Shown: piece by piece, positions 1 through 64,000 of the stretch | How the letters are laid out: every line of letters begins with the position of its first letter | Numbering within the stretch: position 1 is the stretch's first letter | Notes under the pieces: model-generated | The model's input: only the letters and a program-made list of their open reading frames with translations | Database searches by the model: none | What the model was told of the DNA's origin: nothing | Made by a program: the position numbers and the translations under genes | Assembly (NCBI GenBank): GCA_902826035.1 | Contig: CADEDG010000001.1 | Location: 38,305-102,304, forward strand | DNA from: an uncultured Alphaproteobacteria bacterium | Lineage (GTDB): Bacteria > Pseudomonadota > Alphaproteobacteria > Caulobacterales > Aquidulcibacteraceae | Length of the DNA stretch: 64,000 bases | Direction of reading: 5' to 3'

Positions 1-2991
1 GTCGAGGATCAGGTCACCTATCCCTTGACCACGACGATGCTGTCCGTTCCGGGCGCGCGCACGGTCAGGGGCTATTCGTTTTTCGGCGACAGTTTCGTCT
101 ACATCATCTTTGGAGACGGCACGGACCTTTATTGGGCGCGCTCACGCGTGCTTGAATATCTCAATCAGGTCCAAGGCAGGCTTCCCTCTCAGGCGCGGTC
201 CTCGATCGGTCCTGACGCGACGGGCGTTGGCTGGGTGTTCCAGTACGCGCTGGTCGATCGCAGCGGCCGCCATGATCTTGGCCAATTGCGCAGCCTGCAG
301 GACTGGCTTTTGCGCTTTGAATTGAAGAGCGTGCCAGGTGTCGCCGAAGTCGCCTCGATTGGCGGCATGGTGCGCCAGTACCAGATCGTCTTGGATCCCG
401 AGCGCATGGCCGCTTACGGGATTAGCCAACAGCGCGTCGCCGATGCTGTGCGCGCCGCCAACGGCGAAGCTGGCGGCGCCGTTGTCGAGATGGCGGAAGC
501 AGAGCACATGGTGCGCGCCACCGGCTATTTGCGCACGCTTGAGGATTTCGACGCCATTCCGCTCGGCGTCAACGCCGCGGGCGTGCCCGTGCGGCTATCC
601 GATGTCGCGTGGGTGCAGATAGGCCCCGAGATGCGCCGCGGCATCGCCGAACTTAATGGCGAAGGCGAGGTCGCGGGCGGGGTCGCCATCATCCGCGCCG
701 GCGAGAATGCGCGCGAGGTGATCGCCGCCGTGCGTGCAAGGCTTACAGAACTTCAGCGCAGCCTTCCTGAAGGTGTGGAGATCGTCACCACCTACGACCG
801 CTCCAATCTGATCGACCGCGCGATCGAGAACCTCACCAGCAAACTCGCCGAGGAATTCATCGTCGTCGCCCTCGTGTGCGCGCTCTTCCTCTTCCATCTG
901 CGTTCGGCGCTCGTCGCCGTCATCACGCTACCCTTGGGAGTGGGCGCGGCCTTCCTGGTGATGCGTGTGCAAGGCGTCGACGCCAACATCATGTCGCTCT
1001 CCGGCATCGCCATCGCCATTGGCGCCATGGTCGATGCGGCCATCGTCATGATTGAGAATGCGCACAAGAAACTCGAACGATGGCGCGACGAGCACGACGG
1101 AGAAATGCCGAAGGGCGCCGACCACTGGCGCGTCATCACCGACGCGTCAATCGAGGTAGGCCCTGCGCTCTTCTTCAGCCTCCTCATCATCACGCTCTCG
1201 TTCCTGCCCGTGTTCACGCTGCAAGCCCAAGAGGGGCGGCTCTTTGCACCGCTCGCCTTCACCAAGACCTATGCGATGGCTGCGTCCGCGGCGCTCGCGG
1301 TGACGCTGACGCCTGTGCTGATGGGCTACTGGATCCGCGGCAAGATTCCTCACGAGGACGCAAATCCAATCAATCGGTGGCTCGCCTCGCTCTACCGGCC
1401 GGCAATCGATTTCGCTTTGGCGACGCCGAAGCTCGTGCTGCTGATCGCGGCGCTCGCGCTTGCAACGACCGCCTGGCCCTTGTCGCGCCTAGGCGGCGAG
1501 TTCATGCCGATGATGGACGAGGGCGACCTCTTATACATGCCCACAGCTTTGCCGGGCTTGTCGGCGGGCGAAGCTTCGGAATTGCTGCAGCAGACCGACC
1601 GGCTCATCCGCACCGTGCCGGAAGTGGAGAGCGTGTTCGGCAAGGCGGGGCGCGCTGAGTCCGCCACCGATCCCGCGCCGCTTGAAATGTTCGAGACCAC
1701 CATTCGTCTGAGGCCGCGCTCTGAGTGGCGGCAGGGCATGACGCCAGAACGTCTGATCGAAGAGCTTGACCGAACCGTGCGCGTGCCTGGCCTTACCAAT
1801 GTCTGGGTGCCGCCGATCCGCAACCGCATCGACATGCTGGCGACCGGGATCAAGAGCCCGATCGGCGTCAAGGTAGGCGGCCCTGATCTGGCTTCGATCG
1901 AGCAGGCCGCTCGTGCAATCGAGGCGGTGGCGCGCACTGTTCCAGGCGTCTCTTCGGCAATTGCTGAGCGCATTTCGGGCGGGCGCTATGTCAATGTCGA
2001 GATCGACCGCTTCGCCGCGGCGCGTTACGGCCTCAACGTCGCCGACGTTCAAGAGGTGGTCTCCGGGGCGATTGGGGGAGAAAACATCGGCGAGGTGATC
2101 GCCGGGCGCGCGCGCTATCCGATCAATCTGCGTTATCCACGCGAAGTGCGCGATACGCTCGACCGATTGATCGCGCTGCCGGTTGTGACTGAAGCGGGTT
2201 TGCGTCTCACGCTTGGCGAAGTCGCCAATATCGAGATCGCCGACGGTCCCGCCATGATCCGCAGCGAGAACGGCCGGTTATCGGCGTTCATCTATGTCGA
2301 TGTGCGCGGGCGCGACCTTGCCTCCGTCGTGGGTGATCTGAGGCGGTCCGTTGCAAGCAGGGTGGAACTACCGGCGGGGGTCAGCGTCGCCTATTCCGGG
2401 CAATTCGAGTATCTTGAGCGGGCGGCCCAACGCCTTCTGATCGTAGGCCCGGCCACCCTCTTCATCATCTTCCTCTTGCTCTATTTCACCTTCCGCCGCT
2501 TCGATGAGGCGGCGATCGTGATGGCCAGCCTTCCGTTCGCGCTCACCGGCGGCATCTGGCTGGTCTATCTCCTCGGTTACGACTTCTCCGTCGCGGTCGC
2601 TGTCGGCTTCATTGCTCTTGCTGGGCTTGCGGCCGAATTTGGCGTGGTCATGCTGATCTATCTGAAGAATGCGCTCAAGGAGCGCGTTGAACGCGGCGAG
2701 ACGATCACGCCGGACGTGGTGGCCGACGCCGTGCGCGAAGGCGCACTGCTGCGGCTGCGCCCCAAGGCTATGACCGTCGCGGTGATTTTGGCCGGCCTCT
2801 TCCCCATCCTGTGGACCGGCGGCGCAGGCGCGGAAGTCATGCGCCGCATCGCTGCGCCCCTGGTCGGGGGCATGCTGTCTGCGCCGCTTCTGTCTTTGTT
2901 CGTGATACCGGCGGCCTATCTCATGATCCGGCGGATGGAACTCAAGCACCCATCTCCGAATTCATCGGCTCCGCAGATCGCTTTGCAGTGA
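1..2991 (+). CDS. cusA: CusA-type heavy-metal (Cu+/Ag+) RND efflux permease, 5'-truncated by the window edge
   Basis: Frame is open from base 1 ([19 protein letters not shown]). Has CusA motifs [36 protein letters not shown] and LRLRPKAMT. Confidence 0.95.
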
Positions 2992-3004
2992 GGAGGCTAA
3001 CGCT

Positions 3005-3352
3005 ATGCTGAGACATCTAGTCCTGACCGCCGCGCTCTTGGGCGCAGCCTGCACGCCGCCCGCTGGCGATGGGGCGCAGAGCCCAGCGACCGACCAGGCC
3101 GAACCCGCCGCGGCAGCGGGAGAGGCCGCGCCAGTCAGCGCGACGGGAACGGTGACGGCCGTGGATGCGGCAGCCGGCACAATCTCGATCGATCACGGCG
3201 CGATCGCTGCGATCAATTGGCCTGCAATGGAGATGCAATTCACCGCGCAGGATCCAGCGATCCTGCAGGGGATCGCTGTCGGCGATCGCGTCCAGTTTGA
3301 ACTGAAGAGCGCCGTTGAAAGCACGGTTGTGACGGCGGTTCGCAAGGATTAG
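3005..3352 (+). CDS. cusF: CusF-family periplasmic copper-binding lipoprotein
   Basis: Lipobox LGAAC; IDHGAIAAINWPAMEMQF carries the H-W-M-x-M CusF site; GGAGG RBS; directly after cusA. Confidence 0.9.
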   Translation: MLRHLVLTAALLGAACTPPAGDGAQSPATDQAEPAAAAGEAAPVSATGTVTAVDAAAGTISIDHGAIAAINWPAMEMQFTAQDPAILQGIAVGDRVQFELKSAVESTVVTAVRKD

Positions 3353-3367
3353 CGCTTGAAGGCCCGC

Positions 3368-3391
3368 GGGGAAAGGCCGGCTGGTGCGTAT
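3368..3391 (+). promoter_or_regulatory. Putative ECF promoter GGG-N15-GCGTAT upstream of the 3418 ORF
   Basis: GGGGAAAGGCCGGCTGGTGCGTAT. Confidence 0.65.
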
Positions 3392-3417
3392 CAGTAGTGA
3401 AGGGTGGACGAACCCTG

Positions 3418-3729
3418 ATGCGGACACTAGCGCTCTTTGTGTTGAGCCTCGCTTTGATCATGGCGCTTACGCCGCAGTCTGCGCGCGCCTGTGTCCCGCA
3501 TCAGGCCCCTGCCTGCGTTTCGATCGATTGTACAATGAACAACCAATGTGAGGAGGGCCAAAAGGCGTGCGCCCTCTGCTGTGCAACAGCTTGCGCTGTA
3601 GCAGCAGCGCTCGCGGAGAACGCAGCCGCTTTGCCCGCGCCGCCGCACCCGCATTTTGCCCGCTCGCCCTCGCAGCGCGTTCGCGTCGGCTATCGCTCGC
3701 ACGATCCTCCCGTGCCTCGTCTCGGTTGA
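3418..3729 (+). CDS. Small exported Cys-rich protein (DUF2946-like putative metal-binding protein)
   Basis: Signal peptide, CALCCATAC cluster and C-terminal PPVPR, an architecture typical of small ORFs beside metal-efflux genes. Confidence 0.6.
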   Translation: MRTLALFVLSLALIMALTPQSARACVPHQAPACVSIDCTMNNQCEEGQKACALCCATACAVAAALAENAAALPAPPHPHFARSPSQRVRVGYRSHDPPVPRLG

Positions 3730-3809
3730 ACGCTTCTCGCGCTGGCGCACGCCCGGAGGAAACCCCGGACCGCGCTCACTTCAATCTCAAGACAAGTACG
3801 AGGATCATC

Positions 3810-4100
3810 ATGCGTGTTCTTATCCTTGCGGCCGCGATGGCGCTGGTCGCTCAACCCGCGTTCGCGCACCATAAACCGAACCATCGCGACTTCGTCTCGC
3901 GCGCAGAGGCGAGCGCAGCCGCGCCCGATGCGTGTGCGGCGCGCCGACACCGCCATCGTCAGGCCGGCAGTCAGCAGGCGTTGGCCCAGCACTGCCGCGA
4001 GCTTCGTGAGGCGCTGCGCGCCGCGCCCGGCGATGAAGGCTTGCGCGCGCGTTGCGATCAGGCCGCGCACGCCTTGAGCGGGCGCCCGTGCGAGGACTGA
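3810..4100 (+). CDS. Small secreted His/Cys-containing hypothetical protein
   Basis: GAGGA RBS, ATG at 3810, signal peptide ending PAFA, mature N-terminus HHKPNH, four Cys. Confidence 0.65.
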   Translation: MRVLILAAAMALVAQPAFAHHKPNHRDFVSRAEASAAAPDACAARRHRHRQAGSQQALAQHCRELREALRAAPGDEGLRARCDQAAHALSGRPCED

Positions 4101-4295
4101 TGGCGTCAGTGGCGAGGCGGCGAGAACGTTAGCGCGTTTCGCGCCGCTTCGGTCCTTCGGTCTCGATGGGTGGCGATCCACGCGGCGCGCACATCCCGCA
4201 TGCGGATTGAAAGTGGCGAGGATTGGAACGCTAACGCCCAGGGCGCCGTTGGAGAGGAATGAGGCGCCCTGTGGCGCGATCGATGGAGTCTCGTC

Positions 4296-4760
4296 ATGGA
4301 AGCAACAGGCAGCCACCATAAGCCCTACGCCCGGCTCGCGATCATGGCGTTGCTTTCCTTCGTCGCCATGTATGCGCTGATGTATGCGATGGTGGATCGC
4401 TTCGCGAACGTCTACCCCAACCTCAATCAAGCCTATATGGCCGCGTTAATGGCAGCGCCGATGGTCGCCATCGAGATCGTATTGATGGCCTCGATGTATC
4501 CGAACCAGCGGACCAACGCCCTCATTCTGGCCGGCAGCGCGCTTGTGCTGGTCGGCGCATTCTGGGCGATCCGTGAACAAGGCGCCATTGGTGACGACGA
4601 GTTTTTACGCTCGATGATCCCCCACCATGCGGGCGCGATCCTGATGTGTGAGGAGGCCTCGATCAGCGACGCCGAGATCCGGGAACTTTGCGGCGCCATC
4701 ATCGAGAGCCAGCGCCAGGAGATCGCGACCATGAAGCAGATGCTTGATCGCCGCGGCTGA
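4296..4760 (+). CDS. DUF305-family Met/His-rich protein with N-terminal membrane segments
   Basis: FLRSMIPHHAGAILMC and IIESQRQEIATMK are DUF305 motifs. Confidence 0.85.
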   Translation: MEATGSHHKPYARLAIMALLSFVAMYALMYAMVDRFANVYPNLNQAYMAALMAAPMVAIEIVLMASMYPNQRTNALILAGSALVLVGAFWAIREQGAIGDDEFLRSMIPHHAGAILMCEEASISDAEIRELCGAIIESQRQEIATMKQMLDRRG

Positions 4761-4774
4761 GCGCCCCTTTGTGT

Positions 4775-6043
4775 CTAACGCAGGCGCGCATCGAGAAAAT
4801 CGAACGTGACTTGCCAATCGGCGTCGTTGATCCCGTGTGTGCCCCCGCGCAGCGCAAATCTGGGCGGCGGCGCCTCTAGCAGGTCAAACGCCGGGCGCGC
4901 GCCGGCCAGCGCCATATAGGCGCCTTGAGGATCGGCCCAAGCGTCGCGCTCGGCGTGCCCGATGAGGAGAGGGCGCGGAGCGATCAGCGCCAGCAATTGG
5001 TGTTGGTCAACGGGCGGATCTCGCCGCGCATAATTGCGGTAGCGCGGCGAAAACCAGTGCGGATAAATCCGCGTAATCGCAGCGACGCTCTCCCCGGCGC
5101 GATGCGCCGTCAATGCGTCGCCGCCGCGGCCTGACTGCAATGCGATCACGGCATCGATGCGTGGATCAAGTGCGCCGGCCAGCAGCGCGACTTTGCCAAA
5201 CCGTGACTGACCCCAAGCGACGATCCGCTCGTGATCGAAGCGCGGATCGTCCTCGATGACATCGACGACGCGCGCATGTGTCCAGGTCCAGGCTGCAATC
5301 GCGCCATCGGCATCCAACACGCGCAAGGCATCAGGCGCATCCGGCGCATGATCAGGCACGACATCGCCGCCATAGAAAAGTGCAAGCGCATAGCCGCGCT
5401 TGGCGATTCGCGCGAAAGGAGGTCCCAGCATCCACCGCCCGAACGCGGCTTGATGCAAAGGATCGAAGGCGCCGTGCCGGCAGGGGATTGGATATTGGTT
5501 CCGCGGCCCCGCTATTGCGCGGGGGCGTGCGGGAAACGCGGCCTGATTGCCGCAGAAGTTCTGCATGACGATGACCGGCGCCGGTCCATCCCCAGGCGGC
5601 ATGACCAGGACAAGGTTAAACTGGACACCATCGCCAACCTCGACCTCGATCTGCTCGACGCCAGCAACGCCGCCAGCGTCGCCAGCAGCGATTGAAATGC
5701 GCCGCACGGCGCGCGCGCGAACTTCTGCGGGCAGAGGGCCATAGATTTCCGCTTGCAGTGCGGCCACGATGCGCTGGCGTTGGTCTTGCCAGGCGTCTGG
5801 CGTGGCAACGCGCACACCGGAAGCGTCATCAAGTGCGTTAGGCGCGGCGGACGCAAGCGCGCGCCTGTCGAGCGCGACCGCGCGGTAGGGGCCCGCAGAA
5901 TAGAGCCATGCCAACACAGCGGCGGCCACCGTCACCGCAGCTAGCGCTTTCTTCGCCCTTGGGCCGATGCGCGCGCTTCGTTCCGTCATGGGTTCGATCT
6001 CAGCTCCACCGCGGCGTTCGTCGTGCGCGCGGCCCTCTGTCAT
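4775..6043 (-). CDS. CE15/glucuronoyl-esterase-like alpha/beta hydrolase (start may be 5989)
   Basis: GQSRFGK nucleophile motif (G-x-S-R-x-G-K), LQSGRGG and QHQLLALIAPRPL. Confidence 0.75.
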   Translation of the reverse strand: MTEGRAHDERRGGAEIEPMTERSARIGPRAKKALAAVTVAAAVLAWLYSAGPYRAVALDRRALASAAPNALDDASGVRVATPDAWQDQRQRIVAALQAEIYGPLPAEVRARAVRRISIAAGDAGGVAGVEQIEVEVGDGVQFNLVLVMPPGDGPAPVIVMQNFCGNQAAFPARPRAIAGPRNQYPIPCRHGAFDPLHQAAFGRWMLGPPFARIAKRGYALALFYGGDVVPDHAPDAPDALRVLDADGAIAAWTWTHARVVDVIEDDPRFDHERIVAWGQSRFGKVALLAGALDPRIDAVIALQSGRGGDALTAHRAGESVAAITRIYPHWFSPRYRNYARRDPPVDQHQLLALIAPRPLLIGHAERDAWADPQGAYMALAGARPAFDLLEAPPPRFALRGGTHGINDADWQVTFDFLDARLR

Positions 6044-6067
6044 TTACGCACGACGCCAGCAAATCCC
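6044..6067 (-). promoter_or_regulatory. Putative ECF promoter upstream of the CE15-like gene
   Basis: Minus strand GGGATTTGCTGGCGTCGTGCGTAA. Confidence 0.5.
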
Positions 6068-6171
6068 GCGCGCGCCGTCGCTGAATGTCATGCCGCCAGC
6101 AAACTTTCTGACCGCTTCGTTGACCTAGCTTGTGAGCATTGGCGACGCAGGTCATGCTCTGGAGTGCCGGG

Positions 6172-6247
6172 GCCGCCCTAGCTCAGTGGTAGAGCAGCGC
6201 AATTGTAATGCGAAGGTCGGGTGTTCGAATCACCTGGGCGGCCTCCA
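6172..6247 (+). tRNA. tRNA-Thr(UGU)
   Basis: Cloverleaf: acceptor GCCGCCC/GGGCGGC, D arm GCTC-AGTGGTA-GAGC, anticodon loop ATTGTAA (TGT at 6204-6206), T arm GGGTG-TTCGAAT-CACCT, 3' CTCCA. Confidence 0.93.
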
Positions 6248-6551
6248 CGTTTTTGTGCTCAGCGTGAGCCGCCCTTTGGGTCAGTCTAATGAGCGGCGTC
6301 TGCGCTCGGGCTCGGGCTCGTTCCCGGTAATGGAAGCGTAAATTGAAGGCTTAGGTCAGCCGGACGGCGTCTTAGGGTATGACGACCCACGGCGGCGCTC
6401 AAAGGCTGCGGCGATGCTAGCGCGAATAGGCTAGGCGGGGCTCTGATCGAAACGGAACCGCAGAGCTTGGGATTGCTTGATTGAGCGCAATGACAGGCGC
6501 AAGCCAACGTGGCTGGTCAGTCGTTGCGCTAGCCCGAATCGGAGCAAACCC

Positions 6552-7052
6552 ATGCGTATCACCTTCACCCGCACTCTGGCGGCCACAGCGCTCAGCCTCG
6601 TCATAAGCGCGTGCGCCGGCGCGCCCGGCGGCGCCATGGCCGGGCGTCAATCCAGCATGCAGCATGAAGGCGGAATGATGCACGGTGGCGACATGATGAT
6701 GTCGATGGGACCGATGGTCGGATGCCCAGGCTCGACCGCAAGTGTTGACGCGCGCTTGGCGTCCTTGCACGCAACGCTGCGGATCACGGGTACGCAGGAA
6801 GCGCTCTGGGCGACGTACGCCGACGCTTATCGCCGGAGCGCGTCATCGATGGGAATGGGAGCGATGGGCTCCATGGGCGCCATGCCGTTGCCCCAGCGTC
6901 TTCAGCATCATGAAACGATGATGTCGACCCATCTTACTTCCCTTCATGACCTTCGCGCGGCGCTTTCGCCTTTGTATGCATCGCTGAGCGCCGAGCAGAA
7001 GGCGATCGCCGATGCGATGGCGTGCGACAGGCCAATGCAAGCGCGGCCTTGA
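6552..7052 (+). CDS. Spy/CpxP (LTXXQ)-family periplasmic chaperone-like lipoprotein with Met/His-rich N-terminus
   Basis: Lipobox ISAC; LRITGTQEALW and LYASLSAEQKAIAD; MQHEGGMMHGGDMMMSM. Confidence 0.8.
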   Translation: MRITFTRTLAATALSLVISACAGAPGGAMAGRQSSMQHEGGMMHGGDMMMSMGPMVGCPGSTASVDARLASLHATLRITGTQEALWATYADAYRRSASSMGMGAMGSMGAMPLPQRLQHHETMMSTHLTSLHDLRAALSPLYASLSAEQKAIADAMACDRPMQARP

Positions 7053-7055
7053 GCC

Positions 7056-7442
7056 GTGAGCTATTATTTCTCGAAGGTTATCGACGCGCCGTTCTCCGAG
7101 GCGGTGGCGCGCACAAAGGCCGCGCTCTCGGCGCACGGCTTTGGCGTGCTGAGCGAGATTGATGTCGCGGCGACCCTGAAGGCGAAGATTGGCGCTGAGA
7201 TGGCGCCCTATCTCATTCTAGGCGCCTGCAATCCCGAATATGCCCACCGTGCGCTCCAGGCCGAGTCCAAGATCGGGACTATGCTGCCGTGCAACGTGAT
7301 CGTGCGCGAGGAAGCGCCGGGAAGGGTCGAGATCGCGGCGGTGGATCCGGTGGCCTCGATGCAAGCAGTGCACAATCCGGCCCTCGCCGAAATCGCGGGG
7401 CCAGTTCGAATGCTCTTGCAGGATGTCATTGAAAAGCTCTAG
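7056..7442 (+). CDS. DUF302 domain protein
   Basis: GFGVLSEID, YLILGACNP and GTMLPCNV motifs. Confidence 0.9.
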   Translation: MSYYFSKVIDAPFSEAVARTKAALSAHGFGVLSEIDVAATLKAKIGAEMAPYLILGACNPEYAHRALQAESKIGTMLPCNVIVREEAPGRVEIAAVDPVASMQAVHNPALAEIAGPVRMLLQDVIEKL

Positions 7443-7738
7443 GCGCCTTTGCGCCGGGCGCATGAGACCGCAAACGTACCATGTGCTGGGCCGCCAAGCG
7501 CCCCCCCGCGTGCTCGCCATCCTGATAGCCCGCGTGTCCGCGCGTATCGAGTGCCGCTTTGCTCTAAAGCCTTCGACACGGTCGGCCTAGAGACGCGCGC
7601 TCGGAGGAAAAGGGTGGCGCACGCGACCACGGAAGTTGGCTTTCCGACGCCGGGAAGCCTTTCATGGGGACTTTCTGTCGTCGAAGTCAGAGACGACGGG
7701 GATACTGCAAGCATGCGCGCGCAACGTGGCCTCGGTCG

Positions 7739-8425
7739 TCAGAACGCCAAGTGCCCAGCGCCGTGGGTGACCTCCGCGCCTAGATAGGCCTGGCCGAGGA
7801 TCACCAGCACTGTGAGTGCAAGCGTGATTTCATAGAGCCGCCCGCCTAGACGCACCGCGGCCTCGTCAACCGGCTTCTTGAGCCACCACACGAACATGAT
7901 GAGGAAGGGGATTGCAGTGCCGATCCAGCGATGCAGCACCAAAGCGGCTTCATCGTCGGCCGCAGGCAGGCCCGCGTTCGCCCAGCCCAAAGGCGCGGCG
8001 GCGAAGGCGCCGAGCGTCGCCACGGCGAGCAGGATCTTGTTGCTCGCCGCATAGATGGGTTTTTGCCGAAACGCCGCCGCCGCTTCGAGGAAGGCGACAG
8101 TCAGCAACAAAGCGATGGGAAAATGGATGACGGCTGGGTGCCACACGCCGAGCCAGCGTATGATCCGGCCCGACAAGGTCGTCGGGCGCGCATCATGATC
8201 CATCATCATCCCGCCCGCGCCTTCGGCGCTCGGCCACGTCATTTCTCCGGGCTGCATAGCGCCCATGTCGTGTTCGGGCGCGGTTTGCGATGAGTCGGTT
8301 TGCGCTGCCTGCGGGGGATGTTCTTCGCCTCTGTGGGCCAAGGAGATCTGAGGGGTGAAGAGCAGCAGCGAAAGCGTCACGGCCAGCATCGCCGCAATGC
8401 GGACCGTCAATTTCTTGTGCGCCAT
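7739..8425 (-). CDS. DUF2231-family membrane protein with N-terminal His/Met segment
   Basis: HPAVIHFPIALL, LHRWIG and GAEVTHG motifs; GAGGGG RBS before ATG 8425. Confidence 0.8.
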   Translation of the reverse strand: MAHKKLTVRIAAMLAVTLSLLLFTPQISLAHRGEEHPPQAAQTDSSQTAPEHDMGAMQPGEMTWPSAEGAGGMMMDHDARPTTLSGRIIRWLGVWHPAVIHFPIALLLTVAFLEAAAAFRQKPIYAASNKILLAVATLGAFAAAPLGWANAGLPAADDEAALVLHRWIGTAIPFLIMFVWWLKKPVDEAAVRLGGRLYEITLALTVLVILGQAYLGAEVTHGAGHLAF

Positions 8426-8491
8426 CTTGTTCCCCTCAAAAGCGCGCCGCACGCGCGAGCGTTAGCCCACGCGTGCGACGTATTGGCCCGC

Positions 8492-8824
8492 CTAAAGTAC
8501 GTGGATTTCCGTCACCATCGGGCGGCCATTGTCGTTCATAAGCTCGAAGTGAACACGCTGCCCAACGCTCACGCCTTGCAGCACCGCAGCTGAGTGAACG
8601 CGGAAGGTCATCGTCATGGCCGGCCAACCGAGGCTTGCGATGGGACCGTGATTGAGCGTGACTGTGCCGGCTTGCGCGTCGATGGCGGTGACGGTGCCTT
8701 CGCCCTCCGCCGTCTGCGGCACGGCCTGATGTTGTTCGCCTTGATGGGCGAGGGCAGGCGCGGTCAGGGCAAAGCTTGACACCATCGCCGCGGCGATTGC
8801 ACTGACCAGAAGTTTGGCTTTCAT
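8492..8824 (-). CDS. cusF: Second CusF-family copper-binding protein
   Basis: Signal peptide; VTLNHGPIASLGWPAMTMTF. Confidence 0.92.
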   Translation of the reverse strand: MKAKLLVSAIAAAMVSSFALTAPALAHQGEQHQAVPQTAEGEGTVTAIDAQAGTVTLNHGPIASLGWPAMTMTFRVHSAAVLQGVSVGQRVHFELMNDNGRPMVTEIHVL

Positions 8825-8868
8825 TTCGAATTCTCCGTTGGTGAGCGTCGGGGCCGCTCACATCCTTC

Positions 8869-8892
8869 ATACGCGCGCTTATAGCCAATCCC
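8869..8892 (-). promoter_or_regulatory. Putative ECF promoter upstream of cusF-2/DUF2231
   Basis: Minus strand (A)GGGATTGGCTATAAGCGCGCGTAT. Confidence 0.75.
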
Positions 8893-9633
8893 TCAACCGT
8901 CGGCGCCAGCGCTCGCCGCAGGCCCGCTTTTGCGCCGGCGCCCGCTTCCAAACCGGATGCGGTAGGGGATGAGCACGATGCCGGCGATCACCGACAGCAG
9001 CGTGATGGCGGTGACAGCGATGATGAGCGGGTGATTGAAGTCCTCATGATTTTGCCAATCCATGATGTGGAGCGCCCACAGAGTGTCGTAGAGCCGCCAC
9101 ATGTCGGAACGCCGCGCCGTGACCGCGCCGGTATTGGCCGCGACATAGACCGCCAACCCGCCATCAGCGAATTGCGCCCGCCAAGCCGGAAGGGCGCCTC
9201 GATATTCAGGGCTCTCGGCTTCGATGAGTTCGACACGTTCGGGAGCGTCGCCAAGTGTGACGTGCGCGCGCGCGATCGCCGTCGCGATCTCGGCGTCGAG
9301 CGGCGACACTTGCCGCAGCGTTGAAGCGTCCAAGAGCGCGGGCGCGCCATCGGCGAATTCGGCGACAATGACTTCGCCCATGACCGGGCGCGTCTCGATC
9401 GTGAGCTTGACCGGCGCACGGCCTTGCGCGTCGCGGATTTGCGCCAATGCGGCGGCGTTCGAAACAGTGAGCGTTCGCACTGTTTCAGCCGGGCGGATGA
9501 GATGTTCACTGCGAATTTGTTCGATCGGGATGATCGTGAAGACAAATCCGCTCACCACCCAAAAAACGATTTGCACCCCGACCAGCAGCGCCAGCCATTT
9601 GTGCACGAACGACGCCAAACGTGCGAGATTCAC
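8893..9633 (-). CDS. PepSY-associated TM-helix membrane protein
   Basis: HKWLALLVGVQIVFWVVSG and WRLYDTLWALHIMDW; common in cop clusters. Confidence 0.85.
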   Translation of the reverse strand: MNLARLASFVHKWLALLVGVQIVFWVVSGFVFTIIPIEQIRSEHLIRPAETVRTLTVSNAAALAQIRDAQGRAPVKLTIETRPVMGEVIVAEFADGAPALLDASTLRQVSPLDAEIATAIARAHVTLGDAPERVELIEAESPEYRGALPAWRAQFADGGLAVYVAANTGAVTARRSDMWRLYDTLWALHIMDWQNHEDFNHPLIIAVTAITLLSVIAGIVLIPYRIRFGSGRRRKSGPAASAGADG

Positions 9634-9696
9634 GATGTCCCCCCCCGGTGTCTAGTATTCTACATCGCGCGCGCTGACGGCGCGGCCTTCACAGCA

Positions 9697-9993
9697 TTAT
9701 TGATGCCCTGGCGGATGCTCCATGTTGGGCATTTCCGACATGTCGTGGTCGGGCATTGTCTGTTCGGGCGGCGGCGTTGGCGCCGGCGCCGGCTGGGCGC
9801 GTGGACGCTGGGGCGCAGGCGTGCTCGCTTCAGGAGCAGGTTGAGGAGGTGCGGTCTCTGGCGCAGGCGTCGGCGCTACCGCAGCCGGTTCCTCGACCGC
9901 CGCGCTGTCTGCCGGCGCCGCACTGTCCTGATTGGCTGGCTGGCAGGCCGCCAAAGCAACGGCGGCAACCGCCATGATCGCGATCTTTCTCAT
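9697..9993 (-). CDS. Pro-rich lipoprotein with Met/His C-terminal tail
   Basis: GGAGA RBS; lipobox LAAC; tail MPDHDMSEMPNMEHPPGHQ. Confidence 0.75.
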   Translation of the reverse strand: MRKIAIMAVAAVALAACQPANQDSAAPADSAAVEEPAAVAPTPAPETAPPQPAPEASTPAPQRPRAQPAPAPTPPPEQTMPDHDMSEMPNMEHPPGHQ

Positions 9994-10018
9994 CTTGGCT
10001 TCTCCATATGCGTCTTCA

Positions 10019-11179
10019 TCAGAACCAAGCGCGAATGCCGAGCACCAGGCGCGCATCCTCGGGATCCTCGCCGCGCGCCTTTAGAAAATCGCGCGTGTCG
10101 CCGAAGCTGCTTGACCATTCAACGCCGACATAAGGCGCAAACTCGCGGCGAATTTCATAGCGCAGACGCACGCCGAGTTCAGCGCTCGTTACGCCCGAGC
10201 CAATCGCAAGTTCGGGAACATCTTCGGCCGACAGATTGATTTCGGCGCGCGGCTGCAAGATGAGGCGTTGCGTCAGGCGCAGATCGTATTCCGCTTCGGC
10301 GCGGGCGCTGAATTCGCCTTCGTTGGAGAGGAAGGCCGCCACGTCGACTTCGAACCAATAGGGCGCGAGGCCCTGCACGCCGACGACAAGATCGGTGCGA
10401 TCGGCATCCGGCGTGTAACGCTGGCGAACCCCGGCCTGGAAATCGAAATAGGGCGTGAACGCGCGGCTGTAGAGCGCTTCTATCTCTGCGGTCTCGAGTT
10501 CGCCGTTGAACGCGCCTTCGCCCTCGCTCTTCCACCAGAAGCGATGAATATCGCCGCCATACCAGCCCTGTGCGTCCCAGACATAGGCGTCCGCGCCCTC
10601 GCCAAAAGTGGCTTCAAGGCGATCGATGATGACGACGCTGGTGCGGATGTCGCCGTTTTCGGCGAGCAATTGTTCGCGCGCCGCGGCCATCGCTCGAGGA
10701 TCGAAATAAAGATCGGCGGCATGCGCCGGTTCGCTGCTCGCAACCGCCGGCGCTGGCGGTTCGCCCGGGCGACCGGGATTGTCCGCGCTGGTCTCGATCT
10801 CGGGGATCGCTGTCATCGCGGACATGTCGTGTCCGCTATGAGCCTCAGCGGGCGGCGTTTGCGGCCAGGCCATTTCCGGCATCGTGGACATGTCATGTCC
10901 AGCGTGCGGATCGGGCGTGGTTTGCGGCATGGTCATGCCTGCATGCGGGTCTGGCGCGGTCTGGGGCATGGCCATGCCCGGCATGCCCGCATGCGGGTCC
11001 GGCGTGGTCTGCGGCGTGGTCATGCCGGACATATCATGGCCCGCGTGCGGATCGGGCGGTTGCGTCTGTTGCTCCGCTGGCGGGGTTTGTTGATGGGCGG
11101 AGTGATCGCTCGTTTGCGCGAGCGCGGGGCTCGCGACCGCGAGCACTAGCGGCGTAAGGGTGGCTGCAAAGAATCTCAC
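10019..11179 (-). CDS. copB: Copper resistance outer-membrane protein CopB
   Basis: WDAQGWYGGD, GLAPYWFEVD and YEIRREFAPYVG; ATGA overlap with the MCO gene. Confidence 0.95.
   Translation of the reverse strand: MRFFAATLTPLVLAVASPALAQTSDHSAHQQTPPAEQQTQPPDPHAGHDMSGMTTPQTTPDPHAGMPGMAMPQTAPDPHAGMTMPQTTPDPHAGHDMSTMPEMAWPQTPPAEAHSGHDMSAMTAIPEIETSADNPGRPGEPPAPAVASSEPAHAADLYFDPRAMAAAREQLLAENGDIRTSVVIIDRLEATFGEGADAYVWDAQGWYGGDIHRFWWKSEGEGAFNGELETAEIEALYSRAFTPYFDFQAGVRQRYTPDADRTDLVVGVQGLAPYWFEVDVAAFLSNEGEFSARAEAEYDLRLTQRLILQPRAEINLSAEDVPELAIGSGVTSAELGVRLRYEIRREFAPYVGVEWSSSFGDTRDFLKARGEDPEDARLVLGIRAWF
10813..11059 (-). repeat. Tandem intragenic DPHAG(H/M)-Met repeats in the CopB N-terminus
   Basis: Four PDPHAG units plus one EAHSGH unit, separated by Met-rich spacers. 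Confidence 0.9.
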
Positions 11180-12999
11180 GAAAGCTCTCCGTCTAGAGGA
11201 CGGATAGTCACCACGTTGAACATGCCGGCATGCATGTGCAGCAAGAGGTGGCAGTGAAACGCCCAGTCTCCCGGATTGTCGGCAGTCAAGTCGAACGTCA
11301 CCTGTCCGCCGGGCGCGACATTGACCGTGTGCTTCAAGGGTTGATGTCCGTCATGGCCGTTGACCAGTTCGAAGAAATGGCCGTGCAAGTGAATGGGGTG
11401 CGACATCATCGTGTCGTTGACGAGCGTAACCCGCACGCGTTCGTTGCGCGCGAACCGGATCGGCTCGACGAGTTCGCTGAAACGCCGGCCGTCAAAGCCC
11501 CACATGAAGCGTTCCATGTTGCCGGTCAGATGAATTTCCATCGTTCGCGACGGCGCCCGGCGATCGCGGTTGGGCGAGAGCGCGACAAGGTCGGTATAGA
11601 CGAGCACGCGGTGATCGACGTTCTCAAGGCCGAGCGGGCGCTCGCCCATCCGGTTCTGCGGCATTGGCGCGATTGTCTGCACGCCAACGCCCACCGCCAT
11701 ATCCGGCGGCGCGTTCTCTGGATCGCGCATATTCATGGCGCCGTGACCGCCCGCGCCGTCATCCGCGGCGCCCATTTGCATGCCCTCCATCTGCATGCCG
11801 CTCATGTCCATGCCCGAATGATCCATACCGGCCATGCCGCCCGACATGTCGTGGCTCATGGCGCCGGTCCCGCCCATGTCCATGCCCATGTCGCGCATGG
11901 TGAGGTTGGGAACTTCACGCAGCGGCGGAATCTCGCCGCTCATGCCAAGCCGCGGCGCCAAGGTCGCGCGGCCCATGCCGGAGCGGTCGATCGCTTCTGA
12001 GACGATTGTGTAAGCGCGGTCTTCGCTCGGGGTGACGATGACGTCGTAGGTTTCGGCGACCGAAATCTGAAATTCATCGACTTCGACGGGGCGCACATTC
12101 TCGCCGTCGGCTTGCACGACGGTCATCGCAAGGCCCGGAATGCGCACATTGAAGATCGACATCGCTGACGCGTTGATGATCCGCAACCGCACCCGCTCGC
12201 CGGGGCGGAAAATGCCCGTCCAGTTTTCTTCGGGGCCGTGACCATTGATGAGGTAGGTGTAAGTCGAGCCGCTGACGTCGAGCACGTCGCGTGGGTCCAT
12301 GCGCATTTCAGCCCACATCCGGCGGTCGGCGGCGCTCATGCGGTCTTCGCCTGAAAAGAGACCCGCCACCGTGGTGCGCTGATAATTGAAATAGCCGGGG
12401 CTTTGCTTGAGGCGCGCCAAAATTTGGTGCGGATGCATGAAGCTCCAGTCCGATAGCACAAGAACGTGCTCGCGGTCGTATTCGACCGGATCGCGCGAGG
12501 CCGGGTCGATGATGATCGGCCCGTAATGGCCCAACGCTTCCTGGAGCCCTGAATGGCTGTGATACCAAAACGTGCCCGCTTGGATGATCGGGAACTCATA
12601 GACAAAAGTCTCGCCAGGGCGAATGCCGGGAAAGCTGATGCCTGGCACGCCGTCCATCTGAAACGGCAGCAGCACGCCGTGCCAGTGGATCGAGGTGTCT
12701 TCTTCCAGCCCATTGGTGACGGACAGGCGGACGTTTTGACCTTCGCGCAGGCGCAGCAGCGGCGCTGGCAGCGTGCCGTTGATGGTGACGGCGTGACCTG
12801 TTCGCCCGCCGACGCTAAAAGGGGAGTGCCCGACATTGAGTGCGACCTCGGGGCCGGCCAAGGTCGTTACTGCCGGCGCGATCCCGGCGGAACCGGTTTG
12901 CGCCCATGCAGGCATCATGCTGTCAAAGGCAAGCCATCCGGCGCCTGCGCCAGCGGCCTTCAACAAAGTTCGACGATCCAGCGCCTTACGCACAAGCAT
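11176..12999 (-). CDS. copA: CopA/PcoA multicopper oxidase, Tat-exported
   Basis: DRRTLL Tat signal; HWHG, WYHSH, HPIHLHGH and HCHLLLHM copper ligands; Met-rich insert. Confidence 0.97.
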   Translation of the reverse strand: MLVRKALDRRTLLKAAGAGAGWLAFDSMMPAWAQTGSAGIAPAVTTLAGPEVALNVGHSPFSVGGRTGHAVTINGTLPAPLLRLREGQNVRLSVTNGLEEDTSIHWHGVLLPFQMDGVPGISFPGIRPGETFVYEFPIIQAGTFWYHSHSGLQEALGHYGPIIIDPASRDPVEYDREHVLVLSDWSFMHPHQILARLKQSPGYFNYQRTTVAGLFSGEDRMSAADRRMWAEMRMDPRDVLDVSGSTYTYLINGHGPEENWTGIFRPGERVRLRIINASAMSIFNVRIPGLAMTVVQADGENVRPVEVDEFQISVAETYDVIVTPSEDRAYTIVSEAIDRSGMGRATLAPRLGMSGEIPPLREVPNLTMRDMGMDMGGTGAMSHDMSGGMAGMDHSGMDMSGMQMEGMQMGAADDGAGGHGAMNMRDPENAPPDMAVGVGVQTIAPMPQNRMGERPLGLENVDHRVLVYTDLVALSPNRDRRAPSRTMEIHLTGNMERFMWGFDGRRFSELVEPIRFARNERVRVTLVNDTMMSHPIHLHGHFFELVNGHDGHQPLKHTVNVAPGGQVTFDLTADNPGDWAFHCHLLLHMHAGMFNVVTIRPLDGELS

Positions 13000-13034
13000 G
13001 CTCCAGTCTGAGAAGACCCCGACAGTATCTAAGA

Positions 13035-13058
13035 ATACGCGCCCTCCCGCGCGATCCC
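13035..13058 (-). promoter_or_regulatory. Putative ECF promoter upstream of copA(MCO)-copB
   Basis: Minus strand (A)GGGATCGCGCGGGAGGGCGCGTAT. Confidence 0.75.
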
Positions 13059-13092
13059 TCAGCGCGTACGCCTGAGACTGGCGCCAGGATGC

Positions 13093-13116
13093 GGGAAATC
13101 AGCAACTGGCGCGTAA
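13093..13116 (+). promoter_or_regulatory. Putative ECF promoter, divergent partner, upstream of 13147
   Basis: GGGAAATCAGCAACTGGCGCGTAA. Confidence 0.7.
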
Positions 13117-13146
13117 ACCCAATGGGCGCGACAGCGCCAAGGGGAG

Positions 13147-13629
13147 ATGCGGATGCTAAAGAAATTGGTGATCATCTTTGTCGCAGCCTGGGCCATGGCG
13201 GGCGCGGCGGCGGCCCAGCCCAGCGCCGATGAGTTAGCCGTGGAAGCGGTTCTCTCAGGATACCGCCAGGCCATTGAGGCGCGCGACGGCGAGGCGGCCT
13301 CGCGCTATTTCTGGCCGGAATCGCAGGTCTTTGAGCAAGGCGGCGTGGAGGGCGATTTTGCCACTTATCTTGCCCACCACTTGGGACCAGAATTGCACGA
13401 GATCGCCAGTTTCGATTTTGACGGCCTTGAGACCGACTTCGAAATCGCAGGCGATTTCGCTTATGCCAGCGAAGTCTACACCTACGCGATCACGTTCCCT
13501 GAAGCTGCGGCGCGCGCGCCAATTGCGCGACGCGGCGTTGCTACCAGCATGTTGCAGCGCCGTGGCGGCGAGTGGCGCATCGTTGTCTATCACTCGTCTT
13601 CACGTGCGCCCCGGCCGCCTGCAAATTAG
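13147..13629 (+). CDS. Secreted NTF2/SnoaL-like (DUF4440/YybH-like) protein
   Basis: Signal peptide; YLAHHLGPEL; C-terminal WRIVVYHSSSR. Confidence 0.8.
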   Translation: MRMLKKLVIIFVAAWAMAGAAAAQPSADELAVEAVLSGYRQAIEARDGEAASRYFWPESQVFEQGGVEGDFATYLAHHLGPELHEIASFDFDGLETDFEIAGDFAYASEVYTYAITFPEAAARAPIARRGVATSMLQRRGGEWRIVVYHSSSRAPRPPAN

Positions 13630-13769
13630 CGGCTGCGACGAAAGAGGCGGTTTGCTTGCGGATCGCCGCTTGCGCGTTTGCGTTGCAGGCGAATCGCCGC
13701 TGCCGCGCGGGTTCGCGCAAGCGCTCAAGAGTGTTGTCGCGCGCGCTTTTGCGGCGACCGTTGGCTTGT

Positions 13770-14429
13770 TTAGACCTCCTTTGTGGCGCGCCAAATCGAA
13801 ATCAGGCCAGTCAAGGTGGGCACGCGCTCGACTATTTCGGTCCGCTTAAAGCCGCAGGCCAGCAACAGTTGGGGGATCGCGCCGCGGCGATTGTGCTCGG
13901 TCGGCTCGAAGCCGTCGGTCATTTGAACGAGCCAGAACGCCATGCGCATCAAAGGCGTCGGCTGTTCGCCGTAATCGGCAAGCACGAGCCGCCCGCCGGG
14001 CTTTAGCAGCCGAAACGCGTTCTCAAGAATGCTTTGCTTGGTTTCAAGCGGACATTGGTGCAGCACAAGCGAGCATGTCACCGCATCAGCGCTGGCCGCC
14101 CCGACCGAGCCGACGGGCGCGTCTCCCATGGCGGTTTGGTACTCGATCTCGACTCCCGCCGCGCGGGCCTTTCGTTCGCCGATGAGCCTCACTTCAGGGT
14201 CTGGATCGACTGCCACAAGGCGCGCGCCAGGCGCGCGCTTTTTGATCATGATGCCGAGCGAGCCGGTGCCTGCGCCCAGATCGACGATGACCTCGCCGCC
14301 TCGCGGGTTGAGCGTCGTAAGGACAAGCGATCGCCACACCCGCTCGCGCGTCATGGCCGCAATCACCCAATCATACATTCCGGTCCATTCGCGGCGACCG
14401 AGCGCGGGAATATAGCCAGCGTTGTTCAT
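13770..14429 (-). CDS. Class I SAM-dependent methyltransferase
   Basis: VDLGAGTG motif I; LKPGGRLVLADY. Confidence 0.88.
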   Translation of the reverse strand: MNNAGYIPALGRREWTGMYDWVIAAMTRERVWRSLVLTTLNPRGGEVIVDLGAGTGSLGIMIKKRAPGARLVAVDPDPEVRLIGERKARAAGVEIEYQTAMGDAPVGSVGAASADAVTCSLVLHQCPLETKQSILENAFRLLKPGGRLVLADYGEQPTPLMRMAFWLVQMTDGFEPTEHNRRGAIPQLLLACGFKRTEIVERVPTLTGLISIWRATKEV

Positions 14430-14499
14430 TGGTTTGACCTTCAAATGGAGCGCAGTGACAGACCAAAGCGCGCAGAGCCTTATAGGCGGGCGAACACTC

Positions 14500-15339
14500 T
14501 TAGCGCCGAGGGTCGAACGGGGCGGCGTGCTGGGTGAAGAACCCCTTCGGATAGGTCGCGTCACTCAAACCCAAATCGTGGGGTCCAATCCGCTCCGGGG
14601 CGTCGTGAAGGCTCCCGAACAGCCAATCCCATATAAGAAAGACTTCGCCGAAATTCACCTGCGCGTCTTCGTAATCGCGTTTGTGGCGCCAGCGATGCAT
14701 CTCGGCGACGCCGAGCAGACGCCGCGCTGGACCTAACGTGTAGTCGATATTGGCGTGCTGGAATGCTAGGTGCACAGGCAGGATTGCGAACCAGCCGGCA
14801 AGCGCTGCTTGCGGCGCGCCAAGCAATGCTGCTGCAAGGAGGCCGGGCGTCGCCAGAATAAGGGCGCTTACGATGTGGCGGCGTTCGCCGTTCAGCCAAT
14901 AAAGTCGTTCGGGGCTGTGATGCGGTTGATGGAAGCGCCACAGAAATCGCGAATTGTGGCTCCAGCGGTGCATCCAATAAAGGCCGAAATCGATGATGGC
15001 GCCAACACCGAACACGCTTGCCCAGAGTGGCCAAGAATTGGGCCAAATGCCTAACGACAGCGTTGTGGTGCTGAGCGGGTAGATGAAGTGGACGCTCGCC
15101 TGGATGAGCCCAGCGCCCAGCACATTGTATTGGACGTCAGCCCAAAGATCGCCATGGCCTTTTGTCCAGGCCTGCTGGTAAGGCGAAAGCCGTTCAAGCC
15201 CGCCGACCGCAAGAACGCCCGCGAGCGTTAAGGCTGGCAACGCCAGTGCGGCGCTTGGCGACGCAGCGAGCGTTGTCGCCGCCAAGACCACAGCAGCCAT
15301 GACAAGGGGATAAGCGAGGTAGCGAATGGCCAAGCGCAT
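14500..15339 (-). CDS. Sterol desaturase / fatty-acid hydroxylase family protein
   Basis: His boxes YWMHRWSH, FHQPHHS and FQHAN. The last box reads HRWRH rather than HxxHH. Confidence 0.85.
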   Translation of the reverse strand: MRLAIRYLAYPLVMAAVVLAATTLAASPSAALALPALTLAGVLAVGGLERLSPYQQAWTKGHGDLWADVQYNVLGAGLIQASVHFIYPLSTTTLSLGIWPNSWPLWASVFGVGAIIDFGLYWMHRWSHNSRFLWRFHQPHHSPERLYWLNGERRHIVSALILATPGLLAAALLGAPQAALAGWFAILPVHLAFQHANIDYTLGPARRLLGVAEMHRWRHKRDYEDAQVNFGEVFLIWDWLFGSLHDAPERIGPHDLGLSDATYPKGFFTQHAAPFDPRR

Positions 15340-15398
15340 CGAAATGTCTCCTGGCCTCTATTTCGCGGGTTCGGCAGGCGTGCGCTTGAACGAAACAG

Positions 15399-16139
15399 CT
15401 ACGCCTCGTCGAATTTCACCGCGCCCGTGATGGTGAGCGGGCTTGCGCCGAACATGCGCGCGCAGGTGCGCGAGAAGTGAGCCGAATCGGCAAAGCCGCC
15501 ATGATGTGCAGCTTCGGTGAGTGACAATCCCTGAGCGATGCCGGTGAAGGCGCGCCGGAGCTTCGACCAAAGCAGGAATGACCGGATCGGCACGCCGATC
15601 TCGTCGCGAAAAAGATGGGCAGCGCGCGATTGCGAGAGATTAAGGGTGCGAGCGAGTGCGCGCGCGTCAAGGGGAGCGTCGCTCTCGTGAAAGGCGCCAA
15701 GCGCTGCACCAATGCGGGCGTCGCGGGCCGGCGCTATCTCTGCGGCGCCCAACAAACCGGCTAGTCGCTCGGCTGGATCGGCGCCTTCATCAGCGATCGA
15801 GGTTTCGACGATGGCGGCCAGTTCTGCTGCTTGGGCCGGGGAAAGCACATTGATCCGATCGCCGATTGCACGAGCGATCCGCTGCCCGGATGTGCTGTCG
15901 GGATCGACGTAGAGAAAACTGCTGGGATAGGCCGCCGTTGCGCGATGAGAGACATTGGCGGGCGCTACAAATCCTTGGCCGTGATGTTCGCCGCTTGCGT
16001 CCACGAGCAGTGCGTGGGGGCCAGCAAATGCTTGAATTGCGTGGTGGCTATGAAAGCCATTGTCGCCCGCGGCGCCAAGGAATGCCGCCCACCACGGCCC
16101 GATGCGGGCTGCGCCCCGCCATTTGGCGACGCTATTCAT
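15399..16139 (-). CDS. AraC-family transcriptional regulator
   Basis: LSQSRAAHLFRDEIG and AAHHGGFADSAHFSRT double-HTH motifs. Confidence 0.92.
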   Translation of the reverse strand: MNSVAKWRGAARIGPWWAAFLGAAGDNGFHSHHAIQAFAGPHALLVDASGEHHGQGFVAPANVSHRATAAYPSSFLYVDPDSTSGQRIARAIGDRINVLSPAQAAELAAIVETSIADEGADPAERLAGLLGAAEIAPARDARIGAALGAFHESDAPLDARALARTLNLSQSRAAHLFRDEIGVPIRSFLLWSKLRRAFTGIAQGLSLTEAAHHGGFADSAHFSRTCARMFGASPLTITGAVKFDEA

Positions 16140-16692
16140 CGCGCAGCGCCCGTGCGAGAGCCAGTTTGGCGCGGTAAACGCGGGTTTCGACGGCTTTGGG
16201 TGTTAAGCTCAGCACGCGCGCGGCGTCGTGATGGCTCATCCCGCTGATCGCTGTCAGCAGCAAAGGTTCTTTCAGACCCGCGGGCAAGGCTGCAATCGCG
16301 GAATCGAGCCGGGTCAGATTGCGCTGCAAGGTCTCGTCGTCAGCGTCTGTCGCGGCGGCGATGTCTGGGGATGTCTGGATGCTCTCGGCGCCAAAGAAGA
16401 AGCGACGAACTGCGCGGCGACGCGCCCAGTCACGGCATTTATTGAGCGCGATCCGCTTGATCCATGCCGGAAATGGACGGTCCTTATCGTAGCGAGCAAG
16501 CGCAAGCCAGGCCGCAGCAAACGCCTCCTGGGTGAGGTCATAGGCTTCGTCGGCGTCGGCCACGTAGGAGCGCACGAACCGGTAAACCTTTTCCTTGTGA
16601 CGGCGCACCAGCAGAGAAAATGCCGCCTCCCGACCCCCGAGCGCCGCTGCCACGAGCGATGCGTCATCGCTTTCGGGCGAGGGGACGCTCAT
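16132..16692 (-). CDS. ECF sigma factor, CnrH-like (module 1)
   Basis: Sigma2 (EAYDLTQEAF, AWIKRIALNKCRDW) and sigma4 (VETRVYRAK); translationally coupled to the sensor gene. Confidence 0.9.
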   Translation of the reverse strand: MSVPSPESDDASLVAAALGGREAAFSLLVRRHKEKVYRFVRSYVADADEAYDLTQEAFAAAWLALARYDKDRPFPAWIKRIALNKCRDWARRRAVRRFFFGAESIQTSPDIAAATDADDETLQRNLTRLDSAIAALPAGLKEPLLLTAISGMSHHDAARVLSLTPKAVETRVYRAKLALARALRDE

Positions 16693-17126
16693 TGGGGCTC
16701 GGCGGTTAACGCCTCGACGACGGTATCGTCGAAGATCGCCTTCTGCTCATCGTTCAGGACCTCGCGCATCGCAAACATGTGAGCGATGGTTTCGGTCTGT
16801 AGCCGCCCCATCGCGTCATGAAATCGCTCAACCGCAGCCGCGACCCTTGGACCGTTCTCATGCTCTTCGCGGATGGCCGCGGCCAGCTCGGCGTTGGCGG
16901 AGCGCATTTCAAGTTCAAGCGCGTGCTTGCGGGCGGCGAACGCGCCTTCCAGCGTCTCGATTCTAGCGAGTTGATCGCCGCTTAGATCAAGGCGGTGATG
17001 CACGACATCGTGCATTGAGGGTGCAGGCCCCGGCGCCAGCGCCTTCATGCCTAACCAGACCCCGCCGAAACCTGCCGCCAAGGCCACCAACGCCGTCAGC
17101 AAGATGGCCCGACCCGAAAGTCTCAA
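16689..17126 (-). CDS. Periplasmic heavy-metal sensor, CnrX/NccX-like (module 1)
   Basis: One TM helix, then HDVVHH, FHDAMGRLQ and HMFAMREVL: the His/His/Glu/His/Met ligand pattern. Confidence 0.88.
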   Translation of the reverse strand: MRLSGRAILLTALVALAAGFGGVWLGMKALAPGPAPSMHDVVHHRLDLSGDQLARIETLEGAFAARKHALELEMRSANAELAAAIREEHENGPRVAAAVERFHDAMGRLQTETIAHMFAMREVLNDEQKAIFDDTVVEALTAEPQ

Positions 17127-17404
17127 CGATCATCCCCGAGCAAGGTCGAAGGCGCATAAGCGGCATGCACCGCAAAGGGCGAGAAATCGATCGCGGGGCG
17201 GGCCGCTGAGGCGCCGCCAGCAAAGGCGCCGAAGGTCAGCATTACTGCAGCTAGGGCCGCTTGCCAGCGCCAGGCGCGGGGCGGCCCGACGATCATGCGC
17301 GCGGCTTCAATTTGCTCCCAAACCTTCGGCTCCAACTGATCGAGCCTGCGGTCAAGCGGGCGTTCGCGAAGTGCAAGGAGCAATCGTTCAAGGTCGACGG
17401 TCAT
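17123..17404 (-). CDS. Anti-sigma factor, CnrY-like (module 1)
   Basis: LDQLEPKVWEQI, one TM helix, C-terminal FAVHAAYAPSTLLG; first gene of a Y-X-H order. Confidence 0.8.
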   Translation of the reverse strand: MTVDLERLLLALRERPLDRRLDQLEPKVWEQIEAARMIVGPPRAWRWQAALAAVMLTFGAFAGGASAARPAIDFSPFAVHAAYAPSTLLGDDR

Positions 17405-17430
17405 GGTTTCCAACTCTTGTTCCACCAGCA

Positions 17431-17454
17431 ATACGCACGAATACGCCGGAACCC
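17431..17454 (-). promoter_or_regulatory. Putative autoregulatory ECF promoter of the cnrY-X-H-like operon
   Basis: Minus strand (A)GGGTTCCGGCGTATTCGTGCGTAT. Confidence 0.8.
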
Positions 17455-17473
17455 TCAAGCGGCCTTCACTTGA

Positions 17474-17497
17474 GGGTTTTCGACCGGTGCTGCGTAG
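17474..17497 (+). promoter_or_regulatory. Putative ECF promoter upstream of MTase-DUF411-pyruvyltransferase
   Basis: (A)GGGTTTTCGACCGGTGCTGCGTAG. Confidence 0.7.
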
Positions 17498-17543
17498 CAA
17501 GAGGGAAGGGTGGAAAACCGCCCCGGGCGAGGGAGCGCAGCTT

Positions 17544-18254
17544 ATGGATCAACCGATTGCCGTTCAGCAGGCGTATTGGAACGACTGGAACGCGGCCAAG
17601 AACGAGCGCCCGCTTTCTGATATTTCCGCCGACCAGCGCGAGTTGGTGGTGCAGTGGCTTTCCCGGATCGGACGCACCGATCTCAAAATTTTGGAGGTCG
17701 GATGCGGGGCAGGCTGGCTCTGCCCGTCGCTAAAACCATTCGGTCATGTGACCGCCACCGACCTCTCCGAAGGCGTACTCCGCGAAGCCGCCGAGCGTGT
17801 GCCGGACGTCAAGTTCGTCGCCGGCGACTTCATGGAGCTCGACTTGGGGACCGGGGAGTACGATGTGATCGTCAGTCTCGAAGTCTTGTCGCATGTGGCC
17901 GATCACCCGGCCTTTATGGCAAAGCTCGCCAGTCTATTACGCCCCGGCGGCATGCTCATGCTGGCCACGCAAAACCGACCGGTGCTTGAACGCCACAACA
18001 ACGTGCCCCCGCCCGCGCCGGAACAATTGCGCAATTGGGTCGATCGCGATGAATTGAGGGCGTTGCTGATGCCGCACTTTGAGATACGTCAGCTTCGAAC
18101 TATTTCTGCCACGGCTAACAAGGGTTTTTATAGGCTCATTCTTGGGCGCAAAGCCAAGCGCGCTATGCGCGCGCTGTTTGGACGGAGTCTCGAAAACGCC
18201 ATGGCGCGCGCGGGCTTAGGCTGGACGCTGATCGCAATGGTGCAAAAGCGCTAA
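17544..18254 (+). CDS. Class I SAM-dependent methyltransferase (UbiG-like fold)
   Basis: ILEVGCGAG; SLEVLSHV; LRPGGMLML. Confidence 0.88.
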   Translation: MDQPIAVQQAYWNDWNAAKNERPLSDISADQRELVVQWLSRIGRTDLKILEVGCGAGWLCPSLKPFGHVTATDLSEGVLREAAERVPDVKFVAGDFMELDLGTGEYDVIVSLEVLSHVADHPAFMAKLASLLRPGGMLMLATQNRPVLERHNNVPPPAPEQLRNWVDRDELRALLMPHFEIRQLRTISATANKGFYRLILGRKAKRAMRALFGRSLENAMARAGLGWTLIAMVQKR

Positions 18255-18273
18255 CGAAGACAGGATAAGCAAC

Positions 18274-18741
18274 GTGAATCGTCGCCGACTTCTTTCCACC
18301 ACCGTTTTGTTGCTCGTTTCCGCCGTCACCCCCGGCTGCGCTCAAGAGGCGCAAGCGCTTGAGATGCAGGTGCGCCGCGACGCCGGTTGCGGCTGCTGTG
18401 AGGTGTGGACCCAGCAAATGGGTGCAAGCGGGCGCTTTCGCACGACACTCGTCAACGAGGCGGATATGAGCGCGCTGAAACGCCGCCTCGGCGTGCCCGA
18501 AGATCTGGCCTCGTGTCATACCGCGGAGGTCGCAGGCTTTGTGATCGAAGGTCACGTGCCCGCGCGTGAGATCATGCGCTTGCTTGCAGAACGTCCCGCG
18601 GGCGTGCGCGGGCTCGCCGTTGCGGGCATGCCCGCGGGCTCGCCGGGGATGGAAATGCCCGATGGGCGGCGCGACGCCTTCGATGTTGTCGCCTTTGGCG
18701 ATGGACGAAGCGTGTTTGCGAGTTACCCGGCGTCGGCCTGA
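18274..18741 (+). CDS. DUF411 (CopG-like) periplasmic metal-binding protein
   Basis: CGCC, SCHTA, IEGHVPA and GMPAGSPGME motifs. Confidence 0.92.
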   Translation: MNRRRLLSTTVLLLVSAVTPGCAQEAQALEMQVRRDAGCGCCEVWTQQMGASGRFRTTLVNEADMSALKRRLGVPEDLASCHTAEVAGFVIEGHVPAREIMRLLAERPAGVRGLAVAGMPAGSPGMEMPDGRRDAFDVVAFGDGRSVFASYPASA

Positions 18742-18751
18742 CGCGGCTACG

Positions 18752-19918
18752 ATGAGCTGGCGGCGGCGCATAATTATCCTTGGAACGTATGGCGGCGGCA
18801 ACTTTGGCAACGACGCTTGTTTCGAGGCGACGCTCGGGTGGCTGCGCGCCGCCTTCACCAACGCCTCGATTCTAGCCGTTTGCGCCGACCCCATGATCAC
18901 GTCGGAGCGCTTTGGAATTCCGGCGGTCAGTCTCAGAGTGTTTCCGCCGCTGCTGCCGCGTTGGCTCGATACGCTGCTACTGCGCCAGCCCAGCCTTTGG
19001 TTGAATTGGTGGGCATGTTTTGGAGCCCTGAAGCGCTGTGATCTGTTGGTTGTCGCGGGCGCGGGCATTATTCATGATTTCCGCGACCGCCCGTGGGGAT
19101 GGCCCAGCCGCTTCCTCCGTTGGATTCTTGCTGCGCGCCTGCAGGGCGCATCCGTTTGGTTTGCCTGCGTCGGTGCGGGCCCGGTTATCAATCCGGTCAG
19201 CCGATTGATGATGGTTTGGGCGGCGAAGCTCGCGACCAGGCGTTGCTATCGTGACGAAAGCTCTCGCGCCTACATGAGTGCGCGAGGAGTGGACGAAACC
19301 GCGAGCCAGGTTAGCGGCGACATCGCCTTCTTGCTGCCCGCCCCAACACCAAGCGATCACGGCGCCAGACAAATCGTCGTGGGCGTCGGGATCATGAACT
19401 ATCGAGGCTGGCGCACCAACGAAAAAATCTACCGCGCCTACATCGAAAGCATGGCCCATCTCATCGAATGGCTGAAATTCAAGGGACATAAGGTTCGTAT
19501 TCTGATCGGTCAGCGGCCAACCGATCTCATCGCCGTCGGTGATCTTGAAGCGCGCTTGGGCTATGCGTTGATGAGCGACGCAGAGCGTGAGGTCCGCTCC
19601 TATCAGGACATCTTGAATGTGGTCGCCGACACTGACCTGGTCGTAGCTTCGCGTTACCACGTGCAGATTGCGGCCCTCAAAATGGGCCGTCCCGTGCTTT
19701 CGATCAGTTACGGGCCGATGAACGATGACCTGATGCGCGCTGCAGGTCTTGGCGTCTTCATCCATGACATCGAGCACATGGATCATCGCGCGCTCATTTT
19801 ACAGTGCGACCAACTCATCAATATGCGCGTTCACTACGCAAAGGTCGTGCAAACGGAAATCAAGGCATTGGAGGCCGGGCTGCATGAGCGACTACGAGCC
19901 TTCATTTCACCTTCCTAG
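18752..19918 (+). CDS. Polysaccharide pyruvyl transferase family protein
   Basis: GTYGGGNFGND, GVGAGP-like CVGAGP, YRDESS and SRYHVQIAA. Confidence 0.82.
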   Translation: MSWRRRIIILGTYGGGNFGNDACFEATLGWLRAAFTNASILAVCADPMITSERFGIPAVSLRVFPPLLPRWLDTLLLRQPSLWLNWWACFGALKRCDLLVVAGAGIIHDFRDRPWGWPSRFLRWILAARLQGASVWFACVGAGPVINPVSRLMMVWAAKLATRRCYRDESSRAYMSARGVDETASQVSGDIAFLLPAPTPSDHGARQIVVGVGIMNYRGWRTNEKIYRAYIESMAHLIEWLKFKGHKVRILIGQRPTDLIAVGDLEARLGYALMSDAEREVRSYQDILNVVADTDLVVASRYHVQIAALKMGRPVLSISYGPMNDDLMRAAGLGVFIHDIEHMDHRALILQCDQLINMRVHYAKVVQTEIKALEAGLHERLRAFISPS

Positions 19919-20342
19919 CGCGGCCTGGCCGGCGCGCGACCTTGGCCGTGGTTTTCGGGGCGGCGAGATCATCAAGGATCGGACACTCGGGACGATCGTC
20001 GCCGTGGCAGGCATGGACGAGCCGCTTCAGCGTCCGCGACACCGTTCGCATTTCGGCCATGCGCGCCTCGATGTCGGCCAAGTGCTTTTCGGCAAGGCGG
20101 CGCACCTCGCGCGACGATCGGCGCCGGTTGCGCCAGAGCGCCACCAGAGAAGCGACCTCTTCAAGCGAAAAACCCATATCCCGGGTCCGCCGGACGAACT
20201 GGAGCATCGCAACTTCGTGGTCGCCATAGTCACGATAGCCATTGTCGCGGCGGCCGGCCGCTTCAATCAGGCCTATGCTCTCATAATAGCGGATCATCTT
20301 CGCCGATACGCCCGATTGCTCGGCGGCCATACTAATGTTCAT
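19902..20342 (-). CDS. cueR: Cu(I)-responsive MerR-family regulator CueR
   Basis: MNISMAAEQSGVSAKMIRYYE; CHGDDRPECPIL metal loop. Confidence 0.95.
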   Translation of the reverse strand: MNISMAAEQSGVSAKMIRYYESIGLIEAAGRRDNGYRDYGDHEVAMLQFVRRTRDMGFSLEEVASLVALWRNRRRSSREVRRLAEKHLADIEARMAEMRTVSRTLKRLVHACHGDDRPECPILDDLAAPKTTAKVARRPGRARKVK

Positions 20343-20369
20343 TCTGAATTCGCTCGTGAATTAATCCCA

Positions 20370-20400
20370 TTGACCTTCCCATTGTGGGAAGGTGCAGGCT
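20370..20400 (+). promoter_or_regulatory. CueR-type sigma70 promoter with operator
   Basis: -35 TTGACC (20370-20375), 19-bp spacer, -10 CAGGCT. Inverted repeat ACCTTCCCA-TTG-TGGGAAGGT at 20373-20393. Confidence 0.9.
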
Positions 20401-20445
20401 GCTTTTCAAGTCAAACCAGGAGCGCGAGCGCTCGCGTTATCAGCT

Positions 20446-22866
20446 ATGAACACTCACGACCACAGCCACGATCATAAGAGCCAAGCAGCCGCCGGTGGCG
20501 CGCCGCGCGATCCCGTCTGCGGCATGACGCCCAAGCCTGACACGCCGCACAGGCTCATGCACGCAGGCCAAGAGGTGCTGTTCTGCAGTGCTGGCTGCAA
20601 GGCCAAGTTCGAGGCTGATCCCGCGAAATATACCAGGTCCGCCGGCGAGCACGCTTGCTGCGCCAAGCCTGCCGCAGCAGATGAGGCCGGCTCATGCCAT
20701 GCGCACGGCCATGCGCCGCACGGCGCGCCGGCCGTCGATCCGATGACAGTTCCGGCCGGCTCGAAATGGACCTGCCCAATGCACCCCGAAATCGTCCGCG
20801 ATGGGCCGGGCTCATGCCCGATTTGCGGCATGGCGCTTGAGCCGATGATGCCCAGCGCCGACGCCGGACCCAATCCGGAACTGATCGACATGACGCGCCG
20901 CTTCTGGATCGGTGCGGCGCTCGCCTTGCCGGTGCTGGCGCTCGAAATGGGCCGCCACTTCCTTGGTATCGATGGCTTCGTGCCGCCGGCTTGGAACGGT
21001 TGGTTGCAGTTTGCGCTGGCGAGCCCTGTCGTCCTGTGGGGCGGCTGGCCGTTTTTCGAGCGCGGCTGGGCCTCGCTTCAAACCCGCCATCTCAACATGT
21101 TCACTTTGATTGCGCTGGGGACTGGCGTGGCGTGGTTTTACAGCGTCGTCGCGCTCTTTGCGCCGTCGCTCTTTCCGGCGGAGTTCCGAGACGCGCATGG
21201 TCTCGTTGCTGTCTACTTCGAGGCGGCCGCCGTGATCACGGTGCTGGTTCTGTTGGGTCAGGTGCTTGAGCTGCAAGCGCGCGAGCGCACCGGCGGGGCT
21301 ATTCGTGCGTTGCTTGATCTTGCGCCCAAAACGGCGCGGCGTCTGCGCGATGGCGTCGAAGAAGAAGTTCCGCTCGATCAGATCGTCGTGGGCGATCGCC
21401 TGCGCGTGCGTCCGGGTGAGAAAATTCCCGTCGACGCCATGGTGCTCGACGGTCGCTCCTCCATCGATGAATCCATGGTGACGGGCGAATCGATGCCGGT
21501 GACGCGGGAGGGCGGCGAGCGCGTCATCGGCGGGACCCTCAATCAGACAGGCGCATTGGTCATTGAAGCCGATCGCGTCGGCGCCGACACGATGCTCTCG
21601 CGCATCGTCCAGATGGTGGCTGAGGCCCAACGGTCGCGTGCTCCAATTCAGCGGTTGGCGGACAAGGTGTCGGGCTGGTTTGTGCCGGCCGTCATCGTGG
21701 TCGCCGTGATCGCCTTCTTGACCTGGTGGGCGTTTGGCCCATCGCCGGCGTTGTCCTACGGCCTGATCGCGGCGGTCTCGGTGCTGATCATTGCCTGCCC
21801 ATGTGCGCTGGGGCTCGCCACGCCTATGTCGATCATGCAGGGCGTGGGGCGCGGCGCGCGCGCGGGCGTCCTCATCAAGAACGCCGAAGCGTTGGAGCGG
21901 TTCGAGAAGGTTGATACGCTTGTGCTCGACAAGACCGGCACGCTGACCGAAGGCAAGCCGGCGGTGACCGCCATTCACACCGTCGGCGGCGGCGAATTGA
22001 ATGAGATGCTGCGCCTTGCCGCAAGCCTTGAGAATCGCAGCGAACATCCGCTCGGCTTGGCCATTGTAGCAGCAGCGCAAGCGCGTGGCGTTGGGCTTGT
22101 CGAGCCGACAGAATTCGACTCGCCCACTGGCAAGGGCGTCCTCGGCGTCGTTGAGGGGCGCATCATTGTGATCGGTGCGGAACGCTTTCTAGACGAACAG
22201 GGCATCGACGCGTCGGGCTTGAAGAGCGAAGCGGACGCCGCGCGACGCGACGGTGCAACTGCGATCTATGTCGCCATCGACGGTACGCTTTCAGGTCTCT
22301 TTGCGATCGCCGATCCGGTAAAGCCGACGACACTGGCGGCGCTTGAAGCCTTGCGGGCTCAAGGCATGCGGCTCGTCATGTTGACCGGCGACAACCGAAC
22401 CACGGCCGAGGCGGTGGCGCGCGGCCTTGGCATCGATGAGATCGAGGCCGAGGTGTTGCCGGAAGACAAGTCGCGCATTGTCGAGCGCCTTAAACGGGAG
22501 GGGCGCGTGGTGGCGATGGCGGGTGACGGGGTCAACGATGCGCCCGCTCTCGCCGCGGCCGACGTCGGCATCGCTATGGGCGGGGGTACGGATGTGGCGA
22601 TCGAGAGCGCAGGCGTTACGCTGTTGCGCGGCGACCTTGGCGGCATCGTCCGCGCCCGCATCATCTCGCGTGCGGTCATGCGCAACATCCGCCAAAACTT
22701 GTTCTTCGCGTTCGCCTACAACATCGCCGGCATTCCGATCGCCGCGGGCGTTCTCTATCCGATAACCGGGGCGCTGCTTTCGCCGATGATTGCGGCCATG
22801 GCGATGGCGTTGTCGTCCGTATCGGTTATCGCGAACTCTCTGCGCCTGGGCTCTTTGCGGGTCTGA
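20446..22866 (+). CDS. copA: Cu(I)-exporting P1B-1 ATPase with YHS domain
   Basis: DPVCGM..FCSAGC (YHS), WTCPMHP..CPICGM, CPC, DKTGTLT, YN and MALSS. Confidence 0.97.
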
Positions 22867-23025
22867 GGCCGGCTGAGCGGGAAGGGCGGCCCGCGTGGCC
22901 GTCCGTCCCGTCGGACTGAGTGTGGGAGTTGAGCCGCAACGCGCCCTGGCGCCTTGTGTCGCTACGCTCAAGAAAATTGTTCAAGGCGCTGTGGAATGTC
23001 CCCGATCTCTCGAAGCGTATCAATG

Positions 23026-23097
23026 CGAGCGCGCACAATCCGGAGCACGGGGCGTGCGGGAGGGGCCGGGGAAAATGATCCAAACTGGCGCGCTCAC
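23026..23097 (-). ncRNA. Candidate structured RNA, copy A (orphan, ECF promoter-driven)
   Basis: Starts 6 nt after GCGTAT; terminal stem GAGCGCGC/GCGCGCTC; internal GGATC and CCCCTCCC; homologous to 48370-48439 and 54377-54448. Confidence 0.5.
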
Positions 23098-23103
23098 TTA
23101 GAT

Positions 23104-23127
23104 ATACGCGCAGCGACCTCGAACCCC
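23104..23127 (-). promoter_or_regulatory. Putative ECF promoter with no downstream gene
   Basis: Minus strand GGGGTTCGAGGTCGCTGCGCGTAT. Confidence 0.65.
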
Positions 23128-23317
23128 GCACGCCGTGCACTGCGCGAGCTCCGACCATCGCGGCGTGTGCAAGGGTGTCAGGCGCGCTTCGTCATTCTGT
23201 GACGAATAGATTTGCCCTCGCTCGGGCGGGGTAGGCACAAATACTGCTTCAGGAAACGCACCGGACCTTACGTTCAGTTTGTGTGCCAACCATCCCGGAA
23301 ACTCGTTTAGAGGGCGT

Positions 23318-24538
23318 ATGTCGCGCGAGAATTATATCTTCACCAGCGAGAGCGTGTCAGAGGGCCACCCGGATAAGGTGGCCGACCGCATCTCCGACAC
23401 CGTCGTGGACGCGTTCATCGAGGCCGATCCCGAAGCCCGCGTCGCCTGCGAAACCATGGTCACCACTAACCGCATCATCCTCGCCGGTGAAGTGCGGGCC
23501 GGGAAGCCGGGCAATGACAAGGCCGCCAACAAGGCCTTCACTAAGGACATCATCGCGTCGCTGCAGCCGAAGGTCCGCACGGCGGTGAAGGACATCGGCT
23601 ACGAGCAAAAGGGCTTTCACTGGGAGAAGGCGCGCTTCGCCAACTATCTGCATGGCCAGTCGGCGCACATCGCCCAAGGCGTCGATGCGTCGGCGAAGAA
23701 GGATGAAGGCGCCGGCGACCAGGGCATCATGTTCGGCTACGCCTGCGAGGAAACGCCGGAGCTGATGCCGGCGACGCTGCAATACTCGCACAACATTTTG
23801 AAGCGTCTCGCCGAAGTGCGCCACAGCGGCGAACGCCCGGAACTAGAGCCGGACGCGAAAAGCCAAGTCACGCTACGTTACGAAAACGGCAAGCCCGTCG
23901 AGGTCGTCGCCATCGTCGTCAGCCACCAGCACAAGAAAAAACTGGGCGAGAAGAGCTACAGCCAGTCGCGCTTTGCCGAACTCGTAAAGCCGATCGCCGC
24001 TTCGGTTTTCCCTGAGGGGCTCATCACCAAGAAAACCAAGTGGCACATCAACCCAACCGGCAAGTTCGAGATCGGCGGCCCGGATGGCGATAGTGGTTTG
24101 ACCGGCCGCAAGATCATCGTCGACACTTACGGCGGCGCAGCCCCGCACGGCGGCGGCGCATTCTCTGGCAAAGACCCAACGAAGGTGGACCGCTCTGCCG
24201 CTTATGCCTGCCGCTATCTGGCGAAGAACGTTGTCGCCGCCGGCCTTGCACAGCGCTGCACCATTCAGATCAGCTACGCGATCGGCGTCGCTGTGCCGAC
24301 CAGCTTCTACGTCGATCTCCATGGCGCCGACACGATTGATCCCGCGATTCTCGAAGCGAAATTGCCAGAGTTGATCGGCGGCGCGACTCCACGTTCGATC
24401 CGCAACCATCTGAAGCTCAATCGCCCGATCTATGCGCGCACCGCCGCCTACGGCCATTTCGGCCGTCTGCCCGACAATGAAGGCGGCTTCACTTGGGAAA
24501 ACCTGGATCTCGCCGCTGAGTTGCGGCGCCTTCGCTAA
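23318..24538 (+). CDS. metK: S-adenosylmethionine synthetase
   Basis: [32 protein letters not shown] and GGGAFSGKD. Confidence 0.98.
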
Positions 24539-24666
24539 TCGCTTTTGCTCCTTGCTGCGGGCGTTGGCCGGGCGGAACGCTGCCGCCAACCGGTCCAGCC
24601 GCCCCGCAGCCCTTGGCTTCCGCTCGGTTAGCCGCAAAAGTGTCCTCGGAAGAGGCGATCAATCCC

Positions 24667-25245
24667 ATGGCTGCGGACCCAAGCGACTTGCCAGAAGCTG
24701 ATGTGCGGCGCGCACTTGAAGAGGGGCTCGACAAGATCCGTGCCTACCTCCGCTCCAGGCTGGGCGATCCAAATCATGCCGACGAAGTGCTGCAGGCTTT
24801 TTGCGCCCGGGCCTTGGAACGAGCCAGCGATCTGAAAGAGGGCGGCGCGGCGCGTTCCTGGTTGTCGCGCGTACTGGCGACCGCCATCGCCGATCACTAT
24901 CGCGGCCTCGCCCGGCGACGGGCGCGCGAAGCGCCAGCCGAGGAGCTGAGCTCTCTCGCAGCCGAGACAGAAGCGGACAGCGCTGCTTGCGCGTGTTTGC
25001 TGGCGCTCCTGGATGCTCTTGCCGCAAAGGATGCGGCGCTCATTAGAAACATCGATCTCGAGGGCCGAGATCGGACGAGTGTCGCCGCGAATCTGGGTTT
25101 GACCTTAAATGCGCTGACCGTCCGCTTACACCGCGCGCGGGCGCGGCTAAGAGAGCTGGTGCTGCGACTCTGCGCCGTGTGCGTCATCCACGGCTTTGGC
25201 GAGTGCGAATGTCCGCCGCCCAACCCGGCGAGTGCGGAACACTGA
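24667..25245 (+). CDS. ECF sigma factor with CxC linker and C-terminal Cys-rich domain (CorE/SigZ-like)
   Basis: Sigma2 and sigma4 (LTVRLHRARARL); linker CAC; tail CAVCVIHGFGECEC; no adjacent co-oriented anti-sigma. Confidence 0.85.
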   Translation: MAADPSDLPEADVRRALEEGLDKIRAYLRSRLGDPNHADEVLQAFCARALERASDLKEGGAARSWLSRVLATAIADHYRGLARRRAREAPAEELSSLAAETEADSAACACLLALLDALAAKDAALIRNIDLEGRDRTSVAANLGLTLNALTVRLHRARARLRELVLRLCAVCVIHGFGECECPPPNPASAEH

Positions 25246-25541
25246 TAGGCAAGCGCCAAACGACACCGTTTTTGTCTGTCCCCCTGAGGTCGGCGAAAGG
25301 CCACAAAATGGGCGAGCGGGGGCGCCCAATCGGTCGTGGAGGGGGCTGCCTGTAATAATTGCGCCGCCGCAGCGTCCTTTCCTTCAAAGGGCGCTCCAAG
25401 AATGAACCAGGCTTTCCGGTGAAGATGCAGTCTTACGAAAGCACGGGTGTGGGCCATTCTTCCGCGCCAGCTTCATCGAACCCCATGCGCGTCGATCGCC
25501 ATTCTTGGTTTCCTTCGCATCGCGAAAGCGGCGGCCTCCGC

Positions 25542-25988
25542 TCATTCTTCGTCCACGCCGCGCAACAATTCTTCACGCACGATCATGTCGAACCGCGCCT
25601 GTTGATCGGCATTGAGCACAGCACGCATTTCGAAGACGTGCGCGATAGCGTCTCTTTGGGTTTGGCCCATGGCGTTGTGAAACCGATCAATCGCTTGGCT
25701 GAGGCGCTCACTCTGGGCGTGATCCTCGACCACGGCGGCGGCGATATCCCGCGCGGCCGCGCGCAGCTCGGCGTCAAGGGCCGCTTGGCGCAATGCGTAA
25801 CCGGCTTCGATCGCTTCCAGACGCCGGTCCTGTTCGGGCGTCAGATCAAGTTCGCGATGAACCGCGGCGTCGAGCGTGTCCCGATGGGTGTCGGAACGTG
25901 TGAGAATTGTCCCGACAAACACGCCCCCCAGCCCGGAGCCGAGCCCCACGAGTGCTGCGAGCGCCAGCAGCTTCCAGGTTTTCAACAT
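25542..25988 (-). CDS. Periplasmic heavy-metal sensor, CnrX-like (module 2)
   Basis: AAVHRELDL, FHNAMGQTQ and HVFEMRAVL; paralog of 16689..17126. Confidence 0.88.
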   Translation of the reverse strand: MLKTWKLLALAALVGLGSGLGGVFVGTILTRSDTHRDTLDAAVHRELDLTPEQDRRLEAIEAGYALRQAALDAELRAAARDIAAAVVEDHAQSERLSQAIDRFHNAMGQTQRDAIAHVFEMRAVLNADQQARFDMIVREELLRGVDEE

Positions 25989-25991
25989 GAC

Positions 25992-26237
25992 TTATCGGCC
26001 GAGGGCAGTGGCGGGCGCATAGGGCTGATCGAGCGCAAACGGTCCAACATCGACCGTAGCCGACGCGGCGGCCGTCGATACGCCAACGGCGGAACTGACC
26101 ATCAGGACGAGGGCGCAGACCCCGGCGACCGCGCCGTTGGCGCCAGCGCCGGCGCGGTGTCGCGCGCGCGCGTCAATACGAGCCCAGACATCGCTTTCCA
26201 GTCCGTCCAATGCTGTGTCGATGTCCACCCGGCCCAA
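25992..26237 (-). CDS. Anti-sigma factor, CnrY-like (module 2); start may be GTG 26228
   Basis: LDGLESDVWARI, TM helix, FALDQPYAPATALG; paralog of 17123..17404. Confidence 0.78.
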   Translation of the reverse strand: MGRVDIDTALDGLESDVWARIDARARHRAGAGANGAVAGVCALVLMVSSAVGVSTAAASATVDVGPFALDQPYAPATALGR

Positions 26238-26295
26238 GGCTGCGAGTTGGCGATCAAGGTCGGTCAGGGAAGCCTCCGGGCGATCACGCTCTTCT

Positions 26296-26319
26296 ATACG
26301 CGCGCGGCGAGGCGCGCCC
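26296..26319 (-). promoter_or_regulatory. Putative ECF promoter of the module-2 Y-X operon
   Basis: Minus strand (AG)GGGCGCGCCTCGCCGCGCGCGTAT. Confidence 0.72.
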
Positions 26320-26467
26320 CTGGAACAGCTAGCCCATCGCGCTGCGGCAGATCAAGAATGAGACGCTCAAGACGCACTTGCAGGAGGTTGATCCAAAGCA
26401 AAGCACGGGTTCAGGTTAGGCGCGACCTTGTCATGGGGTCCCGGTTTTGGCGGCCTGCGAGGCGACC

Positions 26468-27103
26468 ATGAAACGCATGACGGCTCAGGCTTTGGTGCAG
26501 TCGGGGCAGGCCCGCTCGCCGCTGCGACGCGTCGCCTTCACCGGCGGGTTCGATGATCTGATTGCAGGCGCCCGGAGCGGCGATCGGGCGGCATTCAGCA
26601 CGCTGATGAGAAGCCACAAAGACGATCTGTTTCGCTTCGTGCGCCGGCGCGTCGCCAACGCCGACGCGGCAAGCGATATCGTTCAAGAAGCCTTCGTGGC
26701 AGCCTGGAGCGCGATGGCAAACTTCGATCCGGAGCGCTCGTTCAAGACCTGGCTGCACGCCATCGCGTTGAACAAGTGCCGTGACGCGGCGCGCCGCGCC
26801 GCGACCCGCCGAGCTTTCTGGGGCGACTGTCCCGACGGCGACGATTTGCGCGTCGCCGATGAGCGGCCATCGCCCGAAGCGGAGACAGTGAGCCGCGATG
26901 AGTTGCGAATGCTGCGCGGGGCGCTGGCGACCTTGCCGGAGCATCTGCGCGAGGCGCTGATGCTGACCGCCGTCGATGGTCTCTCGCAAGCAGCCGCCAG
27001 CGCGACCCTTGGATGCTCGGTCAAATCGCTTGAATATCGCGTCCACCGGGCGCGTGAATTGCTCACAGCCGAGATGGAACGCAGCGCCATGCCGCGCCGC
27101 TAG
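26468..27103 (+). CDS. ECF sigma factor, CnrH-like (module 2)
   Basis: AASDIVQEAF, TWLHAIALNKCRDA and LEYRVHRAR; divergent from its Y-X pair. Confidence 0.88.
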   Translation: MKRMTAQALVQSGQARSPLRRVAFTGGFDDLIAGARSGDRAAFSTLMRSHKDDLFRFVRRRVANADAASDIVQEAFVAAWSAMANFDPERSFKTWLHAIALNKCRDAARRAATRRAFWGDCPDGDDLRVADERPSPEAETVSRDELRMLRGALATLPEHLREALMLTAVDGLSQAAASATLGCSVKSLEYRVHRARELLTAEMERSAMPRR

Positions 27104-27147
27104 CGCCATCTCCGGAGACCTGGATCAATCGCGCGGTTGAGGCAGCC

Positions 27148-28299
27148 TTGACGACGGGTTCCATACTTACGGTCAATTGCGGCTCATCGAGCGTGCGCGT
27201 TGCGTGCTTTGCGCCTCGCTTGGCCTGGCGTGCGCATCTGAGCGGCATTGGCCGCGCCAAAGCGCAACTCACCATCGAACGCGCTGGTGAGAGCAAGACT
27301 ATTGATCAAGCGCCTGCCGGCGATCATCGCCAAGCGCTTGAGGCGCTCTTCAACGCCGCGCCGCCGGCTGCGCCGGTCGCGATTGGCCACCGCGTCGTCC
27401 ATGGCGGCATCGACTTCGTCGCGCCCACGCTGCTTCAGCCTGATGTTGAGGCGAGATTGCTGGAATTGGCCGCCATGGCGCCATTGCACCAAGCGGCCAA
27501 TCTTGCCGGCATCGCGGCGGCGCGTGCGCGCTGGCCGCGCTCTCGCCAGATCGCCTGCTTTGATACCGCCTTCCACGCAAATCTACCCACAGCGGCGGCG
27601 ATGATGGCGCTGCCGCGGGATCTGTTTGCCGCCGGTGTCCGCCGCTTCGGCTTTCATGGATTGTCCATTGCATCGATCCTTGCGGCGTTGCGGCGCGACG
27701 GCGTCGATGTCGGCCGCGAACGCTTGATTGTCGCCCATCTGGGTGCTGGCGCGTCGATCTCGGCCATTCGGAGCGGACGCAGCATTGAGACCTCGATGGG
27801 GTTTTCGACCGTGTCTGGCTTGCCGATGGCGACGCGAAGCGGCGACATCGACCCCGGCGCGGTTATGCACCTGCTGCGCGGAGGTCTGTCCGTAAACCAA
27901 GTTGAGGATTTGCTCCATCGCCGCTCTGGTCTGCTCGGCATATCGGGTGTGAGCGCGGACATGGCTGAATTGCTTGCCTCGACCGAGGCGGGTGCAAGTG
28001 AAGCGGTCGATGTGTTTTGCCAATCGGGCCGACGCTGGCTTGCGGGGCTTGCCGGCGTGCTGGGCGGCGTCGACCGGGTCGTGTTTACTGGAGGAGTTGG
28101 TGAAAATGCGCCGCGCGTACGCGCCAACATATGCGAAGGCCTCGCCTTCATGGGCCTGGCGCTCGACGCGGCGCGCAACGAATCGGGCGCATGCGTGATT
28201 TCCTCCGCTGCCGCAGCCGTGATCGTTGAAGTCCGAAAGAGCGACGAGGAAGGCGAGATCGCCCGCCAGACCCAAGCTCTCCTAACAGGACCTAGTTAG
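27148..28299 (+). CDS. ackA: Acetate/propionate kinase
   Basis: LTVNCGSSS, GHRVVHGG, CFDTAFH, FGFHGLS, HLGAGAS, TRSGDIDP and FTGGVGEN. Confidence 0.93.
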   Translation: MTTGSILTVNCGSSSVRVACFAPRLAWRAHLSGIGRAKAQLTIERAGESKTIDQAPAGDHRQALEALFNAAPPAAPVAIGHRVVHGGIDFVAPTLLQPDVEARLLELAAMAPLHQAANLAGIAAARARWPRSRQIACFDTAFHANLPTAAAMMALPRDLFAAGVRRFGFHGLSIASILAALRRDGVDVGRERLIVAHLGAGASISAIRSGRSIETSMGFSTVSGLPMATRSGDIDPGAVMHLLRGGLSVNQVEDLLHRRSGLLGISGVSADMAELLASTEAGASEAVDVFCQSGRRWLAGLAGVLGGVDRVVFTGGVGENAPRVRANICEGLAFMGLALDAARNESGACVISSAAAAVIVEVRKSDEEGEIARQTQALLTGPS

Positions 28300-28315
28300 G
28301 CTGAGGCCTCTGTCA

Positions 28316-28339
28316 GGGCGTGGACCCTGGCGTGCGTAT
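28316..28339 (+). promoter_or_regulatory. Putative ECF promoter of the phosphoketolase operon
   Basis: (A)GGGCGTGGACCCTGGCGTGCGTAT. Confidence 0.75.
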
Positions 28340-28392
28340 AGATTGAAGGCGGAACTGAAGGGCGTGCGCCGGCCCCAATCCGGATTATTGTC

Positions 28393-30765
28393 GTGCCAGC
28401 TTCACCGGACGATCTGTGGCGAGATGGCTATGGCGTGATCCGCCACCGGCCGGAAACCGTCGAGAGAATAGAAAATCTCGTCGCGCGGCACTGGACGGAG
28501 GGCGCGCTCGCCGATCGAAACGCGGCGCTCGCCCTGTGCGCCGCCGCCGATCGCCTCGCCAACGCCGCGATGTGGGTCGTGGCGCACATGAGCTATGCCA
28601 CCCGTGTCGATGTGAGCGGCGCCGAACTCCCGGCTGAGGTGTTCAAGGGCCAACCCGAGGGACACGTGGGCGGCTCGCTCAACGCCGCGATCGCCTTTGT
28701 CGGCTATCATCTGGCCAATGCGCTGAGCGGAAAGACGCGCGCCTGGATCTTAGGGCAGGGCCATTGCGTGGCCGCGATCGAAGCGGTCAACGCGCTCTTG
28801 GAGGATGTCTCTCCCGCTCAACAGGGGCGGTACGGGCGCAGCGAAGCTGGCCTCTCGCGGCTCGCGGCCGACTTCTATTCCTATGCGTTGACGTCAGATG
28901 GGCGCCCAGCGGCGCCGCTCGGCAGTCACGTCAATCCGCACACTGCAGGCGGCGTCTCCGAAGGCGGTTATCTGGGTTTTGCCGAAACCCAATACGTTCA
29001 CATGCCTTTGCCGGGTGAGCGCTTGGTCGCGTTCTTGAGCGACGGGGCGTTCGAAGAACAGCGTGGCTCCGACTGGTCGCCGCGTTGGTGGCGCGCCGAA
29101 GACAGCGGCTTTGTTGTGCCCGTCATGATCCTCAATGGCAGGCGCATCGAGCAGCGCACCGAAATCGGCCAGGAGGGGGGCGCGGAGTGGCTCGCTCAGC
29201 ATCTGCGGTTAAGCGGTTTTGATCCCATCATCATCGACGGTCACGATCCGCTTGCCTACGCCTGGGCCATCATCGAAGCCGAATCTGCGCTCACGCATTT
29301 CACGTCCATGTCGGAGCGGGCTTATCCAGCGCGGCTTCCCTATGTGATCGCGCGCTGCGTCAAGGGCTATGGCTTTCCGGGGGCGGGCACAAATCGCGCG
29401 CACAATTTGCCGCTTGCCGGAAATCCGCGCGCCGACGCCCAGGCGCGACGGCAATTCAATGAAGGCGCACGCGCGCTCTTTGTGCCGAAAGTCGAACTCG
29501 ATGCGGCGGCGCAGGCGTTTGCTGTGCACGATGCGCAAGAGCGGCCGCGCGAAAGCCGCCATCCACTGGCAATGAGGTCTATCCCGTCGCCGGTCTTGCC
29601 TGAGCCGGCTTGGGCGCCCGAGGGGGGCGCAAGCTGCGCCATGGAGGCGCTCGACGCACTTTTTGTTGAGATCGTCAAAGCCAATCCGAATCTACGCGTG
29701 CGCGTTGGCAACCCAGACGAGTTGAAAAGCAATCATATGGGCGCAACGCTCGACTTGTTGCGCCACCGCGTAAATGCGCCCGAACCGGGCGCGCCGGAAG
29801 CCGTGGACGGCGCCGTCATTACTGCGCTCAATGAGGAAGCGGTCATTGGTGCGGCGCTCGGCAACAAAGGCGGGCTCAATCTCGCGGTGAGCTACGAAGC
29901 CTTCGCCATGAAAATGCTGGGGGCGCTGCGCCAAGACATCATCTTTGCCCGCCGCCAGCGCGAGATCGGCGCGCCGCCGCGTTGGCTGTCGGTGGCGCTC
30001 ATCGCTACGTCACACACCTGGGAAAACGCTAAGAACGAACAATCGCACCAGGATCCGACCTTGCCCGAGGCGCTGCTGGGTGAAATGGCGGATACCGCGC
30101 GCGTGCTTTTTCCGATCGACGCCAATTCCGCGGCGGCCGCACTTCGCAGTGTCTATGCCTCGCACGGTCAGATCGCCTGTCTCATTACGCCCAAACGCGC
30201 TGTGGCTCGCCTCCTCAGCGGGGCGCGCGCCGAACAAGCCGTGGCTGACGGCGCAGCGCATCTCCTGGGCGACCCCAGAGAGGCTGACCTCCAGTTCGTC
30301 GCGATTGGCGCCTATCAAACAGCGGAAGCCCTACGTGCGAGCGAACGCTTAATGGCGCGTGGCCGTTCAGCATGCGTCACCGCGCTTGTGGAGCCCGCCC
30401 GCTTTCGCGCCGGGCGCGACGACATCGAAACGGCCTATGCCGCGAGTGAGGCGCAGCGCAGACATTTCTTCCCGGACGAGACGCCGCGCGTTTTTCTCAC
30501 CCATACTCGCCCTGAGCCTATGCTTGGGGCTTTGCGCCGGCTCGGCGCCGGACCTTCGCGCACGAGCGCGCTTGGCTTCATCAATCGGGGCGGCACACTC
30601 GACGTATTCGGTATGCTGTTCGCCAATCGCTCAACCTGGGCGCATGCGCTTGAGGCCGCAGCTCGCATCCTCGGCTGTGGTCGCGAGGAGTTTTTGTCGG
30701 AGGTCGAAATGACCGCACTCGACGGGCGCGGCGACCCCAGTGTTCTGCGCGCTCCGTCTCAATAG
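28393..30765 (+). CDS. Divergent phosphoketolase (Xfp-like, ThDP-dependent)
   Basis: 790 aa; GQGHC, SHVNPHTAG, GGYLG, SDGAFE..LNG ThDP motif, KGYG..HNLP, NPDELKSN and NEQSHQDP. Confidence 0.82.
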   Translation: MPASPDDLWRDGYGVIRHRPETVERIENLVARHWTEGALADRNAALALCAAADRLANAAMWVVAHMSYATRVDVSGAELPAEVFKGQPEGHVGGSLNAAIAFVGYHLANALSGKTRAWILGQGHCVAAIEAVNALLEDVSPAQQGRYGRSEAGLSRLAADFYSYALTSDGRPAAPLGSHVNPHTAGGVSEGGYLGFAETQYVHMPLPGERLVAFLSDGAFEEQRGSDWSPRWWRAEDSGFVVPVMILNGRRIEQRTEIGQEGGAEWLAQHLRLSGFDPIIIDGHDPLAYAWAIIEAESALTHFTSMSERAYPARLPYVIARCVKGYGFPGAGTNRAHNLPLAGNPRADAQARRQFNEGARALFVPKVELDAAAQAFAVHDAQERPRESRHPLAMRSIPSPVLPEPAWAPEGGASCAMEALDALFVEIVKANPNLRVRVGNPDELKSNHMGATLDLLRHRVNAPEPGAPEAVDGAVITALNEEAVIGAALGNKGGLNLAVSYEAFAMKMLGALRQDIIFARRQREIGAPPRWLSVALIATSHTWENAKNEQSHQDPTLPEALLGEMADTARVLFPIDANSAAAALRSVYASHGQIACLITPKRAVARLLSGARAEQAVADGAAHLLGDPREADLQFVAIGAYQTAEALRASERLMARGRSACVTALVEPARFRAGRDDIETAYAASEAQRRHFFPDETPRVFLTHTRPEPMLGALRRLGAGPSRTSALGFINRGGTLDVFGMLFANRSTWAHALEAAARILGCGREEFLSEVEMTALDGRGDPSVLRAPSQ

Positions 30766-30780
30766 AAAGAAGCCAACGAC

Positions 30781-32145
30781 ATGACTTTGACTTTAACGAG
30801 CCTTGGCGCTGCTGGGACTGTCACCGGTTCAAAGCACCTCATGGAGGCGGATGGCCGGCGCGTTCTGGTGGACTGCGGCATGTTCCAGGGGCTCAAGGTC
30901 CTGCGCGAGCGCAATTGGGCGCCGCTGGCGATCCCGCCGGATTCGATCGACGCGGTGGTGCTGACGCATGCGCACTTGGACCACAGCGGCTATCTCCCGA
31001 AGCTCGTGCGCGACGGCTTTAGGGGCCCCGTCTATTGCTCCTCCGCGACGGCCGATCTCTGCGACATCCTGTTGAAGGATAGCGCCAGAATAGCCGAGAA
31101 CGACGCCGAATACGCCAACCGTAGAGGCCACACAAAGCATAAGCCCGCGCTTCCACTTTACACCGTGCGCGACGCTGAGGCCGCATTGAAGCAGCTGAAG
31201 GCGATCGCCTTCGAGACGGAAACAAGCGTTGAAGGCGGCGCCAAGATGCAGCTGCGCCGTGCAGGCCACATCCTCGGCGCCGCGACGGTCGAATTCAATT
31301 GGCAAGGGCGCGGAATCGTATTTTCCGGCGATTTGGGACGTTATGATGACGTGTTCATGCCTGATCCCGCCCCGGTGAACGCGGCCGATTATGTGGTCGT
31401 TGAATCGACCTATGGCGACCGCATCCATCCCAAAAACGATCCGATGGAAGCCTTGGGCGCGGTCGTGGAGCGGACGGTGCGCCGCGGCGGCACCGTCGTT
31501 ATTCCCGCGTTCGCGGTCGGGCGCACCCAGGTGCTGCTCTATCATCTGTGGATGCTGAAGCGCGCGGGACGCATCAAGTCCGTGCCGATCTTTCTCGACA
31601 GTCCGATGGCGATCAATGCGACCGAACTCCTATGCGGCCATTTAGACGACCATCGCTTTTCAGCCGAGACCTGCGAGCAATCCTGCGCCATCGCCACCTA
31701 TGTGCGCGATGTCGAAGACTCAAAGGCCATTGTGTCAAATCCGATGCCCAAGATCGTCATTGCAGGCAGCGGCATGGCGACCGGCGGGCGCGTCTTGCAC
31801 CACATCAAGGCGTTCGGGCCCGAGGCCAAGAATACGATCCTGTTTGCCGGCTATCAGGCCGTCGGCACGCGAGGCGCCCGTCTGCTTGCTGGTGAAACCG
31901 AGATCAAGATGTTTGGCCAATGGATTCCGATCCGGGCTGAAATCGCCAACCTGCCTGAACTCTCAGCCCACGCCGACGCCGGCGAGATCATCCGCTGGCT
32001 GAGCGGCTTTGAAAAGCCGCCGCGCCGCACCTTCATAGTGCACGGCGAGCCGGACGCTTCCGATGCGCTGCGCGTGCGCATCGAGCGCGAACTCGGCTGG
32101 GACGCGGCGGTTGTCGATGATCAGCGCAGGTATGAACTCGCATGA
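30781..32145 (+). CDS. MBL-fold beta-CASP ribonuclease-like protein
   Basis: GAAGTVTGS, THAHLDHSG, AGHILG, VESTYG, SAHAD and VHGE. Confidence 0.92.
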   Translation: MTLTLTSLGAAGTVTGSKHLMEADGRRVLVDCGMFQGLKVLRERNWAPLAIPPDSIDAVVLTHAHLDHSGYLPKLVRDGFRGPVYCSSATADLCDILLKDSARIAENDAEYANRRGHTKHKPALPLYTVRDAEAALKQLKAIAFETETSVEGGAKMQLRRAGHILGAATVEFNWQGRGIVFSGDLGRYDDVFMPDPAPVNAADYVVVESTYGDRIHPKNDPMEALGAVVERTVRRGGTVVIPAFAVGRTQVLLYHLWMLKRAGRIKSVPIFLDSPMAINATELLCGHLDDHRFSAETCEQSCAIATYVRDVEDSKAIVSNPMPKIVIAGSGMATGGRVLHHIKAFGPEAKNTILFAGYQAVGTRGARLLAGETEIKMFGQWIPIRAEIANLPELSAHADAGEIIRWLSGFEKPPRRTFIVHGEPDASDALRVRIERELGWDAAVVDDQRRYELA

Positions 32146-33671
32146 GCGCCGCGCCAACGACCAGGGAGGGCGAACACGCTTCGCATCTTGTGGCCAAGCG
32201 CCTCAAGCTTCTCTCGCAAGACGACGCGATCGTTCTGATGCGCACCGATTGTCACGTCTGCAAGTCCGAAGGGCTGTCCGCGCGCGCTCGCGTGCTCTTG
32301 ACCGCTGGTGATCGGCGCGTGATCGCAACGCTCTACCAGGTCGAGAACGATTGGCTGACTGTCGATGAAGCAGGGTTGTCCGAGGCGGCGTGGAAACGCC
32401 TGGCCGTAGCCGATGGTGAACACATAGCCGTCAGTCATGCGCCGCCGCTTGACTCGCTTGCTGACGTGCGACGGCGCATGTATGGCGGCCGCCTCGATCA
32501 GCGCGCGTTCCGCTCTATCATCGGCGACATCGCCGGTGGTCGCTATGTCGACATTCATCTCGCCACGTTTATCGCGGCGTGCTCGGCCTTTCCGCTCGAT
32601 CTCGATGAAATCACCTCGCTCACGCGCGCCATGGTCGAAGTGGGCGAGCGTCTCTCCTGGCCTTCGGTGATGGTGGTCGACAAACATTGCGTGGGCGGCC
32701 TTCCTGGCAATCGCACCACGCCAATCGTGGTCGCTATCGTCGCGAGCTTGGGGCTCCTCATGCCCAAGACTTCTTCGCGCGCGATCACCTCGCCGTCGGG
32801 CACGGCCGACACAATGGAGACGTTGGCGCCCGTCGATCTCGATATTGCCGCCATGCGCCGCGTCGTCGAGGCCGAAGGCGGCTGCATCGCCTGGGGCGGC
32901 GCCGTGCGCCTCTCGCCAGCCGATGACGTGCTCATCCGCATCGAGCGCGCGCTTGATATCGACACCGAAGGTCAGCTCATCGCCTCGGTCCTGTCCAAAA
33001 AAATCGCCGCGGGCGCCAGTCACGTCGTGCTCGATCTGCCTGTGGGGCTCACAGCGAAGATCCGTACGCAGGAGGCGGCGCGCGATCTGAGCGCGCACAT
33101 GACCGCCGTCGCCGAGGCGTTTGGTCTTAAGACACGCTTTGTATTGAGCGATGGCGCGCAGCCCGTTGGACGCGGCATCGGGCCGGCGCTCGAAGCCAAC
33201 GACGTGCTCGCCGTGCTTGTCGGCGCTGCCGATGCGCCAACAGACTTGCGCGAGCGGGCGCTCGCGATCGCGGGCGCGGTGCTTGAGCTTTCAGGAACGG
33301 CGCCCAACGGACAAGGGTATGAGTTGGCGCGCGCTGCGCTCGACGACGGGCGCGCTTGGGCGAAGTTTCAAGCCATCTGCGAAGCGCAGGGCGGCATGCG
33401 CACGCCTCCGAGCGCGCCGCTCACGCGCCCATGGGCGGCGGCCCGTTCGGGCATTCTCACCAACATCAACAATCGCAAGATCTCCCGCCTCGCTAAGCTC
33501 GCGGGCGCGCCCGACGATCCCGCCGCCGGAATTGTGTTGCATGTGCGGTTAGGTGACGGCGTCGTCGCCGGAGCCCCGCTTGTGACCGTGCACGCCCAAG
33601 CACCTGGGCAACTCGCCTATGCGCTCGACTATGCGGCGGCCAACCCAGACATATTCGAAATCGAGGCTTGA
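32142..33671 (+). CDS. AMP/thymidine phosphorylase family protein (long, archaeal AMP-phosphorylase-like form)
   Basis: N-terminal CHVC domain; DKHCVGGLPGNRTT, KTSSRAITSPSGTAD and SKKIAAG. Confidence 0.9.
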   Translation: MSAAPTTREGEHASHLVAKRLKLLSQDDAIVLMRTDCHVCKSEGLSARARVLLTAGDRRVIATLYQVENDWLTVDEAGLSEAAWKRLAVADGEHIAVSHAPPLDSLADVRRRMYGGRLDQRAFRSIIGDIAGGRYVDIHLATFIAACSAFPLDLDEITSLTRAMVEVGERLSWPSVMVVDKHCVGGLPGNRTTPIVVAIVASLGLLMPKTSSRAITSPSGTADTMETLAPVDLDIAAMRRVVEAEGGCIAWGGAVRLSPADDVLIRIERALDIDTEGQLIASVLSKKIAAGASHVVLDLPVGLTAKIRTQEAARDLSAHMTAVAEAFGLKTRFVLSDGAQPVGRGIGPALEANDVLAVLVGAADAPTDLRERALAIAGAVLELSGTAPNGQGYELARAALDDGRAWAKFQAICEAQGGMRTPPSAPLTRPWAAARSGILTNINNRKISRLAKLAGAPDDPAAGIVLHVRLGDGVVAGAPLVTVHAQAPGQLAYALDYAAANPDIFEIEA

Positions 33672-34540
33672 ACGTGACGCGCCTTTACCTCCCCATGCCC
33701 GGAAACGAGACCATCGCCCGTGCGCTTGCTCTCTCGGCCGGCGCCGAACTCGGCGCGATCGAGACGCGCCGCTTTCCCGATGGCGAAGCCTATGTTCGGC
33801 TTCTCTCGGCGGTCGAGGGCCGCGAGGTTGAGATTGTCTGCACGCTAGCGCGGCCGGACGAGCAGTTTCTGAGCCTTATCTTCGCCGCCGAAACTGCGCG
33901 CGAGATGGGCGCGGCGCGCGTCAATCTCATCGCGCCTTATTTAGCCTACATGCGCCAGGACAAAAGGTTCAAGGACGGCGAGGCGATTTCCTCAGCGCAT
34001 TTCGCCCGCCTGCTGTCGCAATCGTTCGACGGGCTCATCACCGTCGATCCGCATCTGCATCGCCGCCGCGATTTGGGCGAAATCTTCACCATCGCCACGC
34101 GCGTAGAGCATGCAGCGCCCCTCCTTGCCGATTGGATCAAAGACAATGTGAGCGACCCCCTCGTGGTAGGCCCCGATGCGGAGAGCGAGCAGTGGGTTGC
34201 AGCGGTGGCCGGGCGGGCCGGCGCGCCGCACATCGTCTCGAACAAAACCCGCCGCGGCGACCGCGACGTGAGCATTGACCTGCCTGATCTGTCCGCTCTA
34301 CGCGGAAGGCGTGCCGTTCTTGTCGACGACATTGTCTCCTCGGGGCGCACCATGATCGAGACTGCGCGCAAGTTGGCCGCAGCTGGCATGGCCAAGCCGG
34401 TTTGTGTCGCCGTGCATGCGCTCTTTGCGGATCAATCCTACGCCGAGCTCTTGAGCCTGTGCGAGCGCGTCGTTTCGACAGACACCGTGCCGCATGCTTC
34501 GAACGCCATTAGCGTAGCGGCGCTGCTGGCGCCGGCGTGA
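33668..34540 (+). CDS. prs: Ribose-phosphate pyrophosphokinase family protein
   Basis: RFPDGEAYVR, PYLAYMRQD, VGPDAES and LVDDIVSSGRT. Confidence 0.92.
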   Translation: MNVTRLYLPMPGNETIARALALSAGAELGAIETRRFPDGEAYVRLLSAVEGREVEIVCTLARPDEQFLSLIFAAETAREMGAARVNLIAPYLAYMRQDKRFKDGEAISSAHFARLLSQSFDGLITVDPHLHRRRDLGEIFTIATRVEHAAPLLADWIKDNVSDPLVVGPDAESEQWVAAVAGRAGAPHIVSNKTRRGDRDVSIDLPDLSALRGRRAVLVDDIVSSGRTMIETARKLAAAGMAKPVCVAVHALFADQSYAELLSLCERVVSTDTVPHASNAISVAALLAPA

Positions 34541-34579
34541 CCGGCGTCTCACAGTTTACTTGGACGCAACGTCTCGAAC

Positions 34580-35233
34580 TCACACGGGCAGCGCGGCGGC
34601 CAGCGCCGCGCCAATTGCCGCCACGATGAGGACGCCGCTCAGAATAAGGAGGAAACCGTCGCGGGCAAAAAGCCCAAGGCCCAGCACGGTGATGGCAAGA
34701 CCCGGGATCAGCGGCGCCAAAGGAATTAAGCTCAACGGAAAGGTCGCGATCGCCGCGAGCGCGCACAAGAGCCCCGCTGCGTTCGCGAACGGCGTCTCGG
34801 ACAGAAAGACAAGACGGGGCTGAAGCACACGGTCGAGCCGACGCGCCCACTTGCGCAAGCCGTCACTGGTCGCCGCTTTAATGGACGATCGAGCGATGCG
34901 CAGGCGCAAGAGCATGCCTGGCAGCCAAAGATGCGATGACCCGAAGGCCAGTTGTAGAGACACCGCCAGCGTCACCAGCGCCGCAGCGGAAGTCATGCCT
35001 GGCAATATGGTGGCCGGAGAGATGGAAAATAGTCCGAGCACCAGGAGCAATGGGCCATAGGAGCGCCGGCCGATCACCGCCATTATGTCGGCAACGCTCA
35101 CGCTTGTCGGTTTGCCAATGCTGGCGTCCTCGGCAAGCACTGCGATGCTCTCGACGAGATGCGAGAATGAGTGAGGCCTGCACGCAAGCCTTGGCGCACA
35201 CACGCCGCTTGTCGTCTCAGCGCACATGAGCAC
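34580..35233 (-). CDS. exoD: ExoD-family membrane protein (start uncertain)
   Basis: GRRSYGPLLL, HLWLP, PLSLIPLAPLIPG and RDG. Confidence 0.82.
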   Translation of the reverse strand: MLMCAETTSGVCAPRLACRPHSFSHLVESIAVLAEDASIGKPTSVSVADIMAVIGRRSYGPLLLVLGLFSISPATILPGMTSAAALVTLAVSLQLAFGSSHLWLPGMLLRLRIARSSIKAATSDGLRKWARRLDRVLQPRLVFLSETPFANAAGLLCALAAIATFPLSLIPLAPLIPGLAITVLGLGLFARDGFLLILSGVLIVAAIGAALAAALPV

Positions 35234-35267
35234 GCGTCCGCTGTCGCATGGAGCTCACCCGCAGGCG

Positions 35268-35558
35268 TCAGTTCGGCTGCGGCGTCTCGCCATGTTGATG
35301 CGGGTCGGAGGCAACTGGCGGGCATTCCGCTGGCGCCGGATCGGCGTGCTGATGCTCGCCCTGCGCTTGTCCGGAGGGCGCAGGCGCTGGCGCATGTTCG
35401 CTTTGCTGGGCGCCTGGACAGTTCGCTTGACCATGCTCTCCCGACATGGCGCTCATCATGCCATCGTGATGGGCGCCATGCATGCCATGGCCCATGCCGG
35501 CGCAGCCGCCGAGGCTAAGCGCCAGAGCCAGCACCGGTCCTGAACTCAATATATGCAT
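35268..35558 (-). CDS. Small His/Met-rich lipoprotein
   Basis: GGAG RBS; lipobox LGGC; AGMGHGMHGAHHDGMM; HQH motifs. Confidence 0.72.
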   Translation of the reverse strand: MHILSSGPVLALALSLGGCAGMGHGMHGAHHDGMMSAMSGEHGQANCPGAQQSEHAPAPAPSGQAQGEHQHADPAPAECPPVASDPHQHGETPQPN

Positions 35559-35841
35559 GCCCGTCATCTCCCTTGGCGCGATGTTGATCCTGATTATACG
35601 CACGCCGCCCTAGCGGCCCCGGCGCAGTCGAACGTGGCCCACAGGTTCTCACGGTTTCGTGCCGCAGCCGTAGGCTTCTTTGGAGGCTTCGTGTTGCGCC
35701 GTTGACTGGGCGAAAAGCGGGCGGATCGCTGGCAGGGAAGGATTGGTCCAACGCTTCGTTGATCCTTTCTTCGCGCCTCGACTTGTGGCCACAGCGATTG
35801 CCATCAAGCATGTGCGCCGCGTCTGTGATGTGATTTGTCAT
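35515..35841 (-). CDS. Small protein with INEALDQSFPASDPP motif (C-terminal extent doubtful)
   Basis: The DEAL-x-x-SFPASDP motif marks a widespread small-protein family; GAAGG RBS. The tail overlaps a promoter and the next gene. Confidence 0.55.
   Translation of the reverse strand: MTNHITDAAHMLDGNRCGHKSRREERINEALDQSFPASDPPAFRPVNGATRSLQRSLRLRHETVRTCGPRSTAPGPLGRRAYNQDQHRAKGDDGHAYIEFRTGAGSGA
35596..35619 (-). promoter_or_regulatory. Putative ECF promoter of the 35558 lipoprotein
   Basis: Minus strand (G)GGGCCGCTAGGGCGGCGTGCGTAT. Confidence 0.7.
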
Positions 35842-35962
35842 GCCCGTCATCCTTCGCGTGCTGCAGGAGAGCGCCGCGTGACGCGCGAGGCCGATGAGAC
35901 CGGGCGCAGGCGAGCCTGGGGTGCAGTTGGATCTTGGCGCCCGCTCGTCCTCGCCACCGCAC

Positions 35963-36226
35963 TCATCGCGAGCGCCGCCACAAAGGATAAACGCCCAAGA
36001 GGAGCGCTGCGACTATCAGCAACGGCAACACCACCAGCAGATGCACGCCGTGTTCGACGATGGCGTAGTGAGCAAGCGCGCCGAGCAATGCGAAAATCAA
36101 GAGCGCGACGAGGAGATAGCGCACAAACCAAAATGCTGCTGACGTAAAAAAGAGCATGAACCAGGAGGTTTGAGAGCCTGCTCCGCCTTTTCGAGGTTCG
36201 TTGTGACGAGGCGCCCGCAATGACAC
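35963..36226 (-). CDS. Small membrane protein resembling DUF2933 but lacking its His tail
   Basis: GGAG RBS and GTG start; YAIVEHGVHLLVVLPLL resembles YVIAEHGAHLLAAWPLL of 48064..48339. Confidence 0.55.
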   Translation of the reverse strand: MSLRAPRHNEPRKGGAGSQTSWFMLFFTSAAFWFVRYLLVALLIFALLGALAHYAIVEHGVHLLVVLPLLIVAALLLGVYPLWRRSR

Positions 36227-36304
36227 TTGTCGTCAACTCCTAGCCCCGGCGGCGAGCCCATAACGCGCTGATCGGCCGGGGACGAAGCGCGGACCCACCA
36301 AGCT

Positions 36305-36328
36305 ATACGCGTGAGGCTCGACGATCCC
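36305..36328 (-). promoter_or_regulatory. Putative ECF promoter upstream of 36226
   Basis: Minus strand (G)GGGATCGTCGAGCCTCACGCGTAT. Confidence 0.7.
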
Positions 36329-36474
36329 CGGAGCTGACGTTTGAACCGAAGACGGGCGTTCGCTAGCCATTCTCTTTCGCCGGTGCGGCGAGGCCTGGCT
36401 CGGCGCGAGTTGTCGGGCGAGAAGACTACGAGCGCCGCGATCTCGCTTGTAGTGCATCGATTGGTTCAGCGAGG

Positions 36475-37230
36475 TTAGCTCCGTCGCTCGCCCAAGAAGG
36501 CGAGCAGGAATTGGAAAAGATTGATGAAGTCGAGATAGAGGCTGAGCGCGCCGTAAGAGGTGGCCGCGCCCAAGGCGGCCGCATCGCCGCCAAGCTGATA
36601 ATAGGCGTTCTTGAGCCGTTGGGTGTCATAGGCGATGAGGCCAGCGAAGATGAGGACGCCTGCAGCGCTGACGACGAACGAAAAGCCGGGCGGATTCCAG
36701 AACATCTGGACGAAAGTTGCGATGATCAGTCCAACGAGGCCGACAAGCAGGAAGCTCCCGAAGCCCGACATGTCCATCCGCGTGGTGTAGCCGAAGAGGG
36801 AGAGCGCGCCGAACGCCGCGGCGGCGATAAGAAAAGTCGAGACCAGCGAAGCGCCGGTATAGACAAGTCCGAGCACCCCCAAGGATGCTCCAATGAGAGC
36901 GGCAACCGTCCAGTATATGAAGCTCGCGCCGCGCGCGTTTGGACGGCGCATGACGAACATGGCGCCCACGAGCACGACAAGCGGGGCGAACACGACAGCG
37001 AGGCCAAGTGGGGTGTAACCGGCGAAGGCGCCTTCCGGCGAGACCCGAAATAGGAGGTCGCGCACAGGCGCGATCATGCTTGTTGCGTAAGCAAGCGCTC
37101 CCGACAGCGTAAGGCCAAGCGCTACTTTATTATAGACGCCCAGCATGAAGCGGCGCAGCCCAAGGTCGACCGACATGTCGGCGCGGCCTGCTGGCGCAAC
37201 AATGATGCGCTCGTCGTGGGAGTGTGACAT
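36475..37230 (-). CDS. Bax inhibitor-1/YccA family membrane protein
   Basis: GLRRFMLGVYN, IFAGLIAYDTQRLK and ALSLYLDFINLFQFLL. Confidence 0.93.
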   Translation of the reverse strand: MSHSHDERIIVAPAGRADMSVDLGLRRFMLGVYNKVALGLTLSGALAYATSMIAPVRDLLFRVSPEGAFAGYTPLGLAVVFAPLVVLVGAMFVMRRPNARGASFIYWTVAALIGASLGVLGLVYTGASLVSTFLIAAAAFGALSLFGYTTRMDMSGFGSFLLVGLVGLIIATFVQMFWNPPGFSFVVSAAGVLIFAGLIAYDTQRLKNAYYQLGGDAAALGAATSYGALSLYLDFINLFQFLLAFLGERRS

Positions 37231-37286
37231 TTGGCCTGTTCCTTCTGTGCAGTCGCCTCTCAATTACGCTGGCGCGCGGGACGCCT

Positions 37287-37488
37287 TCAGCAGCCGCGCC
37301 CACCGCGATCCGAGGTTTGCCGCCTACCGATTTCTCGCCCGTGGTGTCCGCGACGGACATCTGGCGTGTCCTCGGCGCGCTGGGCGGCGTGACGGCCGTG
37401 GCGATGCCCGCCATGACTATGTCCGAACACGTAATGGGCGAAGGATGGTCAGAAGAATCCACGCCCAATTGGTGACTAGCCAAGCCAT
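37287..37488 (-). pseudogene. Frameshifted small His-rich single-pass membrane protein (DUF2933-like), absent from the ORF track
   Basis: ATG 37488 gives MAWLVTNWAWILLTI. A +1 shift near 37443 then gives FAHYVFGHSHGGHRHGRH...GGRGC with stop at 37287. Total 202 nt = 3n+1. Confidence 0.7.
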
Positions 37489-37533
37489 GACCGGCCCTTG
37501 GCGGAGCTGCGGGATTGCCGCTCTTGGATATTT

Positions 37534-37557
37534 ATACGCGGCCGCTGCGGCGATCCC
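37534..37557 (-). promoter_or_regulatory. Putative ECF promoter upstream of the frameshifted gene and BI-1
   Basis: Minus strand (A)GGGATCGCCGCAGCGGCCGCGTAT. Confidence 0.75.
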
Positions 37558-37583
37558 TGGAGCAGCTTGTTTTAGGGTAGATC

Positions 37584-38591
37584 CTAAGGCGCGACGACGA
37601 CGTTCTGCGGCGTTCCTCGCGCAAATGCCTCGATGTTGGCGAGCGTTGTATCGATGATGCGCGCGATTGCCTCTGTCGTATTGTAGGCGTTGTGCGGCGT
37701 CACCAGCACGTTGGGAAATCGAAGCAGAACGTGGTTGGCGACGAGCGCTTTGAGGTCGATGCTGCTCTCGGAATCCGCGCGAAAGATTTCGGCCTCCTCG
37801 CGCAACTGCGGCTCCCGCGGCAGCACGTCGAGGCCTGCGCCCGCGAGGCGCCCCTCGGCGAGGGCGCGCACCAGCGCCTCCACGTCGACCACAGAGCCCC
37901 GGGCGGTGTTGAGGAGCACGGCGCCCGGCTTCATCAGCGCAAGCTCCCGTTCGGAAACGAGGCCTTGCGTTTGCGGCGTTGCCGGAACGTGCAAGGTGAC
38001 GATGTCGGCCTCGGCGAGGGCAGCGTCGAGGGAAGCATAACGAAAGCCGAGGCGCCGCGCGGCCGTTTCGTCCGGCCGGTCGTCGACCGCGATGACATGC
38101 ATGGCAAAGCCCTGAGCGATTTCAATCACACGCATGCCAATGCGCCCTGCGCCGATGACGGCGATGGTCTTGTCTTTGAGTTCAAAGCCGCGAAGGCCCG
38201 CCTGATCGAATCGGCCGCGCCGGGTGCGCTCGGCGGCGTCAGCGATCTTGCGTGCAAGTCCCAGCAGCAGCGCAAACACATGCTCGGCCACGGTGGAGTC
38301 GCCGTAGCCCGGCACGTTGCAAACAATGATCCCACGGCTTTGGCAGTAGCCAAGGTCGATGTGGTCATAGCCGGTGGAGCGCGTGGCGATAAGCTTGAGG
38401 TGGGCAAAGCGGCTCAGCACGCGCGCGTCGAGCCGTGAATAGACGAAAGGCGATACAATCTCGGCGCCGGCATGGTCGCTGGCGGCGGATTCATTGACTA
38501 TGCCGCGTGTGCAAGACACTTCATGCGCTGGCGTCAACCGCAAGCAGGCCTCATGCTCCCACTGCTCGGCTTCGAAGACAGCGATCTTCAT
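37584..38591 (-). CDS. D-isomer-specific 2-hydroxyacid dehydrogenase (D-lactate dehydrogenase-like)
   Basis: RSTGYDHID, VAEH, GAGRIG, LLNTARG, GLDVLPRE and VTPHNAY. Confidence 0.92.
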   Translation of the reverse strand: MKIAVFEAEQWEHEACLRLTPAHEVSCTRGIVNESAASDHAGAEIVSPFVYSRLDARVLSRFAHLKLIATRSTGYDHIDLGYCQSRGIIVCNVPGYGDSTVAEHVFALLLGLARKIADAAERTRRGRFDQAGLRGFELKDKTIAVIGAGRIGMRVIEIAQGFAMHVIAVDDRPDETAARRLGFRYASLDAALAEADIVTLHVPATPQTQGLVSERELALMKPGAVLLNTARGSVVDVEALVRALAEGRLAGAGLDVLPREPQLREEAEIFRADSESSIDLKALVANHVLLRFPNVLVTPHNAYNTTEAIARIIDTTLANIEAFARGTPQNVVVAP

Positions 38592-38712
38592 CTTTGGCCT
38601 TTCGCGCCGGAAGGACGTTGCTCACCGGCTGTTGCGCGTCCACCGGCTCCCAGCCGCTGACCGCGCGCTGGAGGGCAGGCGCACGGCGGGGAAGCGTCGC
38701 CCAAACGGCGCG

Positions 38713-39030
38713 TTAACGCGCGCCGGCCCGCGCTTTCTCTTGGCCGTCCTTGCCGCCAAAGACGACACGTACGACGCCGCCCCAAAGGTTGTAGAAGAAG
38801 ACGAAGACGATGGCGACGAACCAGCCATAAAGGGCGCTGGCGACCAGTCCGTAGAAGACGCTCGGCAAAGTGAGCAGCTCGAATTGCGGGAAGAGGGTCG
38901 CAAGCAATGCGTGCGTGGGAAGACCCGGTAAGAAGGCCCAGATGGCAAGACAGGCGATATAGATTGTCATAAACAACATACACGCGCCGAACATCGTCGG
39001 CAGATAGGCAAGCGGGTGATACTTGCTCAT
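38713..39030 (-). CDS. DUF5676-like membrane protein
   Basis: HALLATLFPQF..LYGWFVAIVFVFFYN; AAGGAG RBS. Confidence 0.72.
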   Translation of the reverse strand: MSKYHPLAYLPTMFGACMLFMTIYIACLAIWAFLPGLPTHALLATLFPQFELLTLPSVFYGLVASALYGWFVAIVFVFFYNLWGGVVRVVFGGKDGQEKARAGAR

Positions 39031-39098
39031 GAGGCATCTCCTTGGCGGCCTCGGGGGAGACCTGCCGAACGTCCGCTGACGCCCGTACTCATCTGGCT

Positions 39099-39123
39099 AT
39101 ACGTGGGCGGGCCGCTCACGCCC
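39099..39123 (-). promoter_or_regulatory. Putative ECF promoter (spacer +1, -10 ACGTAT)
   Basis: Minus strand (A)GGGCGTGAGCGGCCCGCCCACGTAT. Confidence 0.55.
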
Positions 39124-39232
39124 TGGGAAAAATCGCGCGCTTCAGAAAGATGCGCGATCATACCTATGGCGGCGCGGCGAGATTGGCGCAGACGCGCTGC
39201 GGATCGGCCTCTGTCGCTTTGGCGGCAGCGGC

Positions 39233-40498
39233 CTAGATCACAAAGACGGGCGCAAAGCCCCCGCCGGGCGTGCGGAAGTTGGTGGTTTGACCCTGATAGA
39301 GACGCGCGGCCGCCAGCACAATCTTGGCGTCGTACGTGTAAAGCCGCACATCAACCTTGCGGTCTTGACGCACGCCGTCGAACACAATCGCGCGCGTGCC
39401 CGGGGGCGCGAACCTTTGTGCGACATAGTCGCCGGCGAGGATGTCGCTCCAGACGCGCTGCGTGAGCTTATCGCCGCGGTACGCGGCCTTGCTGCCATAA
39501 CCGTGCGCCGGTTTGAAAAACCAATGCTTGCGCTCCGCCCAAAGCACGGGCGCATTGTCCGGCGTGACGCGGCGGGTCTGAGGGATTGCGGCGAGCGCTG
39601 CAATGTCGGCTTCAGATACGTTCCATGAGGAAAGCAACGCAGCATCGCTCATAAGCGTTAGGTTGCGCTTGTCGGCGAAGAGCGCGTGCGCGCGCGGATT
39701 GGGCGTCACGACGGCCGCGCTGGATTCATAGGCCGCGCGCAGTGGCGCATGCGCGCCCTCCGCCAAGGAAAAGTCGACCAGCCGGTTGTAAACGAGATCG
39801 ATCGCTTGGCCGTTGGCGTTGAGGCGCCCGTTGGCGAACTCAAGATCGCGCGCATCGGCCACGATACTCCTAACGCCATGGCGTTCGAGCGCGCGCGCAG
39901 CCAGAAGAAATTCCGGGTAGAGGAATTGCGTGCTTGGATCATTATCGACGATCGCGATCGAGACGGGGCTGCCGCTGCGCCCCTGCGCGCGCCATTCCGC
40001 CTCGATCATGGCGAAGAATGCATCCTCGAACTGCTCGGCCGAGGACGGGGCGATCTGGGCTTCTTCACAGCAGACGCGCTGCGCGCGCGCCAGCGCCGCG
40101 TTGAGAAAGGCGCCGCCAGCATTGGTGTTGACCTCAATCAGCGCCGGCCCGCCCACGCCCAGATGGAAGTCATAGCCCATAAGCACCCCGCGCGGCCCGT
40201 GATCGTGGCGCGCGATGGGCGTCGCCCACGCCAGAGCCGCCGCGATATAGGCCGGGCGGCGCGTCAAACTTTCGATCGCGGCGACGACCTTGCTCATGGT
40301 CTCGATTTCGGAACGCGAGACAAACACCGCGACGTTGGAGAAGAGGTGGGGCCGATTGCCCAGCAAAGCGTCGCCATCAAGCTCCCGCTTTAGCGCCGAT
40401 CTAAGCGCGGTCTCATCAAGTGTTTGGCAAAGGCACGCCCGATTGAGCGCGTGTGCGGCCTCGCCCGGCGCGCTCTCTTCATCGCAACGGCGCGTCAT
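39233..40498 (-). CDS. ATP-grasp-like hypothetical ligase
   Basis: YDFH, LIEVNTNAGG, VYNRLVD, KPAHGYGSKAAYRG, KVDVRLY and TNFRTPGGGF; GAGGAG RBS. Confidence 0.75.
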   Translation of the reverse strand: MTRRCDEESAPGEAAHALNRACLCQTLDETALRSALKRELDGDALLGNRPHLFSNVAVFVSRSEIETMSKVVAAIESLTRRPAYIAAALAWATPIARHDHGPRGVLMGYDFHLGVGGPALIEVNTNAGGAFLNAALARAQRVCCEEAQIAPSSAEQFEDAFFAMIEAEWRAQGRSGSPVSIAIVDNDPSTQFLYPEFLLAARALERHGVRSIVADARDLEFANGRLNANGQAIDLVYNRLVDFSLAEGAHAPLRAAYESSAAVVTPNPRAHALFADKRNLTLMSDAALLSSWNVSEADIAALAAIPQTRRVTPDNAPVLWAERKHWFFKPAHGYGSKAAYRGDKLTQRVWSDILAGDYVAQRFAPPGTRAIVFDGVRQDRKVDVRLYTYDAKIVLAAARLYQGQTTNFRTPGGGFAPVFVI

Positions 40499-40557
40499 GG
40501 TTGCTCCTCTTGCCGCGTATTTCCTAGTGGGCTCGCCCGCAACAAGCCTCACGTGCC

Positions 40558-41055
40558 TCAATCAGGCAAAGGCAGCGCGGCCGCATCATAGATGAACGTC
40601 AAGCGCGCTGCTGGGCGATCTGGGCGGCGCGCCTCGATGGTCAGATGATAGCGGTCGCGCGCAAGTGTCGTGAAACCGCCATAGGCGAGGGCGTCTTCAA
40701 TGCGCATCGGCTCAAGCCGCAGCTGGCGCGCGCCGCGATGGCGTTCGCCGCGCAAGCTCGCTTCGACTGCGGCGTCTTCGATGCGCGCGCCGGTATCTGC
40801 ATCGAACAGCGCGACCATGACATGTGCGTTGCCGCCGCCTACGCCCGCATGCATGCGCCGCTCCGCATGGCTTGGCGCGTGAGTTGCGATCAACGCGCTG
40901 GGCGCAACTCCCAAATAGGCCGTGACGCCATCGGCGGTTTGCACAAACATGGTTTCGTGGGGCCGCGGAGGCGTGCAGGCCGTTAACGCCGCGACCAAAA
41001 GCGCTACGATGAAGCCGCGGCGCAAGCTGACGCTCGAATCCGGGACGAGCGTCAT
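40558..41055 (-). CDS. Hypothetical His-containing lipoprotein
   Basis: Lipobox LTAC; HAPSHAERRMH, HVMVALFD; ATGA overlap with the upstream gene. Confidence 0.7.
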   Translation of the reverse strand: MTLVPDSSVSLRRGFIVALLVAALTACTPPRPHETMFVQTADGVTAYLGVAPSALIATHAPSHAERRMHAGVGGGNAHVMVALFDADTGARIEDAAVEASLRGERHRGARQLRLEPMRIEDALAYGGFTTLARDRYHLTIEARRPDRPAARLTFIYDAAALPLPD

Positions 41056-41621
41056 GATGCTTGGCGCGGCGGCGCCGCTGCAAAGAGCGAAAGGCCAAAG
41101 CTGATCAGGTTGATCGCCAGGAACACGCCAGGGGCGATCATTCCCGAGTGCGGCAGCGCCCAGATGAGCAAGCCGCCCAGAACGAGGCCGAGCACGCCGC
41201 CCAAAGCCATGCGCCCCCACGGACACGATTTGTGCGTACGGTGCGCCAGCGCATGACCAAGCGCGATAAGCCCCTGGGTCATGAGCGCCGCACCCAAGAT
41301 GACGGTGAGCGCGAGCGCGCCAGGCCAAGGATGCAGAAGCAGACAAATGCCGGCGACAATAGCGACCACCGACCAAAGCAAGCGCCAGGCAAAACCCTTG
41401 GCGCGCCAATCCACAATCAGCAGCGCCAGACCTGAGACGCCGGCAGCCAACATCGCCGCGCCAAACCAAATACTGGCCGCGAAGGTTGCGAGTATCGGCG
41501 CAAACGCAGCCGCGACGCCGAACGTGATCATCAAGGCCCCAACAATCATGAACACGATCCGCCGCGCTCCGGTCGATCGAGCGGCGGGGCGAGGGGCGGA
41601 TGGCGTGGCGGCTTCGGTCAT
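41052..41621 (-). CDS. HdeD/DUF308-family membrane protein
   Basis: Six TM segments, with PILATFAASIWFG and PWPGALALTVILG repeats. Confidence 0.75.
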   Translation of the reverse strand: MTEAATPSAPRPAARSTGARRIVFMIVGALMITFGVAAAFAPILATFAASIWFGAAMLAAGVSGLALLIVDWRAKGFAWRLLWSVVAIVAGICLLLHPWPGALALTVILGAALMTQGLIALGHALAHRTHKSCPWGRMALGGVLGLVLGGLLIWALPHSGMIAPGVFLAINLISFGLSLFAAAPPRQAS

Positions 41622-41656
41622 GATGGGGCTCACATAAAGCGGCGTACCAAAAGGTG

Positions 41657-41680
41657 ATACGCACGCTCGCCCGCTCTCCC
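41657..41680 (-). promoter_or_regulatory. Putative ECF promoter of the HdeD-lipoprotein-ATP-grasp operon
   Basis: Minus strand GGGAGAGCGGGCGAGCGTGCGTAT. Confidence 0.72.
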
Positions 41681-41791
41681 GCAAAGAAAAACTCCAGAAG
41701 CGAGATTTAGCGACGTCTCGATAGAGGCGCGCTTGACAAGGCAGGGGCGCGGCTTCGATGTCGTTTGCGTCGGCCGGCGAGAGGAGTGTCC

Positions 41792-42475
41792 ATGTGCTTT
41801 TCAGCTGAAGCGAGTTTCACTGCGGCGGCTTTGCTCATCCCGCTGGGCGGCGTCGCTGTTGCGCGGGCCATGAAGGTTACGCCGAAATATGCCCCGCTGT
41901 GCACGCTGCCGTTGTTGTTCGGCTTGCAGCAGGCGATGGAAGGACTGGTCTGGGTGGCAGGCGGCGGGCCCGATGGCGCCTGGGTCGAACGGTTCTCGCT
42001 CGCCTATATGTTCTTTTCGTGGATCGCCTGGCCGGTCTGGGTGCCGGTCTCCGTCTATTTTCTTGAGCCCCCTCGCCGGCGGCCGCTCTATCTCGCGTTT
42101 GCCGTCGGCGGCGCCATGCTGGGTGGTCTGCAATACATTCCGTATTTCGCGCATGAAGGCTGGCTGAGGACCACTTTCCTCCAGTACGCGATCAGGTACA
42201 GCGACACCCAATTGCTCGATGCGCTCATGACCCGCGAGGCGACCTATCTCTTCTATCTCGTCTTTATCATCGTGCCGCTCCTCGTCTCGAGCGACCGCGC
42301 GGCGCGCATCTTCGGCGTGCTGGTAACGTTTGTGCTTGCCATCACCTATTTCTTCTTCTCGTTTGCCTACATATCCGTTTTTTGCATGGGCGGCGCGATC
42401 ATGTCGTCCTATCTCGTCTGGATGATATTCCAGAAAGGCGCCGACGCGCCGCCGCGCGCGGCAGCGGCGGCATGA
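41792..42475 (+). CDS. Multi-pass membrane protein (DUF6629-like)
   Basis: GAGGAG RBS; MCFSAEASF, QQAMEG and SVFC motifs. Confidence 0.7.
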   Translation: MCFSAEASFTAAALLIPLGGVAVARAMKVTPKYAPLCTLPLLFGLQQAMEGLVWVAGGGPDGAWVERFSLAYMFFSWIAWPVWVPVSVYFLEPPRRRPLYLAFAVGGAMLGGLQYIPYFAHEGWLRTTFLQYAIRYSDTQLLDALMTREATYLFYLVFIIVPLLVSSDRAARIFGVLVTFVLAITYFFFSFAYISVFCMGGAIMSSYLVWMIFQKGADAPPRAAAAA

Positions 42476-42484
42476 GTGCTAGCT

Positions 42485-43606
42485 TCAGGCTTGCGTCGCG
42501 AGAAAACGCCGAAAGCGGAAAAGGCTGAAGGCGAAGAAGAGCGCGCCAATGCCAAGCGTTCCGGCGAAGTGAGGCCACACGATCGCGAGATCGGCGCCGC
42601 GGATGAGGATAGCCTGCGTCATGGCGACGTAGTGGGTGGAGGGCGATGCCTGCATAACGGTTTGCAGCCAGCCCGGCATGCTTTCAAGCGGCGTGTTGCC
42701 GCCCGACAAGAGGTTCATCGGCAGTACAACCAAGATGAAGATGAGCGCCAATTGCGGCATTGAGCGCGAAATCGTACCCAAGAAAATGCCGAAGCTGCCG
42801 GCAAAGAAAAGGTAGCTCGCAACGCCTAGAAGAAAGAGCGGCACAGAGCCCGCGGGTTCGAGACCGAGCAGGCCTTCGACAATGAAGATGAGCGCAAGCC
42901 CCGCAAGCGCAAGGATGACCGCCCCGTTGGCGATTGTCTTTGCCGTCATGATCTCGGCGGCGCGCACTGGCATGGCCAGCAAGTGTTCGAGCGTGCCGTG
43001 TTCGCGCTCGCGCACGATGGCTGCGCCGGCAAGCAGGATGGCCAGCATGGTTGTGGTGTCGAGGAGTTCGACGACGCCGGTAAACCAGGTGCTGACCAGC
43101 GCCTGATTGAACGCCGCGCGAAGCTCTAACGGCGGCGCCCGCGCCGCCGGGCGTCCGCGTCCGCGCAAGAAATCGCCGACTTCCTGATCGAGACTGGCGG
43201 CGATGTGAGAGGCGCCGAGCCCGGCTTGTGAGATGGCGGTGGCGTCGATCAGGAGTTGAATGCTAGGGCTTCGGCCGGCGAGCACGTCGGCCTCAAACCG
43301 CGGCGGGATGTCCAGCGCGAATGTCGCTTCCCCGGATTCCAACAGACCATTGAGTTCGCCAGGCATGACCATGACCGCTTGGCGGAAGTGCTGTTGCGGC
43401 AACATGCGTGCGATGCGGCGGGATAATTCCGATCCGTCTTCGTCGGCGATGACGATGCTCGCATTGCGAATGTCTTGGGCGTTGCCGGTGGCTTGCACAT
43501 AGATCGAAGCGGTGAAGGCGTAAATGACAAAGCCAAGCAGAAAACGATCGCGGGCAAGGCTGCGTAATTCCTTTAACGCCAAGGCAAAGACGATGCGCCA
43601 ATTCAT
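42485..43606 (-). CDS. yhhJ: ABC-2 permease, YhhJ-like
   Basis: REREHGTLEHLL and LLSGGNTPLESMP. Confidence 0.88.
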   Translation of the reverse strand: MNWRIVFALALKELRSLARDRFLLGFVIYAFTASIYVQATGNAQDIRNASIVIADEDGSELSRRIARMLPQQHFRQAVMVMPGELNGLLESGEATFALDIPPRFEADVLAGRSPSIQLLIDATAISQAGLGASHIAASLDQEVGDFLRGRGRPAARAPPLELRAAFNQALVSTWFTGVVELLDTTTMLAILLAGAAIVREREHGTLEHLLAMPVRAAEIMTAKTIANGAVILALAGLALIFIVEGLLGLEPAGSVPLFLLGVASYLFFAGSFGIFLGTISRSMPQLALIFILVVLPMNLLSGGNTPLESMPGWLQTVMQASPSTHYVAMTQAILIRGADLAIVWPHFAGTLGIGALFFAFSLFRFRRFLATQA

Positions 43607-43607
43607 C

Positions 43608-46298
43608 TCAGCGCTCCTGTTTGCGCAGGAGGGCGATGGCGATGGCCAATAGTCCGGCCCAGAACAGCGCCAAAATGCCAAGTTCGCCGGCCAAATCGAA
43701 GAGACTGCGACCTTTAGCGAAGACGCCGGTGCTGACCTGATTGAAGTGCGACGTGGGAAAGAGCGCGCCGATGGCGCGATCGACCGGCTCCAGACTGGCG
43801 AGCGGCTGCATGAGCCCAGAGAACTCTACCGCTGGCACCATGATGACGATGGCGGTGCCGAATACAGCCGCGGTCTGGGAGCGCGTCAGCGCCGAGGACA
43901 CAAAACCGACGGCGCTGGTGGCGGCGACGTAGAGAAAACCCGCGGCCAACAAGGCGATGAAGCTGCCCTTGATGCTCAAGCCAAACAGCAAGAGCGCCAA
44001 GAGCACGAGCAGCAAGAAGTTCACGAAGCCAAGCGCGATATAGGGCAATTGCTTGCCGAGCAGGAATTCGGTGCGCGAGATCGGCGTTACATAGAAGTTG
44101 GTGATCGATCCGAGTTCCTTTTCGCGCACCACCGCGAGTGAGGTTAGGATGGACGGAATCATCGCCAGCAGAATCCCGATCATGATCGGCACGACAGCGT
44201 TGAAGCTGCGGAAGGCTTGGTTGTAGAGGAAGCGCGGTTCGAGCGCATAAGCGGCGCGCACGGGCGCGCCGGGCCCAGCTGCGGCGGCGATCGCTCGCCG
44301 ATGTAAGGCCTCAGCGTATCCTGAAACGGTTTCGGCCCGGAACGGCATGGCGCCATCGACCCAGGCGCCGATTGGGGGCGCCCCTCCTGAAGCAAGCGTA
44401 CGCCCAAATCCCGGCGGGATATCGAGCACGAGCGTCGCCCGGTTGCTGCGCAGCGCCTGCTCGATGGCGCGGTCGTCGTTGAGCGCCGCTCTCAGTTCAA
44501 AATAAGGGGAGGAGGCGAATTCTTCGACGTAAGCGCGGCTCGCCGGGGTGCGGTCGCGGTCGATGACGGCAAGCGAAACATCCTCGACGTTGAAGGAAAT
44601 GCCGTAACCAAAGGCCAAAGCCAGAACGAGCGTGCCGGCAAGCGCCATCGCAAAGCGCACCGGCTCGCGCAGCATTTCCAGAATTTCGCGCCGCGCCACG
44701 GCGAGCAATCGCGCCGCTCGTTTCGGCCTCTTCGTGCTCGCGCTGGTGATGAGCGCCGAGAGCGTATCGGTCGGCGGGTCGCCGGCGCCGCCGATCTGCA
44801 TGAAGCGCACGAAAGCGTCTTCGAGGGTTGCAGCGCTTTGGCTCTGTCGGAGTTCGTCTGGCGCGCCCTCGGCGATGACGCGGCCCGCATGCATGAAGGC
44901 GATCCGATCGCAACGTTCCGCCTCAGTCATGAAATGGGTGGAGATAAAGATCGTTACCTGCTGATCACGGGCCAATCTCTCGATCTCTTGCCAGAACGTC
45001 TCGCGCGCTGCCGGGTCGACGCCCGAAGTTGGCTCGTCGAGGATAAGCACTTCTGGTTCGTGCAGGACCGCGATCGCCAGCGACAGGCGCTGGCGGACGC
45101 CAAGCGGCAAGCCTCCCGCGACGGCGCCGGTGTGTTCGATGAGGCCGAATTGGTGCGTAAGCGCGGTGATCCGCGCCGCGCCGCTATCGCGACCAAGGCC
45201 AAACAGTTCTGCGTGCAGATTGAGATTCTGCTGCACGGTCAGTTCGCCATAAAGCGAAAAGCCCTGAGACATGTAGCCAACGCGTCTGCGCGTGGCGAGA
45301 TCGCGCGCATCGACGAGGCGGCCCAACATACGGGCCTCGCCCGCGCTCGCGGGCAAGAGCCCAGTGAGCATTTTCATCGTCGTCGTCTTGCCGCACCCGT
45401 TTGAGCCTAAGAAGCCGTAGATCTCACCCCGGCGGACGCTGAATTCCACCCGATCGACCGCCACGAACGCGCCGAAACGGCGGGTCAATCCATGCGCCTC
45501 GACAGAAATTGGCGCGTCAGGCGCTGGCGGGCGCCGCATAATTCGGTCTGGAACTTGAGCGCCCGTCAAGGTCATGAACAGCGCCTCCATCGAGGCCGCG
45601 CCGTGTTCAGATTTCAAATGCGCCGGCGCGCCATCGGCGATGATGCGGCCGGCTTGCATCAAGACGACGCGCCCGAAGCGCTCTGCTTCATCGAGATACG
45701 AGGTCGCGACGATGAGCGCCATGGCCGGGCGGGCGCCGCGAATGGCGGATACCAGATCCCAGAACTGGCGGCGCGACAGCGGATCGACGCCGGTCGTTGG
45801 TTCATCCAAGATCAGAATGTCAGGGTCGTGCACCAACGCGCAGCACAGGCCGAGCTTCTGCTTCATGCCGCCGGAGAGTTTTCCGGCCGCGCGAGCGGCG
45901 AATGGCGCAAGCCCTAGAGCCTGCATCAGCGCGTCTACACGCTTGGACGGCGCGCCGCCGAACAGGGCGGCGAAATAATCTATGTTTTCACGGACACTGA
46001 GCGTTGGATAGAGATTGCGGCCAAGCCCTTGGGGCATAAATGCGATGCGAGGCTGGACAGAAGTGCGCGCGCGTTCCTTGGTGATGTCGTGGCCAAGCGT
46101 TTCCACCCCACCTTGCTGAACCCGCGTGGCGCCGGCGATCAGCGCGAGCAGCGTCGATTTGCCCACGCCATCGGGCCCGATGACAACCACTGCTTCGCCG
46201 GCGGCGACCGCGAGGCTCACATCGTCAAGAGCAACCGATTTTGCGTAGACGTGACGCACGCCCGTGAGCCGCGCGGCCCATGGCGGCGGCTCGGTCAT
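43608..46298 (-). CDS. rbbA: RbbA-like dual-ATPase/ABC-2 permease fusion
   Basis: Two Walker A motifs (GPDGVGKS, GSNGCGKT), LSGGMKQK, and a C-terminal permease with REKELGSITNFY. Confidence 0.92.
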   Translation of the reverse strand: MTEPPPWAARLTGVRHVYAKSVALDDVSLAVAAGEAVVVIGPDGVGKSTLLALIAGATRVQQGGVETLGHDITKERARTSVQPRIAFMPQGLGRNLYPTLSVRENIDYFAALFGGAPSKRVDALMQALGLAPFAARAAGKLSGGMKQKLGLCCALVHDPDILILDEPTTGVDPLSRRQFWDLVSAIRGARPAMALIVATSYLDEAERFGRVVLMQAGRIIADGAPAHLKSEHGAASMEALFMTLTGAQVPDRIMRRPPAPDAPISVEAHGLTRRFGAFVAVDRVEFSVRRGEIYGFLGSNGCGKTTTMKMLTGLLPASAGEARMLGRLVDARDLATRRRVGYMSQGFSLYGELTVQQNLNLHAELFGLGRDSGAARITALTHQFGLIEHTGAVAGGLPLGVRQRLSLAIAVLHEPEVLILDEPTSGVDPAARETFWQEIERLARDQQVTIFISTHFMTEAERCDRIAFMHAGRVIAEGAPDELRQSQSAATLEDAFVRFMQIGGAGDPPTDTLSALITSASTKRPKRAARLLAVARREILEMLREPVRFAMALAGTLVLALAFGYGISFNVEDVSLAVIDRDRTPASRAYVEEFASSPYFELRAALNDDRAIEQALRSNRATLVLDIPPGFGRTLASGGAPPIGAWVDGAMPFRAETVSGYAEALHRRAIAAAAGPGAPVRAAYALEPRFLYNQAFRSFNAVVPIMIGILLAMIPSILTSLAVVREKELGSITNFYVTPISRTEFLLGKQLPYIALGFVNFLLLVLLALLLFGLSIKGSFIALLAAGFLYVAATSAVGFVSSALTRSQTAAVFGTAIVIMVPAVEFSGLMQPLASLEPVDRAIGALFPTSHFNQVSTGVFAKGRSLFDLAGELGILALFWAGLLAIAIALLRKQER

Positions 46299-47326
46299 GA
46301 GCGCGGCGTGTCGGGGAAGCGGCGCGTCCATTCTGACTGCAGCCGCGCAGGCCAGCGCGCATCCGGTCTCAATTGAATATAGGCCACGCCGGTCACGCCG
46401 ACATTGAGCCGATCGGGCCGCGATTGCGTCAGCTCATCGGGAATACGCACGCGCACGCGATACATGAGATTATCGCGCTCGCCGCGCGTCTCCACCTGCC
46501 GCGGCGTGAATTGCGCTTCAGGCGAAATGAACGAGACCCGCGCCGGCAGGGGAGCGTCTGCTTGGGCGTCGAGCACAATCCGCGCCGGCGCGCCCATTGC
46601 CAGCGCCCCTGCCTCCCGTGTGGGCAAGAATACGGTCATGTAAATGTCGGAGGTGTCGAGCAAAGTGGCGATCGGTCCCCCGGCGTTGATGAGTTCGCCG
46701 GACTCAGCCAGCCGATAGAGCACGCGCCCTGGACGCGGGGCGAGCAAGGTGGCTTCGCGGATCTGCTCCCTGATGCGGTCAGCCTCGGCTTGCGCAGCCG
46801 CAGTGTCGGCGTCGGCGGCCGAGCGTGCGCTCTGGGCCGCGCGCAGTCCAGCGGCGGCGGTTTGTTGTGACGCGCGCCTTTGATCTAAGAATTGCTCGGG
46901 CGCGAAGCCGCGATGGTGCAGTGTCTCGGCGCGGCCATATTCGAGCGTCGCGAGCCTGAGTGCGCTGTTCTGCTGGGCGATTGTGGCGTCACTGACAGCG
47001 CGCTGTTGGCGCGCGCGCTGGATGCGAGCCTCCGCCGCGCGCAGCGCCGCTTCGAGTTCTCGGGTGTCGAGGCGGGCTATCACATCGCCTGCGGCGACGG
47101 CGTCGCCTTCCTGTACTTGGATCTCGATCAAGCGGCCCGGATAACGCGCTATGATGTCGATCTGCCGCGCTTCGAGGCGGCCATTGGCCTTGGCAAAGCC
47201 GGCTGGCGGATCTGGCGGCGAGCCCAACAGCACGCAAGAACCGAGCCCTGCGCCGATGACGACAATAAAGGCCCCGATCGCCGCCGGCAGCCGCTGAGCC
47301 GGGCGCAAGGGCGTTCGCGCAAGCAA
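46295..47326 (-). CDS. HlyD/YhiI-family periplasmic adaptor
   Basis: NGRLEARQIDI and SPEAQFTPRQVET. Confidence 0.9.
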   Translation of the reverse strand: MLARTPLRPAQRLPAAIGAFIVVIGAGLGSCVLLGSPPDPPAGFAKANGRLEARQIDIIARYPGRLIEIQVQEGDAVAAGDVIARLDTRELEAALRAAEARIQRARQQRAVSDATIAQQNSALRLATLEYGRAETLHHRGFAPEQFLDQRRASQQTAAAGLRAAQSARSAADADTAAAQAEADRIREQIREATLLAPRPGRVLYRLAESGELINAGGPIATLLDTSDIYMTVFLPTREAGALAMGAPARIVLDAQADAPLPARVSFISPEAQFTPRQVETRGERDNLMYRVRVRIPDELTQSRPDRLNVGVTGVAYIQLRPDARWPARLQSEWTRRFPDTPRS

Positions 47327-47390
47327 GGCGTCGAGCCGCCGCTTGATGGTCTCAAGAATTGCGATGTCGGCCTCCCCGCATCAGATAGAT

Positions 47391-48071
47391 TTAGGACGTC
47401 GAGGCGAGGTTGCGCGGCGCCCTCGCGCGCCCGCCCAGGAAGCGGGGGAGGAAAGCCGGCGTGCGCGCCGCATAGGCCCGCCATTGCTCGCCGAATTGCG
47501 CTTCGGCGTCGCGCTCCTCGCTCCTGGCGAGGCGCAAATACATAAACACCAACACCGGAAACATAAGCGCCGTCAGTATCGTCGGCCATTGCACGAGAAA
47601 GCCAACCATCACCAGGATGAAAGCGAGATACTGGGGATGGCGGATCGACTTATAGGGTCCCTCGACCGCAAGCGCGCCAGCCGCCTGGGCGCGATGCAGC
47701 ACCGTCCAGGATTCCACCAGCAGCCACAGACCGCCGACAATGAGTGCATCGCTCAGCCAGTGAATTGGCGTGAAATGCGGATCGCCGCGCCAGCCCAACA
47801 ATGTAGGCCAGAAATGGCCCCCATTGTGCGTAAGGATGTCGGCGCCCGGCGCAAAGCTCTGGAGCCAGGGGGCGAGCAAGTAAAGGGTGAGCGGGAAGCC
47901 GTACATTTCAGTGAAAAGCGCGATGATGAAGGCCGAAAAAGCGCCGAAGCTGCGCCAATCGCGCGATGATCGCGGCTTTGCAAAACTCAGCGCGAACACG
48001 ATGAAGAATACGGAATTGACGAAGGCGAGCAGCCAGAGGCCGTAGCCCGAGAAGGCGCCATGGTCAGTCAT
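47391..48071 (-). CDS. Isoprenylcysteine carboxylmethyltransferase (ICMT/PEMT)-family membrane protein
   Basis: FTEMYGFPLT, GPYKSIRHPQY and EERDAEAQFG. Confidence 0.88.
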   Translation of the reverse strand: MTDHGAFSGYGLWLLAFVNSVFFIVFALSFAKPRSSRDWRSFGAFSAFIIALFTEMYGFPLTLYLLAPWLQSFAPGADILTHNGGHFWPTLLGWRGDPHFTPIHWLSDALIVGGLWLLVESWTVLHRAQAAGALAVEGPYKSIRHPQYLAFILVMVGFLVQWPTILTALMFPVLVFMYLRLARSEERDAEAQFGEQWRAYAARTPAFLPRFLGGRARAPRNLASTS

Positions 48072-48339
48072 TGGCCGCTCCATTGTCACGCTGTTGCGCT
48101 TGACCATGGCTGCCATGTCCGCCGTGACCGCCATGCATGAAGATGTGCATCAGCGGGCAGGCGAGCAGGATGAGAAGCGGCCAAGCCGCCAGCAGATGCG
48201 CGCCGTGTTCGGCGATGACATAATAAGCGCCTACGCCGAGCAAGGCGAACATAAGCACGCGGACCAGCCAAGACGCGCGGGGACGCGGACTCGCGGGGGG
48301 CGCGGGTGAGGTGGGTTCGTGATGGGCGTGCATGCTCAT
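48064..48339 (-). CDS. DUF2933 His-rich membrane protein
   Basis: EHGAHLL..LLACPLMHIFMHGGHGGHG. Confidence 0.9.
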   Translation of the reverse strand: MSMHAHHEPTSPAPPASPRPRASWLVRVLMFALLGVGAYYVIAEHGAHLLAAWPLLILLACPLMHIFMHGGHGGHGSHGQAQQRDNGAAND

Positions 48340-48369
48340 GCGCGGGCGTCCTTCAGGCGGCAGCTTGGT

Positions 48370-48439
48370 CGAGCGCGCCGCGCCGGGGATGACAGGGCGG
48401 GGAAGCGGCAGGTCGATCGCCCGGTTTAGGCGCGCTCGC
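48370..48439 (-). ncRNA. Candidate structured RNA, copy B (5' leader of the DUF2933 operon)
   Basis: Starts 6 nt after GCGTAT; stem CGAGCGCGCC/GGCGCGCTCG; internal GATC and CCCCGCCC; ends 30 nt before ATG 48339. Confidence 0.5.
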
Positions 48440-48445
48440 ATTGCT

Positions 48446-48469
48446 ATACGCGGCCCGAGGCGGGTTCCC
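48446..48469 (-). promoter_or_regulatory. Putative ECF promoter of the DUF2933-ICMT-HlyD-rbbA-yhhJ operon
   Basis: Minus strand (A)GGGAACCCGCCTCGGGCCGCGTAT. Confidence 0.78.
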
Positions 48470-48508
48470 TGAAGCTGATCGCAACGGCGCCTTTGGCAAA
48501 GCCGTCCA

Positions 48509-48532
48509 GGGCGAGCGCCGTCAGGCGCGTAT
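48509..48532 (+). promoter_or_regulatory. Putative ECF promoter of the DUF5676-GAPDH-ATPase operon
   Basis: (A)GGGCGAGCGCCGTCAGGCGCGTAT. Confidence 0.78.
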
Positions 48533-48590
48533 TAGAATGGAGCGCGCCCGACCGGGGCTTTTGTGTTCGCTTGGCAGAAGGAAGAGAAAC

Positions 48591-48881
48591 ATGGCTCAGC
48601 AACCAAGCGCTGAACGAAGCGCAGGGATCGGCGTTCTACCGTTGGGCATTGCGTTGGCGGTGACGCTGCTCGCAGCCTACGGGGCATGCTGGCTGGTTGC
48701 GGCCTCGCCCTATGCTGCGCCGTTCGCGCACGCTTGGCTGCAATTGTTCTCGGCCGAGCCCGAAGGCTCAATCGCGCAACTGATTGAGGGCGCGATCTTC
48801 AGCGCCGTCGCCGCCTGGTTCGCCGCCCTCATCTTCGCGCCTGTCTATAACTTGGTCGCCCGCGCCGATCGCATTATTTGA
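48591..48881 (+). CDS. DUF5676-like membrane protein (second paralog)
   Basis: HAWLQLFS..AWFAALIFAPVYN, similar to 38713..39030. Confidence 0.7.
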   Translation: MAQQPSAERSAGIGVLPLGIALAVTLLAAYGACWLVAASPYAAPFAHAWLQLFSAEPEGSIAQLIEGAIFSAVAAWFAALIFAPVYNLVARADRII

Positions 48882-48909
48882 CGCGCTCGTTTCGCGAAGT
48901 GAGGAAGTC

Positions 48910-49902
48910 ATGACGATACGGGTAGGCGTCAACGGCTATGGCGTCATCGGCAAGCGCGTCGCCGACGCGGTCAGGCTGCAAACCGACATGGAGCTTGTCG
49001 GCGTCTGCGACATCGCCGACGATTGGCGCATTGGCGTCGTACGCGATCAGGGCGTCCCGATCTATTCTCCCTCCGGCGCAGCAAGAGCAGGATCGCTTGA
49101 GGATATGGCGGCCGGCGCCGATCTGGTGGTCGACTGCACCCCCAAGGGCGTCGCCGCCAAGAACGCCGTGCTCTATCGCAAGCTGGGCGTCAAATTCATC
49201 GTCCAGGGCGGTGAAAAGCATGAAGTCACAGGCCATTCCTTTGTCGCCGATGCGACCTATGCGAGCGCTCTCAACCGGCCCTCGACGCGTGTTGTGTCGT
49301 GCAACACGACTTCGATTGTGCGCGTCTTCGGCGCGCTGCGGCGCGCTGGTTTGCTGCGGCGCGCACGCGGGACTTTGCTCCGCCGTGCGCTCGATCCATG
49401 GGAGAGCCATCTTGGCGGGATCATGAACACGCTTGTCCCGGAGGCGCACGTTCCAAGCCATCAAGGTCCGGACGCCCAAACCGTCGACCCCGCGCTCGAT
49501 CTCGTCACCATGGCGGTCAAGGTGCCTGAAACGCTTGGACACATGCATTTCTGGTCCGCCGATCTTACCGGCGATCCCACGCGCGACGAGGTGCGCGCCG
49601 TGCTCTCCGCCTCGCCGCGCATCGCCTTCGTGCGCGAGAGCGAGGGCCTTGGCGCGCTTAACGCGGTCAAGGAGCGCATGCTCGATCTTGGCCGGCCCCG
49701 TGGCGACCTTTATGAAGTCGCGATCCTGGAGGAGACGCTGACGGTGGCGAATGGCGAACTCTTCTGCGCCTATATGGTCGACAATCAGGCGATTGTAATT
49801 CCAGAAACCATCGACGCTGTTCGCGCTCTTATGGGCAGGGAGCAGGAGGCGGCGGTCTCAATGCGCATGACCAATCAGGCGCTCGCCATCGCCGCCCGAT
49901 GA
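48910..49902 (+). CDS. Type II (archaeal-type) phosphorylating GAPDH
   Basis: NGYGVIGKRVADAV, FIVQGGEK, VVSCNTT, SHQGPDA and VDNQAIVIPETIDA. Confidence 0.9.
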   Translation: MTIRVGVNGYGVIGKRVADAVRLQTDMELVGVCDIADDWRIGVVRDQGVPIYSPSGAARAGSLEDMAAGADLVVDCTPKGVAAKNAVLYRKLGVKFIVQGGEKHEVTGHSFVADATYASALNRPSTRVVSCNTTSIVRVFGALRRAGLLRRARGTLLRRALDPWESHLGGIMNTLVPEAHVPSHQGPDAQTVDPALDLVTMAVKVPETLGHMHFWSADLTGDPTRDEVRAVLSASPRIAFVRESEGLGALNAVKERMLDLGRPRGDLYEVAILEETLTVANGELFCAYMVDNQAIVIPETIDAVRALMGREQEAAVSMRMTNQALAIAAR

Positions 49903-49927
49903 ACCGCCGCGGCGGGGAAGAAGAACT

Positions 49928-52210
49928 ATGCAGACCGAAACACTGACCTTCGACGATCTCGTCACGCCGCTCGATCCGCTCGTGCTGGAGCGCCATCTAA
50001 AGCACACCCCCGGCGTCGCCGACGCAACGGCTAATTTTGCATCGGGATCCGTTACGGTCACGTTCGATCCGGCCGAAACTGATGTAGACCGGGTGCGTGC
50101 GGCTGTGAGCGCTTGCGGGTTTCACTGCCGCGGCGTGTCGGCTCCCCAGCATGTGGGTTCGCGTGAGCACGAGGCTCACACGCACAAGACCGCACCGGCG
50201 CCCTCCGAGCGCGGTCATCAGGGCGCGAGCGATGTCGGACACGAGATGGGTCATGGCGGGGGCATGGGCATGGCCGCCATGGCGAAGGATATGCGCAATC
50301 GCTTTCTGGTCGCGCTCGGCTTTTCCATTCCGATCTTCCTGTTGGCGCCGATGGGCATGGAAGCCATGCGCATCGATCCGCCATTCGGGTGGGATCTTGA
50401 AGTTACGCTTTTCTTTCTGGCGAGCGGGGCGATCCTCTATCCAGGTTGGCCGTTCTTTGTCGCCGCCGTGCGCGCGCTGCGTCGCGGCGTCTTCAACATG
50501 GCCGTGCTGGTGCTGTTAAGCGTTGGCGCCGGCTATTTCTTCTCAATTGGCGCCACTTTTGTCTGGGGCGGCGCGCAATTCTACGAAGCATCTTCGGTGC
50601 TCTTGGTGTTCATCCTGCTGGGGCACTGGCTGGAGATGCGCGCCAGAGCCGGCGCGTCAGAAGCCATACGGCGGCTCATGGATCTGGCGCCGCCGATGGC
50701 TATCGTCGTGCGCGACGGCCAGGAGGTCTTGGTCTCAACGGCCGAGGTGAAGATCGAGGATATCGTCGTGGTGAAACCGGGCGGCAAAGCCCCAGTCGAT
50801 GGCGTCATCATCGAAGGGCGCTCCGACATCGATGAATCCATGCTCACCGGCGAATCGTTGCCAGTGAGCAAGACAATTGGGGACGCCGTCATTGGCGGCA
50901 CCATCAACAAAAGCGGCATGATCCGTTATCGCGCCACCAAAATCGGCGCCGACACAGCTTTGGCGCAGATCGTCAAGCTGGTGCAGGAAGCACAGAACTC
51001 CAAGGCGCCAGCCCAATTGCTCGCCGATCGCGCCTCGCAGTGGCTGGTGATCGCCGCCATCGTCATAGCCGTCGCCACTTTCGTCGCCTGGCTGGCGCTT
51101 GGTCAGCCGCTCCTTTTCGCGCTTACGTTGGCGATCACAGTCTTGGTCATCGCCTGTCCGGACGCGCTTGGCCTTGCGACGCCGATGGCGATCATGGTCG
51201 GCACCGGCATTGGCGCGCGCCATGGCATCCTTATCAAAGACGCGGTTGCATTGGAGGATTCCGCCAAGCTCGACGTGGTTGTGTTTGACAAAACCGGCAC
51301 GCTGACCCTGGGCGCTCCGAAAGTGGTTGAGGTCGTTGCAAGCGAAGGGCTGAGCGAAAACGACCTTGTCGCACTGGCGGCCGCAGTCGAGAGCGGTTCC
51401 GAGCACCATATCGCCGTCGCCCTCAAGGAACGCGCCAAGGGTCTGACGTTGCCAGAAGTCTCTGACTTCGCCTCGTTCGAAGGCAAAGGCGTCAGCGGCG
51501 GTATCGGCGGCGCCAAAATTCTTTCAGGCAACCGCATGCTCATGGCCGACAACCAGGTGGCGTTCGGCGCGCTCGCCGACGAGGCCGATCGTCTCTTGGG
51601 ATCCGGCCGCACCGTTGCGCACATAGCTCGCGATGGCCAATTGATCGGCCTCATCGCGATCGCTGACGCCGCGCGCCCGACGGCGGCCGCGACTGTCGAG
51701 CGCCTCAAGCGCCAAGGCGTCGAGGTCGCGATGATGACCGGCGACAATCTCGCCACGGCGCGGCGCATCGCGGGCGAACTCGGCGTCGATATCGTGCTTG
51801 CGGAAGTCCTGCCGGGGCAGAAGGCGGACAAGATCAAAGAGCTGCAGGCGCAGGGCAAGAAGGTTGGCATGGTTGGCGATGGCGTCAATGATGCGCCGGC
51901 GCTGACCCAGGCCGATGTGGGGTTCGCCATTGGCGCAGGCACAGACGTCGCCATGGAGAGCGCCGACGTCGTGCTCATGCGCAGCGATCCTTACGATGTC
52001 GTGCGCGCGATCGATCTGTCGCGCGCCACGTTGCGCAAGATGCATCAAAATCTTTGGTGGGCGGCGGGCTACAATGTGCTCGCGTTCCCGTTGGCGGCGG
52101 GCGTGCTCTACCCGCTGCTGCTCAGCCCCGAGATCGCGGCGCTGTCGATGTCGGGCAGCTCAGTGATCGTGGCGGCCAACGCGCTCTTGCTGCGCTGGGA
52201 GAAGCTCTGA
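49928..52210 (+). CDS. Copper-type P1B ATPase with CPD motif (P1B-3-like)
   Basis: HMA-like N-terminus and His/Met linker; LLGHWLEM, ACPDALGLATP, DKTGTLT, YN and MSGSS. Confidence 0.93.
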   Translation: MQTETLTFDDLVTPLDPLVLERHLKHTPGVADATANFASGSVTVTFDPAETDVDRVRAAVSACGFHCRGVSAPQHVGSREHEAHTHKTAPAPSERGHQGASDVGHEMGHGGGMGMAAMAKDMRNRFLVALGFSIPIFLLAPMGMEAMRIDPPFGWDLEVTLFFLASGAILYPGWPFFVAAVRALRRGVFNMAVLVLLSVGAGYFFSIGATFVWGGAQFYEASSVLLVFILLGHWLEMRARAGASEAIRRLMDLAPPMAIVVRDGQEVLVSTAEVKIEDIVVVKPGGKAPVDGVIIEGRSDIDESMLTGESLPVSKTIGDAVIGGTINKSGMIRYRATKIGADTALAQIVKLVQEAQNSKAPAQLLADRASQWLVIAAIVIAVATFVAWLALGQPLLFALTLAITVLVIACPDALGLATPMAIMVGTGIGARHGILIKDAVALEDSAKLDVVVFDKTGTLTLGAPKVVEVVASEGLSENDLVALAAAVESGSEHHIAVALKERAKGLTLPEVSDFASFEGKGVSGGIGGAKILSGNRMLMADNQVAFGALADEADRLLGSGRTVAHIARDGQLIGLIAIADAARPTAAATVERLKRQGVEVAMMTGDNLATARRIAGELGVDIVLAEVLPGQKADKIKELQAQGKKVGMVGDGVNDAPALTQADVGFAIGAGTDVAMESADVVLMRSDPYDVVRAIDLSRATLRKMHQNLWWAAGYNVLAFPLAAGVLYPLLLSPEIAALSMSGSSVIVAANALLLRWEKL

Positions 52211-52286
52211 AAAAGGTCAGATCGATCGAACGCAAAGCTGGTCCGATGCTGAGGCCGCAGAGGCTGAGAGTTCGGGAGGCGAAGTC

Positions 52287-52511
52287 ATGAAACTCCTGGC
52301 AATCGCGGCGGTCGGCGTTCTCGCTCTAGCGCTCGGCGCCTGCTCGCATATGGGCCAAGGCATGCATCCGATGCACGAAGGCGGAAGGATGGACGGCCAT
52401 CGGACGCAGGAGCGCGCCTGTCCCGCGGACCACGCTGGCGATCCGGCCAGCGCGCACGAGCACGCCGAGGGTGCGGAAAATGAGCGTCCAGCTCCAGCGC
52501 AACCGCAATAG
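52287..52511 (+). CDS. Small His/Met-rich lipoprotein
   Basis: GGAGG RBS; lipobox LGAC; SHMGQGMHPMHEGGRMDGH; ends PAQPQ. Confidence 0.75.
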   Translation: MKLLAIAAVGVLALALGACSHMGQGMHPMHEGGRMDGHRTQERACPADHAGDPASAHEHAEGAENERPAPAQPQ

Positions 52512-52591
52512 CGCCCACTTGCGCAGCGCGCGCTGAACTGCGCCGCTCGCAAGGCATGAGCCTCGAGAGCGGCGCGGGGACGCAAATTAGG

Positions 52592-52876
52592 TTATTGCGG
52601 TTGCGCGGGGGCCTCGGTTGGCGCGGCCTGCGTATCCGTTTGCTGTTCACGGCAACCCGGATGGGCCGCGGTCGGCATACGACTGTTGTCATGTGGCCGA
52701 TTCATATCGTGGCTTGCCGTATCATAGGGGCAGTCCGTCGGTTCGGCAGGCATGGCGGAGTCGCGCATCGTCTCGCGCGGCCCATGATGATGCCTATCCG
52801 CTGGCGCCGTGCATGCGCCAAGCGCCAACAGCCCGCCAGCGGACGCGGCGCAAACAATGCCCTTCAACACGTTCAT
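52592..52876 (-). CDS. Small His/Met/Cys lipoprotein
   Basis: GAGGAG RBS; lipobox LGAC; HHH, CPYD and HPGC; ends PAQPQ. Confidence 0.72.
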   Translation of the reverse strand: MNVLKGIVCAASAGGLLALGACTAPADRHHHGPRETMRDSAMPAEPTDCPYDTASHDMNRPHDNSRMPTAAHPGCREQQTDTQAAPTEAPAQPQ

Positions 52877-52922
52877 ATCAATGATCTCCTCGCAAAGGGG
52901 CGCTCCACGCCTCTGCTAGAGA

Positions 52923-52946
52923 ATACGCACCGGCGCGCTCTTGCCC
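52923..52946 (-). promoter_or_regulatory. Putative ECF promoter of the 52876 lipoprotein
   Basis: Minus strand (A)GGGCAAGAGCGCGCCGGTGCGTAT. Confidence 0.75.
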
Positions 52947-52977
52947 TGAACCCGCACTTTCGCCCGGCGCTCATCCA

Positions 52978-53001
52978 GGGCGAATGCCGCGTGGCGCGTA
53001 A
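52978..53001 (+). promoter_or_regulatory. Putative ECF promoter of cfa
   Basis: (A)GGGCGAATGCCGCGTGGCGCGTAA. Confidence 0.72.
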
Positions 53002-53064
53002 TCAATGTGAGGACGCACCTGAGAGCGCGCCCGGGAGCGCAAGTGATGGGAGAGAGCGATCAAT

Positions 53065-54330
53065 ATGCTTGAGAGTTCCACCGATAAGGCACGCAAGGGC
53101 GTGGTGCTGGGCCAAAAGCGTCACTTTCTCTCGTCGGAAGCTCTGCTCTGTGCAGCGCTCGATCAGCTCATTGCGCGCGGCAATCTGGTCGTCACCTTTC
53201 CCAGCGGCGAGCAGCGCCACTTCGGCGAGCGAGCTGGCGCCCCTGTCGTTGTCGCAATCGAAGAGGCAAACGCTCTAGGCCGGCTGCTGACCAATGGCGA
53301 ATTGGCGTTGGGCGAACTTTACACCGATGGCCTCATCACAATCGCCCGCGACGATATCGATGGCCTGCTGGCGCTCATCCTGCAAAACCTTCGAAGCCAT
53401 GGCTTCAAAGCGAGAGCCGCGCCCGCGGGCATGCGCCTCTTTGAGGCGCCGCGCCGCGAACTCAACGACAGAAAACGCGCCGAACGCAACGTAGCGCACC
53501 ACTACGACATCTCCAATGAGCTTTACCGGCTCTTTCTCGATGAAGACCTGCAATATTCGTGCGCCTATTTCGAAACGGGCGGTGAGACCCTCGAACAGGC
53601 ACAAGAAGCCAAGAAGGAGCTCATCGCAGCAAAGCTCTGCCTGCGCCCAGGCCTTTCGGTCTTGGACATTGGCTGCGGCTGGGGCGGGCTTGCGCTCCAC
53701 TTGGCGCGCACGCGCGGCGTTCATGTCCGCGGCATCACACTCTCGCAAGCCCAGTTGCCAGTTGCGCGCGTGCGCGCCGAGGCGCAAGGCCTCGCGCCGC
53801 AAACAAGTTTCGCGCTCGAAGATTATCGCGAAACGAACGGCGCGTTTGACCGGATCGTCTCGGTTGGCATGTTCGAACATGTCGGACGTGGCCACTATGA
53901 TGAGTTTTTTCAAAAGCTCGCTTCGCTGCTTGTTGAGGATGGCGTGGCGCTATTGCACACGATCGGCCGCGCGGATGGACCAGGCGCCACTAGTCCATGG
54001 ATCGACCGCTACATCTTCCCGGGCGGCTACATTCCCGCGCTTTCAGAGATCATGCCGGCGGTTGAGCGCGCGGGATTATATGTGACCGACATTGACGTGT
54101 GGCGTCTTCACTACGCCTTCACGTTGCGTGCATGGCGAGAACGCTTCGAAGCGCGGCTGGACGACGTGCGCGCCATGTTCGATGAGCGCTTCTGCCGCCT
54201 GTGGCGCTTCTACCTGGCCGCAAGCGAAGCGGCGTTTCGGTACGGCGGCCATGAAGTGTTTCAGATTCAGCTCGCGCGCCGTCAGGACGCTGTTCCGCGG
54301 ACACGGCGCTATCTGGAACGCCCCGCTTAA
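53065..54330 (+). CDS. cfa: Cyclopropane-fatty-acyl-phospholipid synthase family methyltransferase
   Basis: HHYDISNELY, QYSCAYF, LDIGCGWGG, VSVGMFEHVG and YIFPGG. Confidence 0.93.
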   Translation: MLESSTDKARKGVVLGQKRHFLSSEALLCAALDQLIARGNLVVTFPSGEQRHFGERAGAPVVVAIEEANALGRLLTNGELALGELYTDGLITIARDDIDGLLALILQNLRSHGFKARAAPAGMRLFEAPRRELNDRKRAERNVAHHYDISNELYRLFLDEDLQYSCAYFETGGETLEQAQEAKKELIAAKLCLRPGLSVLDIGCGWGGLALHLARTRGVHVRGITLSQAQLPVARVRAEAQGLAPQTSFALEDYRETNGAFDRIVSVGMFEHVGRGHYDEFFQKLASLLVEDGVALLHTIGRADGPGATSPWIDRYIFPGGYIPALSEIMPAVERAGLYVTDIDVWRLHYAFTLRAWRERFEARLDDVRAMFDERFCRLWRFYLAASEAAFRYGGHEVFQIQLARRQDAVPRTRRYLERPA

Positions 54331-54376
54331 GCAGGTTTGAAGAGCCTCCGTCGCCCGATCGAGGATCAGGAATGAG

Positions 54377-54448
54377 TGAGCGCGCACGGCCCAGGTGCGC
54401 CGTACGGGGGGAGGGGCGCGAGGGTTGATCCCAGGCTGGCGCGCTCAT
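54377..54448 (-). ncRNA. Candidate structured RNA, copy C (orphan, convergent on cfa)
   Basis: Starts 6 nt after GCGTAT; stem TGAGCGCGC/GCGCGCTCA; GGGATC; CCCCTCCC; 72 nt like copy A. Confidence 0.5.
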
Positions 54449-54454
54449 TCTATA

Positions 54455-54478
54455 ATACGCACGAGCCCAGCGGTCCCC
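54455..54478 (-). promoter_or_regulatory. Putative ECF promoter with no credible downstream gene
   Basis: Minus strand (A)GGGGACCGCTGGGCTCGTGCGTAT. Confidence 0.7.
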
Positions 54479-54593
54479 TCACGGATCGAGCCGCCAAGCC
54501 AAGGTGTGGGAGGTTGCAACTGAATCGTTGTGAGCAGGTCGAGGCGAAGCCGCAATTCGACGCGCCACACGGTGGCTCGTTGGGAGCATATCG

Positions 54594-55484
54594 ATGAGCT
54601 TCGGCGCCCGATCGCGTCTCGTCTTGGTGATGGCGCTCTGGGCGTCGTGCTTTCCTCTGATCACCATAGGGCTCGAATTTGCGCCGCATTTGGCGTTTGC
54701 TGCGCTCCGCGCCGCGATCGGTGGCATCGCGCTCATTGGCGTGGGGGTGCTGCTGCGCCGTCCCATGCCAAAAGGTGTGGGCGCGTGGGGCATGATTATT
54801 GTCTTGGCCTTGGGCGCGACGTCGCTCGGTTTTCTCGGCATGTTTCACGGCGCAGCGTTGCTATCGCCCGGCCTCGCCACGCTCATCTTCAGCACACAGC
54901 CGCTCGTGGCGGCTTTGCTTGGACGTTTCTTCCTGGGCGAACGATTAAGCGGTCAGGGCGCTCTCGGGCTGATACTGGGCTTTGTGGGTGTGGCCGTCGC
55001 CAGCTGGCCCGCGCTCAACTCACCCAACGCTTCGATCTACTTCACGGGTGCGGGCTTCGTCATCGCGGCGGCCATCGGAACGGCCATCGGGAATGTGGTG
55101 ATGAAGCGCATCAGCCAGAACATGAGCGCAACTATTGCGGTCGGTTGGAGCCTTGCGCTCGGAGCCATTCCGCTGGCGATCGCGTCCGCAATCAGTGAAG
55201 ACACTCCTATTGTCTGGTCTAGTGAGTTCCTCGCCGTGCTCGCCATCCTATCGCTCTTCGGCACGGCGCTTGCGTTTTGGCTTTGGTTCGACGCGCTCAA
55301 GACGGCGCCTCTGAGCGAGGCCAACGCTTTCAGTTTTCTCGTGCCAGTCTTTGCACTGACGCTGGGCAGTCTCTTCTTCGGCGAGCGCGTTGGCCTTCCG
55401 GAAATTGCTGGCGCGGCGCTTATTGTAGCCGGCGTCGCCTTGGCTAGCCGCGCTGAAGCGCCAGATTCAGCGAAAGTTTCTTAA
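54594..55484 (+). CDS. EamA/DMT-family transporter
   Basis: Ten TM helices in a duplicated EamA layout; FSTQPL..LGERL and FLVPVF..GERVG. Confidence 0.9.
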   Translation: MSFGARSRLVLVMALWASCFPLITIGLEFAPHLAFAALRAAIGGIALIGVGVLLRRPMPKGVGAWGMIIVLALGATSLGFLGMFHGAALLSPGLATLIFSTQPLVAALLGRFFLGERLSGQGALGLILGFVGVAVASWPALNSPNASIYFTGAGFVIAAAIGTAIGNVVMKRISQNMSATIAVGWSLALGAIPLAIASAISEDTPIVWSSEFLAVLAILSLFGTALAFWLWFDALKTAPLSEANAFSFLVPVFALTLGSLFFGERVGLPEIAGAALIVAGVALASRAEAPDSAKVS

Positions 55485-55527
55485 TTCGCGCATGTCAGAG
55501 GTAAGCGAACTCTGAATCTGGCGATCC

Positions 55528-56019
55528 ATGTTTGGCAAAGGCAAGCCTCCGACTCGCATCGACCTCGCTGCGCGCGTCAAGCAGGTGACCGCCAAGACCC
55601 GGCCGCCTCGCAACCGTCTCCACTTATCTCCCGTCCAAAGCGGGCTGACCGTCAAGCCGTTTTTCGGCAGGCCAACCGAAGTCATTACGCCCGCGCAGCG
55701 GGCGATCATGCTCGCCTGTGACGTACGCAGCGCCGCGGGGGAGAACATCGATCCAAACCCGGTGGTAAAACTCTTCACGCCGGACGGCGCCTGCGCCTGG
55801 CTCTTGACCGAACTTGATCCGGAAGATCCCGACGTTGCCTTCGGACTCTGCGATCTCGGAATGCGCTTTCCTGAGCTCGGATCGGTCAGGCTATTTGAAT
55901 TGATGGCCGTGCGAGGCGCACTTGGGCTCGCGGTCGAGCGCGATGTCCACGTCACGGCGACGCGCACGCTCGGCGAGTACGCCGATGCAGCCATGAAGGC
56001 GGGCGCAATCCGCGCATGA
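55528..56019 (+). CDS. DUF2958-family protein (start uncertain)
   Basis: PVVKLFTPDGACAWLLTELDP, FGLCDLGM..PELGSV and VERD. Confidence 0.85.
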   Translation: MFGKGKPPTRIDLAARVKQVTAKTRPPRNRLHLSPVQSGLTVKPFFGRPTEVITPAQRAIMLACDVRSAAGENIDPNPVVKLFTPDGACAWLLTELDPEDPDVAFGLCDLGMRFPELGSVRLFELMAVRGALGLAVERDVHVTATRTLGEYADAAMKAGAIRA

Positions 56020-56101
56020 GCACGGACGGTAGGCCTCTATATCGGCATTTGCGGGCGCGTCAGCGACGCACCCGCTTGGGGCGAAGCTCACGGCCGCTCA
56101 G

Positions 56102-56236
56102 CTAATGTTGGTGTGCGCAAAGCGCGTGATCGGCGAGCGACTCAATGATGCGGCATTCGCCCGAGGGCCCGCCAGAGCAGGCCTCGATCATGCGCACGAG
56201 TTCGGCTTCGAGAGCGCGCAGTTGGTCGAGGCGCTG
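56102..56236 (-). pseudogene. C-terminal remnant of a MerR-family (CadR/ZntR/PbrR-like) metal regulator
   Basis: A frame not in the ORF track reads QRLDQLRALEAELVRMIEACSGGPSGECRIIESLADHALCAHQH*, with no HTH or start upstream. Confidence 0.8.
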
Positions 56237-56697
56237 ACGGGTCCGACATAGAGGACGCGCACGGCGCGTTGCGTGTCCGCGTCGGCGACTTCCACATAGC
56301 GATAGCGATCGTCGCCGCGAGAGGCAAAGCCGATGCGCTCCACTACGCCCGCGATCGGCGCACGAACGATCTCACCAGGCTCGGCGACGTGATCGGCGCC
56401 GCGATGGCGCCGCGCGCCGCCGCCGCGTGACGCGCCAAAGGCGCCGGCGCCGTAAACATCTTCGCCTCGCAGATCGTGTCCCGTCGGGCTGACCACGTCA
56501 GGAGGCAGAGTGGGCTTGACGCCCAATGCGATCTTGGGCGCGTCCATCATCGGCGCTGCAATGAGGGAGCGCTCAGCCGCAAAGCCCGCGCCGACGCAAC
56601 CCGCCAACGCGAACGTCGTGAAGAGAGTTGCGGCCGCGCCCCGGGGGGCGGGGAAAGTGACGCGGCCGCGCCGCCGGACACGAGAGGATGCGCTCAT
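56188..56697 (-). pseudogene. Truncated M23-family peptidase-like lipoprotein
   Basis: Lipobox LAGC; RHRGADH (HxxxD) and VRAPIAG. Similarity stops at YVGP (~56240), before the HxH zinc motif. Confidence 0.7.
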
Positions 56698-59093
56698 GCG
56701 GCGGTTTCCTTGTAGTTCAAGAGTCGGAGCGCGTTGGCGACCACGAGGAGCGTCGAGCCTTCGTGAAAGATGATCGCCGAGCCGATTCCGAGACCCAGAA
56801 TGGTCGATGGGATGAGCACGGCGACGACACCGAGGCTGACCCAGAGGTTTTGCCGGATCACCTGCGTGGTGCGCCGGCTCAAGCCCACCGCGAAGGGCAA
56901 ATGATTGAGGTCATCGGCCATCAGCGCGATGTCAGCGGTTTCGAGCGCGACATCCGAACCGGCCGCACCCATCGCAATGCCGACGCTTGCATTGGCGAGC
57001 GCTGGCGCATCGTTGACGCCGTCGCCGACCATGGCGACGCCGCCTTTGTGTGATGCGAGTTCTCTGATGGCGGTGACTTTGTCTTCCGGCATCAGCGCGC
57101 CGCGCGCCTCGGTCAAACCGACCTTCTGCGCGATCGCGTCGGCGACACGCTGATTGTCGCCGGTCAGCATGATCATCTGCTGCATGCCGAGACCGCGTAA
57201 ACGCTGCAGCACGCTCTTGGCCGCTTCGCGTTCGGTATCCATCACCCCGAGCGCGCCCAGATAGTGTGCGCCGCGGCGCACGATCATCACCGTGCGACCC
57301 CCGCTTTCGAGCCGGCCGACCGCGCTTATCATCTCCTCACTCAAGGGCGAGGCGCTTTCCTGGAAGAGCCCAGGCTTGCCGATCTGGACGATCGCGCCGC
57401 CGATGCGGCCCTGCACGCCTTTGCCGGTAATGCTTTCAACCGCTTCTGCTGCCGGGATCGGCGTATCGCCGGCGCGCGCGCTGCCATCGCGCACGACTGC
57501 GCCCGCCAGCGGGTGGTCGCTGCCTTGCTCGATGGCGATAGCGACGGAGAGAAGCTCGGTTTCGCCGATGCCGCTCGCAGGCACGACGTCGGTTAAGCGC
57601 GGCTTGCCTTCAGTCAGCGTGCCGGTCTTGTCGAACGCTATCGCGGTGACGCGTCCCAGCGCTTCAAGAGGTGCGCCACCCTTGACCAAGACGCCGCCGC
57701 GCGCAGCGCGTGCGACGCCGCTTAAGACCGCGCTCGGCACCGAAATGGCGAGCGCGCAGGGGCTTGCCGCTACCAGCACGGCCATCGCGCGATAGAAACT
57801 TTGTGAGAACGGTTCGTCGACAACGACCCAGGCTAGGAGCAGGAGGCCAATCAAAACGAGCACGCATGGCACGAAGAAGCGCTCGAAGCGGTCGGTGAAG
57901 GCTTGCGTCGGCGAGCGTTGCGATTCTGCTTCCGCGACGAGCGTGACGATGCGCGCCAACGTGCTCTCAGTGGCGAGGCGGGCGACGCGCACGTCGAGCG
58001 CGCACACGCCGTTGATTGTTCCCGCGAAGACGCGGTGCTGGTCCGGCGCTTTCGAGAAGTCCGCAAAGGCGTCGGGGCTGGCGGCGGCTACTTTTTCGAC
58101 AGGCGCGCTTTCGCCTGTGATCGGCGCCTGGTTCACCGCACTCTCGCCGGCGATGACGATCCCATCGGCTGGCAGTCTTTCATTGGGCCAGACCAGGATG
58201 ATGTCGCCGACTTTGAGATCAGCAACCGCAACCTCTTCGATGGCGTCGCCGCGCCGCAATTGCGCGCGCTCAGGCGCCAATTCCCCGAGCGCCTCGATCG
58301 CGCGCTTGGCGCGCCCCATCGCCCAGTTTTCGAGCGCGTGACCCAGGCTGAAGAGAAACAGCAGGAGGGCGCCTTCGGCCCAGGCGCCGAGTGCTGCCGC
58401 GCCAATGGCGGCGACGATCATCAGGCTGTCGATGCGCAGCCGGCGATGGCGCACGTTGTCGATCGCCTCCAACACTGTGAAGTAGCCGCCCAAGGCGTAG
58501 GCGGCGATGTAGAAGAGCAAGGGCAGGATCGGGGCGCCGCTTAACTCAGCAAACCAGCCGATCGCCAAGGCCGCGCCCGATCCCACCGCGAAGGTGAGTT
58601 CCGATCGTTCACCGAAAGGGCCTGCGTGTTCATGGCTGTGCGCCGTCGGCGCGCGCGGCGGCGATCTTGGCGCACCCGGCGTTTCAGCGAAGGTTTGGAC
58701 TAAAGTCTCGGCGAGGATCAGGTTCGGGTCGAAGTCGACGAGCACCTGATGTTCGGACCGTTCGGTTGCGAGCAAGACGCCGTTGCAGCGGCGCAGGCGC
58801 TTGGCCGCCGCTTTCGCCTCGCTCACATTGAGCGCGATATGCTCGCGCCGCCGCAGCACCTGCGATGCAGCCTGCGCGGCGAGGATGTGGATGCGTCTCT
58901 TGTCCTCCTTCGCAGGATCGAAATGGACACAGATGCGCAGACCAGAGTCAAGATTGCCCTCCACGTGCGCTTGGCTGACCGCTGCTATGCGGTGAAGCTT
59001 GCGAGCGAGTTCCACACCGCAAGCGCGGCAAGCGCCCGCGGCTTCAGTTCGAAGCACATTGGGCAGTTCCAGTTTGAGCTTGGCGGTCGTCAT
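56694..59093 (-). CDS. P1B-4-type heavy-metal (Zn/Co/Cd) ATPase
   Basis: AASPCALAIS, DKTGTLT and HEGSTLLV; N-terminal CRAC domain and HSHEH. Confidence 0.93.
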   Translation of the reverse strand: MTTAKLKLELPNVLRTEAAGACRACGVELARKLHRIAAVSQAHVEGNLDSGLRICVHFDPAKEDKRRIHILAAQAASQVLRRREHIALNVSEAKAAAKRLRRCNGVLLATERSEHQVLVDFDPNLILAETLVQTFAETPGAPRSPPRAPTAHSHEHAGPFGERSELTFAVGSGAALAIGWFAELSGAPILPLLFYIAAYALGGYFTVLEAIDNVRHRRLRIDSLMIVAAIGAAALGAWAEGALLLFLFSLGHALENWAMGRAKRAIEALGELAPERAQLRRGDAIEEVAVADLKVGDIILVWPNERLPADGIVIAGESAVNQAPITGESAPVEKVAAASPDAFADFSKAPDQHRVFAGTINGVCALDVRVARLATESTLARIVTLVAEAESQRSPTQAFTDRFERFFVPCVLVLIGLLLLAWVVVDEPFSQSFYRAMAVLVAASPCALAISVPSAVLSGVARAARGGVLVKGGAPLEALGRVTAIAFDKTGTLTEGKPRLTDVVPASGIGETELLSVAIAIEQGSDHPLAGAVVRDGSARAGDTPIPAAEAVESITGKGVQGRIGGAIVQIGKPGLFQESASPLSEEMISAVGRLESGGRTVMIVRRGAHYLGALGVMDTEREAAKSVLQRLRGLGMQQMIMLTGDNQRVADAIAQKVGLTEARGALMPEDKVTAIRELASHKGGVAMVGDGVNDAPALANASVGIAMGAAGSDVALETADIALMADDLNHLPFAVGLSRRTTQVIRQNLWVSLGVVAVLIPSTILGLGIGSAIIFHEGSTLLVVANALRLLNYKETAA

Positions 59094-59166
59094 GAGCGTT
59101 TCATGCCGGAGAGCCGCGCCAGCGCGCGCGGTCGAGGCGTGTGCGGCAATCGAGCCAATGTCCGCA

Positions 59167-59706
59167 TCACGCCGCTCCGGCCGACGCTTGCTTGATGCGC
59201 AGCGCGGTGTTGGCGGCGTTGACGGTGGCGGCAATGCGCAGTGCCGCTTGAACGCGCTCAAGCGTTACGCCGCGCTTGTGCAACTCAGCTTCGTGGACAT
59301 TGAGGCAGGCCCCGCAATTGGCCATCGCCGAGATGGCGAAGGCCCAGAGTTCGAAATCGATCTTGTCGACCTCGGTTTGGGCGAGCCCCGTCATGCTGAG
59401 ATTGGCGTTGGCGGCGCGGTAGTCGTGATTGGAAAGGAGATTGATGGCGCCGTAATAGACCGTGTTCATGGCCATCACGGTGGCGGCCAGCTTTGCCGCC
59501 TGCCTGGCTTTTTCAGAGAGCGCCGGCGCTGCGGCGCTCTCCATGTGACGGATCAAAGTCGGATTGTCGGTGGCGTAGGCGCACGCCAAGAAGCATCCCC
59601 ATTTTTGCTGATCACTCAGCAGCGTCTCGCCAACGAGCGCGTCAAGATTGCGCTTTTGATCCCAGGCATAATCGGGAAGGGCGTCGCGCAAAGCGTCGAT
59701 GGACAT
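59167..59706 (-). CDS. ahpD: AhpD-like alkylhydroperoxidase (CMD family)
   Basis: LPDYA, MAMNTVYY, DFELW and NCGACLNVHE (CxxC). Confidence 0.88.
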   Translation of the reverse strand: MSIDALRDALPDYAWDQKRNLDALVGETLLSDQQKWGCFLACAYATDNPTLIRHMESAAAPALSEKARQAAKLAATVMAMNTVYYGAINLLSNHDYRAANANLSMTGLAQTEVDKIDFELWAFAISAMANCGACLNVHEAELHKRGVTLERVQAALRIAATVNAANTALRIKQASAGAA

Positions 59707-59719
59707 GGGTCTTTCTCCT

Positions 59720-62700
59720 TTACTCGGCTTGGGCCGGTGATGCGTCGCCCGAATAAGCGGTAGGCATCTCGCCCGAGCGCGCGACGTGACCGCTCTTCAG
59801 CATGAGCCGGCAGATTGCCGGCAACACAAAGAGCGTGAGCAAGGTCGCGGTGATGAGGCCGCCGATCACGACGGTCGCCAGAGGTTTTTGCACCTCAGCG
59901 CCAGTGCCGTGCGCGATCGCCATCGGCACAAAACCGATCGCGGGCACGATGCCCGTCATCAAGACGGCGCGGAATTTTTCGATCATGCCCTCGCGGATGG
60001 CGTCATCGAGAGGCATGCCAAGATCGAGGCGCTTATTGATGCCGGTCATGACGACAAGACCGTTGAGGACGGCGACGCCCGCAAGACAGATGAAGCCGAC
60101 CGCGGCCGAGATCGAAAATGGCATGCCGGTGAGGAAGAGCGTGTAGACCCCGCCCGCGAGTGCGAGCGGCACCGCGGTGAACACAGCGCCCGCGGCGCGG
60201 AAGGTGCCAAGCGCCATATAGAGAATGCCGAAGATCAAGACGAAGCAAGCCGGCACGATGAGCGACATACGTTGCGACGCCGATTGCAGGTTTTCGAACT
60301 GGCCGCCCCAGTCGAGGTAAGCGCCGGTGGGCAAGTCCACCTCGGCGTTCACCCGGCGCTGTGCTTCGGCGACGAATGAACCCAAATCACGCCCGCGCAC
60401 ATTGGCTTGCACGACAACCCGGCGGCTGCCGTTCTCGCGGCTGACCTGGTTTAGCCCTTCGGAGAAGGTGAAGGTCGCAACCTCCCTGAGGGGGATCGAT
60501 TGGCGCGGTCCTTCGCTCGTTTCGGGCAGCATCACCGGAAGTGCGCCGACGGCGTCGAGATCGTCGCGCATAGCGTCGGGCAAACGCACGACGACGTCGA
60601 AGCGCCGGTCGCCTTCAAACACGAGACCGGCTTCGCGCCCGCCCATGGCCGTCGCGACCGTATCGGTGACCTCTTGCAGCGAGAGCCCGTAACGGGCGAT
60701 GGCGTCGCGGTCGAAATCGACATCGAGGGTCGGGAAGCCCCCGGTCTGTTCGACTTTCACGTCGGCGGCGCCGTCGATCGATTGCAGCACCGCGGCGATG
60801 CGCCCCGCCGCTGCGCTCATCTCGGTCAGATCCTCGCCGTAGAGCTTGATCGCGACGTCGCCGCGTACGCCGGCGATGAGTTCGTTGAAGCGCATCTGAA
60901 TCGGCTGCGTGAACTCATAGGAATTGCCGATGAGCTGGGCGAGGCGAGCCTCGATGCGGGCGATGAGCTCGGCCTTTGATTCGTTCGGGTTTGGCCATTC
61001 CGAGCGCGGCCGGAGGATGACGAACGAATCGGAGATGTTGACCGGCATCGGGTCGGAGGCGACCTCTGCCGTGCCGGTCTTCGAGAACACGAACGCCACT
61101 TCGGGAAACTCCGAGATCGCTTGCTCCACCCGCGACTGCATCGCGGCCGATTGCTGCAGCGAGGTCGACGGAATGCGCACCGCTTGGATGGCGATGTCCT
61201 GCTCGTCGAGCTGGGGGATGAATTCCTGGCCGAGCGTAAAGAAAAGGAGGATTGCGGCGACGAAGACGCCGACCCCTCCGGCGATCACCGTCTTTGGCTT
61301 GCGCAAAGAAAAGTCGAGACCGGGCATGTAGCGGTTGCGCGCGATCTCGACCGCCTTGACTTCCTTCTCGGCGACCTTGCCGCGGATGAGGAGCGCGACC
61401 ATGGCCGGCACGAACGTCAGCGAAAGAACGAAGGCGGCGCCGAGCGCCAGCATCAATGTGATGGCCATCGGCGAGAACATCTTGCCTTCGACGCCGGAAA
61501 AGGTGAGCAGCGGCGCAAATACGAGGAAGATGATCATCTGGCCGAAGATGGTCGGCTTGATCATTTCCCGGCTCGCTTCCACCGTCTCGTAGAGGCGCTC
61601 CGGCAGCGTCAGCAGTCTGCCTTCGTGGTGTTGACGCTCCGACAATCGTCGCAAGCAATTCTCGATGATGATCACCGAGCCATCGACGATGAGGCCGAAA
61701 TCGAGCGCGCCCAGGCTCATGAGATTGCCAGAGACGCCAAAGACATTCATGCCGATCGACGTCATCAGCATGGAGAGTGGAATGATGAGCGTGGCGATCA
61801 CCGCGGCGCGCACATTGCCCAAGAGCAGGAAAAGCACGACGGCAACAAGAAGCGCGCCTTCAGCGAGATTACGCTCGACCGTGGCGATGGTGGCGTTGAC
61901 CAGCTTCGAGCGGTCGTAAACCACTTCGGCGACGATGCCGGGCGGCAAGGTCTGCGAGATTTCAGCGAGGCGTTCGGCGGAGGCGGCCGCGACGGTGCGG
62001 CTATTGCCGCCCGTCAACATCAGCACCGTGCCGACCACCACCTCATGGCCCCCAGAGGTCGCAGCGCCGGTCCGGAGATCGCCGCCAACGGCGACGTTGG
62101 CGACATCGCGCACCGTGATCGGCACGCCGTCGCGCGTCGCCACCACGGCTTCGGAGATTTCCGCCAAAGTGCGGATGCGGGCGTCGGCGCGGATCAGGAA
62201 GGATTCGCCGCCTTGCTGGATGAAATTGGCGCCGACCGAGAGATTGGCGCGCTCCAGCGCCTCAGCCAGTTCCGAGAACGAGATGCCGTAGGCCGCCAAG
62301 GCGCCTGCGTCGGGCTCGACCACATATTGTTTTTCATAGCCGCCGATTGAATCGACGCCGGCGATGCCGGCGACCGAACGCATCTGCGGACGGATGATCC
62401 AATCCTGGATCGTGCGCAAGTAAGCGGCTTGCGCGACAGGATCGGCAAGGCGCTCGCCTTCGACTGTCAGATACGCGCCGTCCGCTTGCCAGCCCGGCTC
62501 GCCGGGCGCGGCGCGTGCGCCTTCTGCGTTGGGATCTGCGTAGTGGACCGTCCACATCAGCACTTCGCCGAGGCCGGTCGAGATCGGCCCCATTTGCGGT
62601 TCAACCCCTTCGGGCAAGCTTTCGCGCGCCTGCGTCAGCCGTTCGGCGACTTGCTGGCGGGCGAAATAGATGTCGACGCTGTCGTTGAAGACGACGGTGA

Positions 62701-62977
62701 CTTGGCTGAAGCCGTTACGGGAAATCGAACGCGTGTTTTGCAGTCCGACGATGCCGGACATCGCGGTTTCAACCGGATAGGTGACGAGGCGTTCGACATC
62801 GAGCGGGCCGAACGCTGGCGCGACCGTATTGATCTGCACTTGCCGGTTAGTGATGTCGGGCACCGCATCGATCGGCAGGCGCACGATGTTGAAGACGCCG
62901 ATGCCGGCGACGACGAGGACGATCGCCATGACAGCCCAGCGGGCTTTGACGGCAAGTTCGATGAGACGGCTAATCAT
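59720..62977 (-). CDS. czcA: CzcA-type divalent-cation RND efflux permease
   Basis: IDAVPDITNRQVQIN, GPISTGLGE, ALDFGLIVDGSVIIIEN and QKPLATVVIGG. Confidence 0.96.
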   Translation of the reverse strand: MISRLIELAVKARWAVMAIVLVVAGIGVFNIVRLPIDAVPDITNRQVQINTVAPAFGPLDVERLVTYPVETAMSGIVGLQNTRSISRNGFSQVTVVFNDSVDIYFARQQVAERLTQARESLPEGVEPQMGPISTGLGEVLMWTVHYADPNAEGARAAPGEPGWQADGAYLTVEGERLADPVAQAAYLRTIQDWIIRPQMRSVAGIAGVDSIGGYEKQYVVEPDAGALAAYGISFSELAEALERANLSVGANFIQQGGESFLIRADARIRTLAEISEAVVATRDGVPITVRDVANVAVGGDLRTGAATSGGHEVVVGTVLMLTGGNSRTVAAASAERLAEISQTLPPGIVAEVVYDRSKLVNATIATVERNLAEGALLVAVVLFLLLGNVRAAVIATLIIPLSMLMTSIGMNVFGVSGNLMSLGALDFGLIVDGSVIIIENCLRRLSERQHHEGRLLTLPERLYETVEASREMIKPTIFGQMIIFLVFAPLLTFSGVEGKMFSPMAITLMLALGAAFVLSLTFVPAMVALLIRGKVAEKEVKAVEIARNRYMPGLDFSLRKPKTVIAGGVGVFVAAILLFFTLGQEFIPQLDEQDIAIQAVRIPSTSLQQSAAMQSRVEQAISEFPEVAFVFSKTGTAEVASDPMPVNISDSFVILRPRSEWPNPNESKAELIARIEARLAQLIGNSYEFTQPIQMRFNELIAGVRGDVAIKLYGEDLTEMSAAAGRIAAVLQSIDGAADVKVEQTGGFPTLDVDFDRDAIARYGLSLQEVTDTVATAMGGREAGLVFEGDRRFDVVVRLPDAMRDDLDAVGALPVMLPETSEGPRQSIPLREVATFTFSEGLNQVSRENGSRRVVVQANVRGRDLGSFVAEAQRRVNAEVDLPTGAYLDWGGQFENLQSASQRMSLIVPACFVLIFGILYMALGTFRAAGAVFTAVPLALAGGVYTLFLTGMPFSISAAVGFICLAGVAVLNGLVVMTGINKRLDLGMPLDDAIREGMIEKFRAVLMTGIVPAIGFVPMAIAHGTGAEVQKPLATVVIGGLITATLLTLFVLPAICRLMLKSGHVARSGEMPTAYSGDASPAQAE

Positions 62978-63013
62978 GAAAGCGAAATCCGGTCAGGAGG
63001 ATTGAGGAGAAGC

Positions 63014-63994
63014 TCAGTGATCGTGCGAGGCTGAGCCCTTGCCGATTTCGGCTTTCACGAGGAATGCGTTCTCGGAAACGTAGATTTCGCCGGGCGTCAG
63101 CCCCGCCGGGATCTCGACCGTATCGCGTCCCGCGCGCCCCAGCGTGACGGGCCGCGCTTCGTAGGTGTCTTCAGACACGCGCACGAACACGACAGTTCGC
63201 CCTTCGAGCGTCTGCACCGCCTCGCGCGCCACCGCAATCGGCACTTGCTGTTCGGTCAGCACCACGGAGGCGCGCACCGCCATGCCGGGGCGAAGCGGCG
63301 AGCCCTGCGGGATGGTGAGCGGGGCGCGGGCGAGCAGGGTCTGACTATGCGCGTCAGCGGTAGGGAGTACGCTGGCGATGCGCGCTTCGATGCGCGTCGC
63401 ACCGTCGAGACCTGTGATGAGCACGCTTTGCCCGGACGCGACACGACCGATGTCGCGCGTCACGACGTTTAATTCGGCCTGAAGACGCGTCAGATCGCCG
63501 ACTACGAACAGCGGCTCTTCGCTGGTGACGTCGCCGATATTGGTTTGCCGCTCCAGCACAACGCCGGAGATCGGCGTGACGATGGAATAAGTCTGCAGAC
63601 TCTCCGCACTTTCGACGCGCGCGAGCGTCTGGCCGCGCTGCACGATGTCGCCGATATTGTGTGTGACGGCGCGCACGGGTCCCGGATAGGGCGCATGCAC
63701 TTCGGCGCGCGCGGCCGGTTGCAACATGATGCGCCCGGTCAGATTGAGCGTCTCCTGGATCGCGCCGGGTCCAACCGTTGAGACCCCGATGCCGGAGGCT
63801 TCAGCAGATGCGGCCGGAATGGTGACCCGCTCGGCGGCGCTTTCTTCTTCGGCGTGCCCGCCTTCGCCCTCAGCGTGGCTCTCTTCGCCTTCCTCATGGC
63901 CCGCCTCTGCGGTGGGTTGTTCGGCTTCGCCGGCCCCGCAGCCGGAAAGGCCAAGCGCCAAAATCAGCGCGATCGGCGCTGCGGCCAGCTTCAT
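63014..63994 (-). CDS. czcB: CzcB-type RND periplasmic adaptor with His/Glu-rich N-terminus
   Basis: Lipobox LSGC; GHEEGEESHAEGEGGH; C-terminal KAEIGKGSASHDH. Confidence 0.92.
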   Translation of the reverse strand: MKLAAAPIALILALGLSGCGAGEAEQPTAEAGHEEGEESHAEGEGGHAEEESAAERVTIPAASAEASGIGVSTVGPGAIQETLNLTGRIMLQPAARAEVHAPYPGPVRAVTHNIGDIVQRGQTLARVESAESLQTYSIVTPISGVVLERQTNIGDVTSEEPLFVVGDLTRLQAELNVVTRDIGRVASGQSVLITGLDGATRIEARIASVLPTADAHSQTLLARAPLTIPQGSPLRPGMAVRASVVLTEQQVPIAVAREAVQTLEGRTVVFVRVSEDTYEARPVTLGRAGRDTVEIPAGLTPGEIYVSENAFLVKAEIGKGSASHDH

Positions 63995-64000
63995 TCTGAA

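Follow-up and report, generated by a model that had tools for sequence, protein, structure and literature searches.

CnrH is a founding ECF sigma factor, and its known regulon consists of two promoters on one plasmid. Tibazarwa et al. 2000 reportedly gave the -35 consensus as CRAGGGGRAG. The cognate CnrY is a class II anti-sigma factor of ~95 aa, with a cytoplasmic N-terminus of ~45 aa and one TM helix, and is encoded two genes upstream of the sigma gene (PMC6851896). The predicted ECF291/CnrH consensus is ATACGC / CCCTCA, and primer extension together with run-off assays of transcription have confirmed CCGTATA as the -10 box of cnrYp (PMC13492112).

A window of 64,000 nt (the whole stretch analysed, from an uncultured Alphaproteobacteria bacterium) was scanned on both strands for the pattern GGG-N15-GCGTA. 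The initial annotation had described about 20 copies of such a promoter-like motif, and 19 matches were found at exactly the positions it gave, with 1.40 expected (100 dinucleotide shuffles, maximum 6). These sites span 51 kb of a metal-resistance island (3368-54478), and their full form is (T/C)(G/C)(A/C)GGG-N15-(Y)GCGTAT. The 20th site, 39099-39123 (-), has a 16-base spacer and ACGTAT as -10, and was counted as real because three related islands have CCAGGG-N16-GCGTAT at the orthologous site. Two classes of -35 box were defined, class A (xGAGGG/xGCGGG) and class B (xCAGGG), and the sites with the genes behind them are as follows.

3368-3391 (+): class A (cgcGGG); secreted hypothetical protein (ATG ~3418), probably DUF305 (4296-4760); kept in orthologues
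6044-6067 (-): class A (cgcGGG); esterase-like gene (4775 to ~5989)
8869-8892 (-): class A (TGAGGG); CusF (8492-8824), DUF2231 (7739-8452)
13035-13058 (-): class A (TGAGGG); CopA multicopper oxidase (11176-12999), CopB, PepSY_TM protein
13093-13116 (+): class A (TGCGGG); SnoaL/DUF4440 protein (13147-13629); divergent to 13058(-)
17431-17454 (-): class A (TTGAGGG), predicted autoregulatory promoter of module 1; cnrY1-cnrX1-cnrH1, AraC, fatty-acid hydroxylase, methyltransferase
17474-17497 (+): class A (TTGAGGG); methyltransferase (17544-18254), pyruvyl transferase; back to back with 17454(-)
23104-23127 (-): orphan, class A (TGCGGG); a 69-nt hairpin (~23027-23095) would begin the transcript
26296-26320 (-): class B (CCAGGG; register ambiguous by one base); cnrY2-cnrX2 promoter
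28316-28339 (+): class B (TCAGGG); 28393-34540, phosphoketolase, beta-CASP protein, glycosyl-transferase-3/phosphorylase-like protein, Prs
35596-35619 (-): class B-like (CCGGGG); lipoprotein (35268-35567), ExoD (34580-35233)
36305-36328 (-): class B-like (CCGGGG); small DUF2933-like membrane protein (35963-36226)
37534-37557 (-): class B (CCAGGG); Bax1-I (36475-37263), possibly after a short ORF
39099-39123 (-): class B (CCAGGG), spacer 16; 2-TM protein (38713-39030), 2-hydroxyacid dehydrogenase (37584-38591)
41657-41680 (-): class A (TGCGGG; orthologues CGAGGG); DUF308/HdeD-like (41052-41633), 165-aa ORF, 442-aa protein
48446-48469 (-): class B (TCAGGG); DUF2933, ICMT/PEMT-like methyltransferase, HlyD, ABC-2 exporter (48339 down to 42485)
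48509-48532 (+): class B (CCAGGG); small ORF, GAPDH-like gene (48784-49902), P-type ATPase (49928-52210); divergent to 48469(-)
52923-52946 (-): class B (TCAGGG); lipoprotein (52592-52876)
52978-53001 (+): class B (CCAGGG); cyclopropane-fatty-acid (CFA) synthase (53065-54330); divergent to 52946(-)
54455-54478 (-): orphan, class A (TGAGGG); 69-nt 5' hairpin (~54378-54446)

Intergenic DNA makes up 7,831 bases (12%) of the window, and all 20 sites fall within it, against ~0.17 matches expected by chance; the 56 kb of coding DNA in the window hold none of them. A plausible start codon is found 23-100 nt downstream of 18/20 sites, while 23127(-) and 54478(-) face no credible ORF. The earlier statements that all sites lie between genes, that 18 point into a nearby start codon and that well under one match would fall there by chance were thus reproduced, and the coding and genome-wide rates agree with them. 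With the spacer set to 15, the 3.14-Mb assembly gives 105 matches; each other setting between 10 and 21 gives 66-97 (mean ~81). The 86 spacer-15 matches outside the window, 66 of them in coding DNA, are at background level, and a housekeeping promoter of the organism was rejected for this reason. Only three sites on a paralogous copper contig of 5 kb, and one or two lone sites, rise above background elsewhere, and 20 of the ~25 candidate sites in the genome fall within 51 kb. High-scoring intergenic matches to a PWM were likewise scarce outside the island; the matrix was trained on the window sites, is circular for those, and served only for this comparison. Leaderless mRNAs, with an ATG or GTG 4-9 nt past the -10 at several sites, were also considered and rejected, since the conserved GAGCGCGCC stands at a constant distance from the -10 in any reading frame and Shine-Dalgarno-led starts lie further downstream.

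Four site pairs stand back to back, an arrangement that could suit a dimeric regulator, and the island encodes conventional regulators in an AraC gene (15399-16139) within the cnrYXH1 operon and a MerR gene at 19902-20342. It is nevertheless very improbable that the motif is the binding site of such a factor or a dispersed repeat: its two boxes are asymmetric and stand rigidly 15 bases apart around an unconserved spacer, it is aimed at genes a short way before their start codons, and it equals the promoter elements predicted and verified for CnrH. Flanks and spacers are not alignable between sites, and the motif is therefore no repeat element.

The preferred reading, a CnrH-type promoter, draws on the likeness to these CnrH elements, which the initial annotation had also noted. 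Read on the opposite strand, the ECF291 consensus becomes GCGTAT / TGAGGG, the window motif, and the -10 matches the verified cnrYp box. As also proposed there, the motif precedes both cnrY-like operons, with 17454(-) before cnrY1 and 26320(-) before cnrY2.

The motif and this sigma family are linked across genomes. In 72 distant alphaproteobacterial loci with a CnrH-like sigma 47-69% identical, 238 sites were found at spacer 15 and 13-27 at control spacers, a ~10-fold enrichment, and the flanking positions left out of the selection give the logo T-G-A-GGG-a-T ... Y-GCGTA-T. The genes downstream of these sites are most commonly CopA (61), followed by CnrX/CnrY (36), CusF (18), methyltransferase (12) and DUF2231 (10). 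Across orthologous islands, identity is 93% in the two boxes, 73% in the spacer and 72% in the flanks, over 40 site-orthologue pairs of <90% identity that come from mutually close islands and so are not independent. Judged by these alignments, the boxes are selectively conserved.

The window encodes three ECF sigma factors together with two sensor and anti-sigma gene pairs.

16132-17404 (-): module 1; cnrY1 (17123-17404), cnrX1 (16689-17126), cnrH1 (16132-16692), in canonical cnrYXH order
25542-26237 (-): module 2 sensor and anti-sigma; cnrY2 (25992-26237), cnrX2 (25542-25988)
26447-27103 (+): cnrH2, CnrH-like sigma, divergent from cnrY2X2, followed by ackA
24613-25245 (+): third ECF sigma, divergent in sequence, with a CAC linker and Cys-rich C-terminus (CorE-like features)

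The products of cnrH1 and cnrH2 contain Pfam Sigma70_r2 and Sigma70_r4_2, and the best PDB match of both is CnrH (4CXF_A), with E values of 3e-33 and 8e-30 and next matches at 5e-18 and 2.5e-20; the CnrH assignment was made by Pfam and PDB similarity. The CnrH-like sigmas of the initial annotation are therefore two, at 16132-16692(-) and 26447-27103(+). The third sigma had been listed beside them, but its best PDB matches are SigH/SigE at ~1e-5 and it is only distantly related to CnrH. It is present in just 4/80 loci, the motif tracks the CnrH-like sigmas instead, and a role for the third sigma in reading the motif is improbable.

CnrX1 and CnrX2, which are 46% identical, both match Pfam Metal_resist. 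CnrX1 matches the CnrX/NccX structures at ~1e-14, and its H42, H46, E63, H119 and M123 align to identical residues. CnrY1 (93 aa) and CnrY2 (81 aa) have one hydrophobic helix each and the position and size of CnrY; phmmer against PDB, including the CnrY chain of 4CXF, gave nothing significant for either. In module 2 the sigma gene is divergent from cnrY2X2 instead of downstream, and no motif was found upstream of cnrH2.

Together, these data make it highly likely that the motif is the -35/-10 promoter of the island's own CnrH-like (ECF291) sigmas. At rest, by analogy with CnrYXH, CnrY1 or CnrY2, as a small single-pass anti-sigma factor complexed with the periplasmic metal sensor CnrX1 or CnrX2, would hold the sigma at the membrane. 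Metal on the CnrX sensor would free the sigma, which would direct RNA polymerase to the ~20 promoters over 51 kb. Both sigma dependence and metal induction of the promoters are predictions of this model. The metal sensed is probably copper; gene content here and in relatives suggests copper rather than Ni/Co.

By predicted assignment, ~45 genes in ~20 transcription units stand behind the 20 sites. The targets would include copAB, two cusF genes, one P-type ATPase, the ABC-2/HlyD exporter and the sigma modules, as well as phosphoketolase-prs, the GAPDH-like gene, CFA synthase, methyltransferases and many small envelope proteins. By type, the genes behind the sites are copper, P-type ATPase, ABC exporter, phosphoketolase, GAPDH-like, lipid-modifying and unknown genes. 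The initial annotation had foreseen carbon-metabolism, lipid and unknown genes, and phosphoketolase, the GAPDH-like gene, CFA synthase and the 442-aa protein, which has no family match, indeed lie behind the motif. Its proposal of efflux genes stood in part, for one P-type ATPase and the ABC exporter, but not for the RND pumps at both window ends: neither CusCBA (ending at 2991) nor a czc-like RND operon (59720-63994 and beyond) has a convincing motif, with only a weak site ~470 nt upstream of cusC. Likewise, no motif was found at the P-ATPase 20392-22866 (which adjoins the MerR gene), the P-ATPase 56694-59261, metK with the third sigma gene, or cnrH2-ackA.

The two orphan promoters would yield non-coding or antisense RNAs. 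The predicted transcript of 23127(-) runs antisense into the 3' end of the P-ATPase 20392-22866, and that of 54478(-) overlaps the CFA synthase gene at its 3' end in antisense, an arrangement kept in three related islands. A further 5' hairpin of 67 nt (~48371-48437) follows the 48469(-) site. The hairpins have no Rfam match at gathering threshold or E <= 1, their invariant arms leave almost no covariation to judge by, and a loose genome scan for the arms returned mostly chance pairs. No intrinsic terminators were found after the two orphan promoters.

The sites differ in the -35 box. Ten sites carry G at position -2 and ten carry C, a choice kept per promoter across orthologues, and C at +3 occurs in 0/10 sites of the G class and 6/10 of the C class (p = 0.011). 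Each class contains one cnrY promoter in all orthologues: 17454(-) reads TGAGGG in 8/8 orthologues and the cnrY2 promoter reads CCAGGG in 13/13 copies (window and orthologues), and the class B site 28316(+) reads TCAGGG in every orthologue. The CnrH2 clade carries A167S, V168L and Y173H in the sigma-4.2 helix, which reads the -35, at positions conserved 100%, 85% (rest Ile) and 99% in the 72 distant CnrH1-like sigmas. This pattern suggests that the promoters split into two sister regulons, in which CnrH1 would read xG(A/C)GGG (10 sites including cnrY1p) and CnrH2 would read xCAGGG (10 sites including cnrY2p). Of the single CnrH-type regulon proposed initially, what stands is its breadth beyond cnrYXH plus cnrCBAT; it is probably not one regulon but two. 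Since loci elsewhere with one sigma now and then carry a CCAGGG site, the split into classes may instead stem from variation that is tolerated, or from shared ancestry of the promoters, and not from insulation between two sigmas.

A single regulon, in which all 20 promoters are shared by the two CnrH-like sigmas, or just one sigma is active, and G or C at -2 is tolerated variation from the joining of two modules, is a substantial possibility, though somewhat below even. The GGG and GCGTAT cores are common to both classes, CCAGGG occurs occasionally beside TGAGGG in single-sigma loci, and in closely related islands class is inherited with the promoter, as shared ancestry would also give. Against this, C at -2 makes up 16/238 distant-locus sites (7%) and 10/20 here (P = 2e-7), the two cnrY promoters keep to different classes, +3 co-varies with class, and the residues changed in the -35-reading helix of CnrH2 are near-invariant elsewhere. 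As an independent class B test, CnrH2 relatives were sought: none above 45% identity was found in 401 alphaproteobacterial genomes, and a metagenome scan returned the same island type only.

That class B is read by the third, CorE-like sigma (24613-25245) instead of CnrH2 is improbable. The gene adjoins cnrH2, both occur together with class B sites in one and the same type of island, and the Cys motifs of this sigma suggest direct metal sensing; yet for a sigma so distant from CnrH, class B keeps the full CnrH-type GGG and GCGTAT cores, and the genes behind one class B site are cnrY2X2, the partners of CnrH2.

The fullest form of the sister-regulon reading, put at just under an even chance, is that of two paralogous sensor/anti-sigma/sigma channels on one mobile island, which would be insulated by the -2 base (with C at +3) and matched by the three CnrH2 substitutions. 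Channel 1 would serve classical periplasmic copper detoxification, and channel 2 metabolic and envelope remodelling through phosphoketolase-prs, the GAPDH-like gene with its P-type ATPase, CFA synthase, the ABC exporter and Bax1-I. CnrH2 would drive only its own inhibitors, a pure negative feedback, and the two orphan promoters would produce structured antisense RNAs against the 3' ends of the P-type ATPase and CFA synthase genes. If the classes are truly sigma-specific, they would offer a natural pair of close ECF sigma/promoter sets that may not cross-react, in which three residues, together with one or two bases, would account for the change in specificity; this would be useful for the study of -35 recognition and for synthetic circuits.

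The island is on a mobile element and carries sigmas and targets together, so the regulon is self-contained and transferable. On the same contig it is flanked by relaxase, ArdC, ParB, an S26/TraF-like peptidase and DUF2958, and at least four further MAGs contain this island too. In a plasmid collection no close relative of the island was found; the P-ATPase gene alone has matches, at ~72% identity. Among the genes behind the sites, DUF2231, DUF308, DUF2933, the small lipoproteins and the 442-aa protein become candidate metal-stress genes of unassigned function.

The closest known system is CnrYXH-cnrCBAT of Cupriavidus metallidurans CH34 plasmid pMOL28 (and NccYXH; ECF291, formerly part of ECF20), likewise on a mobile element. 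The two are alike in the CnrH-like sigma, the CnrX-like sensor with metal ligands kept, the small single-pass protein in the CnrY position, the Y-X-H order of module 1 behind its own promoter, and the G-rich -35 and CGTAT(A) -10. They differ in that there are 20 promoters here and 2 there, and two paralogous modules here, the second with cnrH divergent from cnrYX and without autoregulation. The RND pump that is the target there (cnrCBA) has no counterpart behind the motif here, where the copper-type genes copAB and cusF take its place, with one P-type ATPase, an ABC exporter and genes of carbon and lipid metabolism. From its predicted regulon, the island appears to be a CnrH-type switch, of a known kind but unusually large, that is scaled to ~20 promoters and ~45 genes. 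On its transferable element the switch may have been re-targeted, away from a Ni/Co pump and towards copper detoxification along with the metabolism of carbon, nucleotides and lipids.

The uncharacterised CnrYXH-like modules by copAB in Caulobacterales and Sphingomonadales (the 72 loci) share the TGAGGGAT-N12-YGCGTAT promoter and the core targets cnrY/cnrX, copA, cusF, DUF2231 and methyltransferase. They have one sigma and a median of 3 sites (maximum 7) within 10 kb either side of its gene; the present island has 20 sites spread over 51 kb, and in addition a sigma of a second clade whose sigma-4.2 helix is altered, promoters of a second class, and metabolic operons. CorE and CorE2 of Myxococcus xanthus are copper- or Cd/Zn-responsive ECF sigmas without an anti-sigma, and their copper targets comprise the genes for a multicopper oxidase and for a P-type ATPase. 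The same CxC linker and Cys-rich tail are found in the third sigma of the island, but the motif here tracks the CnrH-like, anti-sigma-controlled sigmas and not the CorE-like one. A known transferable ECF island of a different phylum is alike in combining a sigma, anti-sigma factors and a contiguous ~26-gene regulon with common -35/-10 boxes; it belongs to another ECF group, has no metal link, and its regulon was shown by sigma overexpression, whereas the regulon described here is predicted from sequence only.

The pattern GGG-N15-GCGTA, a two-box promoter-like motif, was scanned for in the 64-kb window and gave 19 matches, where 100 dinucleotide-preserving shuffles of the same DNA gave a mean of 1.40 and a maximum of 6. 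The 19 coordinates listed in the initial annotation were reproduced exactly. Its twentieth site (39099-39123, minus strand), with a spacer of 16 and the box ACGTAT, fits the extended consensus, and three related islands read CCAGGG-N16-GCGTAT. Placed on a curated gene list, the 20 sites all lie within the 7,831 intergenic bases (12% of the window), where ~0.17 chance matches are expected, and the 56 kb of coding DNA holds none; both the intergenic placement and a chance expectation of well under one match had been claimed and hold. As also described before, 18 of the 20 sites point at a nearby start codon; these plausible starts lie 23-100 nt downstream, and most have a Shine-Dalgarno sequence. 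No credible ORF was found downstream of the other two, the orphan sites 23127(-) and 54478(-). Four site pairs are divergent and back to back (13058/13093, 17454/17474, 48469/48509 and 52946/52978).

The consensus over the window sites is (T/C)(G/C)(A/C)-GGG-(A/C)(T/A)...(G)(Y)-GCGTAT-(A), in which the positions outside GGG and GCGTA played no part in site selection, yet are informative. A dispersed repeat was ruled out, because spacers and flanks cannot be aligned between sites. Coding and genome-wide rates, a comparison proposed in the initial annotation, were obtained from the 3.14-Mb assembly (208 contigs, the window being C1:38305-102304), and the genome outside the island proved to be at background. 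The whole genome contains 105 matches at spacer 15, whereas the remaining spacers in the range 10-21 give 66-97 (mean ~81); the excess is ~25, and the window holds 19 of these. Outside the window, 66 of the 86 spacer-15 matches are intragenic, as expected of background, and convincing intergenic matches are few: three on the 5.2-kb contig C155 and one each on C92 and C23. Since the genome elsewhere is near background, the motif is island-specific; a promoter in general use by the organism was ruled out, and so was an artefact of base composition. The island-wide promoter-like motif is thereby confirmed as an observation.

The same island was found in four related MAGs (G001:C11, G003:C12, G004:C14 and C18, and a shorter version in G002:C2), and a site is kept wherever the intergenic region can be aligned, down to ~70% overall identity. 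In 40 site-orthologue pairs of <90% identity, the two boxes reach 93%, against 73% for the spacer and 72% for the flanks; because these MAGs are closely related, the pairs are not fully independent. More distant material came from 80 loci with relatives of CnrH1, an ECF sigma of the window, in Hyphomonadaceae, Terricaulis, Caulobacter, Sphingomonadales and other groups, a result by which the organism is placed in or near Hyphomonadaceae. The 72 distant loci among them (sigma 47-69% identical, 1.21 Mb) yield 238 matches to GGG-N15-GCGTA versus 13-27 at control spacers, and 204 to AGGG-N15-GCGTA versus 2-8. An excess at spacer 14 (76 matches) consists of the same sites one base over, arising from GGGG runs. 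The logo of these independent sites reads T-G-A-GGG-a-T ... Y-GCGTA-T, with purines enriched 6-9 nt past the -10 box. Counted over 10 kb to each side of the sigma gene, the distant loci have a median of 3 sites and at most 7. The commonest downstream genes in other loci are CopA (61), CnrX/CnrY (36), CusF (18), methyltransferase (12) and DUF2231 (10).

Three sigma genes lie in the window. For CnrH1 (16132-16692, minus) and CnrH2 (26447-27103, plus), which are 47% identical to each other, the CnrH structure 4CXF_A is the best solved relative by far (3e-33 and 8e-30, respectively). The third sigma (24613-25245, plus) is distant from CnrH and has a CAC linker between sigma-2 and sigma-4 and the C-terminal sequence CAVCVIHGFGECEC, CorE-like features of the kind described in PMC10141476 (CxC-type linker, Cys-rich C-terminus). 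Such features would fit direct metal binding by a sigma that has no anti-sigma. Its gene lies downstream of metK and lacks a CnrH-type promoter; in related islands it is found together with cnrH2. Just 4 of the 80 loci contain the CorE-like sigma, and therefore the motif tracks the CnrH-like sigma. The sensor CnrX1 matches CnrX/NccX structures at ~1e-14, and H42, H46, E63, H119 and M123 all align to identical residues, the first four being named as metal ligands in PMC6851896. The putative anti-sigmas CnrY1 (93 aa) and CnrY2 (81 aa) have one hydrophobic helix each and share short motifs; sequence similarity to CnrY was not detected for either.

CnrH has been placed in ECF291, once part of ECF20 (PMC7826278), for which the ECF Hub consensus is listed as "-35 XATACGC, -10 XXCCCTCA" (PMC13492112, Table 4). 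The reverse complement of the listed consensus is exactly GCGTAT and TGAGGG. With GGG placed upstream of GCGTAT the motif faces genes, both in the window and in other genomes, and PMC13492112 notes that primer extension and run-off transcription had established CCGTATA as the -10 element of cnrYp. Gene orientation (in the window and the 72 loci) and the cnrYp box together indicate that the orientation in Table 4 is inverted relative to the motif of the window, with -35 TGAGGG and -10 GCGTAT. Sigma identity, the ECF291 match and the 72-locus enrichment support the initial reading of the motif as a CnrH-type ECF promoter and the predicted regulon of CnrH-like sigmas.

Gene content was assigned by Pfam.

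Units behind a site
secreted hypothetical protein and DUF305
esterase-like protein
CusF and DUF2231
CopA multicopper oxidase, CopB and PepSY_TM
SnoaL-like protein
cnrY1-cnrX1-cnrH1, AraC, fatty-acid hydroxylase and methyltransferase
methyltransferase and pyruvyl transferase
cnrY2-cnrX2
phosphoketolase, beta-CASP protein, glycosyl-transferase-3/phosphorylase-like protein and Prs
lipoprotein and ExoD
small DUF2933-like protein
Bax1-I
2-TM protein and 2-hydroxyacid dehydrogenase
DUF308 and two proteins without family match
DUF2933, ICMT/PEMT-like methyltransferase, HlyD and ABC-2 exporter
small ORF, GAPDH-like protein and P-type ATPase
lipoprotein
CFA synthase

Units without the motif
CusCBA pump, left edge of the window
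MerR and P-ATPase 20392-22866
metK and the third sigma gene
cnrH2-ackA
DUF6629
EamA and DUF2958
P-ATPase 56694-59261
czc-like RND operon, right edge of the window

The motif-free cus-like and czc-like RND systems and P-ATPase 56694-59261 flank the promoter-rich segment on both sides (window 1-2991 and 56694-64000; contig C1 35391-38128 and 102310-103647).

The sites fall into two classes by position -2, counted from the first G of GGG.

Class A, G at -2 (10 sites): 3368, 6067, 8892, 13058, 13093, 17454, 17474, 23127, 41680, 54478
Class B, C at -2 (10 sites): 26320, 28316, 35619, 36328, 37557, 39123, 48469, 48509, 52946, 52978

The class of each promoter is unchanged in all orthologues; the cnrY1 promoter reads TGAGGG in 8/8 copies and the cnrY2 promoter CCAGGG in 13/13. 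C at +3 is found in 0/10 class A and 6/10 class B sites (Fisher p = 0.011), and C at -2 in 16/238 sites of the distant loci versus 10/20 in the window (P = 2e-7). The sigma-4.2 recognition helix is K-A-V-E-x-R-V-Y in the 72 distant CnrH1-like sigmas (A167 invariant, V168 85% and otherwise Ile, Y173 99%) and K-S-L-E-Y-R-V-H in 18/18 members of the CnrH2 clade. A CCAGGG site appears now and then in single-sigma loci, however, which counts against a strict split, and a scan of 401 alphaproteobacterial genomes and a metagenome scan found no distant CnrH2 family for an independent test of the class link. On balance, we lean slightly towards a preference of CnrH1 for class A and of CnrH2 for class B. 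Divergent from cnrY2X2 across 26238-26446, cnrH2 itself lacks a CnrH-type promoter. Should CnrH2 read the cnrY2 promoter, it would induce only its inhibitors and not itself, a negative feedback with no positive autoregulation. Between cnrH2 and cnrY2, a GGAAC element lies at 26322-26326.

The predicted transcripts from the two orphan sites and from 48469(-) begin with a hairpin of 67-69 nt at the 5' start.

23027-23095, minus strand: 5' hairpin
54378-54446, minus strand: 5' hairpin
48371-48437, minus strand: 5' hairpin

The hairpin arms are GAGCGCGC and GCGCGCUC, with a C-rich apex. The hairpin is present in orthologues, where covariation is uninformative because the arms are invariant, and Rfam gave no match. 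No terminators were found after the orphan promoters. The predicted transcript from 23127(-) runs antisense into the 3' end of P-ATPase 20392-22866 and that from 54478(-) into the 3' end of the CFA synthase gene, the latter layout being kept in three relatives.

Upstream of the window, contig C1 10523-22705 encodes a MobA/VirD2-like relaxase, ArdC, an SSB-like protein, ParB, an S26/TraF-like peptidase and a LuxR/LuxI pair. Given the relaxase, ArdC, ParB, the peptidase and LuxI, the island appears to sit on a mobile element, carried as cargo by an integrative or conjugative element. Beyond window positions 3368-54478, contig C1 has no site except a weak one ~470 nt upstream of cusC. This motif-like site lies in a 30-base stretch, GGGCGGGGGCGCGCCGCTCCCCGTGCGTAC, that occurs twice (contig C1 34764 and 34919), flanking a run of N, and the duplication is probably a scaffolding artefact. 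Contig C155 is a paralogous copper module (DUF2231, CusF, methyltransferase, DUF305, PepSY_TM and a P-ATPase 82% identical to P-ATPase 20392-22866), whose three sites, all class A, lie ahead of CusF-DUF2231, the methyltransferase and the PepSY_TM protein. It has no sigma gene; it may be another locus controlled in trans, or strain heterogeneity in the MAG may account for it. A long palindromic element unrelated to the promoters, GAGCGCGCACCTCCyGGTGCGC ... GCGCACCrGGAGGyGCGCGCTC, has two copies (C32 6513-6590 and C120 4211-4294) and may be a REP-like repeat.

The closest known system is CnrYXH-cnrCBAT, which the island matches in its sigma, sensor, promoter type and predicted autoregulation, but not in control of an RND pump. 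In canonical cnr the pump is the main target, whereas in the island the reverse is seen and the RND pumps lack the motif. The 80-locus scan found the copper-wired CnrYXH-like module to be widespread in Alphaproteobacteria; full-text literature searches found no published account of it. GI 6 of Streptomyces coelicolor is a precedent for a genomic island that carries a self-contained ECF regulon. New in this island are the scale (20 promoters, 51 kb, ~45 genes), the central-carbon, nucleotide and lipid genes among the predicted targets, a second sigma clade with a putative promoter class of its own, and orphan promoters predicted to make RNA.

Follow-up and report, generated by a model that had tools for sequence, protein, structure and literature searches.

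The window analysed here (64,000 nucleotides from an uncultured alphaproteobacterium) contains two paralogous sets of genes of the CnrYXH type, in which a periplasmic sensor (X), a single-pass partner holding the sigma factor (Y), and an ECF sigma factor (H) would form a transmembrane signalling module. The question raised by this locus is whether the two modules act on one set of genes or on two. The original prediction was that two sensors with different metal preferences feed a single promoter class and so act as an OR gate, and that recognition of different promoters by the two sigma factors would argue against this.

Module 1 had been described as a Y-X-H operon running from 17404 to 16132, and this proved correct: its genes overlap one another on the minus strand. 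Y1 (17123 to 17404) encodes a 93-aa membrane protein with a single hydrophobic segment (residues 49 to 67) and overlaps X1 (16689 to 17126). The X1 product, a membrane-anchored periplasmic sensor, matches PF13801 (4e-16) and has CnrX and NccX as its best solved relatives (1e-14); in the alignment, each of the five CnrX ligands has its counterpart (His39, His43, Glu60, His116, and Met120). H1 (16132 to 16692) encodes an ECF sigma factor with Sigma70_r2 and r4_2 domains and the sigma-4 recognition helix KAVETRVYRAK; its best solved relative is CnrH (4cxf, 3e-33), and the runner-up scored 5e-18. The fourth gene of the operon, encoding an AraC-family regulator with an HTH_18 domain (15399 to 16139, minus strand), has a start codon overlapping the H1 stop (GATGAATAG) and is kept immediately after H1 in six Terricaulis genomes.

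The predicted layout of module 2, with Y-X divergent from its sigma gene, also held, but the start of Y2 did not. The predicted TTG start at 26237 was rejected in favor of a conserved CTG at 26267, 30 nt farther upstream, which lies 5 nt downstream of a GGAGG. The position of the TTG reads CTC in four related loci (L052 to L055), and in loci L035 and L048 stop codons lie just 5' of the CTG. Y2 (25992 to 26267, minus strand) thereby encodes a 91-aa single-pass membrane protein (hydrophobic segment at residues 45 to 63) that is homologous to Y1 (E value of 2e-13). Both Y proteins are presumed to be anti-sigma factors, judging from their size and topology and from where their genes lie; contacts between Y and H and between X and Y are likewise presumed. 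The X2 product (25542 to 25988, minus strand) is a CnrX-type sensor by its matches to PF13801 (3e-11) and to NccX and CnrX (2e-11). H2 (26468 to 27103, plus strand) encodes a CnrH-type sigma factor (CnrH is the best solved relative, 8e-30) whose N terminus is extended by about 25 aa and whose sigma-4 helix reads KSLEYRVHRAR. All six Y, X, and H genes are under purifying selection, with dN/dS values of approximately 0.23 for Y1, 0.06 for X1, 0.11 to 0.24 for Y2, 0.07 to 0.12 for X2, and 0.07 to 0.24 across the three module 2 genes. Taken together, the matches of the sigma factors to CnrH and of the sensors to CnrX and NccX indicate that both modules are real CnrYXH-type systems. Within this family they represent two deep clades.

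The sensors had been predicted to differ at the first His pair (HDVVHH versus DAAVHR), and they do so throughout their clades. The difference maps to His42 of CnrX, which is replaced by Asp40 in the X2 ligand set (Asp40, His44, Glu61, His117, and Met121). Every module 2-type sensor examined has Asp, both at the 8 genomic loci and in the roughly 30 clusters taken from a collection of 5.8 billion proteins, and His was kept in 27 of 27 module 1-type sensors. This chemistry, together with the distinct gene sets described below, supports in spirit the proposal that the sensors have different preferences; the part of that proposal in which both feed a single promoter class was not supported.

A promoter motif had been noted in front of both Y genes, and both sites scored far above chance. 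The Y1-X1-H1 site (17431 to 17457, minus strand) reads TGAGGG-N15-GCGTAT, and the Y2-X2 site (26296 to 26323, minus strand) reads CCAGGG-N16-GCGTAT, with N15 in relatives. Genome-wide, TGAGGG and GCGTAW occurred 7 times at a spacer of 15 versus approximately 0.24 times per other spacer, and the same spacer-length control gave 6 versus approximately 1 for YCAGGG and GCGTAW. The motif before Y is conserved in about 45 loci in which the spacers vary; in about 30 related loci, TGAGGG or CGAGGG-N15-GCGTAW lies 30 to 60 nt 5' of Y with unrelated spacer sequences. The architecture, which is that of cnrYp and cnrCp on pMOL28, its conservation, and the spacer control all indicate that this shared motif is a real promoter.

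The first reading of the sequence had passed over a systematic difference between the -35 elements of the two Y promoters. The -10 box, the GGG core, and the 15- to 16-nt spacing are common to both, and the second base of the -35 separates a G dialect (YG[A/C]GGG-N15-GCGTAW, the promoter of module 1 and about 9 others) from a C dialect (YC[A/G]GGG-N15/16-GCGTAW, the Y2 promoter and about 9 others). Of 55 genomic matches to NNNGGG-N15-GCGTAW, 18 fell in the window, which is 2% of the genome; position 2 was G in 9 of these and C in 8, plus Y2. All 7 matches to the strict form YCAGGG in the 3.1-Mb genome lay at 26 to 53 kb of the window. The island holds 10 G-class and 10 C-class sites, each upstream of a gene in a fitting orientation.

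Several sites of the G dialect precede copper-linked genes. One (13035 to 13061, minus strand; conserved in G009, G019, and G029) precedes the multicopper oxidase gene copA (11176 to 12999) and copB (10019 to 11179), and another (8869 to 8895, minus strand; conserved in the same three genomes and G017) precedes genes for a CusF-like protein (8492 to 8824) and a DUF2231 membrane protein (7739 to 8452). Back-to-back with the Y1 promoter, TGAGGG-N15-GCGTAG (17471 to 17497, plus strand) precedes genes for a methyltransferase (17544 to 18254) and a DUF411 protein (18274 to 18741); a paralogous methyltransferase gene on another contig (C155) likewise has a TGAGGG promoter. Further sites are TGCGGG-N15-GCGTAA (13090 to 13116, plus strand) before a DUF4440/SnoaL gene (13147 to 13629), a TGCGGG site (41657 to 41683, minus strand) before a DUF308/HdeD-like operon, and a site (54455 to 54481, minus strand; conserved in G017, G019, and G029) before a candidate structured RNA (54376 to 54446). 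The last two are of the G dialect yet lie inside module 2 territory. The RNA candidate is itself conserved, is convergent with cfa, and matched no known family.

The C dialect precedes a mixed set of envelope, metabolic, and ATPase genes. A site at 28313 to 28339 (plus strand; conserved in G017, G019, G029, G033, and loci L040 to L049) serves a phosphoketolase, beta-CASP, nucleoside phosphorylase-like, and PRPP synthetase-like cassette (28393 to 34540), and one at 37534 to 37560 (minus strand; conserved in G033) lies upstream of a gene for a Bax1-I family (BI-1) membrane protein (36475 to 37263). A 105-aa open reading frame (38713 to 39030) is preceded by CCAGGG-N16-ACGTAT (39099 to 39126, minus strand), with GCGTAT in relatives. 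Farther along are sites before DUF2933 (48064 to 48339) and ICMT-like methyltransferase (47391 to 48134) genes (48446 to 48472, minus strand) and before genes for a small membrane protein (48591 to 48881), a type II GAPDH-like protein, and a CPD-motif P1B ATPase (49928 to 52210) (48506 to 48532, plus strand). Two further sites, both conserved in G017 and G019, precede genes for a His/Met-rich lipoprotein (52592 to 52876; site at 52923 to 52949, minus strand) and a cyclopropane-fatty-acyl-phospholipid synthase (cfa, 53065 to 54330; site at 52975 to 53001, plus strand).

The absence of the motif before the second sigma gene, also predicted, was borne out by a position weight matrix scan: the best score on the plus strand from 26268 to 26467 was -12.7, and approximately 96% of random 200-nt windows of the genome score at least as high. 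No sigma-70 consensus of the E. coli type was found before H2. An alignment of 12 intergenic regions contains a conserved TTGATC box (26388 to 26393, plus strand), 80 nt before the H2 start, which is a candidate -35 element of another promoter type. Since H2 lacks an ECF promoter, only the anti-sigma factor and sensor of module 2 would be fed back. This arrangement might instead be read as decay, with module 2 a silent duplicate in which the CTG start, the sigma gene without autoregulation, and the altered ligand all mark lost function; there is no ATG, GTG, or TTG at the conserved Y2 N terminus, and in G017 an orphan copy of Y2-X2, truncated, is present as well. We regard this as very improbable given the low dN/dS values, the retention of the CTG and its Shine-Dalgarno sequence in at least 13 related loci (with GTG in three deeper relatives), the fixation of Asp across the sensor clade down to 49% identity, and the maintenance in several genomes of a conserved regulon that comprises about 10 promoters of the module's own dialect. 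These features indicate that module 2 is functional.

Whether the dialects matter was assessed by comparing genomes. If both sigma factors read one promoter class, either sensor would activate the whole island and the G/C difference would be neutral or merely tune promoter strength. The shared -10 box, spacing, and GGG core make cross-recognition physically plausible, and the pMOL28 promoters show CnrH tolerating both CAAGGG and CGAGGG. Against this, no gene in the window has both dialects and no divergent site pair mixes them, and orthologous sites in G017, G019, G029, and G033 keep their dialect though the spacers drift, which holds for some 10 unrelated promoters of each class. Strict C-class sites numbered 45 in 7 genomes with module 2 (3 to 9 each; mean, 6.4) and 19 in 34 genomes without it (0 to 3 each; mean, 0.56), an approximately 11-fold enrichment across the genus. 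The G/C rule is not absolute for every clade, since in four genomes without module 2 (G001, G002, G004, and G026) a few YCAGGG sites adjoin module 1-type loci, an observation in favor of a shared promoter class.

The C dialect also tracks a single monophyletic sigma clade (100/100 support) characterized by the divergent layout, the Asp in place of His42 in the sensor, and a Tyr in sigma-4. When the recognition helices were aligned residue for residue, this Tyr fell at S172 of E. coli sigmaE, where H1 has Thr and module 1-type sigma factors have Thr, Val, Met, Leu, or Ser; no other sigma-4 residue is fixed differently in the two clades. In sigmaE, S172 contacts the -34 base, the second of the -35 element, and the identity of this residue correlates with that of the base among ECF sigma factors (PMC1540707). 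The Tyr, C dialect, and divergent layout share one origin, on a single long branch, and thus count as one evolutionary event across clades; independent support is therefore limited to the many unlinked promoters and the genus-wide co-occurrence. On this comparative evidence, the two sigma factors appear to recognize different promoters, and two parallel circuits, distinct in both promoter dialect and gene set, are a more likely arrangement than an OR gate. We consider the parallel circuits probable and the OR gate unlikely, with dialect following sigma clade, island genes, presence of module 2, and the sigma-4 Tyr.

Slightly less unlikely than the OR gate is partial or one-way cross-talk, in which one sigma factor, such as H1, weakly reads both dialects or indirect links join the modules into a hierarchy rather than insulated channels. 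The two G-class promoters within module 2 territory, the RNA convergent with cfa, the cotranscription of the AraC gene with H1, and the departures from the dialect rule seen where H2 is absent are all consistent with it. The proposed links, through the AraC regulator and through the H1-type promoter of the RNA adjoining cfa, are candidates only, and the lack of a known family for the RNA weighs against the second.

Under the preferred arrangement of two parallel circuits, module 1 would switch itself on from its own promoter, and H1 would drive the promoters with G at the second base, including those of copA-copB, cusF-DUF2231, and methyltransferase-DUF411. Judging from these target genes (those for the CopA oxidase, CopB, CusF, and DUF411), module 1 most likely serves as a switch responding to periplasmic copper, of a type common on sphingomonad plasmids. 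In module 2, with the H2 gene turned around, Y2-X2 alone would be fed back from YCAGGG-N15/16-GCGTAT, which amounts to negative feedback without positive autoregulation, and Y2 would be translated from its weak CTG start. H2 would drive the approximately 10 promoters with C at the second base, all at 26 to 53 kb: those of the phosphoketolase/nucleotide cassette, BI-1, DUF2933-ICMT, the GAPDH/CPD-ATPase operon, the lipoprotein, and cfa. The S172-equivalent residue may be what keeps the circuits apart. The metal-resistance island of this Terricaulis-like bacterium thus most likely runs two gene sets through promoters one base apart.

Several known systems resemble these modules. Sigma-4 of H1 and H2 conserves R176 of E. 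coli sigmaE region 4 (PDB 2H27; Lane and Darst 2006, PMC1540707); unlike sigmaE, position 172 is Thr or Tyr rather than Ser, with a base contact suggested by the alignment, and the -35 elements YGAGGG and YCAGGG differ from GGAACTT. Module 1 is of the type of the copper-linked Y-X-H modules on sphingomonad plasmids such as Sphingobium baderi pDE1, where the annotation says no more than "periplasmic heavy metal sensor" and "RNA polymerase sigma factor"; the literature searched contained no experimental study of this type. On pDE1, TGAGGG or CGAGGG-N15-GCGTAT precedes Y, copA-copB, and copCD, and in the window the G-dialect motif likewise precedes Y1 and copA-copB. In pDE1, copA-copB comes directly after Y-X-H, and copCD diverges from it, whereas in the window a distance of 3 kb separates copA-copB from the sigma gene and the operon ends in an AraC-family gene.

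CnrYXH of Cupriavidus metallidurans CH34 (pMOL28) and NccYXH belong to ECF group ECF291, formerly within ECF20, which is defined by the Y-X-H gene order (PMC7826278) found in module 1. Like CnrYXH, each module joins an ECF sigma factor and its small single-pass partner to a membrane-anchored periplasmic sensor with the PF13801 fold. The promoter architecture of the window, GGG-N15/16-CGTAT, matches that of pMOL28 cnrYp and cnrCp, for which the -10 element CCGTATA and the transcription start were determined experimentally (PMC13492112). No sequence similarity to CnrY was detected for either Y1 or Y2, and both sensor clades carry an additional invariant His (RFHxAMG) that is absent from CnrX. 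Unlike CnrYXH, neither module adjoins a cnrCBA-type pump as an obvious target: module 1 is linked to copper genes and module 2 to its mixed set. Module 2 departs further from CnrYXH in its Asp for His42, its divergent, non-autoregulated sigma gene, and the C at the second base of its -35 element.

The metal island that encloses positions 16132-27103 of the window encodes two CnrY/X/H-like modules with different layouts, as the original prediction had held, together with CueR (its NCBIfam score exceeding the cut-off), a CPC-type copper ATPase, metK, and a Cys-rich ECF sigma factor. The window spans positions 38305-102304 of contig C1 of a 3.14-Mb assembly that is 96% complete, and its nearest relatives among public genomes are MAGs that bear the labels Terricaulis, Hyphomonadaceae, or Caulobacterales. 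Module 1 is an overlapping minus-strand operon of Y1 (17123-17404), X1 (16689-17126), and H1 (16132-16692), which overlap in that order. The second CnrH-type system is separated from it by 9 kb, and its sigma gene, H2 (26468-27103, plus strand), is divergent from Y2-X2 on the minus strand, an arrangement shared by every locus of its clade (16/16). All six Y, X, and H genes were under purifying selection, with dN/dS values of 0.06 to 0.24. An AraC-family gene (15399-16139, minus strand) overlaps the stop codon of H1 and lies directly 3' of H1 in six Terricaulis genomes, indicating that module 1 is a four-gene Y-X-H-AraC operon, which may form the start of a regulatory cascade. A third ECF-type sigma gene (24613-25245, plus strand), convergent with X2, has SigZ-like models as its best NCBIfam matches, under the cut-off; its product carries the Cys-rich C-terminal tail CAVCVIHGFGECEC and resembles the CorE-type sigma factors, which are direct metal sensors.

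The strand of Y2 and its association with X2 were as predicted, but its start was moved from the TTG at 26237 to a conserved CTG at 26267, so that the gene occupies 25992-26267. The Y2 frame is open upstream of the TTG, and the encoded residues LTDLDRQLAAL align with the N-terminus of Y1. The first codon is CTG, 5 nt 3' of GGAGG, in at least 13 related loci, and GTG at the same place in three deeper relatives. In two related loci (L035 and L048), stop codons lie just 5' of this start, and in four others (L052-L055) the position of the TTG is occupied by CTC. H2 and its orthologues have an N-terminal extension of approximately 25 amino acids (26468-26545) that is absent from H1 and CnrH. Contig C16 of the related genome G017 (LNEK01000016; loci L037/L042) carries an orphan X2 copy and a Y2 without its N-terminal half, with no sigma gene near, apparently the remains of a duplicated module 2.

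The promoter motif that the original prediction placed before both Y genes was present in each case, as TGAGGG-N15-GCGTAT 5' of Y1 and CCAGGG-N16-GCGTAT 5' of Y2. It has the CnrH-type architecture of cnrYp (CAAGGGGGAG..CCGTATAAG) and cnrCp (CGAGGGGAAG..CCGTATAGA) of pMOL28. At cnrY, experiments have established a -10 element CCGTATA and a transcript that starts 23 bp 5' of the gene (PMC13492112), and in our coordinates this mapped start lies 8 to 9 nt past CCGTAT. The motif recurred 30 to 60 nt 5' of Y in approximately 45 related loci with unrelated spacers. Across the genome, TGAGGG..GCGTAW occurred 7 times at spacer 15 versus 6 times across 25 other spacer lengths, and the corresponding counts for YCAGGG..GCGTAW were 6 versus 24. 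These comparisons argue that the shared motif is a genuine CnrH-type promoter. Two other versions of the motif, GTTCC/CGTAT and TGAAGG/CGTAT, were dropped on comparison with relatives. The ECF Hub consensus for ECF291, listed in Table 4 of PMC13492112, gives ATACGC as the -35 and CCCTCA as the -10 element. These are the exact reverse complements of GCGTAT and TGAGGG, which match cnrYp and cnrCp in orientation, and the database motif seems to be turned around, a likely cause being the frequency of back-to-back or divergent promoters in this family. This inversion is a possible reason for the failure of a 2026 study of transcription starts to find the motif at cnrYp.

Judged by sequence comparison, the motif does not form one class, as had been proposed, but falls into two dialects that carry either G or C at the second base of the -35 hexamer. 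A neutral scan with NNNGGG-N15-GCGTAW placed 18 of 55 genome matches in the window, which makes up 2% of the genome; nine of the window matches had G at the second base and eight had C, with the Y2 site read one base off. Addition of one-mismatch and N16 sites to the neutral-scan sites gave the full lists. The G-class sites were at 3365+, 6070-, 8895-, 13061-, 13090+, 17457-, 17471+, 23130-, 41683-, and 54481-, and the C-class sites were at 26323-, 28313+, 35622-, 36331-, 37560-, 39126-, 48472-, 48506+, 52949-, and 52975+. Within the window, divergent promoter pairs were always of a single class and no gene had both. Orthologous sites in four related genomes (G017, G019, G029, and G033) retained their class while their spacers were altered. 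The idea that the C-class sites are chance matches was rejected, since all 7 strict genome sites (YCAGGG-N15/16-GCGTAW; 7/7) fall inside the window, from 26323 to 52975, lie before genes, and are kept in relatives. Seven genus genomes with the module-2 sensor contained 45 strict C-class sites (3 to 9 each), versus 19 (0 to 3 each) in 34 genus genomes without it. A few YCAGGG sites adjoin module-1-type loci in genomes that lack module 2 (G001, G002, G004, and G026), which raises the possibility that C is tolerated by some module-1-type sigma factors or that another sigma factor is at work. The G-class site at 23104-23130 (minus strand; TGCGGG-N15-GCGTAT) separates the copper ATPase gene from metK and is directed into the 3' end of the former, where it may represent either an antisense promoter or a coincidental match.

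The dialect of the Y promoter was correlated with the type of sigma factor. All 16 of the divergent-sigma loci (16/16) combined a C-class Y promoter with an Asp-containing sensor and a sigma-4 helix of the form K-x-x-E-Y-R-V-H/F-R, and approximately 30 operon-type loci had [T/C/G]GAGGG together with Thr, Val, Met, Leu, or Ser at the residue equivalent to the H2 Tyr. The divergent group was monophyletic (100/100 support) and sat on a long branch, which indicates that the change arose once. When H2 was aligned residue for residue with region 4 of sigmaE, the Tyr fell at S172 and a His at F175, and R176 was kept. In the structure of sigmaE with the -35 element, S172 bonds the -34 base, and among ECF sigma factors, Ser or Thr at 172 correlates with G or A at -34 (PMC1540707). 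Once the -10 boxes were aligned, the second base of the hexamer was at about -34. Judged from this alignment, the dialects would be discriminated by the sigma-4 residue equivalent to S172 of sigmaE, which would read the second -35 base. The two systems share a -10 box, and what keeps them apart is apparently a single base of the promoter and a single residue of sigma-4. Insulation of ECF paralogues is prized in both natural signaling and synthetic biology, and the minimal change that achieves it in nature has seldom been documented.

The genes that follow the two classes of sites were also different. The G-class targets were the gene for the multicopper oxidase copA with CopB, a CusF-like protein with DUF2231, a DUF4440 protein, the Y1 operon, a methyltransferase followed by DUF411, and a DUF308 operon. 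Three further G-class sites (1058-, 1930-, and 2508+) lie outside the window on contig C155 of the same genome, before a paralogue of the 17544-18254 methyltransferase gene and a PepSY-TM protein gene, indicating that the module 1 regulon reaches beyond the island. The C-class targets were Y2-X2; a cassette of phosphoketolase, beta-CASP, nucleoside phosphorylase-like, and PRPP synthetase-like genes; a Bax1-I protein; DUF2933 with an ICMT-like methyltransferase; a small membrane protein, a type II GAPDH-like protein, and a P1B ATPase; a His/Met-rich lipoprotein; and cfa. The P1B-type ATPase (49928-52210, plus strand) has CPD in its membrane motif (ACPDALGLATP) and an HMA-like domain without CxxC, followed by a His/Met-rich N-terminal linker. 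The original prediction had two sensors feeding a single promoter class as an OR gate, an idea opposed by the apparent split of the sites into G and C dialects that track the sigma clade. The reading best supported by these sequence patterns, and one that we consider probable, is that the modules are CnrYXH-type circuits running in parallel, each with a promoter dialect and a regulon of its own.

The predicted lack of a motif before H2 was borne out: on the plus strand the best PWM score was -12.7, which 96% of random windows match or exceed, versus 16 to 24 at real sites. A TTGATC/TTGACC box approximately 80 nt 5' of the H2 start was kept in 12 loci. Scans around both modules for consensus E. 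coli-type sigma-70 promoters and for terminators gave nothing. Lacking the motif, H2 is probably transcribed from a promoter of another kind. Module 2 would then combine an H2-dependent presumed inhibitor and sensor into a negative feedback loop that lacks positive autoregulation, in contrast to module 1, which has the motif before Y1-X1-H1, and to cnr. We speculate that this feedback may be tuned by weak initiation at the Y2 CTG and by the H2 extension. Two G-class promoters lie within module-2 territory. Approximately 9 nt past the -10 element of one of them, a conserved site at 54455-54481, begins a 71-nt GC-rich stem-loop (54376-54446, minus strand; MFE -42.2 kcal/mol, z -4.25) that is convergent with the C-class target cfa and is almost invariant across four genomes (the relatives being G017, G019, and G029), while its flanks vary. 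An Rfam search with this RNA returned no family. We regard it as a candidate small RNA under sigma-factor control that could connect the circuits. A joint reading, which we offer only tentatively and regard as rather doubtful, is that a derived branch with an Asp-for-His sensor, a non-autoregulated sigma factor, and a CTG-start anti-sigma factor was recruited to an envelope and metabolic "back-up" regulon instead of an efflux pump, and that the H1-dependent small RNA convergent with cfa cross-links the two circuits. This regulon would include phosphoketolase and nucleotide salvage, a spare GAPDH and the CPD-motif ATPase, cfa, and the Bax1-I (BI-1) protein.

Comparison with known systems placed both modules with CnrYXH. 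H1 and H2 consist of regions 2 and 4 only (Sigma70_r2 and r4_2), and their top solved match was CnrH (4cxf; 3e-33 for H1 and 8e-30 for H2), which led the next sigma factor by 10 to 15 orders of magnitude. [quoted passage not shown] Unlike cnr, with its adjacent efflux pump operon cnrCBAT, neither module has an RND operon beside it directly behind a motif site. Y1 (93 amino acids, helix 49-67) and Y2 (91 amino acids, helix 45-63) are homologous (E 2e-13), and each gene directly precedes X. They fit the plan of CnrY, which has approximately 95 amino acids, a cytoplasmic N-terminus of approximately 45 residues, one helix that aligns at 45-63, and a short periplasmic tail, and whose gene opens its operon. 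BLASTP against CnrY aligned Y1 with an E value of 9.7 and did not align Y2, hhalign with a 15-sequence Y profile gave a probability of 4% covering the membrane segment only, and Y1 and Y2 had no Pfam, NCBIfam, or PDB match, NCBIfam having no model for either X or Y. Given this lack of sequence similarity, we do not file Y1 and Y2 in the CnrY family but describe them only as probably working like CnrY.

Module 1 resembles an operon of Sphingobium baderi pDE1, in which the same Y-X-H genes have copA-copB directly 3' and copCD divergent, with TGAGGG, CGAGGG, or CAAGGG-N15-GCGTAT 5' of Y-X-H, copA-copB, and copCD each. This likeness makes module 1 a copper-linked type common in Alphaproteobacteria, and its target genes suggest that copper is its signal; CnrX and NccX respond to Ni(II)/Co(II). 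A literature search found no paper on copper-linked or Asp-variant CnrX systems, and as far as we found, the widespread copper-linked type to which module 1 belongs is apparently unpublished. Its apparent control of copper genes and its frequency on sphingomonad plasmids widen the reach of the CnrYXH design.

X1 and X2 each have a hydrophobic segment at residues 7-25 as an N-terminal anchor, matched PF13801 above the gathering score (4e-16 and 3e-11), and were similar to CnrX/NccX (1e-14 and 2e-11, respectively). Both sensor clades share RFHxAMG, in which an extra His is invariant and the Met nearly so, placed 13 residues N-terminal to the equivalent of His119 (RFHDAMG at 101-107 of X1 and RFHNAMG at 102-108 of X2), where CnrX/NccX have VERAA, and these residues could form an additional metal site. 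The five CnrX ligands His42, His46, Glu63, His119, and Met123 are all kept in X1 (H39, H43, E60, H116, and M120). The sensors do differ at the first of these, as anticipated: in X2 the place of His42 is taken by Asp40, and the other four ligands are kept. Asp was found there in all module-2-type sensors down to 49% identity, below which His occurs again. A basal locus, L062, combines an Asp sensor with the operon layout and GGAGGG, so that the ligand change is not tied to the promoter change. On PLSDB plasmids the module-2-type clade was not found, all sigma matches being of the module-1 type at less than 46% identity, and among 5.8 billion proteins its sensors form approximately 30 clusters at 90% identity, named just "periplasmic heavy metal sensor" or "Spy/CpxP family." Module 2 belongs to this rare clade and is a new form of the CnrYXH design, set apart from the known systems by Asp at the position of His42, a different feedback layout, and non-efflux targets.

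Follow-up and report, generated by a model that had tools for sequence, protein, structure and literature searches.

A candidate structured RNA at the 5' end of CnrH-like ECF transcripts in an alphaproteobacterial metal-resistance island

Three hairpins behind ECF-type promoters

The window, by which we mean the whole stretch of 64 kb that was analysed, covers a metal-resistance island in which three homologous hairpins, referred to as A, B and C, lie on the minus strand behind ECF-type promoters. An earlier note had described them as such, and direct reading of the sequence agrees with it. The features concerned are listed below.

23027..23095, minus strand: hairpin A, 69 nt, between copA (plus strand) and metK (plus strand), aimed at the copA 3' end
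23104..23127, minus strand: promoter box of A, GGGGTTC-N11-GCGTAT, of CnrH-like ECF type
43608-46331: ABC gene, fourth gene of the DUF2933 operon
46295-47326: HlyD gene, third gene of the DUF2933 operon
47391-48134: ICMT-like methyltransferase gene, second gene of the DUF2933 operon
48064..48339, minus strand: DUF2933 gene (Pfam), 91 aa, MSMHAHHEP..., start codon read directly; first gene of the operon
48371..48437, minus strand: hairpin B, 67 nt, 5' leader of the DUF2933 operon
48446..48469, minus strand: promoter box of B, GGGAACC-N11-GCGTAT
48509..48548, plus strand: divergent promoter of an oxidoreductase/P-type ATPase operon, with GAGCGCGCC and then no closing stem
52978-53000: promoter box of cfa itself, of the same type
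54378..54446, minus strand: hairpin C, 69 nt, in the cfa-EamA spacer
54455..54478, minus strand: promoter box of C, GGGGACC-N11-GCGTAT

All three hairpins read GAGCGCGC...GCGCGCTC and begin 8 nt 3' of GCGTAT, the direct readings being GCGTAT-ATCTAAGT-GAGCGCGCC...GCGCGCTC for A, GCGTAT-AGCAATGC-GAGCGCGCC...GCGCGCTC for B and GCGTAT-TATAGAAT-GAGCGCGCC...GCGCGCTC for C. The lengths of 72, 70 and 72 nt given previously include 1-2 flanking bases, which also pair, around cores of 69, 67 and 69 nt. Each hairpin folds more stably than its own shuffles (z = -4.3 for A, -3.5 for B and -3.9 for C), with minimum free energies of -37.3 for A and -37.9 for C, and A scores 57-67 bits against the covariance model. 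A regular-expression search of the whole 3.1-Mb genome for GAGCGCGC-N40-70-GCGCGCTC matched 11 loci, among which only A, B and C follow GCGTAT at the same offset; the copy number in the assembly is three.

The promoters were assigned to the CnrH type by a GCGTAT(A) -10 element with GGG 15 nt upstream and by ECF sigma genes nearby, three of which lie in the window (16132-16692, 24613-25245 and 26447-27103). The CnrH -10 element is CCGTATA, as established by primer extension and run-off transcription (PMC13492112). The box GGG-N15-GCGTAT occurs 36 times in the genome, 21 times in the 3.07 Mb outside the window and 15 times inside it, so that the window is enriched 34-fold; its copies there are always placed upstream of genes. 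Only three of the 15 box promoters in the window bear the hairpin. The divergent promoter at 48509..48548 is context and not a further hairpin copy, since the closing stem is missing after GAGCGCGCC; GAGCGCGCC at this promoter is not conserved in genomes G017 or G355.

Hairpin B ends 31 nt ahead of the DUF2933 ATG (48339), and B-type orthologues all stand before DUF2933, in keeping with the proposal that it forms the leader of this operon. As the earlier note had it, A and C have no ORF downstream in this genome and run convergently into the ends of copA and cfa; the copA stop is 160 nt away from A, and the cfa stop (54330) 47 nt away from C. No intrinsic terminator was found after A or C in this genome, and for this reason the two are only candidate discrete sRNAs. 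B is read as an operon leader, and A and C as putative stand-alone or antisense units.

Conservation and covariation among related genomes

A search of related genomes revealed a homologous family with a covarying middle stem. Orthologues are present in about 15 of 80 genomes of the same genus (Terricaulis-like MAGs); beyond the genus, they occur in one sister genus and in a single further MAG from the Alphaproteobacteria. Each genome has 1-3 copies, all fused to the promoter, and in every one of the approximately 25 copies across genomes the distance from GCGTAT to the hairpin is 7-8 nt. The GATC and the C-rich tract noted before are found in all three hairpins here, and A and C do share a downstream GATCGGG(C/G)GAC; as both the hairpin GATC and the downstream element are missing from orthologues, neither was confirmed as meaningful.

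In an alignment of 21 distinct sequences, which was fitted to a covariance model and hence favours structure, 88% of cells were paired, 10 pairs had changed on both sides and 33 cells were compensatory; independent minimum-free-energy folds of divergent copies agree with this structure. None of 500 shuffles equalled the observed covariation, and slid controls were 17-54% paired, so that the covariation check came out in favour of the element. The outer stem, an 8-9-bp GC clamp at the 5' end (GAGCGCGC/GCGCGCUC), hardly changes, and the covariation lies in the middle stem, which varies freely; the whole stem amounts to approximately 17-19 bp. The divergent copies L114, L181 and L182 have wholly different middle stems within the same architecture. 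The apical loop motif CYUCCCC(C)GC is kept in all 21 sequences and the internal loops vary freely, leaving the single-stranded C-tract and the clamp as the conserved parts. These compensatory changes mark the element as a predicted structured non-coding RNA. G.U occurred in 22 cells versus A.C in 14, and for 18 of the 21 sequences the more stable fold is that of the opposite, G-rich strand; as folding gives weak evidence on strand, the strand assignment rests on the promoter.

Hairpin C is found at the same position in at least 10 genomes and, wherever the two adjoin, points towards cfa from a distance of 38-56 nt to the cfa stop. Between species, its identity is 87-90%, compared with 86-88% for cfa coding DNA, 50-65% for the flanks and spacer and 54-61% for the upstream 100 nt, a pattern that indicates purifying selection on the hairpin. 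The A type is known only from this genome and G070 (L040 5527-5593), where it lies ahead of a methyltransferase-metK unit; in the present genome, by contrast, its orientation to metK is reversed and it is directed at copA. A terminator-like hairpin with a U run follows the element in G070, and G070 and G025 each have another promoter of this type 3' of it, an arrangement that counts toward the hairpins being independent units. B, the A-type copy of G070 and the C-type copy of G025 are co-directional with the genes downstream. DUF2933 genes in other Caulobacterales genera have the same promoter box and no hairpin, and the earlier idea of a metal-responsive leader is not supported as a general one.

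Comparison with coding sequences, repeats and known RNAs

No Rfam family matched the hairpins, even at E <=5. A REP or MITE repeat was rejected: the element has at most three copies per genome, always fused to one promoter type, with no target-site duplications and no plasmid match. Leaderless micro-ORFs, which had been offered as an alternative, were also rejected, because neither start codon nor frame is kept among orthologues. C here reads MSAPAWDQPSRPS... and stays open for 109 codons; in the G019-type copy, a 1-nt indel alters both frame and length, so that the reading becomes MSAPAWDPTLAPLPP-stop, and the B type lacks a start codon, beginning with GCG or GAG at +1. On this comparison, the element is non-coding. 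A known SAM, SAH or metal riboswitch class was likewise rejected, with no Rfam match, unconserved internal loops and no terminator following.

The nearest functional parallel may be GsrN of Caulobacter crescentus, a sigmaT/EcfG-dependent sRNA that binds G-tracts of mRNA leaders, that of katG among them, by means of a C-rich loop in its 5' hairpin (PMC5869019). The two share the order Caulobacterales, an ECF sigma promoter and a C-rich 5' hairpin loop as the most conserved single-stranded feature, and the exposed loop motif of the present element persists in 21 of 21 sequences while the stems vary. However, the GsrN promoter is GGAAC-N16-CGTT (N16/17), as opposed to GGG-N15-GCGTAT here, where the gap from the GGAAC-like sequence to CGT is 13 nt. 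The ecfG/nepR/phyR synteny of GsrN is also missing, the neighbours here being copA/metK, DUF2933 and cfa/EamA. Homology to GsrN found no support from Rfam at E <=5, the two being otherwise set apart by description: unlike GsrN, the hairpin is single, serves as leader and as stand-alone unit, has an invariant GC clamp at its 5' end and is confined to the metal-resistance island.

Cuckoo/CcsR1-4 RNAs are tandem short hairpins with CCUCCUCCC loops, transcribed together with a DUF1127 gene from RpoHI/HII promoters. They resemble the present element in being alphaproteobacterial and induced by stress sigma factors and in their pyrimidine-rich, anti-Shine-Dalgarno-like loops. In contrast, the hairpin described here is single and long, with a CYUCCCCCGC loop and no Rfam match at E <=5, and no DUF1127 gene was found among the scanned neighbour genes. 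5' hairpins also act as stabilisers in the ompA, rnc and pnp leaders of E. coli, which likewise begin with a stable stem-loop; those hairpins are gene-specific, however, with neither a conserved loop seed nor recurrence as a portable promoter-hairpin unit. The promoter half of the module alone resembles cnrYp/cnrCp of Cupriavidus metallidurans in the -10 core (G/C)CGTAT(A), the G-rich -35 and the setting, a cluster of metal-resistance genes close to ECF sigma genes, whereas the available part of that source (PMC13492112) mentions no 5' hairpin of this kind on cnr transcripts.

Proposed function and alternative readings

Taken together, we consider it probable that the hairpin functions as a structured RNA produced from its ECF promoter. 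That it constitutes a clade-specific regulatory RNA module, in which a CnrH-like ECF promoter is joined to a hairpin of approximately 68 nt at the transcript 5' end, has in our view an even chance of being correct, and base-pairing by the loop as its mechanism is put forward tentatively, somewhat below that. By analogy, the most likely form would be an ECF-induced RNA akin to GsrN, with the C-rich loop as its pairing site, for which we infer transcription, 3' ends, loop pairing and targets alike. Release of an ECF sigma factor of the island would lead to transcription of the module in three settings: as the 5' leader of the DUF2933/methyltransferase/efflux operon (B), as a non-coding transcript running antisense into the cfa 3' end (C) and as an independent unit beside metK (A). 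The C-rich loop would serve as a seed for G-rich, Shine-Dalgarno-like sequences, as in GsrN, with A and C acting in trans and B in cis and/or in trans, and the 5'-terminal GC clamp may shield the RNA from 5'-end-dependent decay. No convincing target of the loop was found, exact complements (GGGGAGGGGC) being few and none lying within the island, and the loop of B would form only 4-5 bp with its own Shine-Dalgarno sequence, without covariation.

The invariant stem sequence is left unexplained by the seed model and hints at recognition of the duplex by a protein or RNase. It is conceivable, if rather unlikely, that the hairpin governs stability or processing from the 5' end of the RNA and is read as a duplex, for instance by RNase III or another dsRNA-binding protein, which would set the half-life of ECF transcripts and leave the C-rich loop a secondary role or a protein contact. 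An outer stem nearly unchanged in all 21 sequences while everything between varies, the extreme 5' position and the length of the stem are consistent with this explanation, yet it accounts neither for the restriction of the hairpin to three of the 15 regulon promoters nor for the conserved loop motif and the selected stand-alone copies without a downstream gene.

A slightly less probable explanation is that the main role of C, and in this genome of A, is to launch cis-antisense transcription, which would enter cfa-EamA and copA-metK at gene 3' ends or in the intercistronic regions, giving an ECF-dependent damping or uncoupling of these genes in which the hairpin merely stabilises the antisense RNA. 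The constant convergence of C with cfa, the absence of any terminator between hairpin and cfa or copA, and the same-type box of cfa itself, which would create an incoherent loop, point in this direction. However, the spacer toward cfa is poorly conserved, and because B and the G070 and G025 copies are co-directional with their downstream genes, antisense action is not a function shared by the family.

We give little credence to the possibility that the module is a portable cassette tying the metal-stress ECF response to SAM-dependent chemistry, i.e. a new class of cis-acting RNA and no seed-pairing sRNA. In such a cassette, the clamp and C-loop would respond to a ligand or ion, or serve as a binding site for RNA polymerase or a protein of their own, working in cis on the complex that transcribes them, and would govern the DUF2933/methyltransferase efflux operon, a methyltransferase-metK unit and the antisense transcript directed at cfa. 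A ligand- or ion-responsive cis RNA (riboswitch-like or a put/EAR-like antiterminator) tied to SAM use or metal ions is improbable. The ubiG operon of Clostridium acetobutylicum offers an example of antisense RNA under riboswitch control, and hairpin promoters adjoin SAM enzymes everywhere, namely the ICMT-like methyltransferase (B), Cfa (C) and MetK (A), as well as a methyltransferase and MetK beside the G070 A-type copy and an archaeal-type SAM synthetase in G025. This association is post hoc in an island rich in such genes, though; freely varying internal loops around a kept C-tract and clamp are unlike a ligand pocket, and neither an expression platform or terminator nor a match to a known SAM/SAH class was seen.

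It is similarly improbable that A, and possibly C, are functionless orphaned promoter-leader copies left by rearrangement, with B alone functional. The rarity of the A type and its inversion here would fit, as would the GATCGGG(G/C)GAC after A and C if it were a decayed -35 of a second promoter, comparable to those in G070 and G025, but C is held in place in at least 10 species, at an identity well above that of its flanks and with compensatory changes. DNA-level readings (an operator pair or cruciform, an opposite-strand G-quadruplex or a mobile repeat) or leaderless micro-ORFs could draw on the invariant inverted repeat formed by the 8-mers, a canonical G4 motif on the opposite strand of A (23049-23071) and the NTG at the predicted +1 of A and C types, and are very improbable given that an operator pair leaves the middle-stem covariation unexplained, that the few, promoter-fused copies do not behave as mobile repeats and that the indel in C-type copies and the missing start in B oppose coding.

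If the reading as an ECF-induced regulatory RNA is correct, the hairpin would add an uncatalogued, covariation-supported structured RNA to the few ECF-sigma-dependent riboregulators in Alphaproteobacteria, and would introduce an RNA component into a CnrH-like regulon for metal resistance, hitherto described only in terms of sigma and anti-sigma proteins and efflux pumps. Its practical value is modest, the family being limited to a few uncultured Terricaulis-like lineages. The three roles of one module, as mRNA leader, convergent antisense and stand-alone unit, may represent a natural experiment in how a promoter-hairpin cassette becomes an sRNA gene.

Promoter-fused hairpins and the predicted ECF regulon of the island

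The earlier note had described three homologous hairpins behind GCGTAT, and both direct reading of the minus strand and a regular-expression search of the whole assembly (3.14 Mb in 208 contigs, with the window at C1:38305-102304) found them in an identical layout, GGGnnnn-N11-GCGTAT-N8-GAGCGCGCC ... (G)GCGCGCTC. The bases immediately beyond the hairpin ends form an extra pair, U-G in A, C-G in B and U-A in C. Although GAGCGCGC-N40-70-GCGCGCTC occurs at 11 loci in the assembly, GCGTAT at the fixed offset precedes A, B and C only. Folding energies are -37 to -38 kcal/mol, with z-scores of -3.5 to -4.3 against dinucleotide shuffles. The features concerned are listed below.

Hairpins, neighboring genes, ECF sigma genes and promoter D, in window positions
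16132-16692, ECF sigma gene
20392-22866, plus strand, copA, 3' end 160 nt from hairpin A
23027-23095, minus strand, hairpin A
24613-25245, ECF sigma gene
26447-27103, ECF sigma gene
47391-48134, minus strand, ICMT-like methyltransferase, long open reading frame sharing about 70 nt with the DUF2933 gene
48339, start of the DUF2933 gene, 31 nt downstream of the end of hairpin B
48371-48437, minus strand, hairpin B
48509-48532, plus strand, promoter D of the divergent oxidoreductase/P-type ATPase operon
53065-54330, plus strand, cfa, 3' end 47 nt from hairpin C
54378-54446, minus strand, hairpin C

These positions agree with the gene context described before, in which A lies at copA, B forms the leader of the DUF2933 operon (DUF2933, then ICMT-like methyltransferase, HlyD and ABC transporter genes) and C lies at cfa. 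A terminator was looked for downstream of A and C in this genome, and none was found. For the ICMT-like gene, the matched stretch carries one in-frame TAG in seven related genomes, and in three of these the match to the query starts only at residue 20; the true start is probably some 20 codons downstream of the listed one.

The box GGG-N15-GCGTAT occurs at 15 sites in the 64-kb window compared with 21 in the other 3.07 Mb, a 34-fold enrichment. All 15 sites (spanning 3368-54478) are oriented toward a downstream gene, among them the phosphoketolase cassette (28316), Bax1-I (37557) and ExoD (35619), and cfa has a box of its own as a GCGTAA variant (52978-53000). In addition, the promoter half of the module fits CnrH-type promoters: its GCGTAT -10 core resembles CCGTATA, the -10 of the CnrH-dependent cnrYp, for which both primer extension and run-off transcription have given proof (PMC13492112). 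Because of this enrichment, the gene-directed sites, the three ECF sigma genes and the CnrH-like -10, the ECF promoters proposed in the earlier note are well founded as a prediction, leaving aside which of the three sigma factors is cognate, and the island, with its three sigma genes of this type, is predicted to form a single large ECF regulon.

The hairpin is present behind just three of the 15 window promoters. At promoter D, the box is followed by GAGCGCGCC, the 5' clamp arm, at +2 (48509-48548), and the closing arm is absent, with a small GCCC...GGGC hairpin and UUUUGUGUU instead. This GAGCGCGCC is not kept in related genomes G017 or G355. In this genome the 9-mer is found both at promoter D and in the 5' UTR of cfa, but we rejected it as an operator common to other regulon leaders, as it is unconserved in orthologues and frequent, with 21 occurrences in the window. 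In two relatives, a second box of the same type and orientation follows the promoter-hairpin unit by about 50-130 nt, giving a tandem P1-hairpin-P2-gene order (L040 5424-5447 in G070; L096 about 1400-1425 in G025). Two further features that had been considered shared, the GATC inside the hairpin and the GATCGGG(C/G)GAC that follows A and C, proved unconserved in orthologues; the latter might have arisen by decay of the -35 in a second promoter of this kind.

Structure, conservation and strand

In the alignment of 21 distinct sequences (A9), which was fitted to the model and thus flatters the structure, 88% of cells are standard pairs. Covariation agrees with the structured RNA that had been suspected: in this model-fitted alignment of related sequences, 10 of 22 pairs have changed on both sides (33 cells in total), and none of 500 column shuffles reached these values. 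Pairing fell to 21-54% when the 3' partner was shifted by one to three columns, and L114, L181 and L182, the copies that diverge most, kept the architecture unchanged in independent minimum free energy folds with wholly different middle-stem sequences. The outer clamp, GAG(C/U)GCG(C)/(G)CGCGCUC, is nearly invariant, its sole changes being C-to-U substitutions that yield U.G pairs; the middle stem covaries and the internal loops are variable. Every copy has a tract rich in C in its apical loop, which reads CCCCUCCCC for A and C, CUUCCCC(C)GCC for B and CCUCCCCCGCC for L114. Between species, hairpin C is 87-90% identical, equal to the 3'-terminal 300 nt of cfa (86-88%), while the spacer toward cfa (50-65%) and the upstream 100 nt (54-61%) diverge; the hairpin is thus under purifying selection.

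G.U cells exceed A.C cells by a small margin only (22 vs 14), and the opposite, G-rich strand is the more stable when folded in 18 of 21 sequences, so thermodynamics leaves the strand undecided. The strand assignment rests on the invariant fusion of hairpin to predicted promoter and on the opposite strand of B having no evident promoter of its own, since B sits between divergent promoters. One-sided C-to-U clamp changes (L182 and L183) are consistent with the promoter strand. A canonical G-quadruplex motif, GGGGCGTGCGGGAGGGGCCGGGG, lies on the plus strand opposite A (window 23049-23071), and opposite B and C there are three G3+ runs and a GG; the pattern may merely mirror the C-rich loop.

Novelty and distribution

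At the gathering threshold, Rfam returned only a tRNA (6172-6243) across the whole window, and at an E-value of 5 or less it gave no match at the three hairpin loci, in keeping with the earlier suggestion of a new element. Nor is it a REP or MITE repeat, an alternative raised at the same time: copies number one to three per genome, all promoter-fused, and the plasmid collection held no match to the hairpin. Leaderless micro-ORFs in A and C had also been entertained. Hairpin C here reads ATG AGC GCG CCA GCC TGG GAT CAA CCC..., with 109 codons open; a 1-nt indel makes most orthologues read ...TGG GAT CCA ACC CTC GCG CCC CTC CCC CCG TAA, and B-type copies begin GCG or GAG, with no start codon. 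The coding reading was thus rejected, and a DNA-level or coding element is very improbable.

Relatives, which like this genome were metagenome-assembled genomes (MAGs) without 16S, were searched by exact pattern and then by covariance models R1-R3, home-made models whose E-values are rough. The hairpin was found in 13 of 80 same-genus genomes, and two more have divergent B-type leaders visible with filters off. Among 301 genomes of the order, the sole out-of-genus copy is in the sister genus (G355); 401 genomes of the class gave two false-looking matches only (L184 and L185), both without promoter, so that nothing credible was seen beyond G355. The matches listed in a contig pattern scan were mostly chance; among those listed, the model filter leaves L114, in a MAG labelled other alphaproteobacterium (ULC027bin2), L063, on one contig of a MAG labelled Bacteroidetes, and otherwise Terricaulis/Hyphomonadaceae MAGs of Caulobacterales. 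A metagenome scan returned near-identical copies only. Mimicry of the 16S 3' end (GGAUCA..CCUCC) was set aside, as the assembly lacks a 16S gene and the likeness is unconserved. Elsewhere in this genome, outside the window, another hairpin, about 80 nt long and present in two copies (C32:6513-6590 and C120:4211-4294), has the same clamp, GGAGCGCGC.../...GCGCGCTCC, and arms ACCUCC(U/C)GGUGCG; it has no ECF promoter box within 45 nt upstream and no Rfam match at an E-value of 0.1 or less.

Of the 80 same-genus genomes, 13 likewise have the ICMT-like gene that belongs to the B operon, and 12 of these carry hairpins; therefore, the hairpins travel with a metal-resistance island. B-type orthologues are without exception DUF2933 leaders, 28-59 nt before the ATG. 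The hairpin is not a universal DUF2933 leader, since 16 other Caulobacterales genomes have DUF2933 genes without it; in three of these (L196, L200 and L204) a similar box, GGG-N15/16-GCGTA, stands directly ahead of the ribosome-binding site, and DUF2933 may therefore belong to such an ECF regulon in other genera as well. In at least 10 genomes, C-type orthologues are located between cfa and EamA and run convergently to cfa. The C-type copy of G025 differs, lying upstream of a second same-type promoter, small genes, Bax1-I and an archaeal-type S-adenosylmethionine (SAM) synthetase (PF01941; L096 4154-5374). In the island of this genome and of G070, bacterial MetK is found instead; the provision of SAM seems to be a retained island feature. 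The A type is confined to this genome and G070. Downstream of the G070 copy come a terminator-like hairpin ending in a U run, another promoter box, a class I methyltransferase gene and metK; here the A-type copy is oriented opposite to metK, pointing at copA.

Possible functions of the module

Taken together, the sequence comparisons show that A, B and C are copies of one structured element, conserved and non-coding, whose position is fixed at the predicted start of an ECF-type promoter. Several sRNAs use C-rich loops as seeds that pair with G-rich or Shine-Dalgarno-like sequences. Once an ECF sigma factor of the island is released, RNAs would be made whose first ~68 nt fold into the hairpin, its loop, both single-stranded and conserved, would act as such a seed, and the 5' GC clamp would also shield the RNA from 5'-end-dependent decay. 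We regard loop base-pairing as the leading mechanism, tentatively. Counting against it, a search for exact complements of the loop identified no target, the B loop pairs in cis with its own Shine-Dalgarno sequence over only 4-5 bp with no covariation (judged by eye), and A and C here lack a terminator. The invariant clamp sequence also counts against a loop seed and suggests recognition of the duplex itself; a stability or processing element read as a duplex is a less likely explanation. Slightly less probable still, the module may drive cis-antisense transcription into cfa-EamA and copA-metK, in favor of which cfa carries its own same-type box. A ligand-responsive or antiterminator element is improbable; in its favor, a SAM enzyme adjoins every copy (Cfa, the ICMT-like methyltransferase, the archaeal-type SAM synthetase, or MetK together with a methyltransferase), an association that is post hoc. 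That A and C are orphaned leaders is equally improbable.

With loop pairing as the preferred reading, the nearest known case is GsrN, a Caulobacter sRNA that depends on the ECF factor sigmaT and binds a G-tract of the katG leader through the C-rich loop at its 5' end (PMC5869019). ECF-driven transcription, predicted here, and a C-rich 5' loop are the points of likeness; promoter type and synteny differ, and the hairpin has no Rfam match of any family, the comparison having covered promoter, loop, synteny and Rfam families. Neither is the hairpin a member of the cuckoo/CcsR RNAs. The module is a candidate ECF-dependent riboregulator, unusual as a portable promoter-plus-hairpin cassette with an invariant 5' clamp in three roles (leader, convergent antisense unit and stand-alone gene). 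Narrow in distribution and with a function only proposed, the hairpin is a real, conserved and uncatalogued element.
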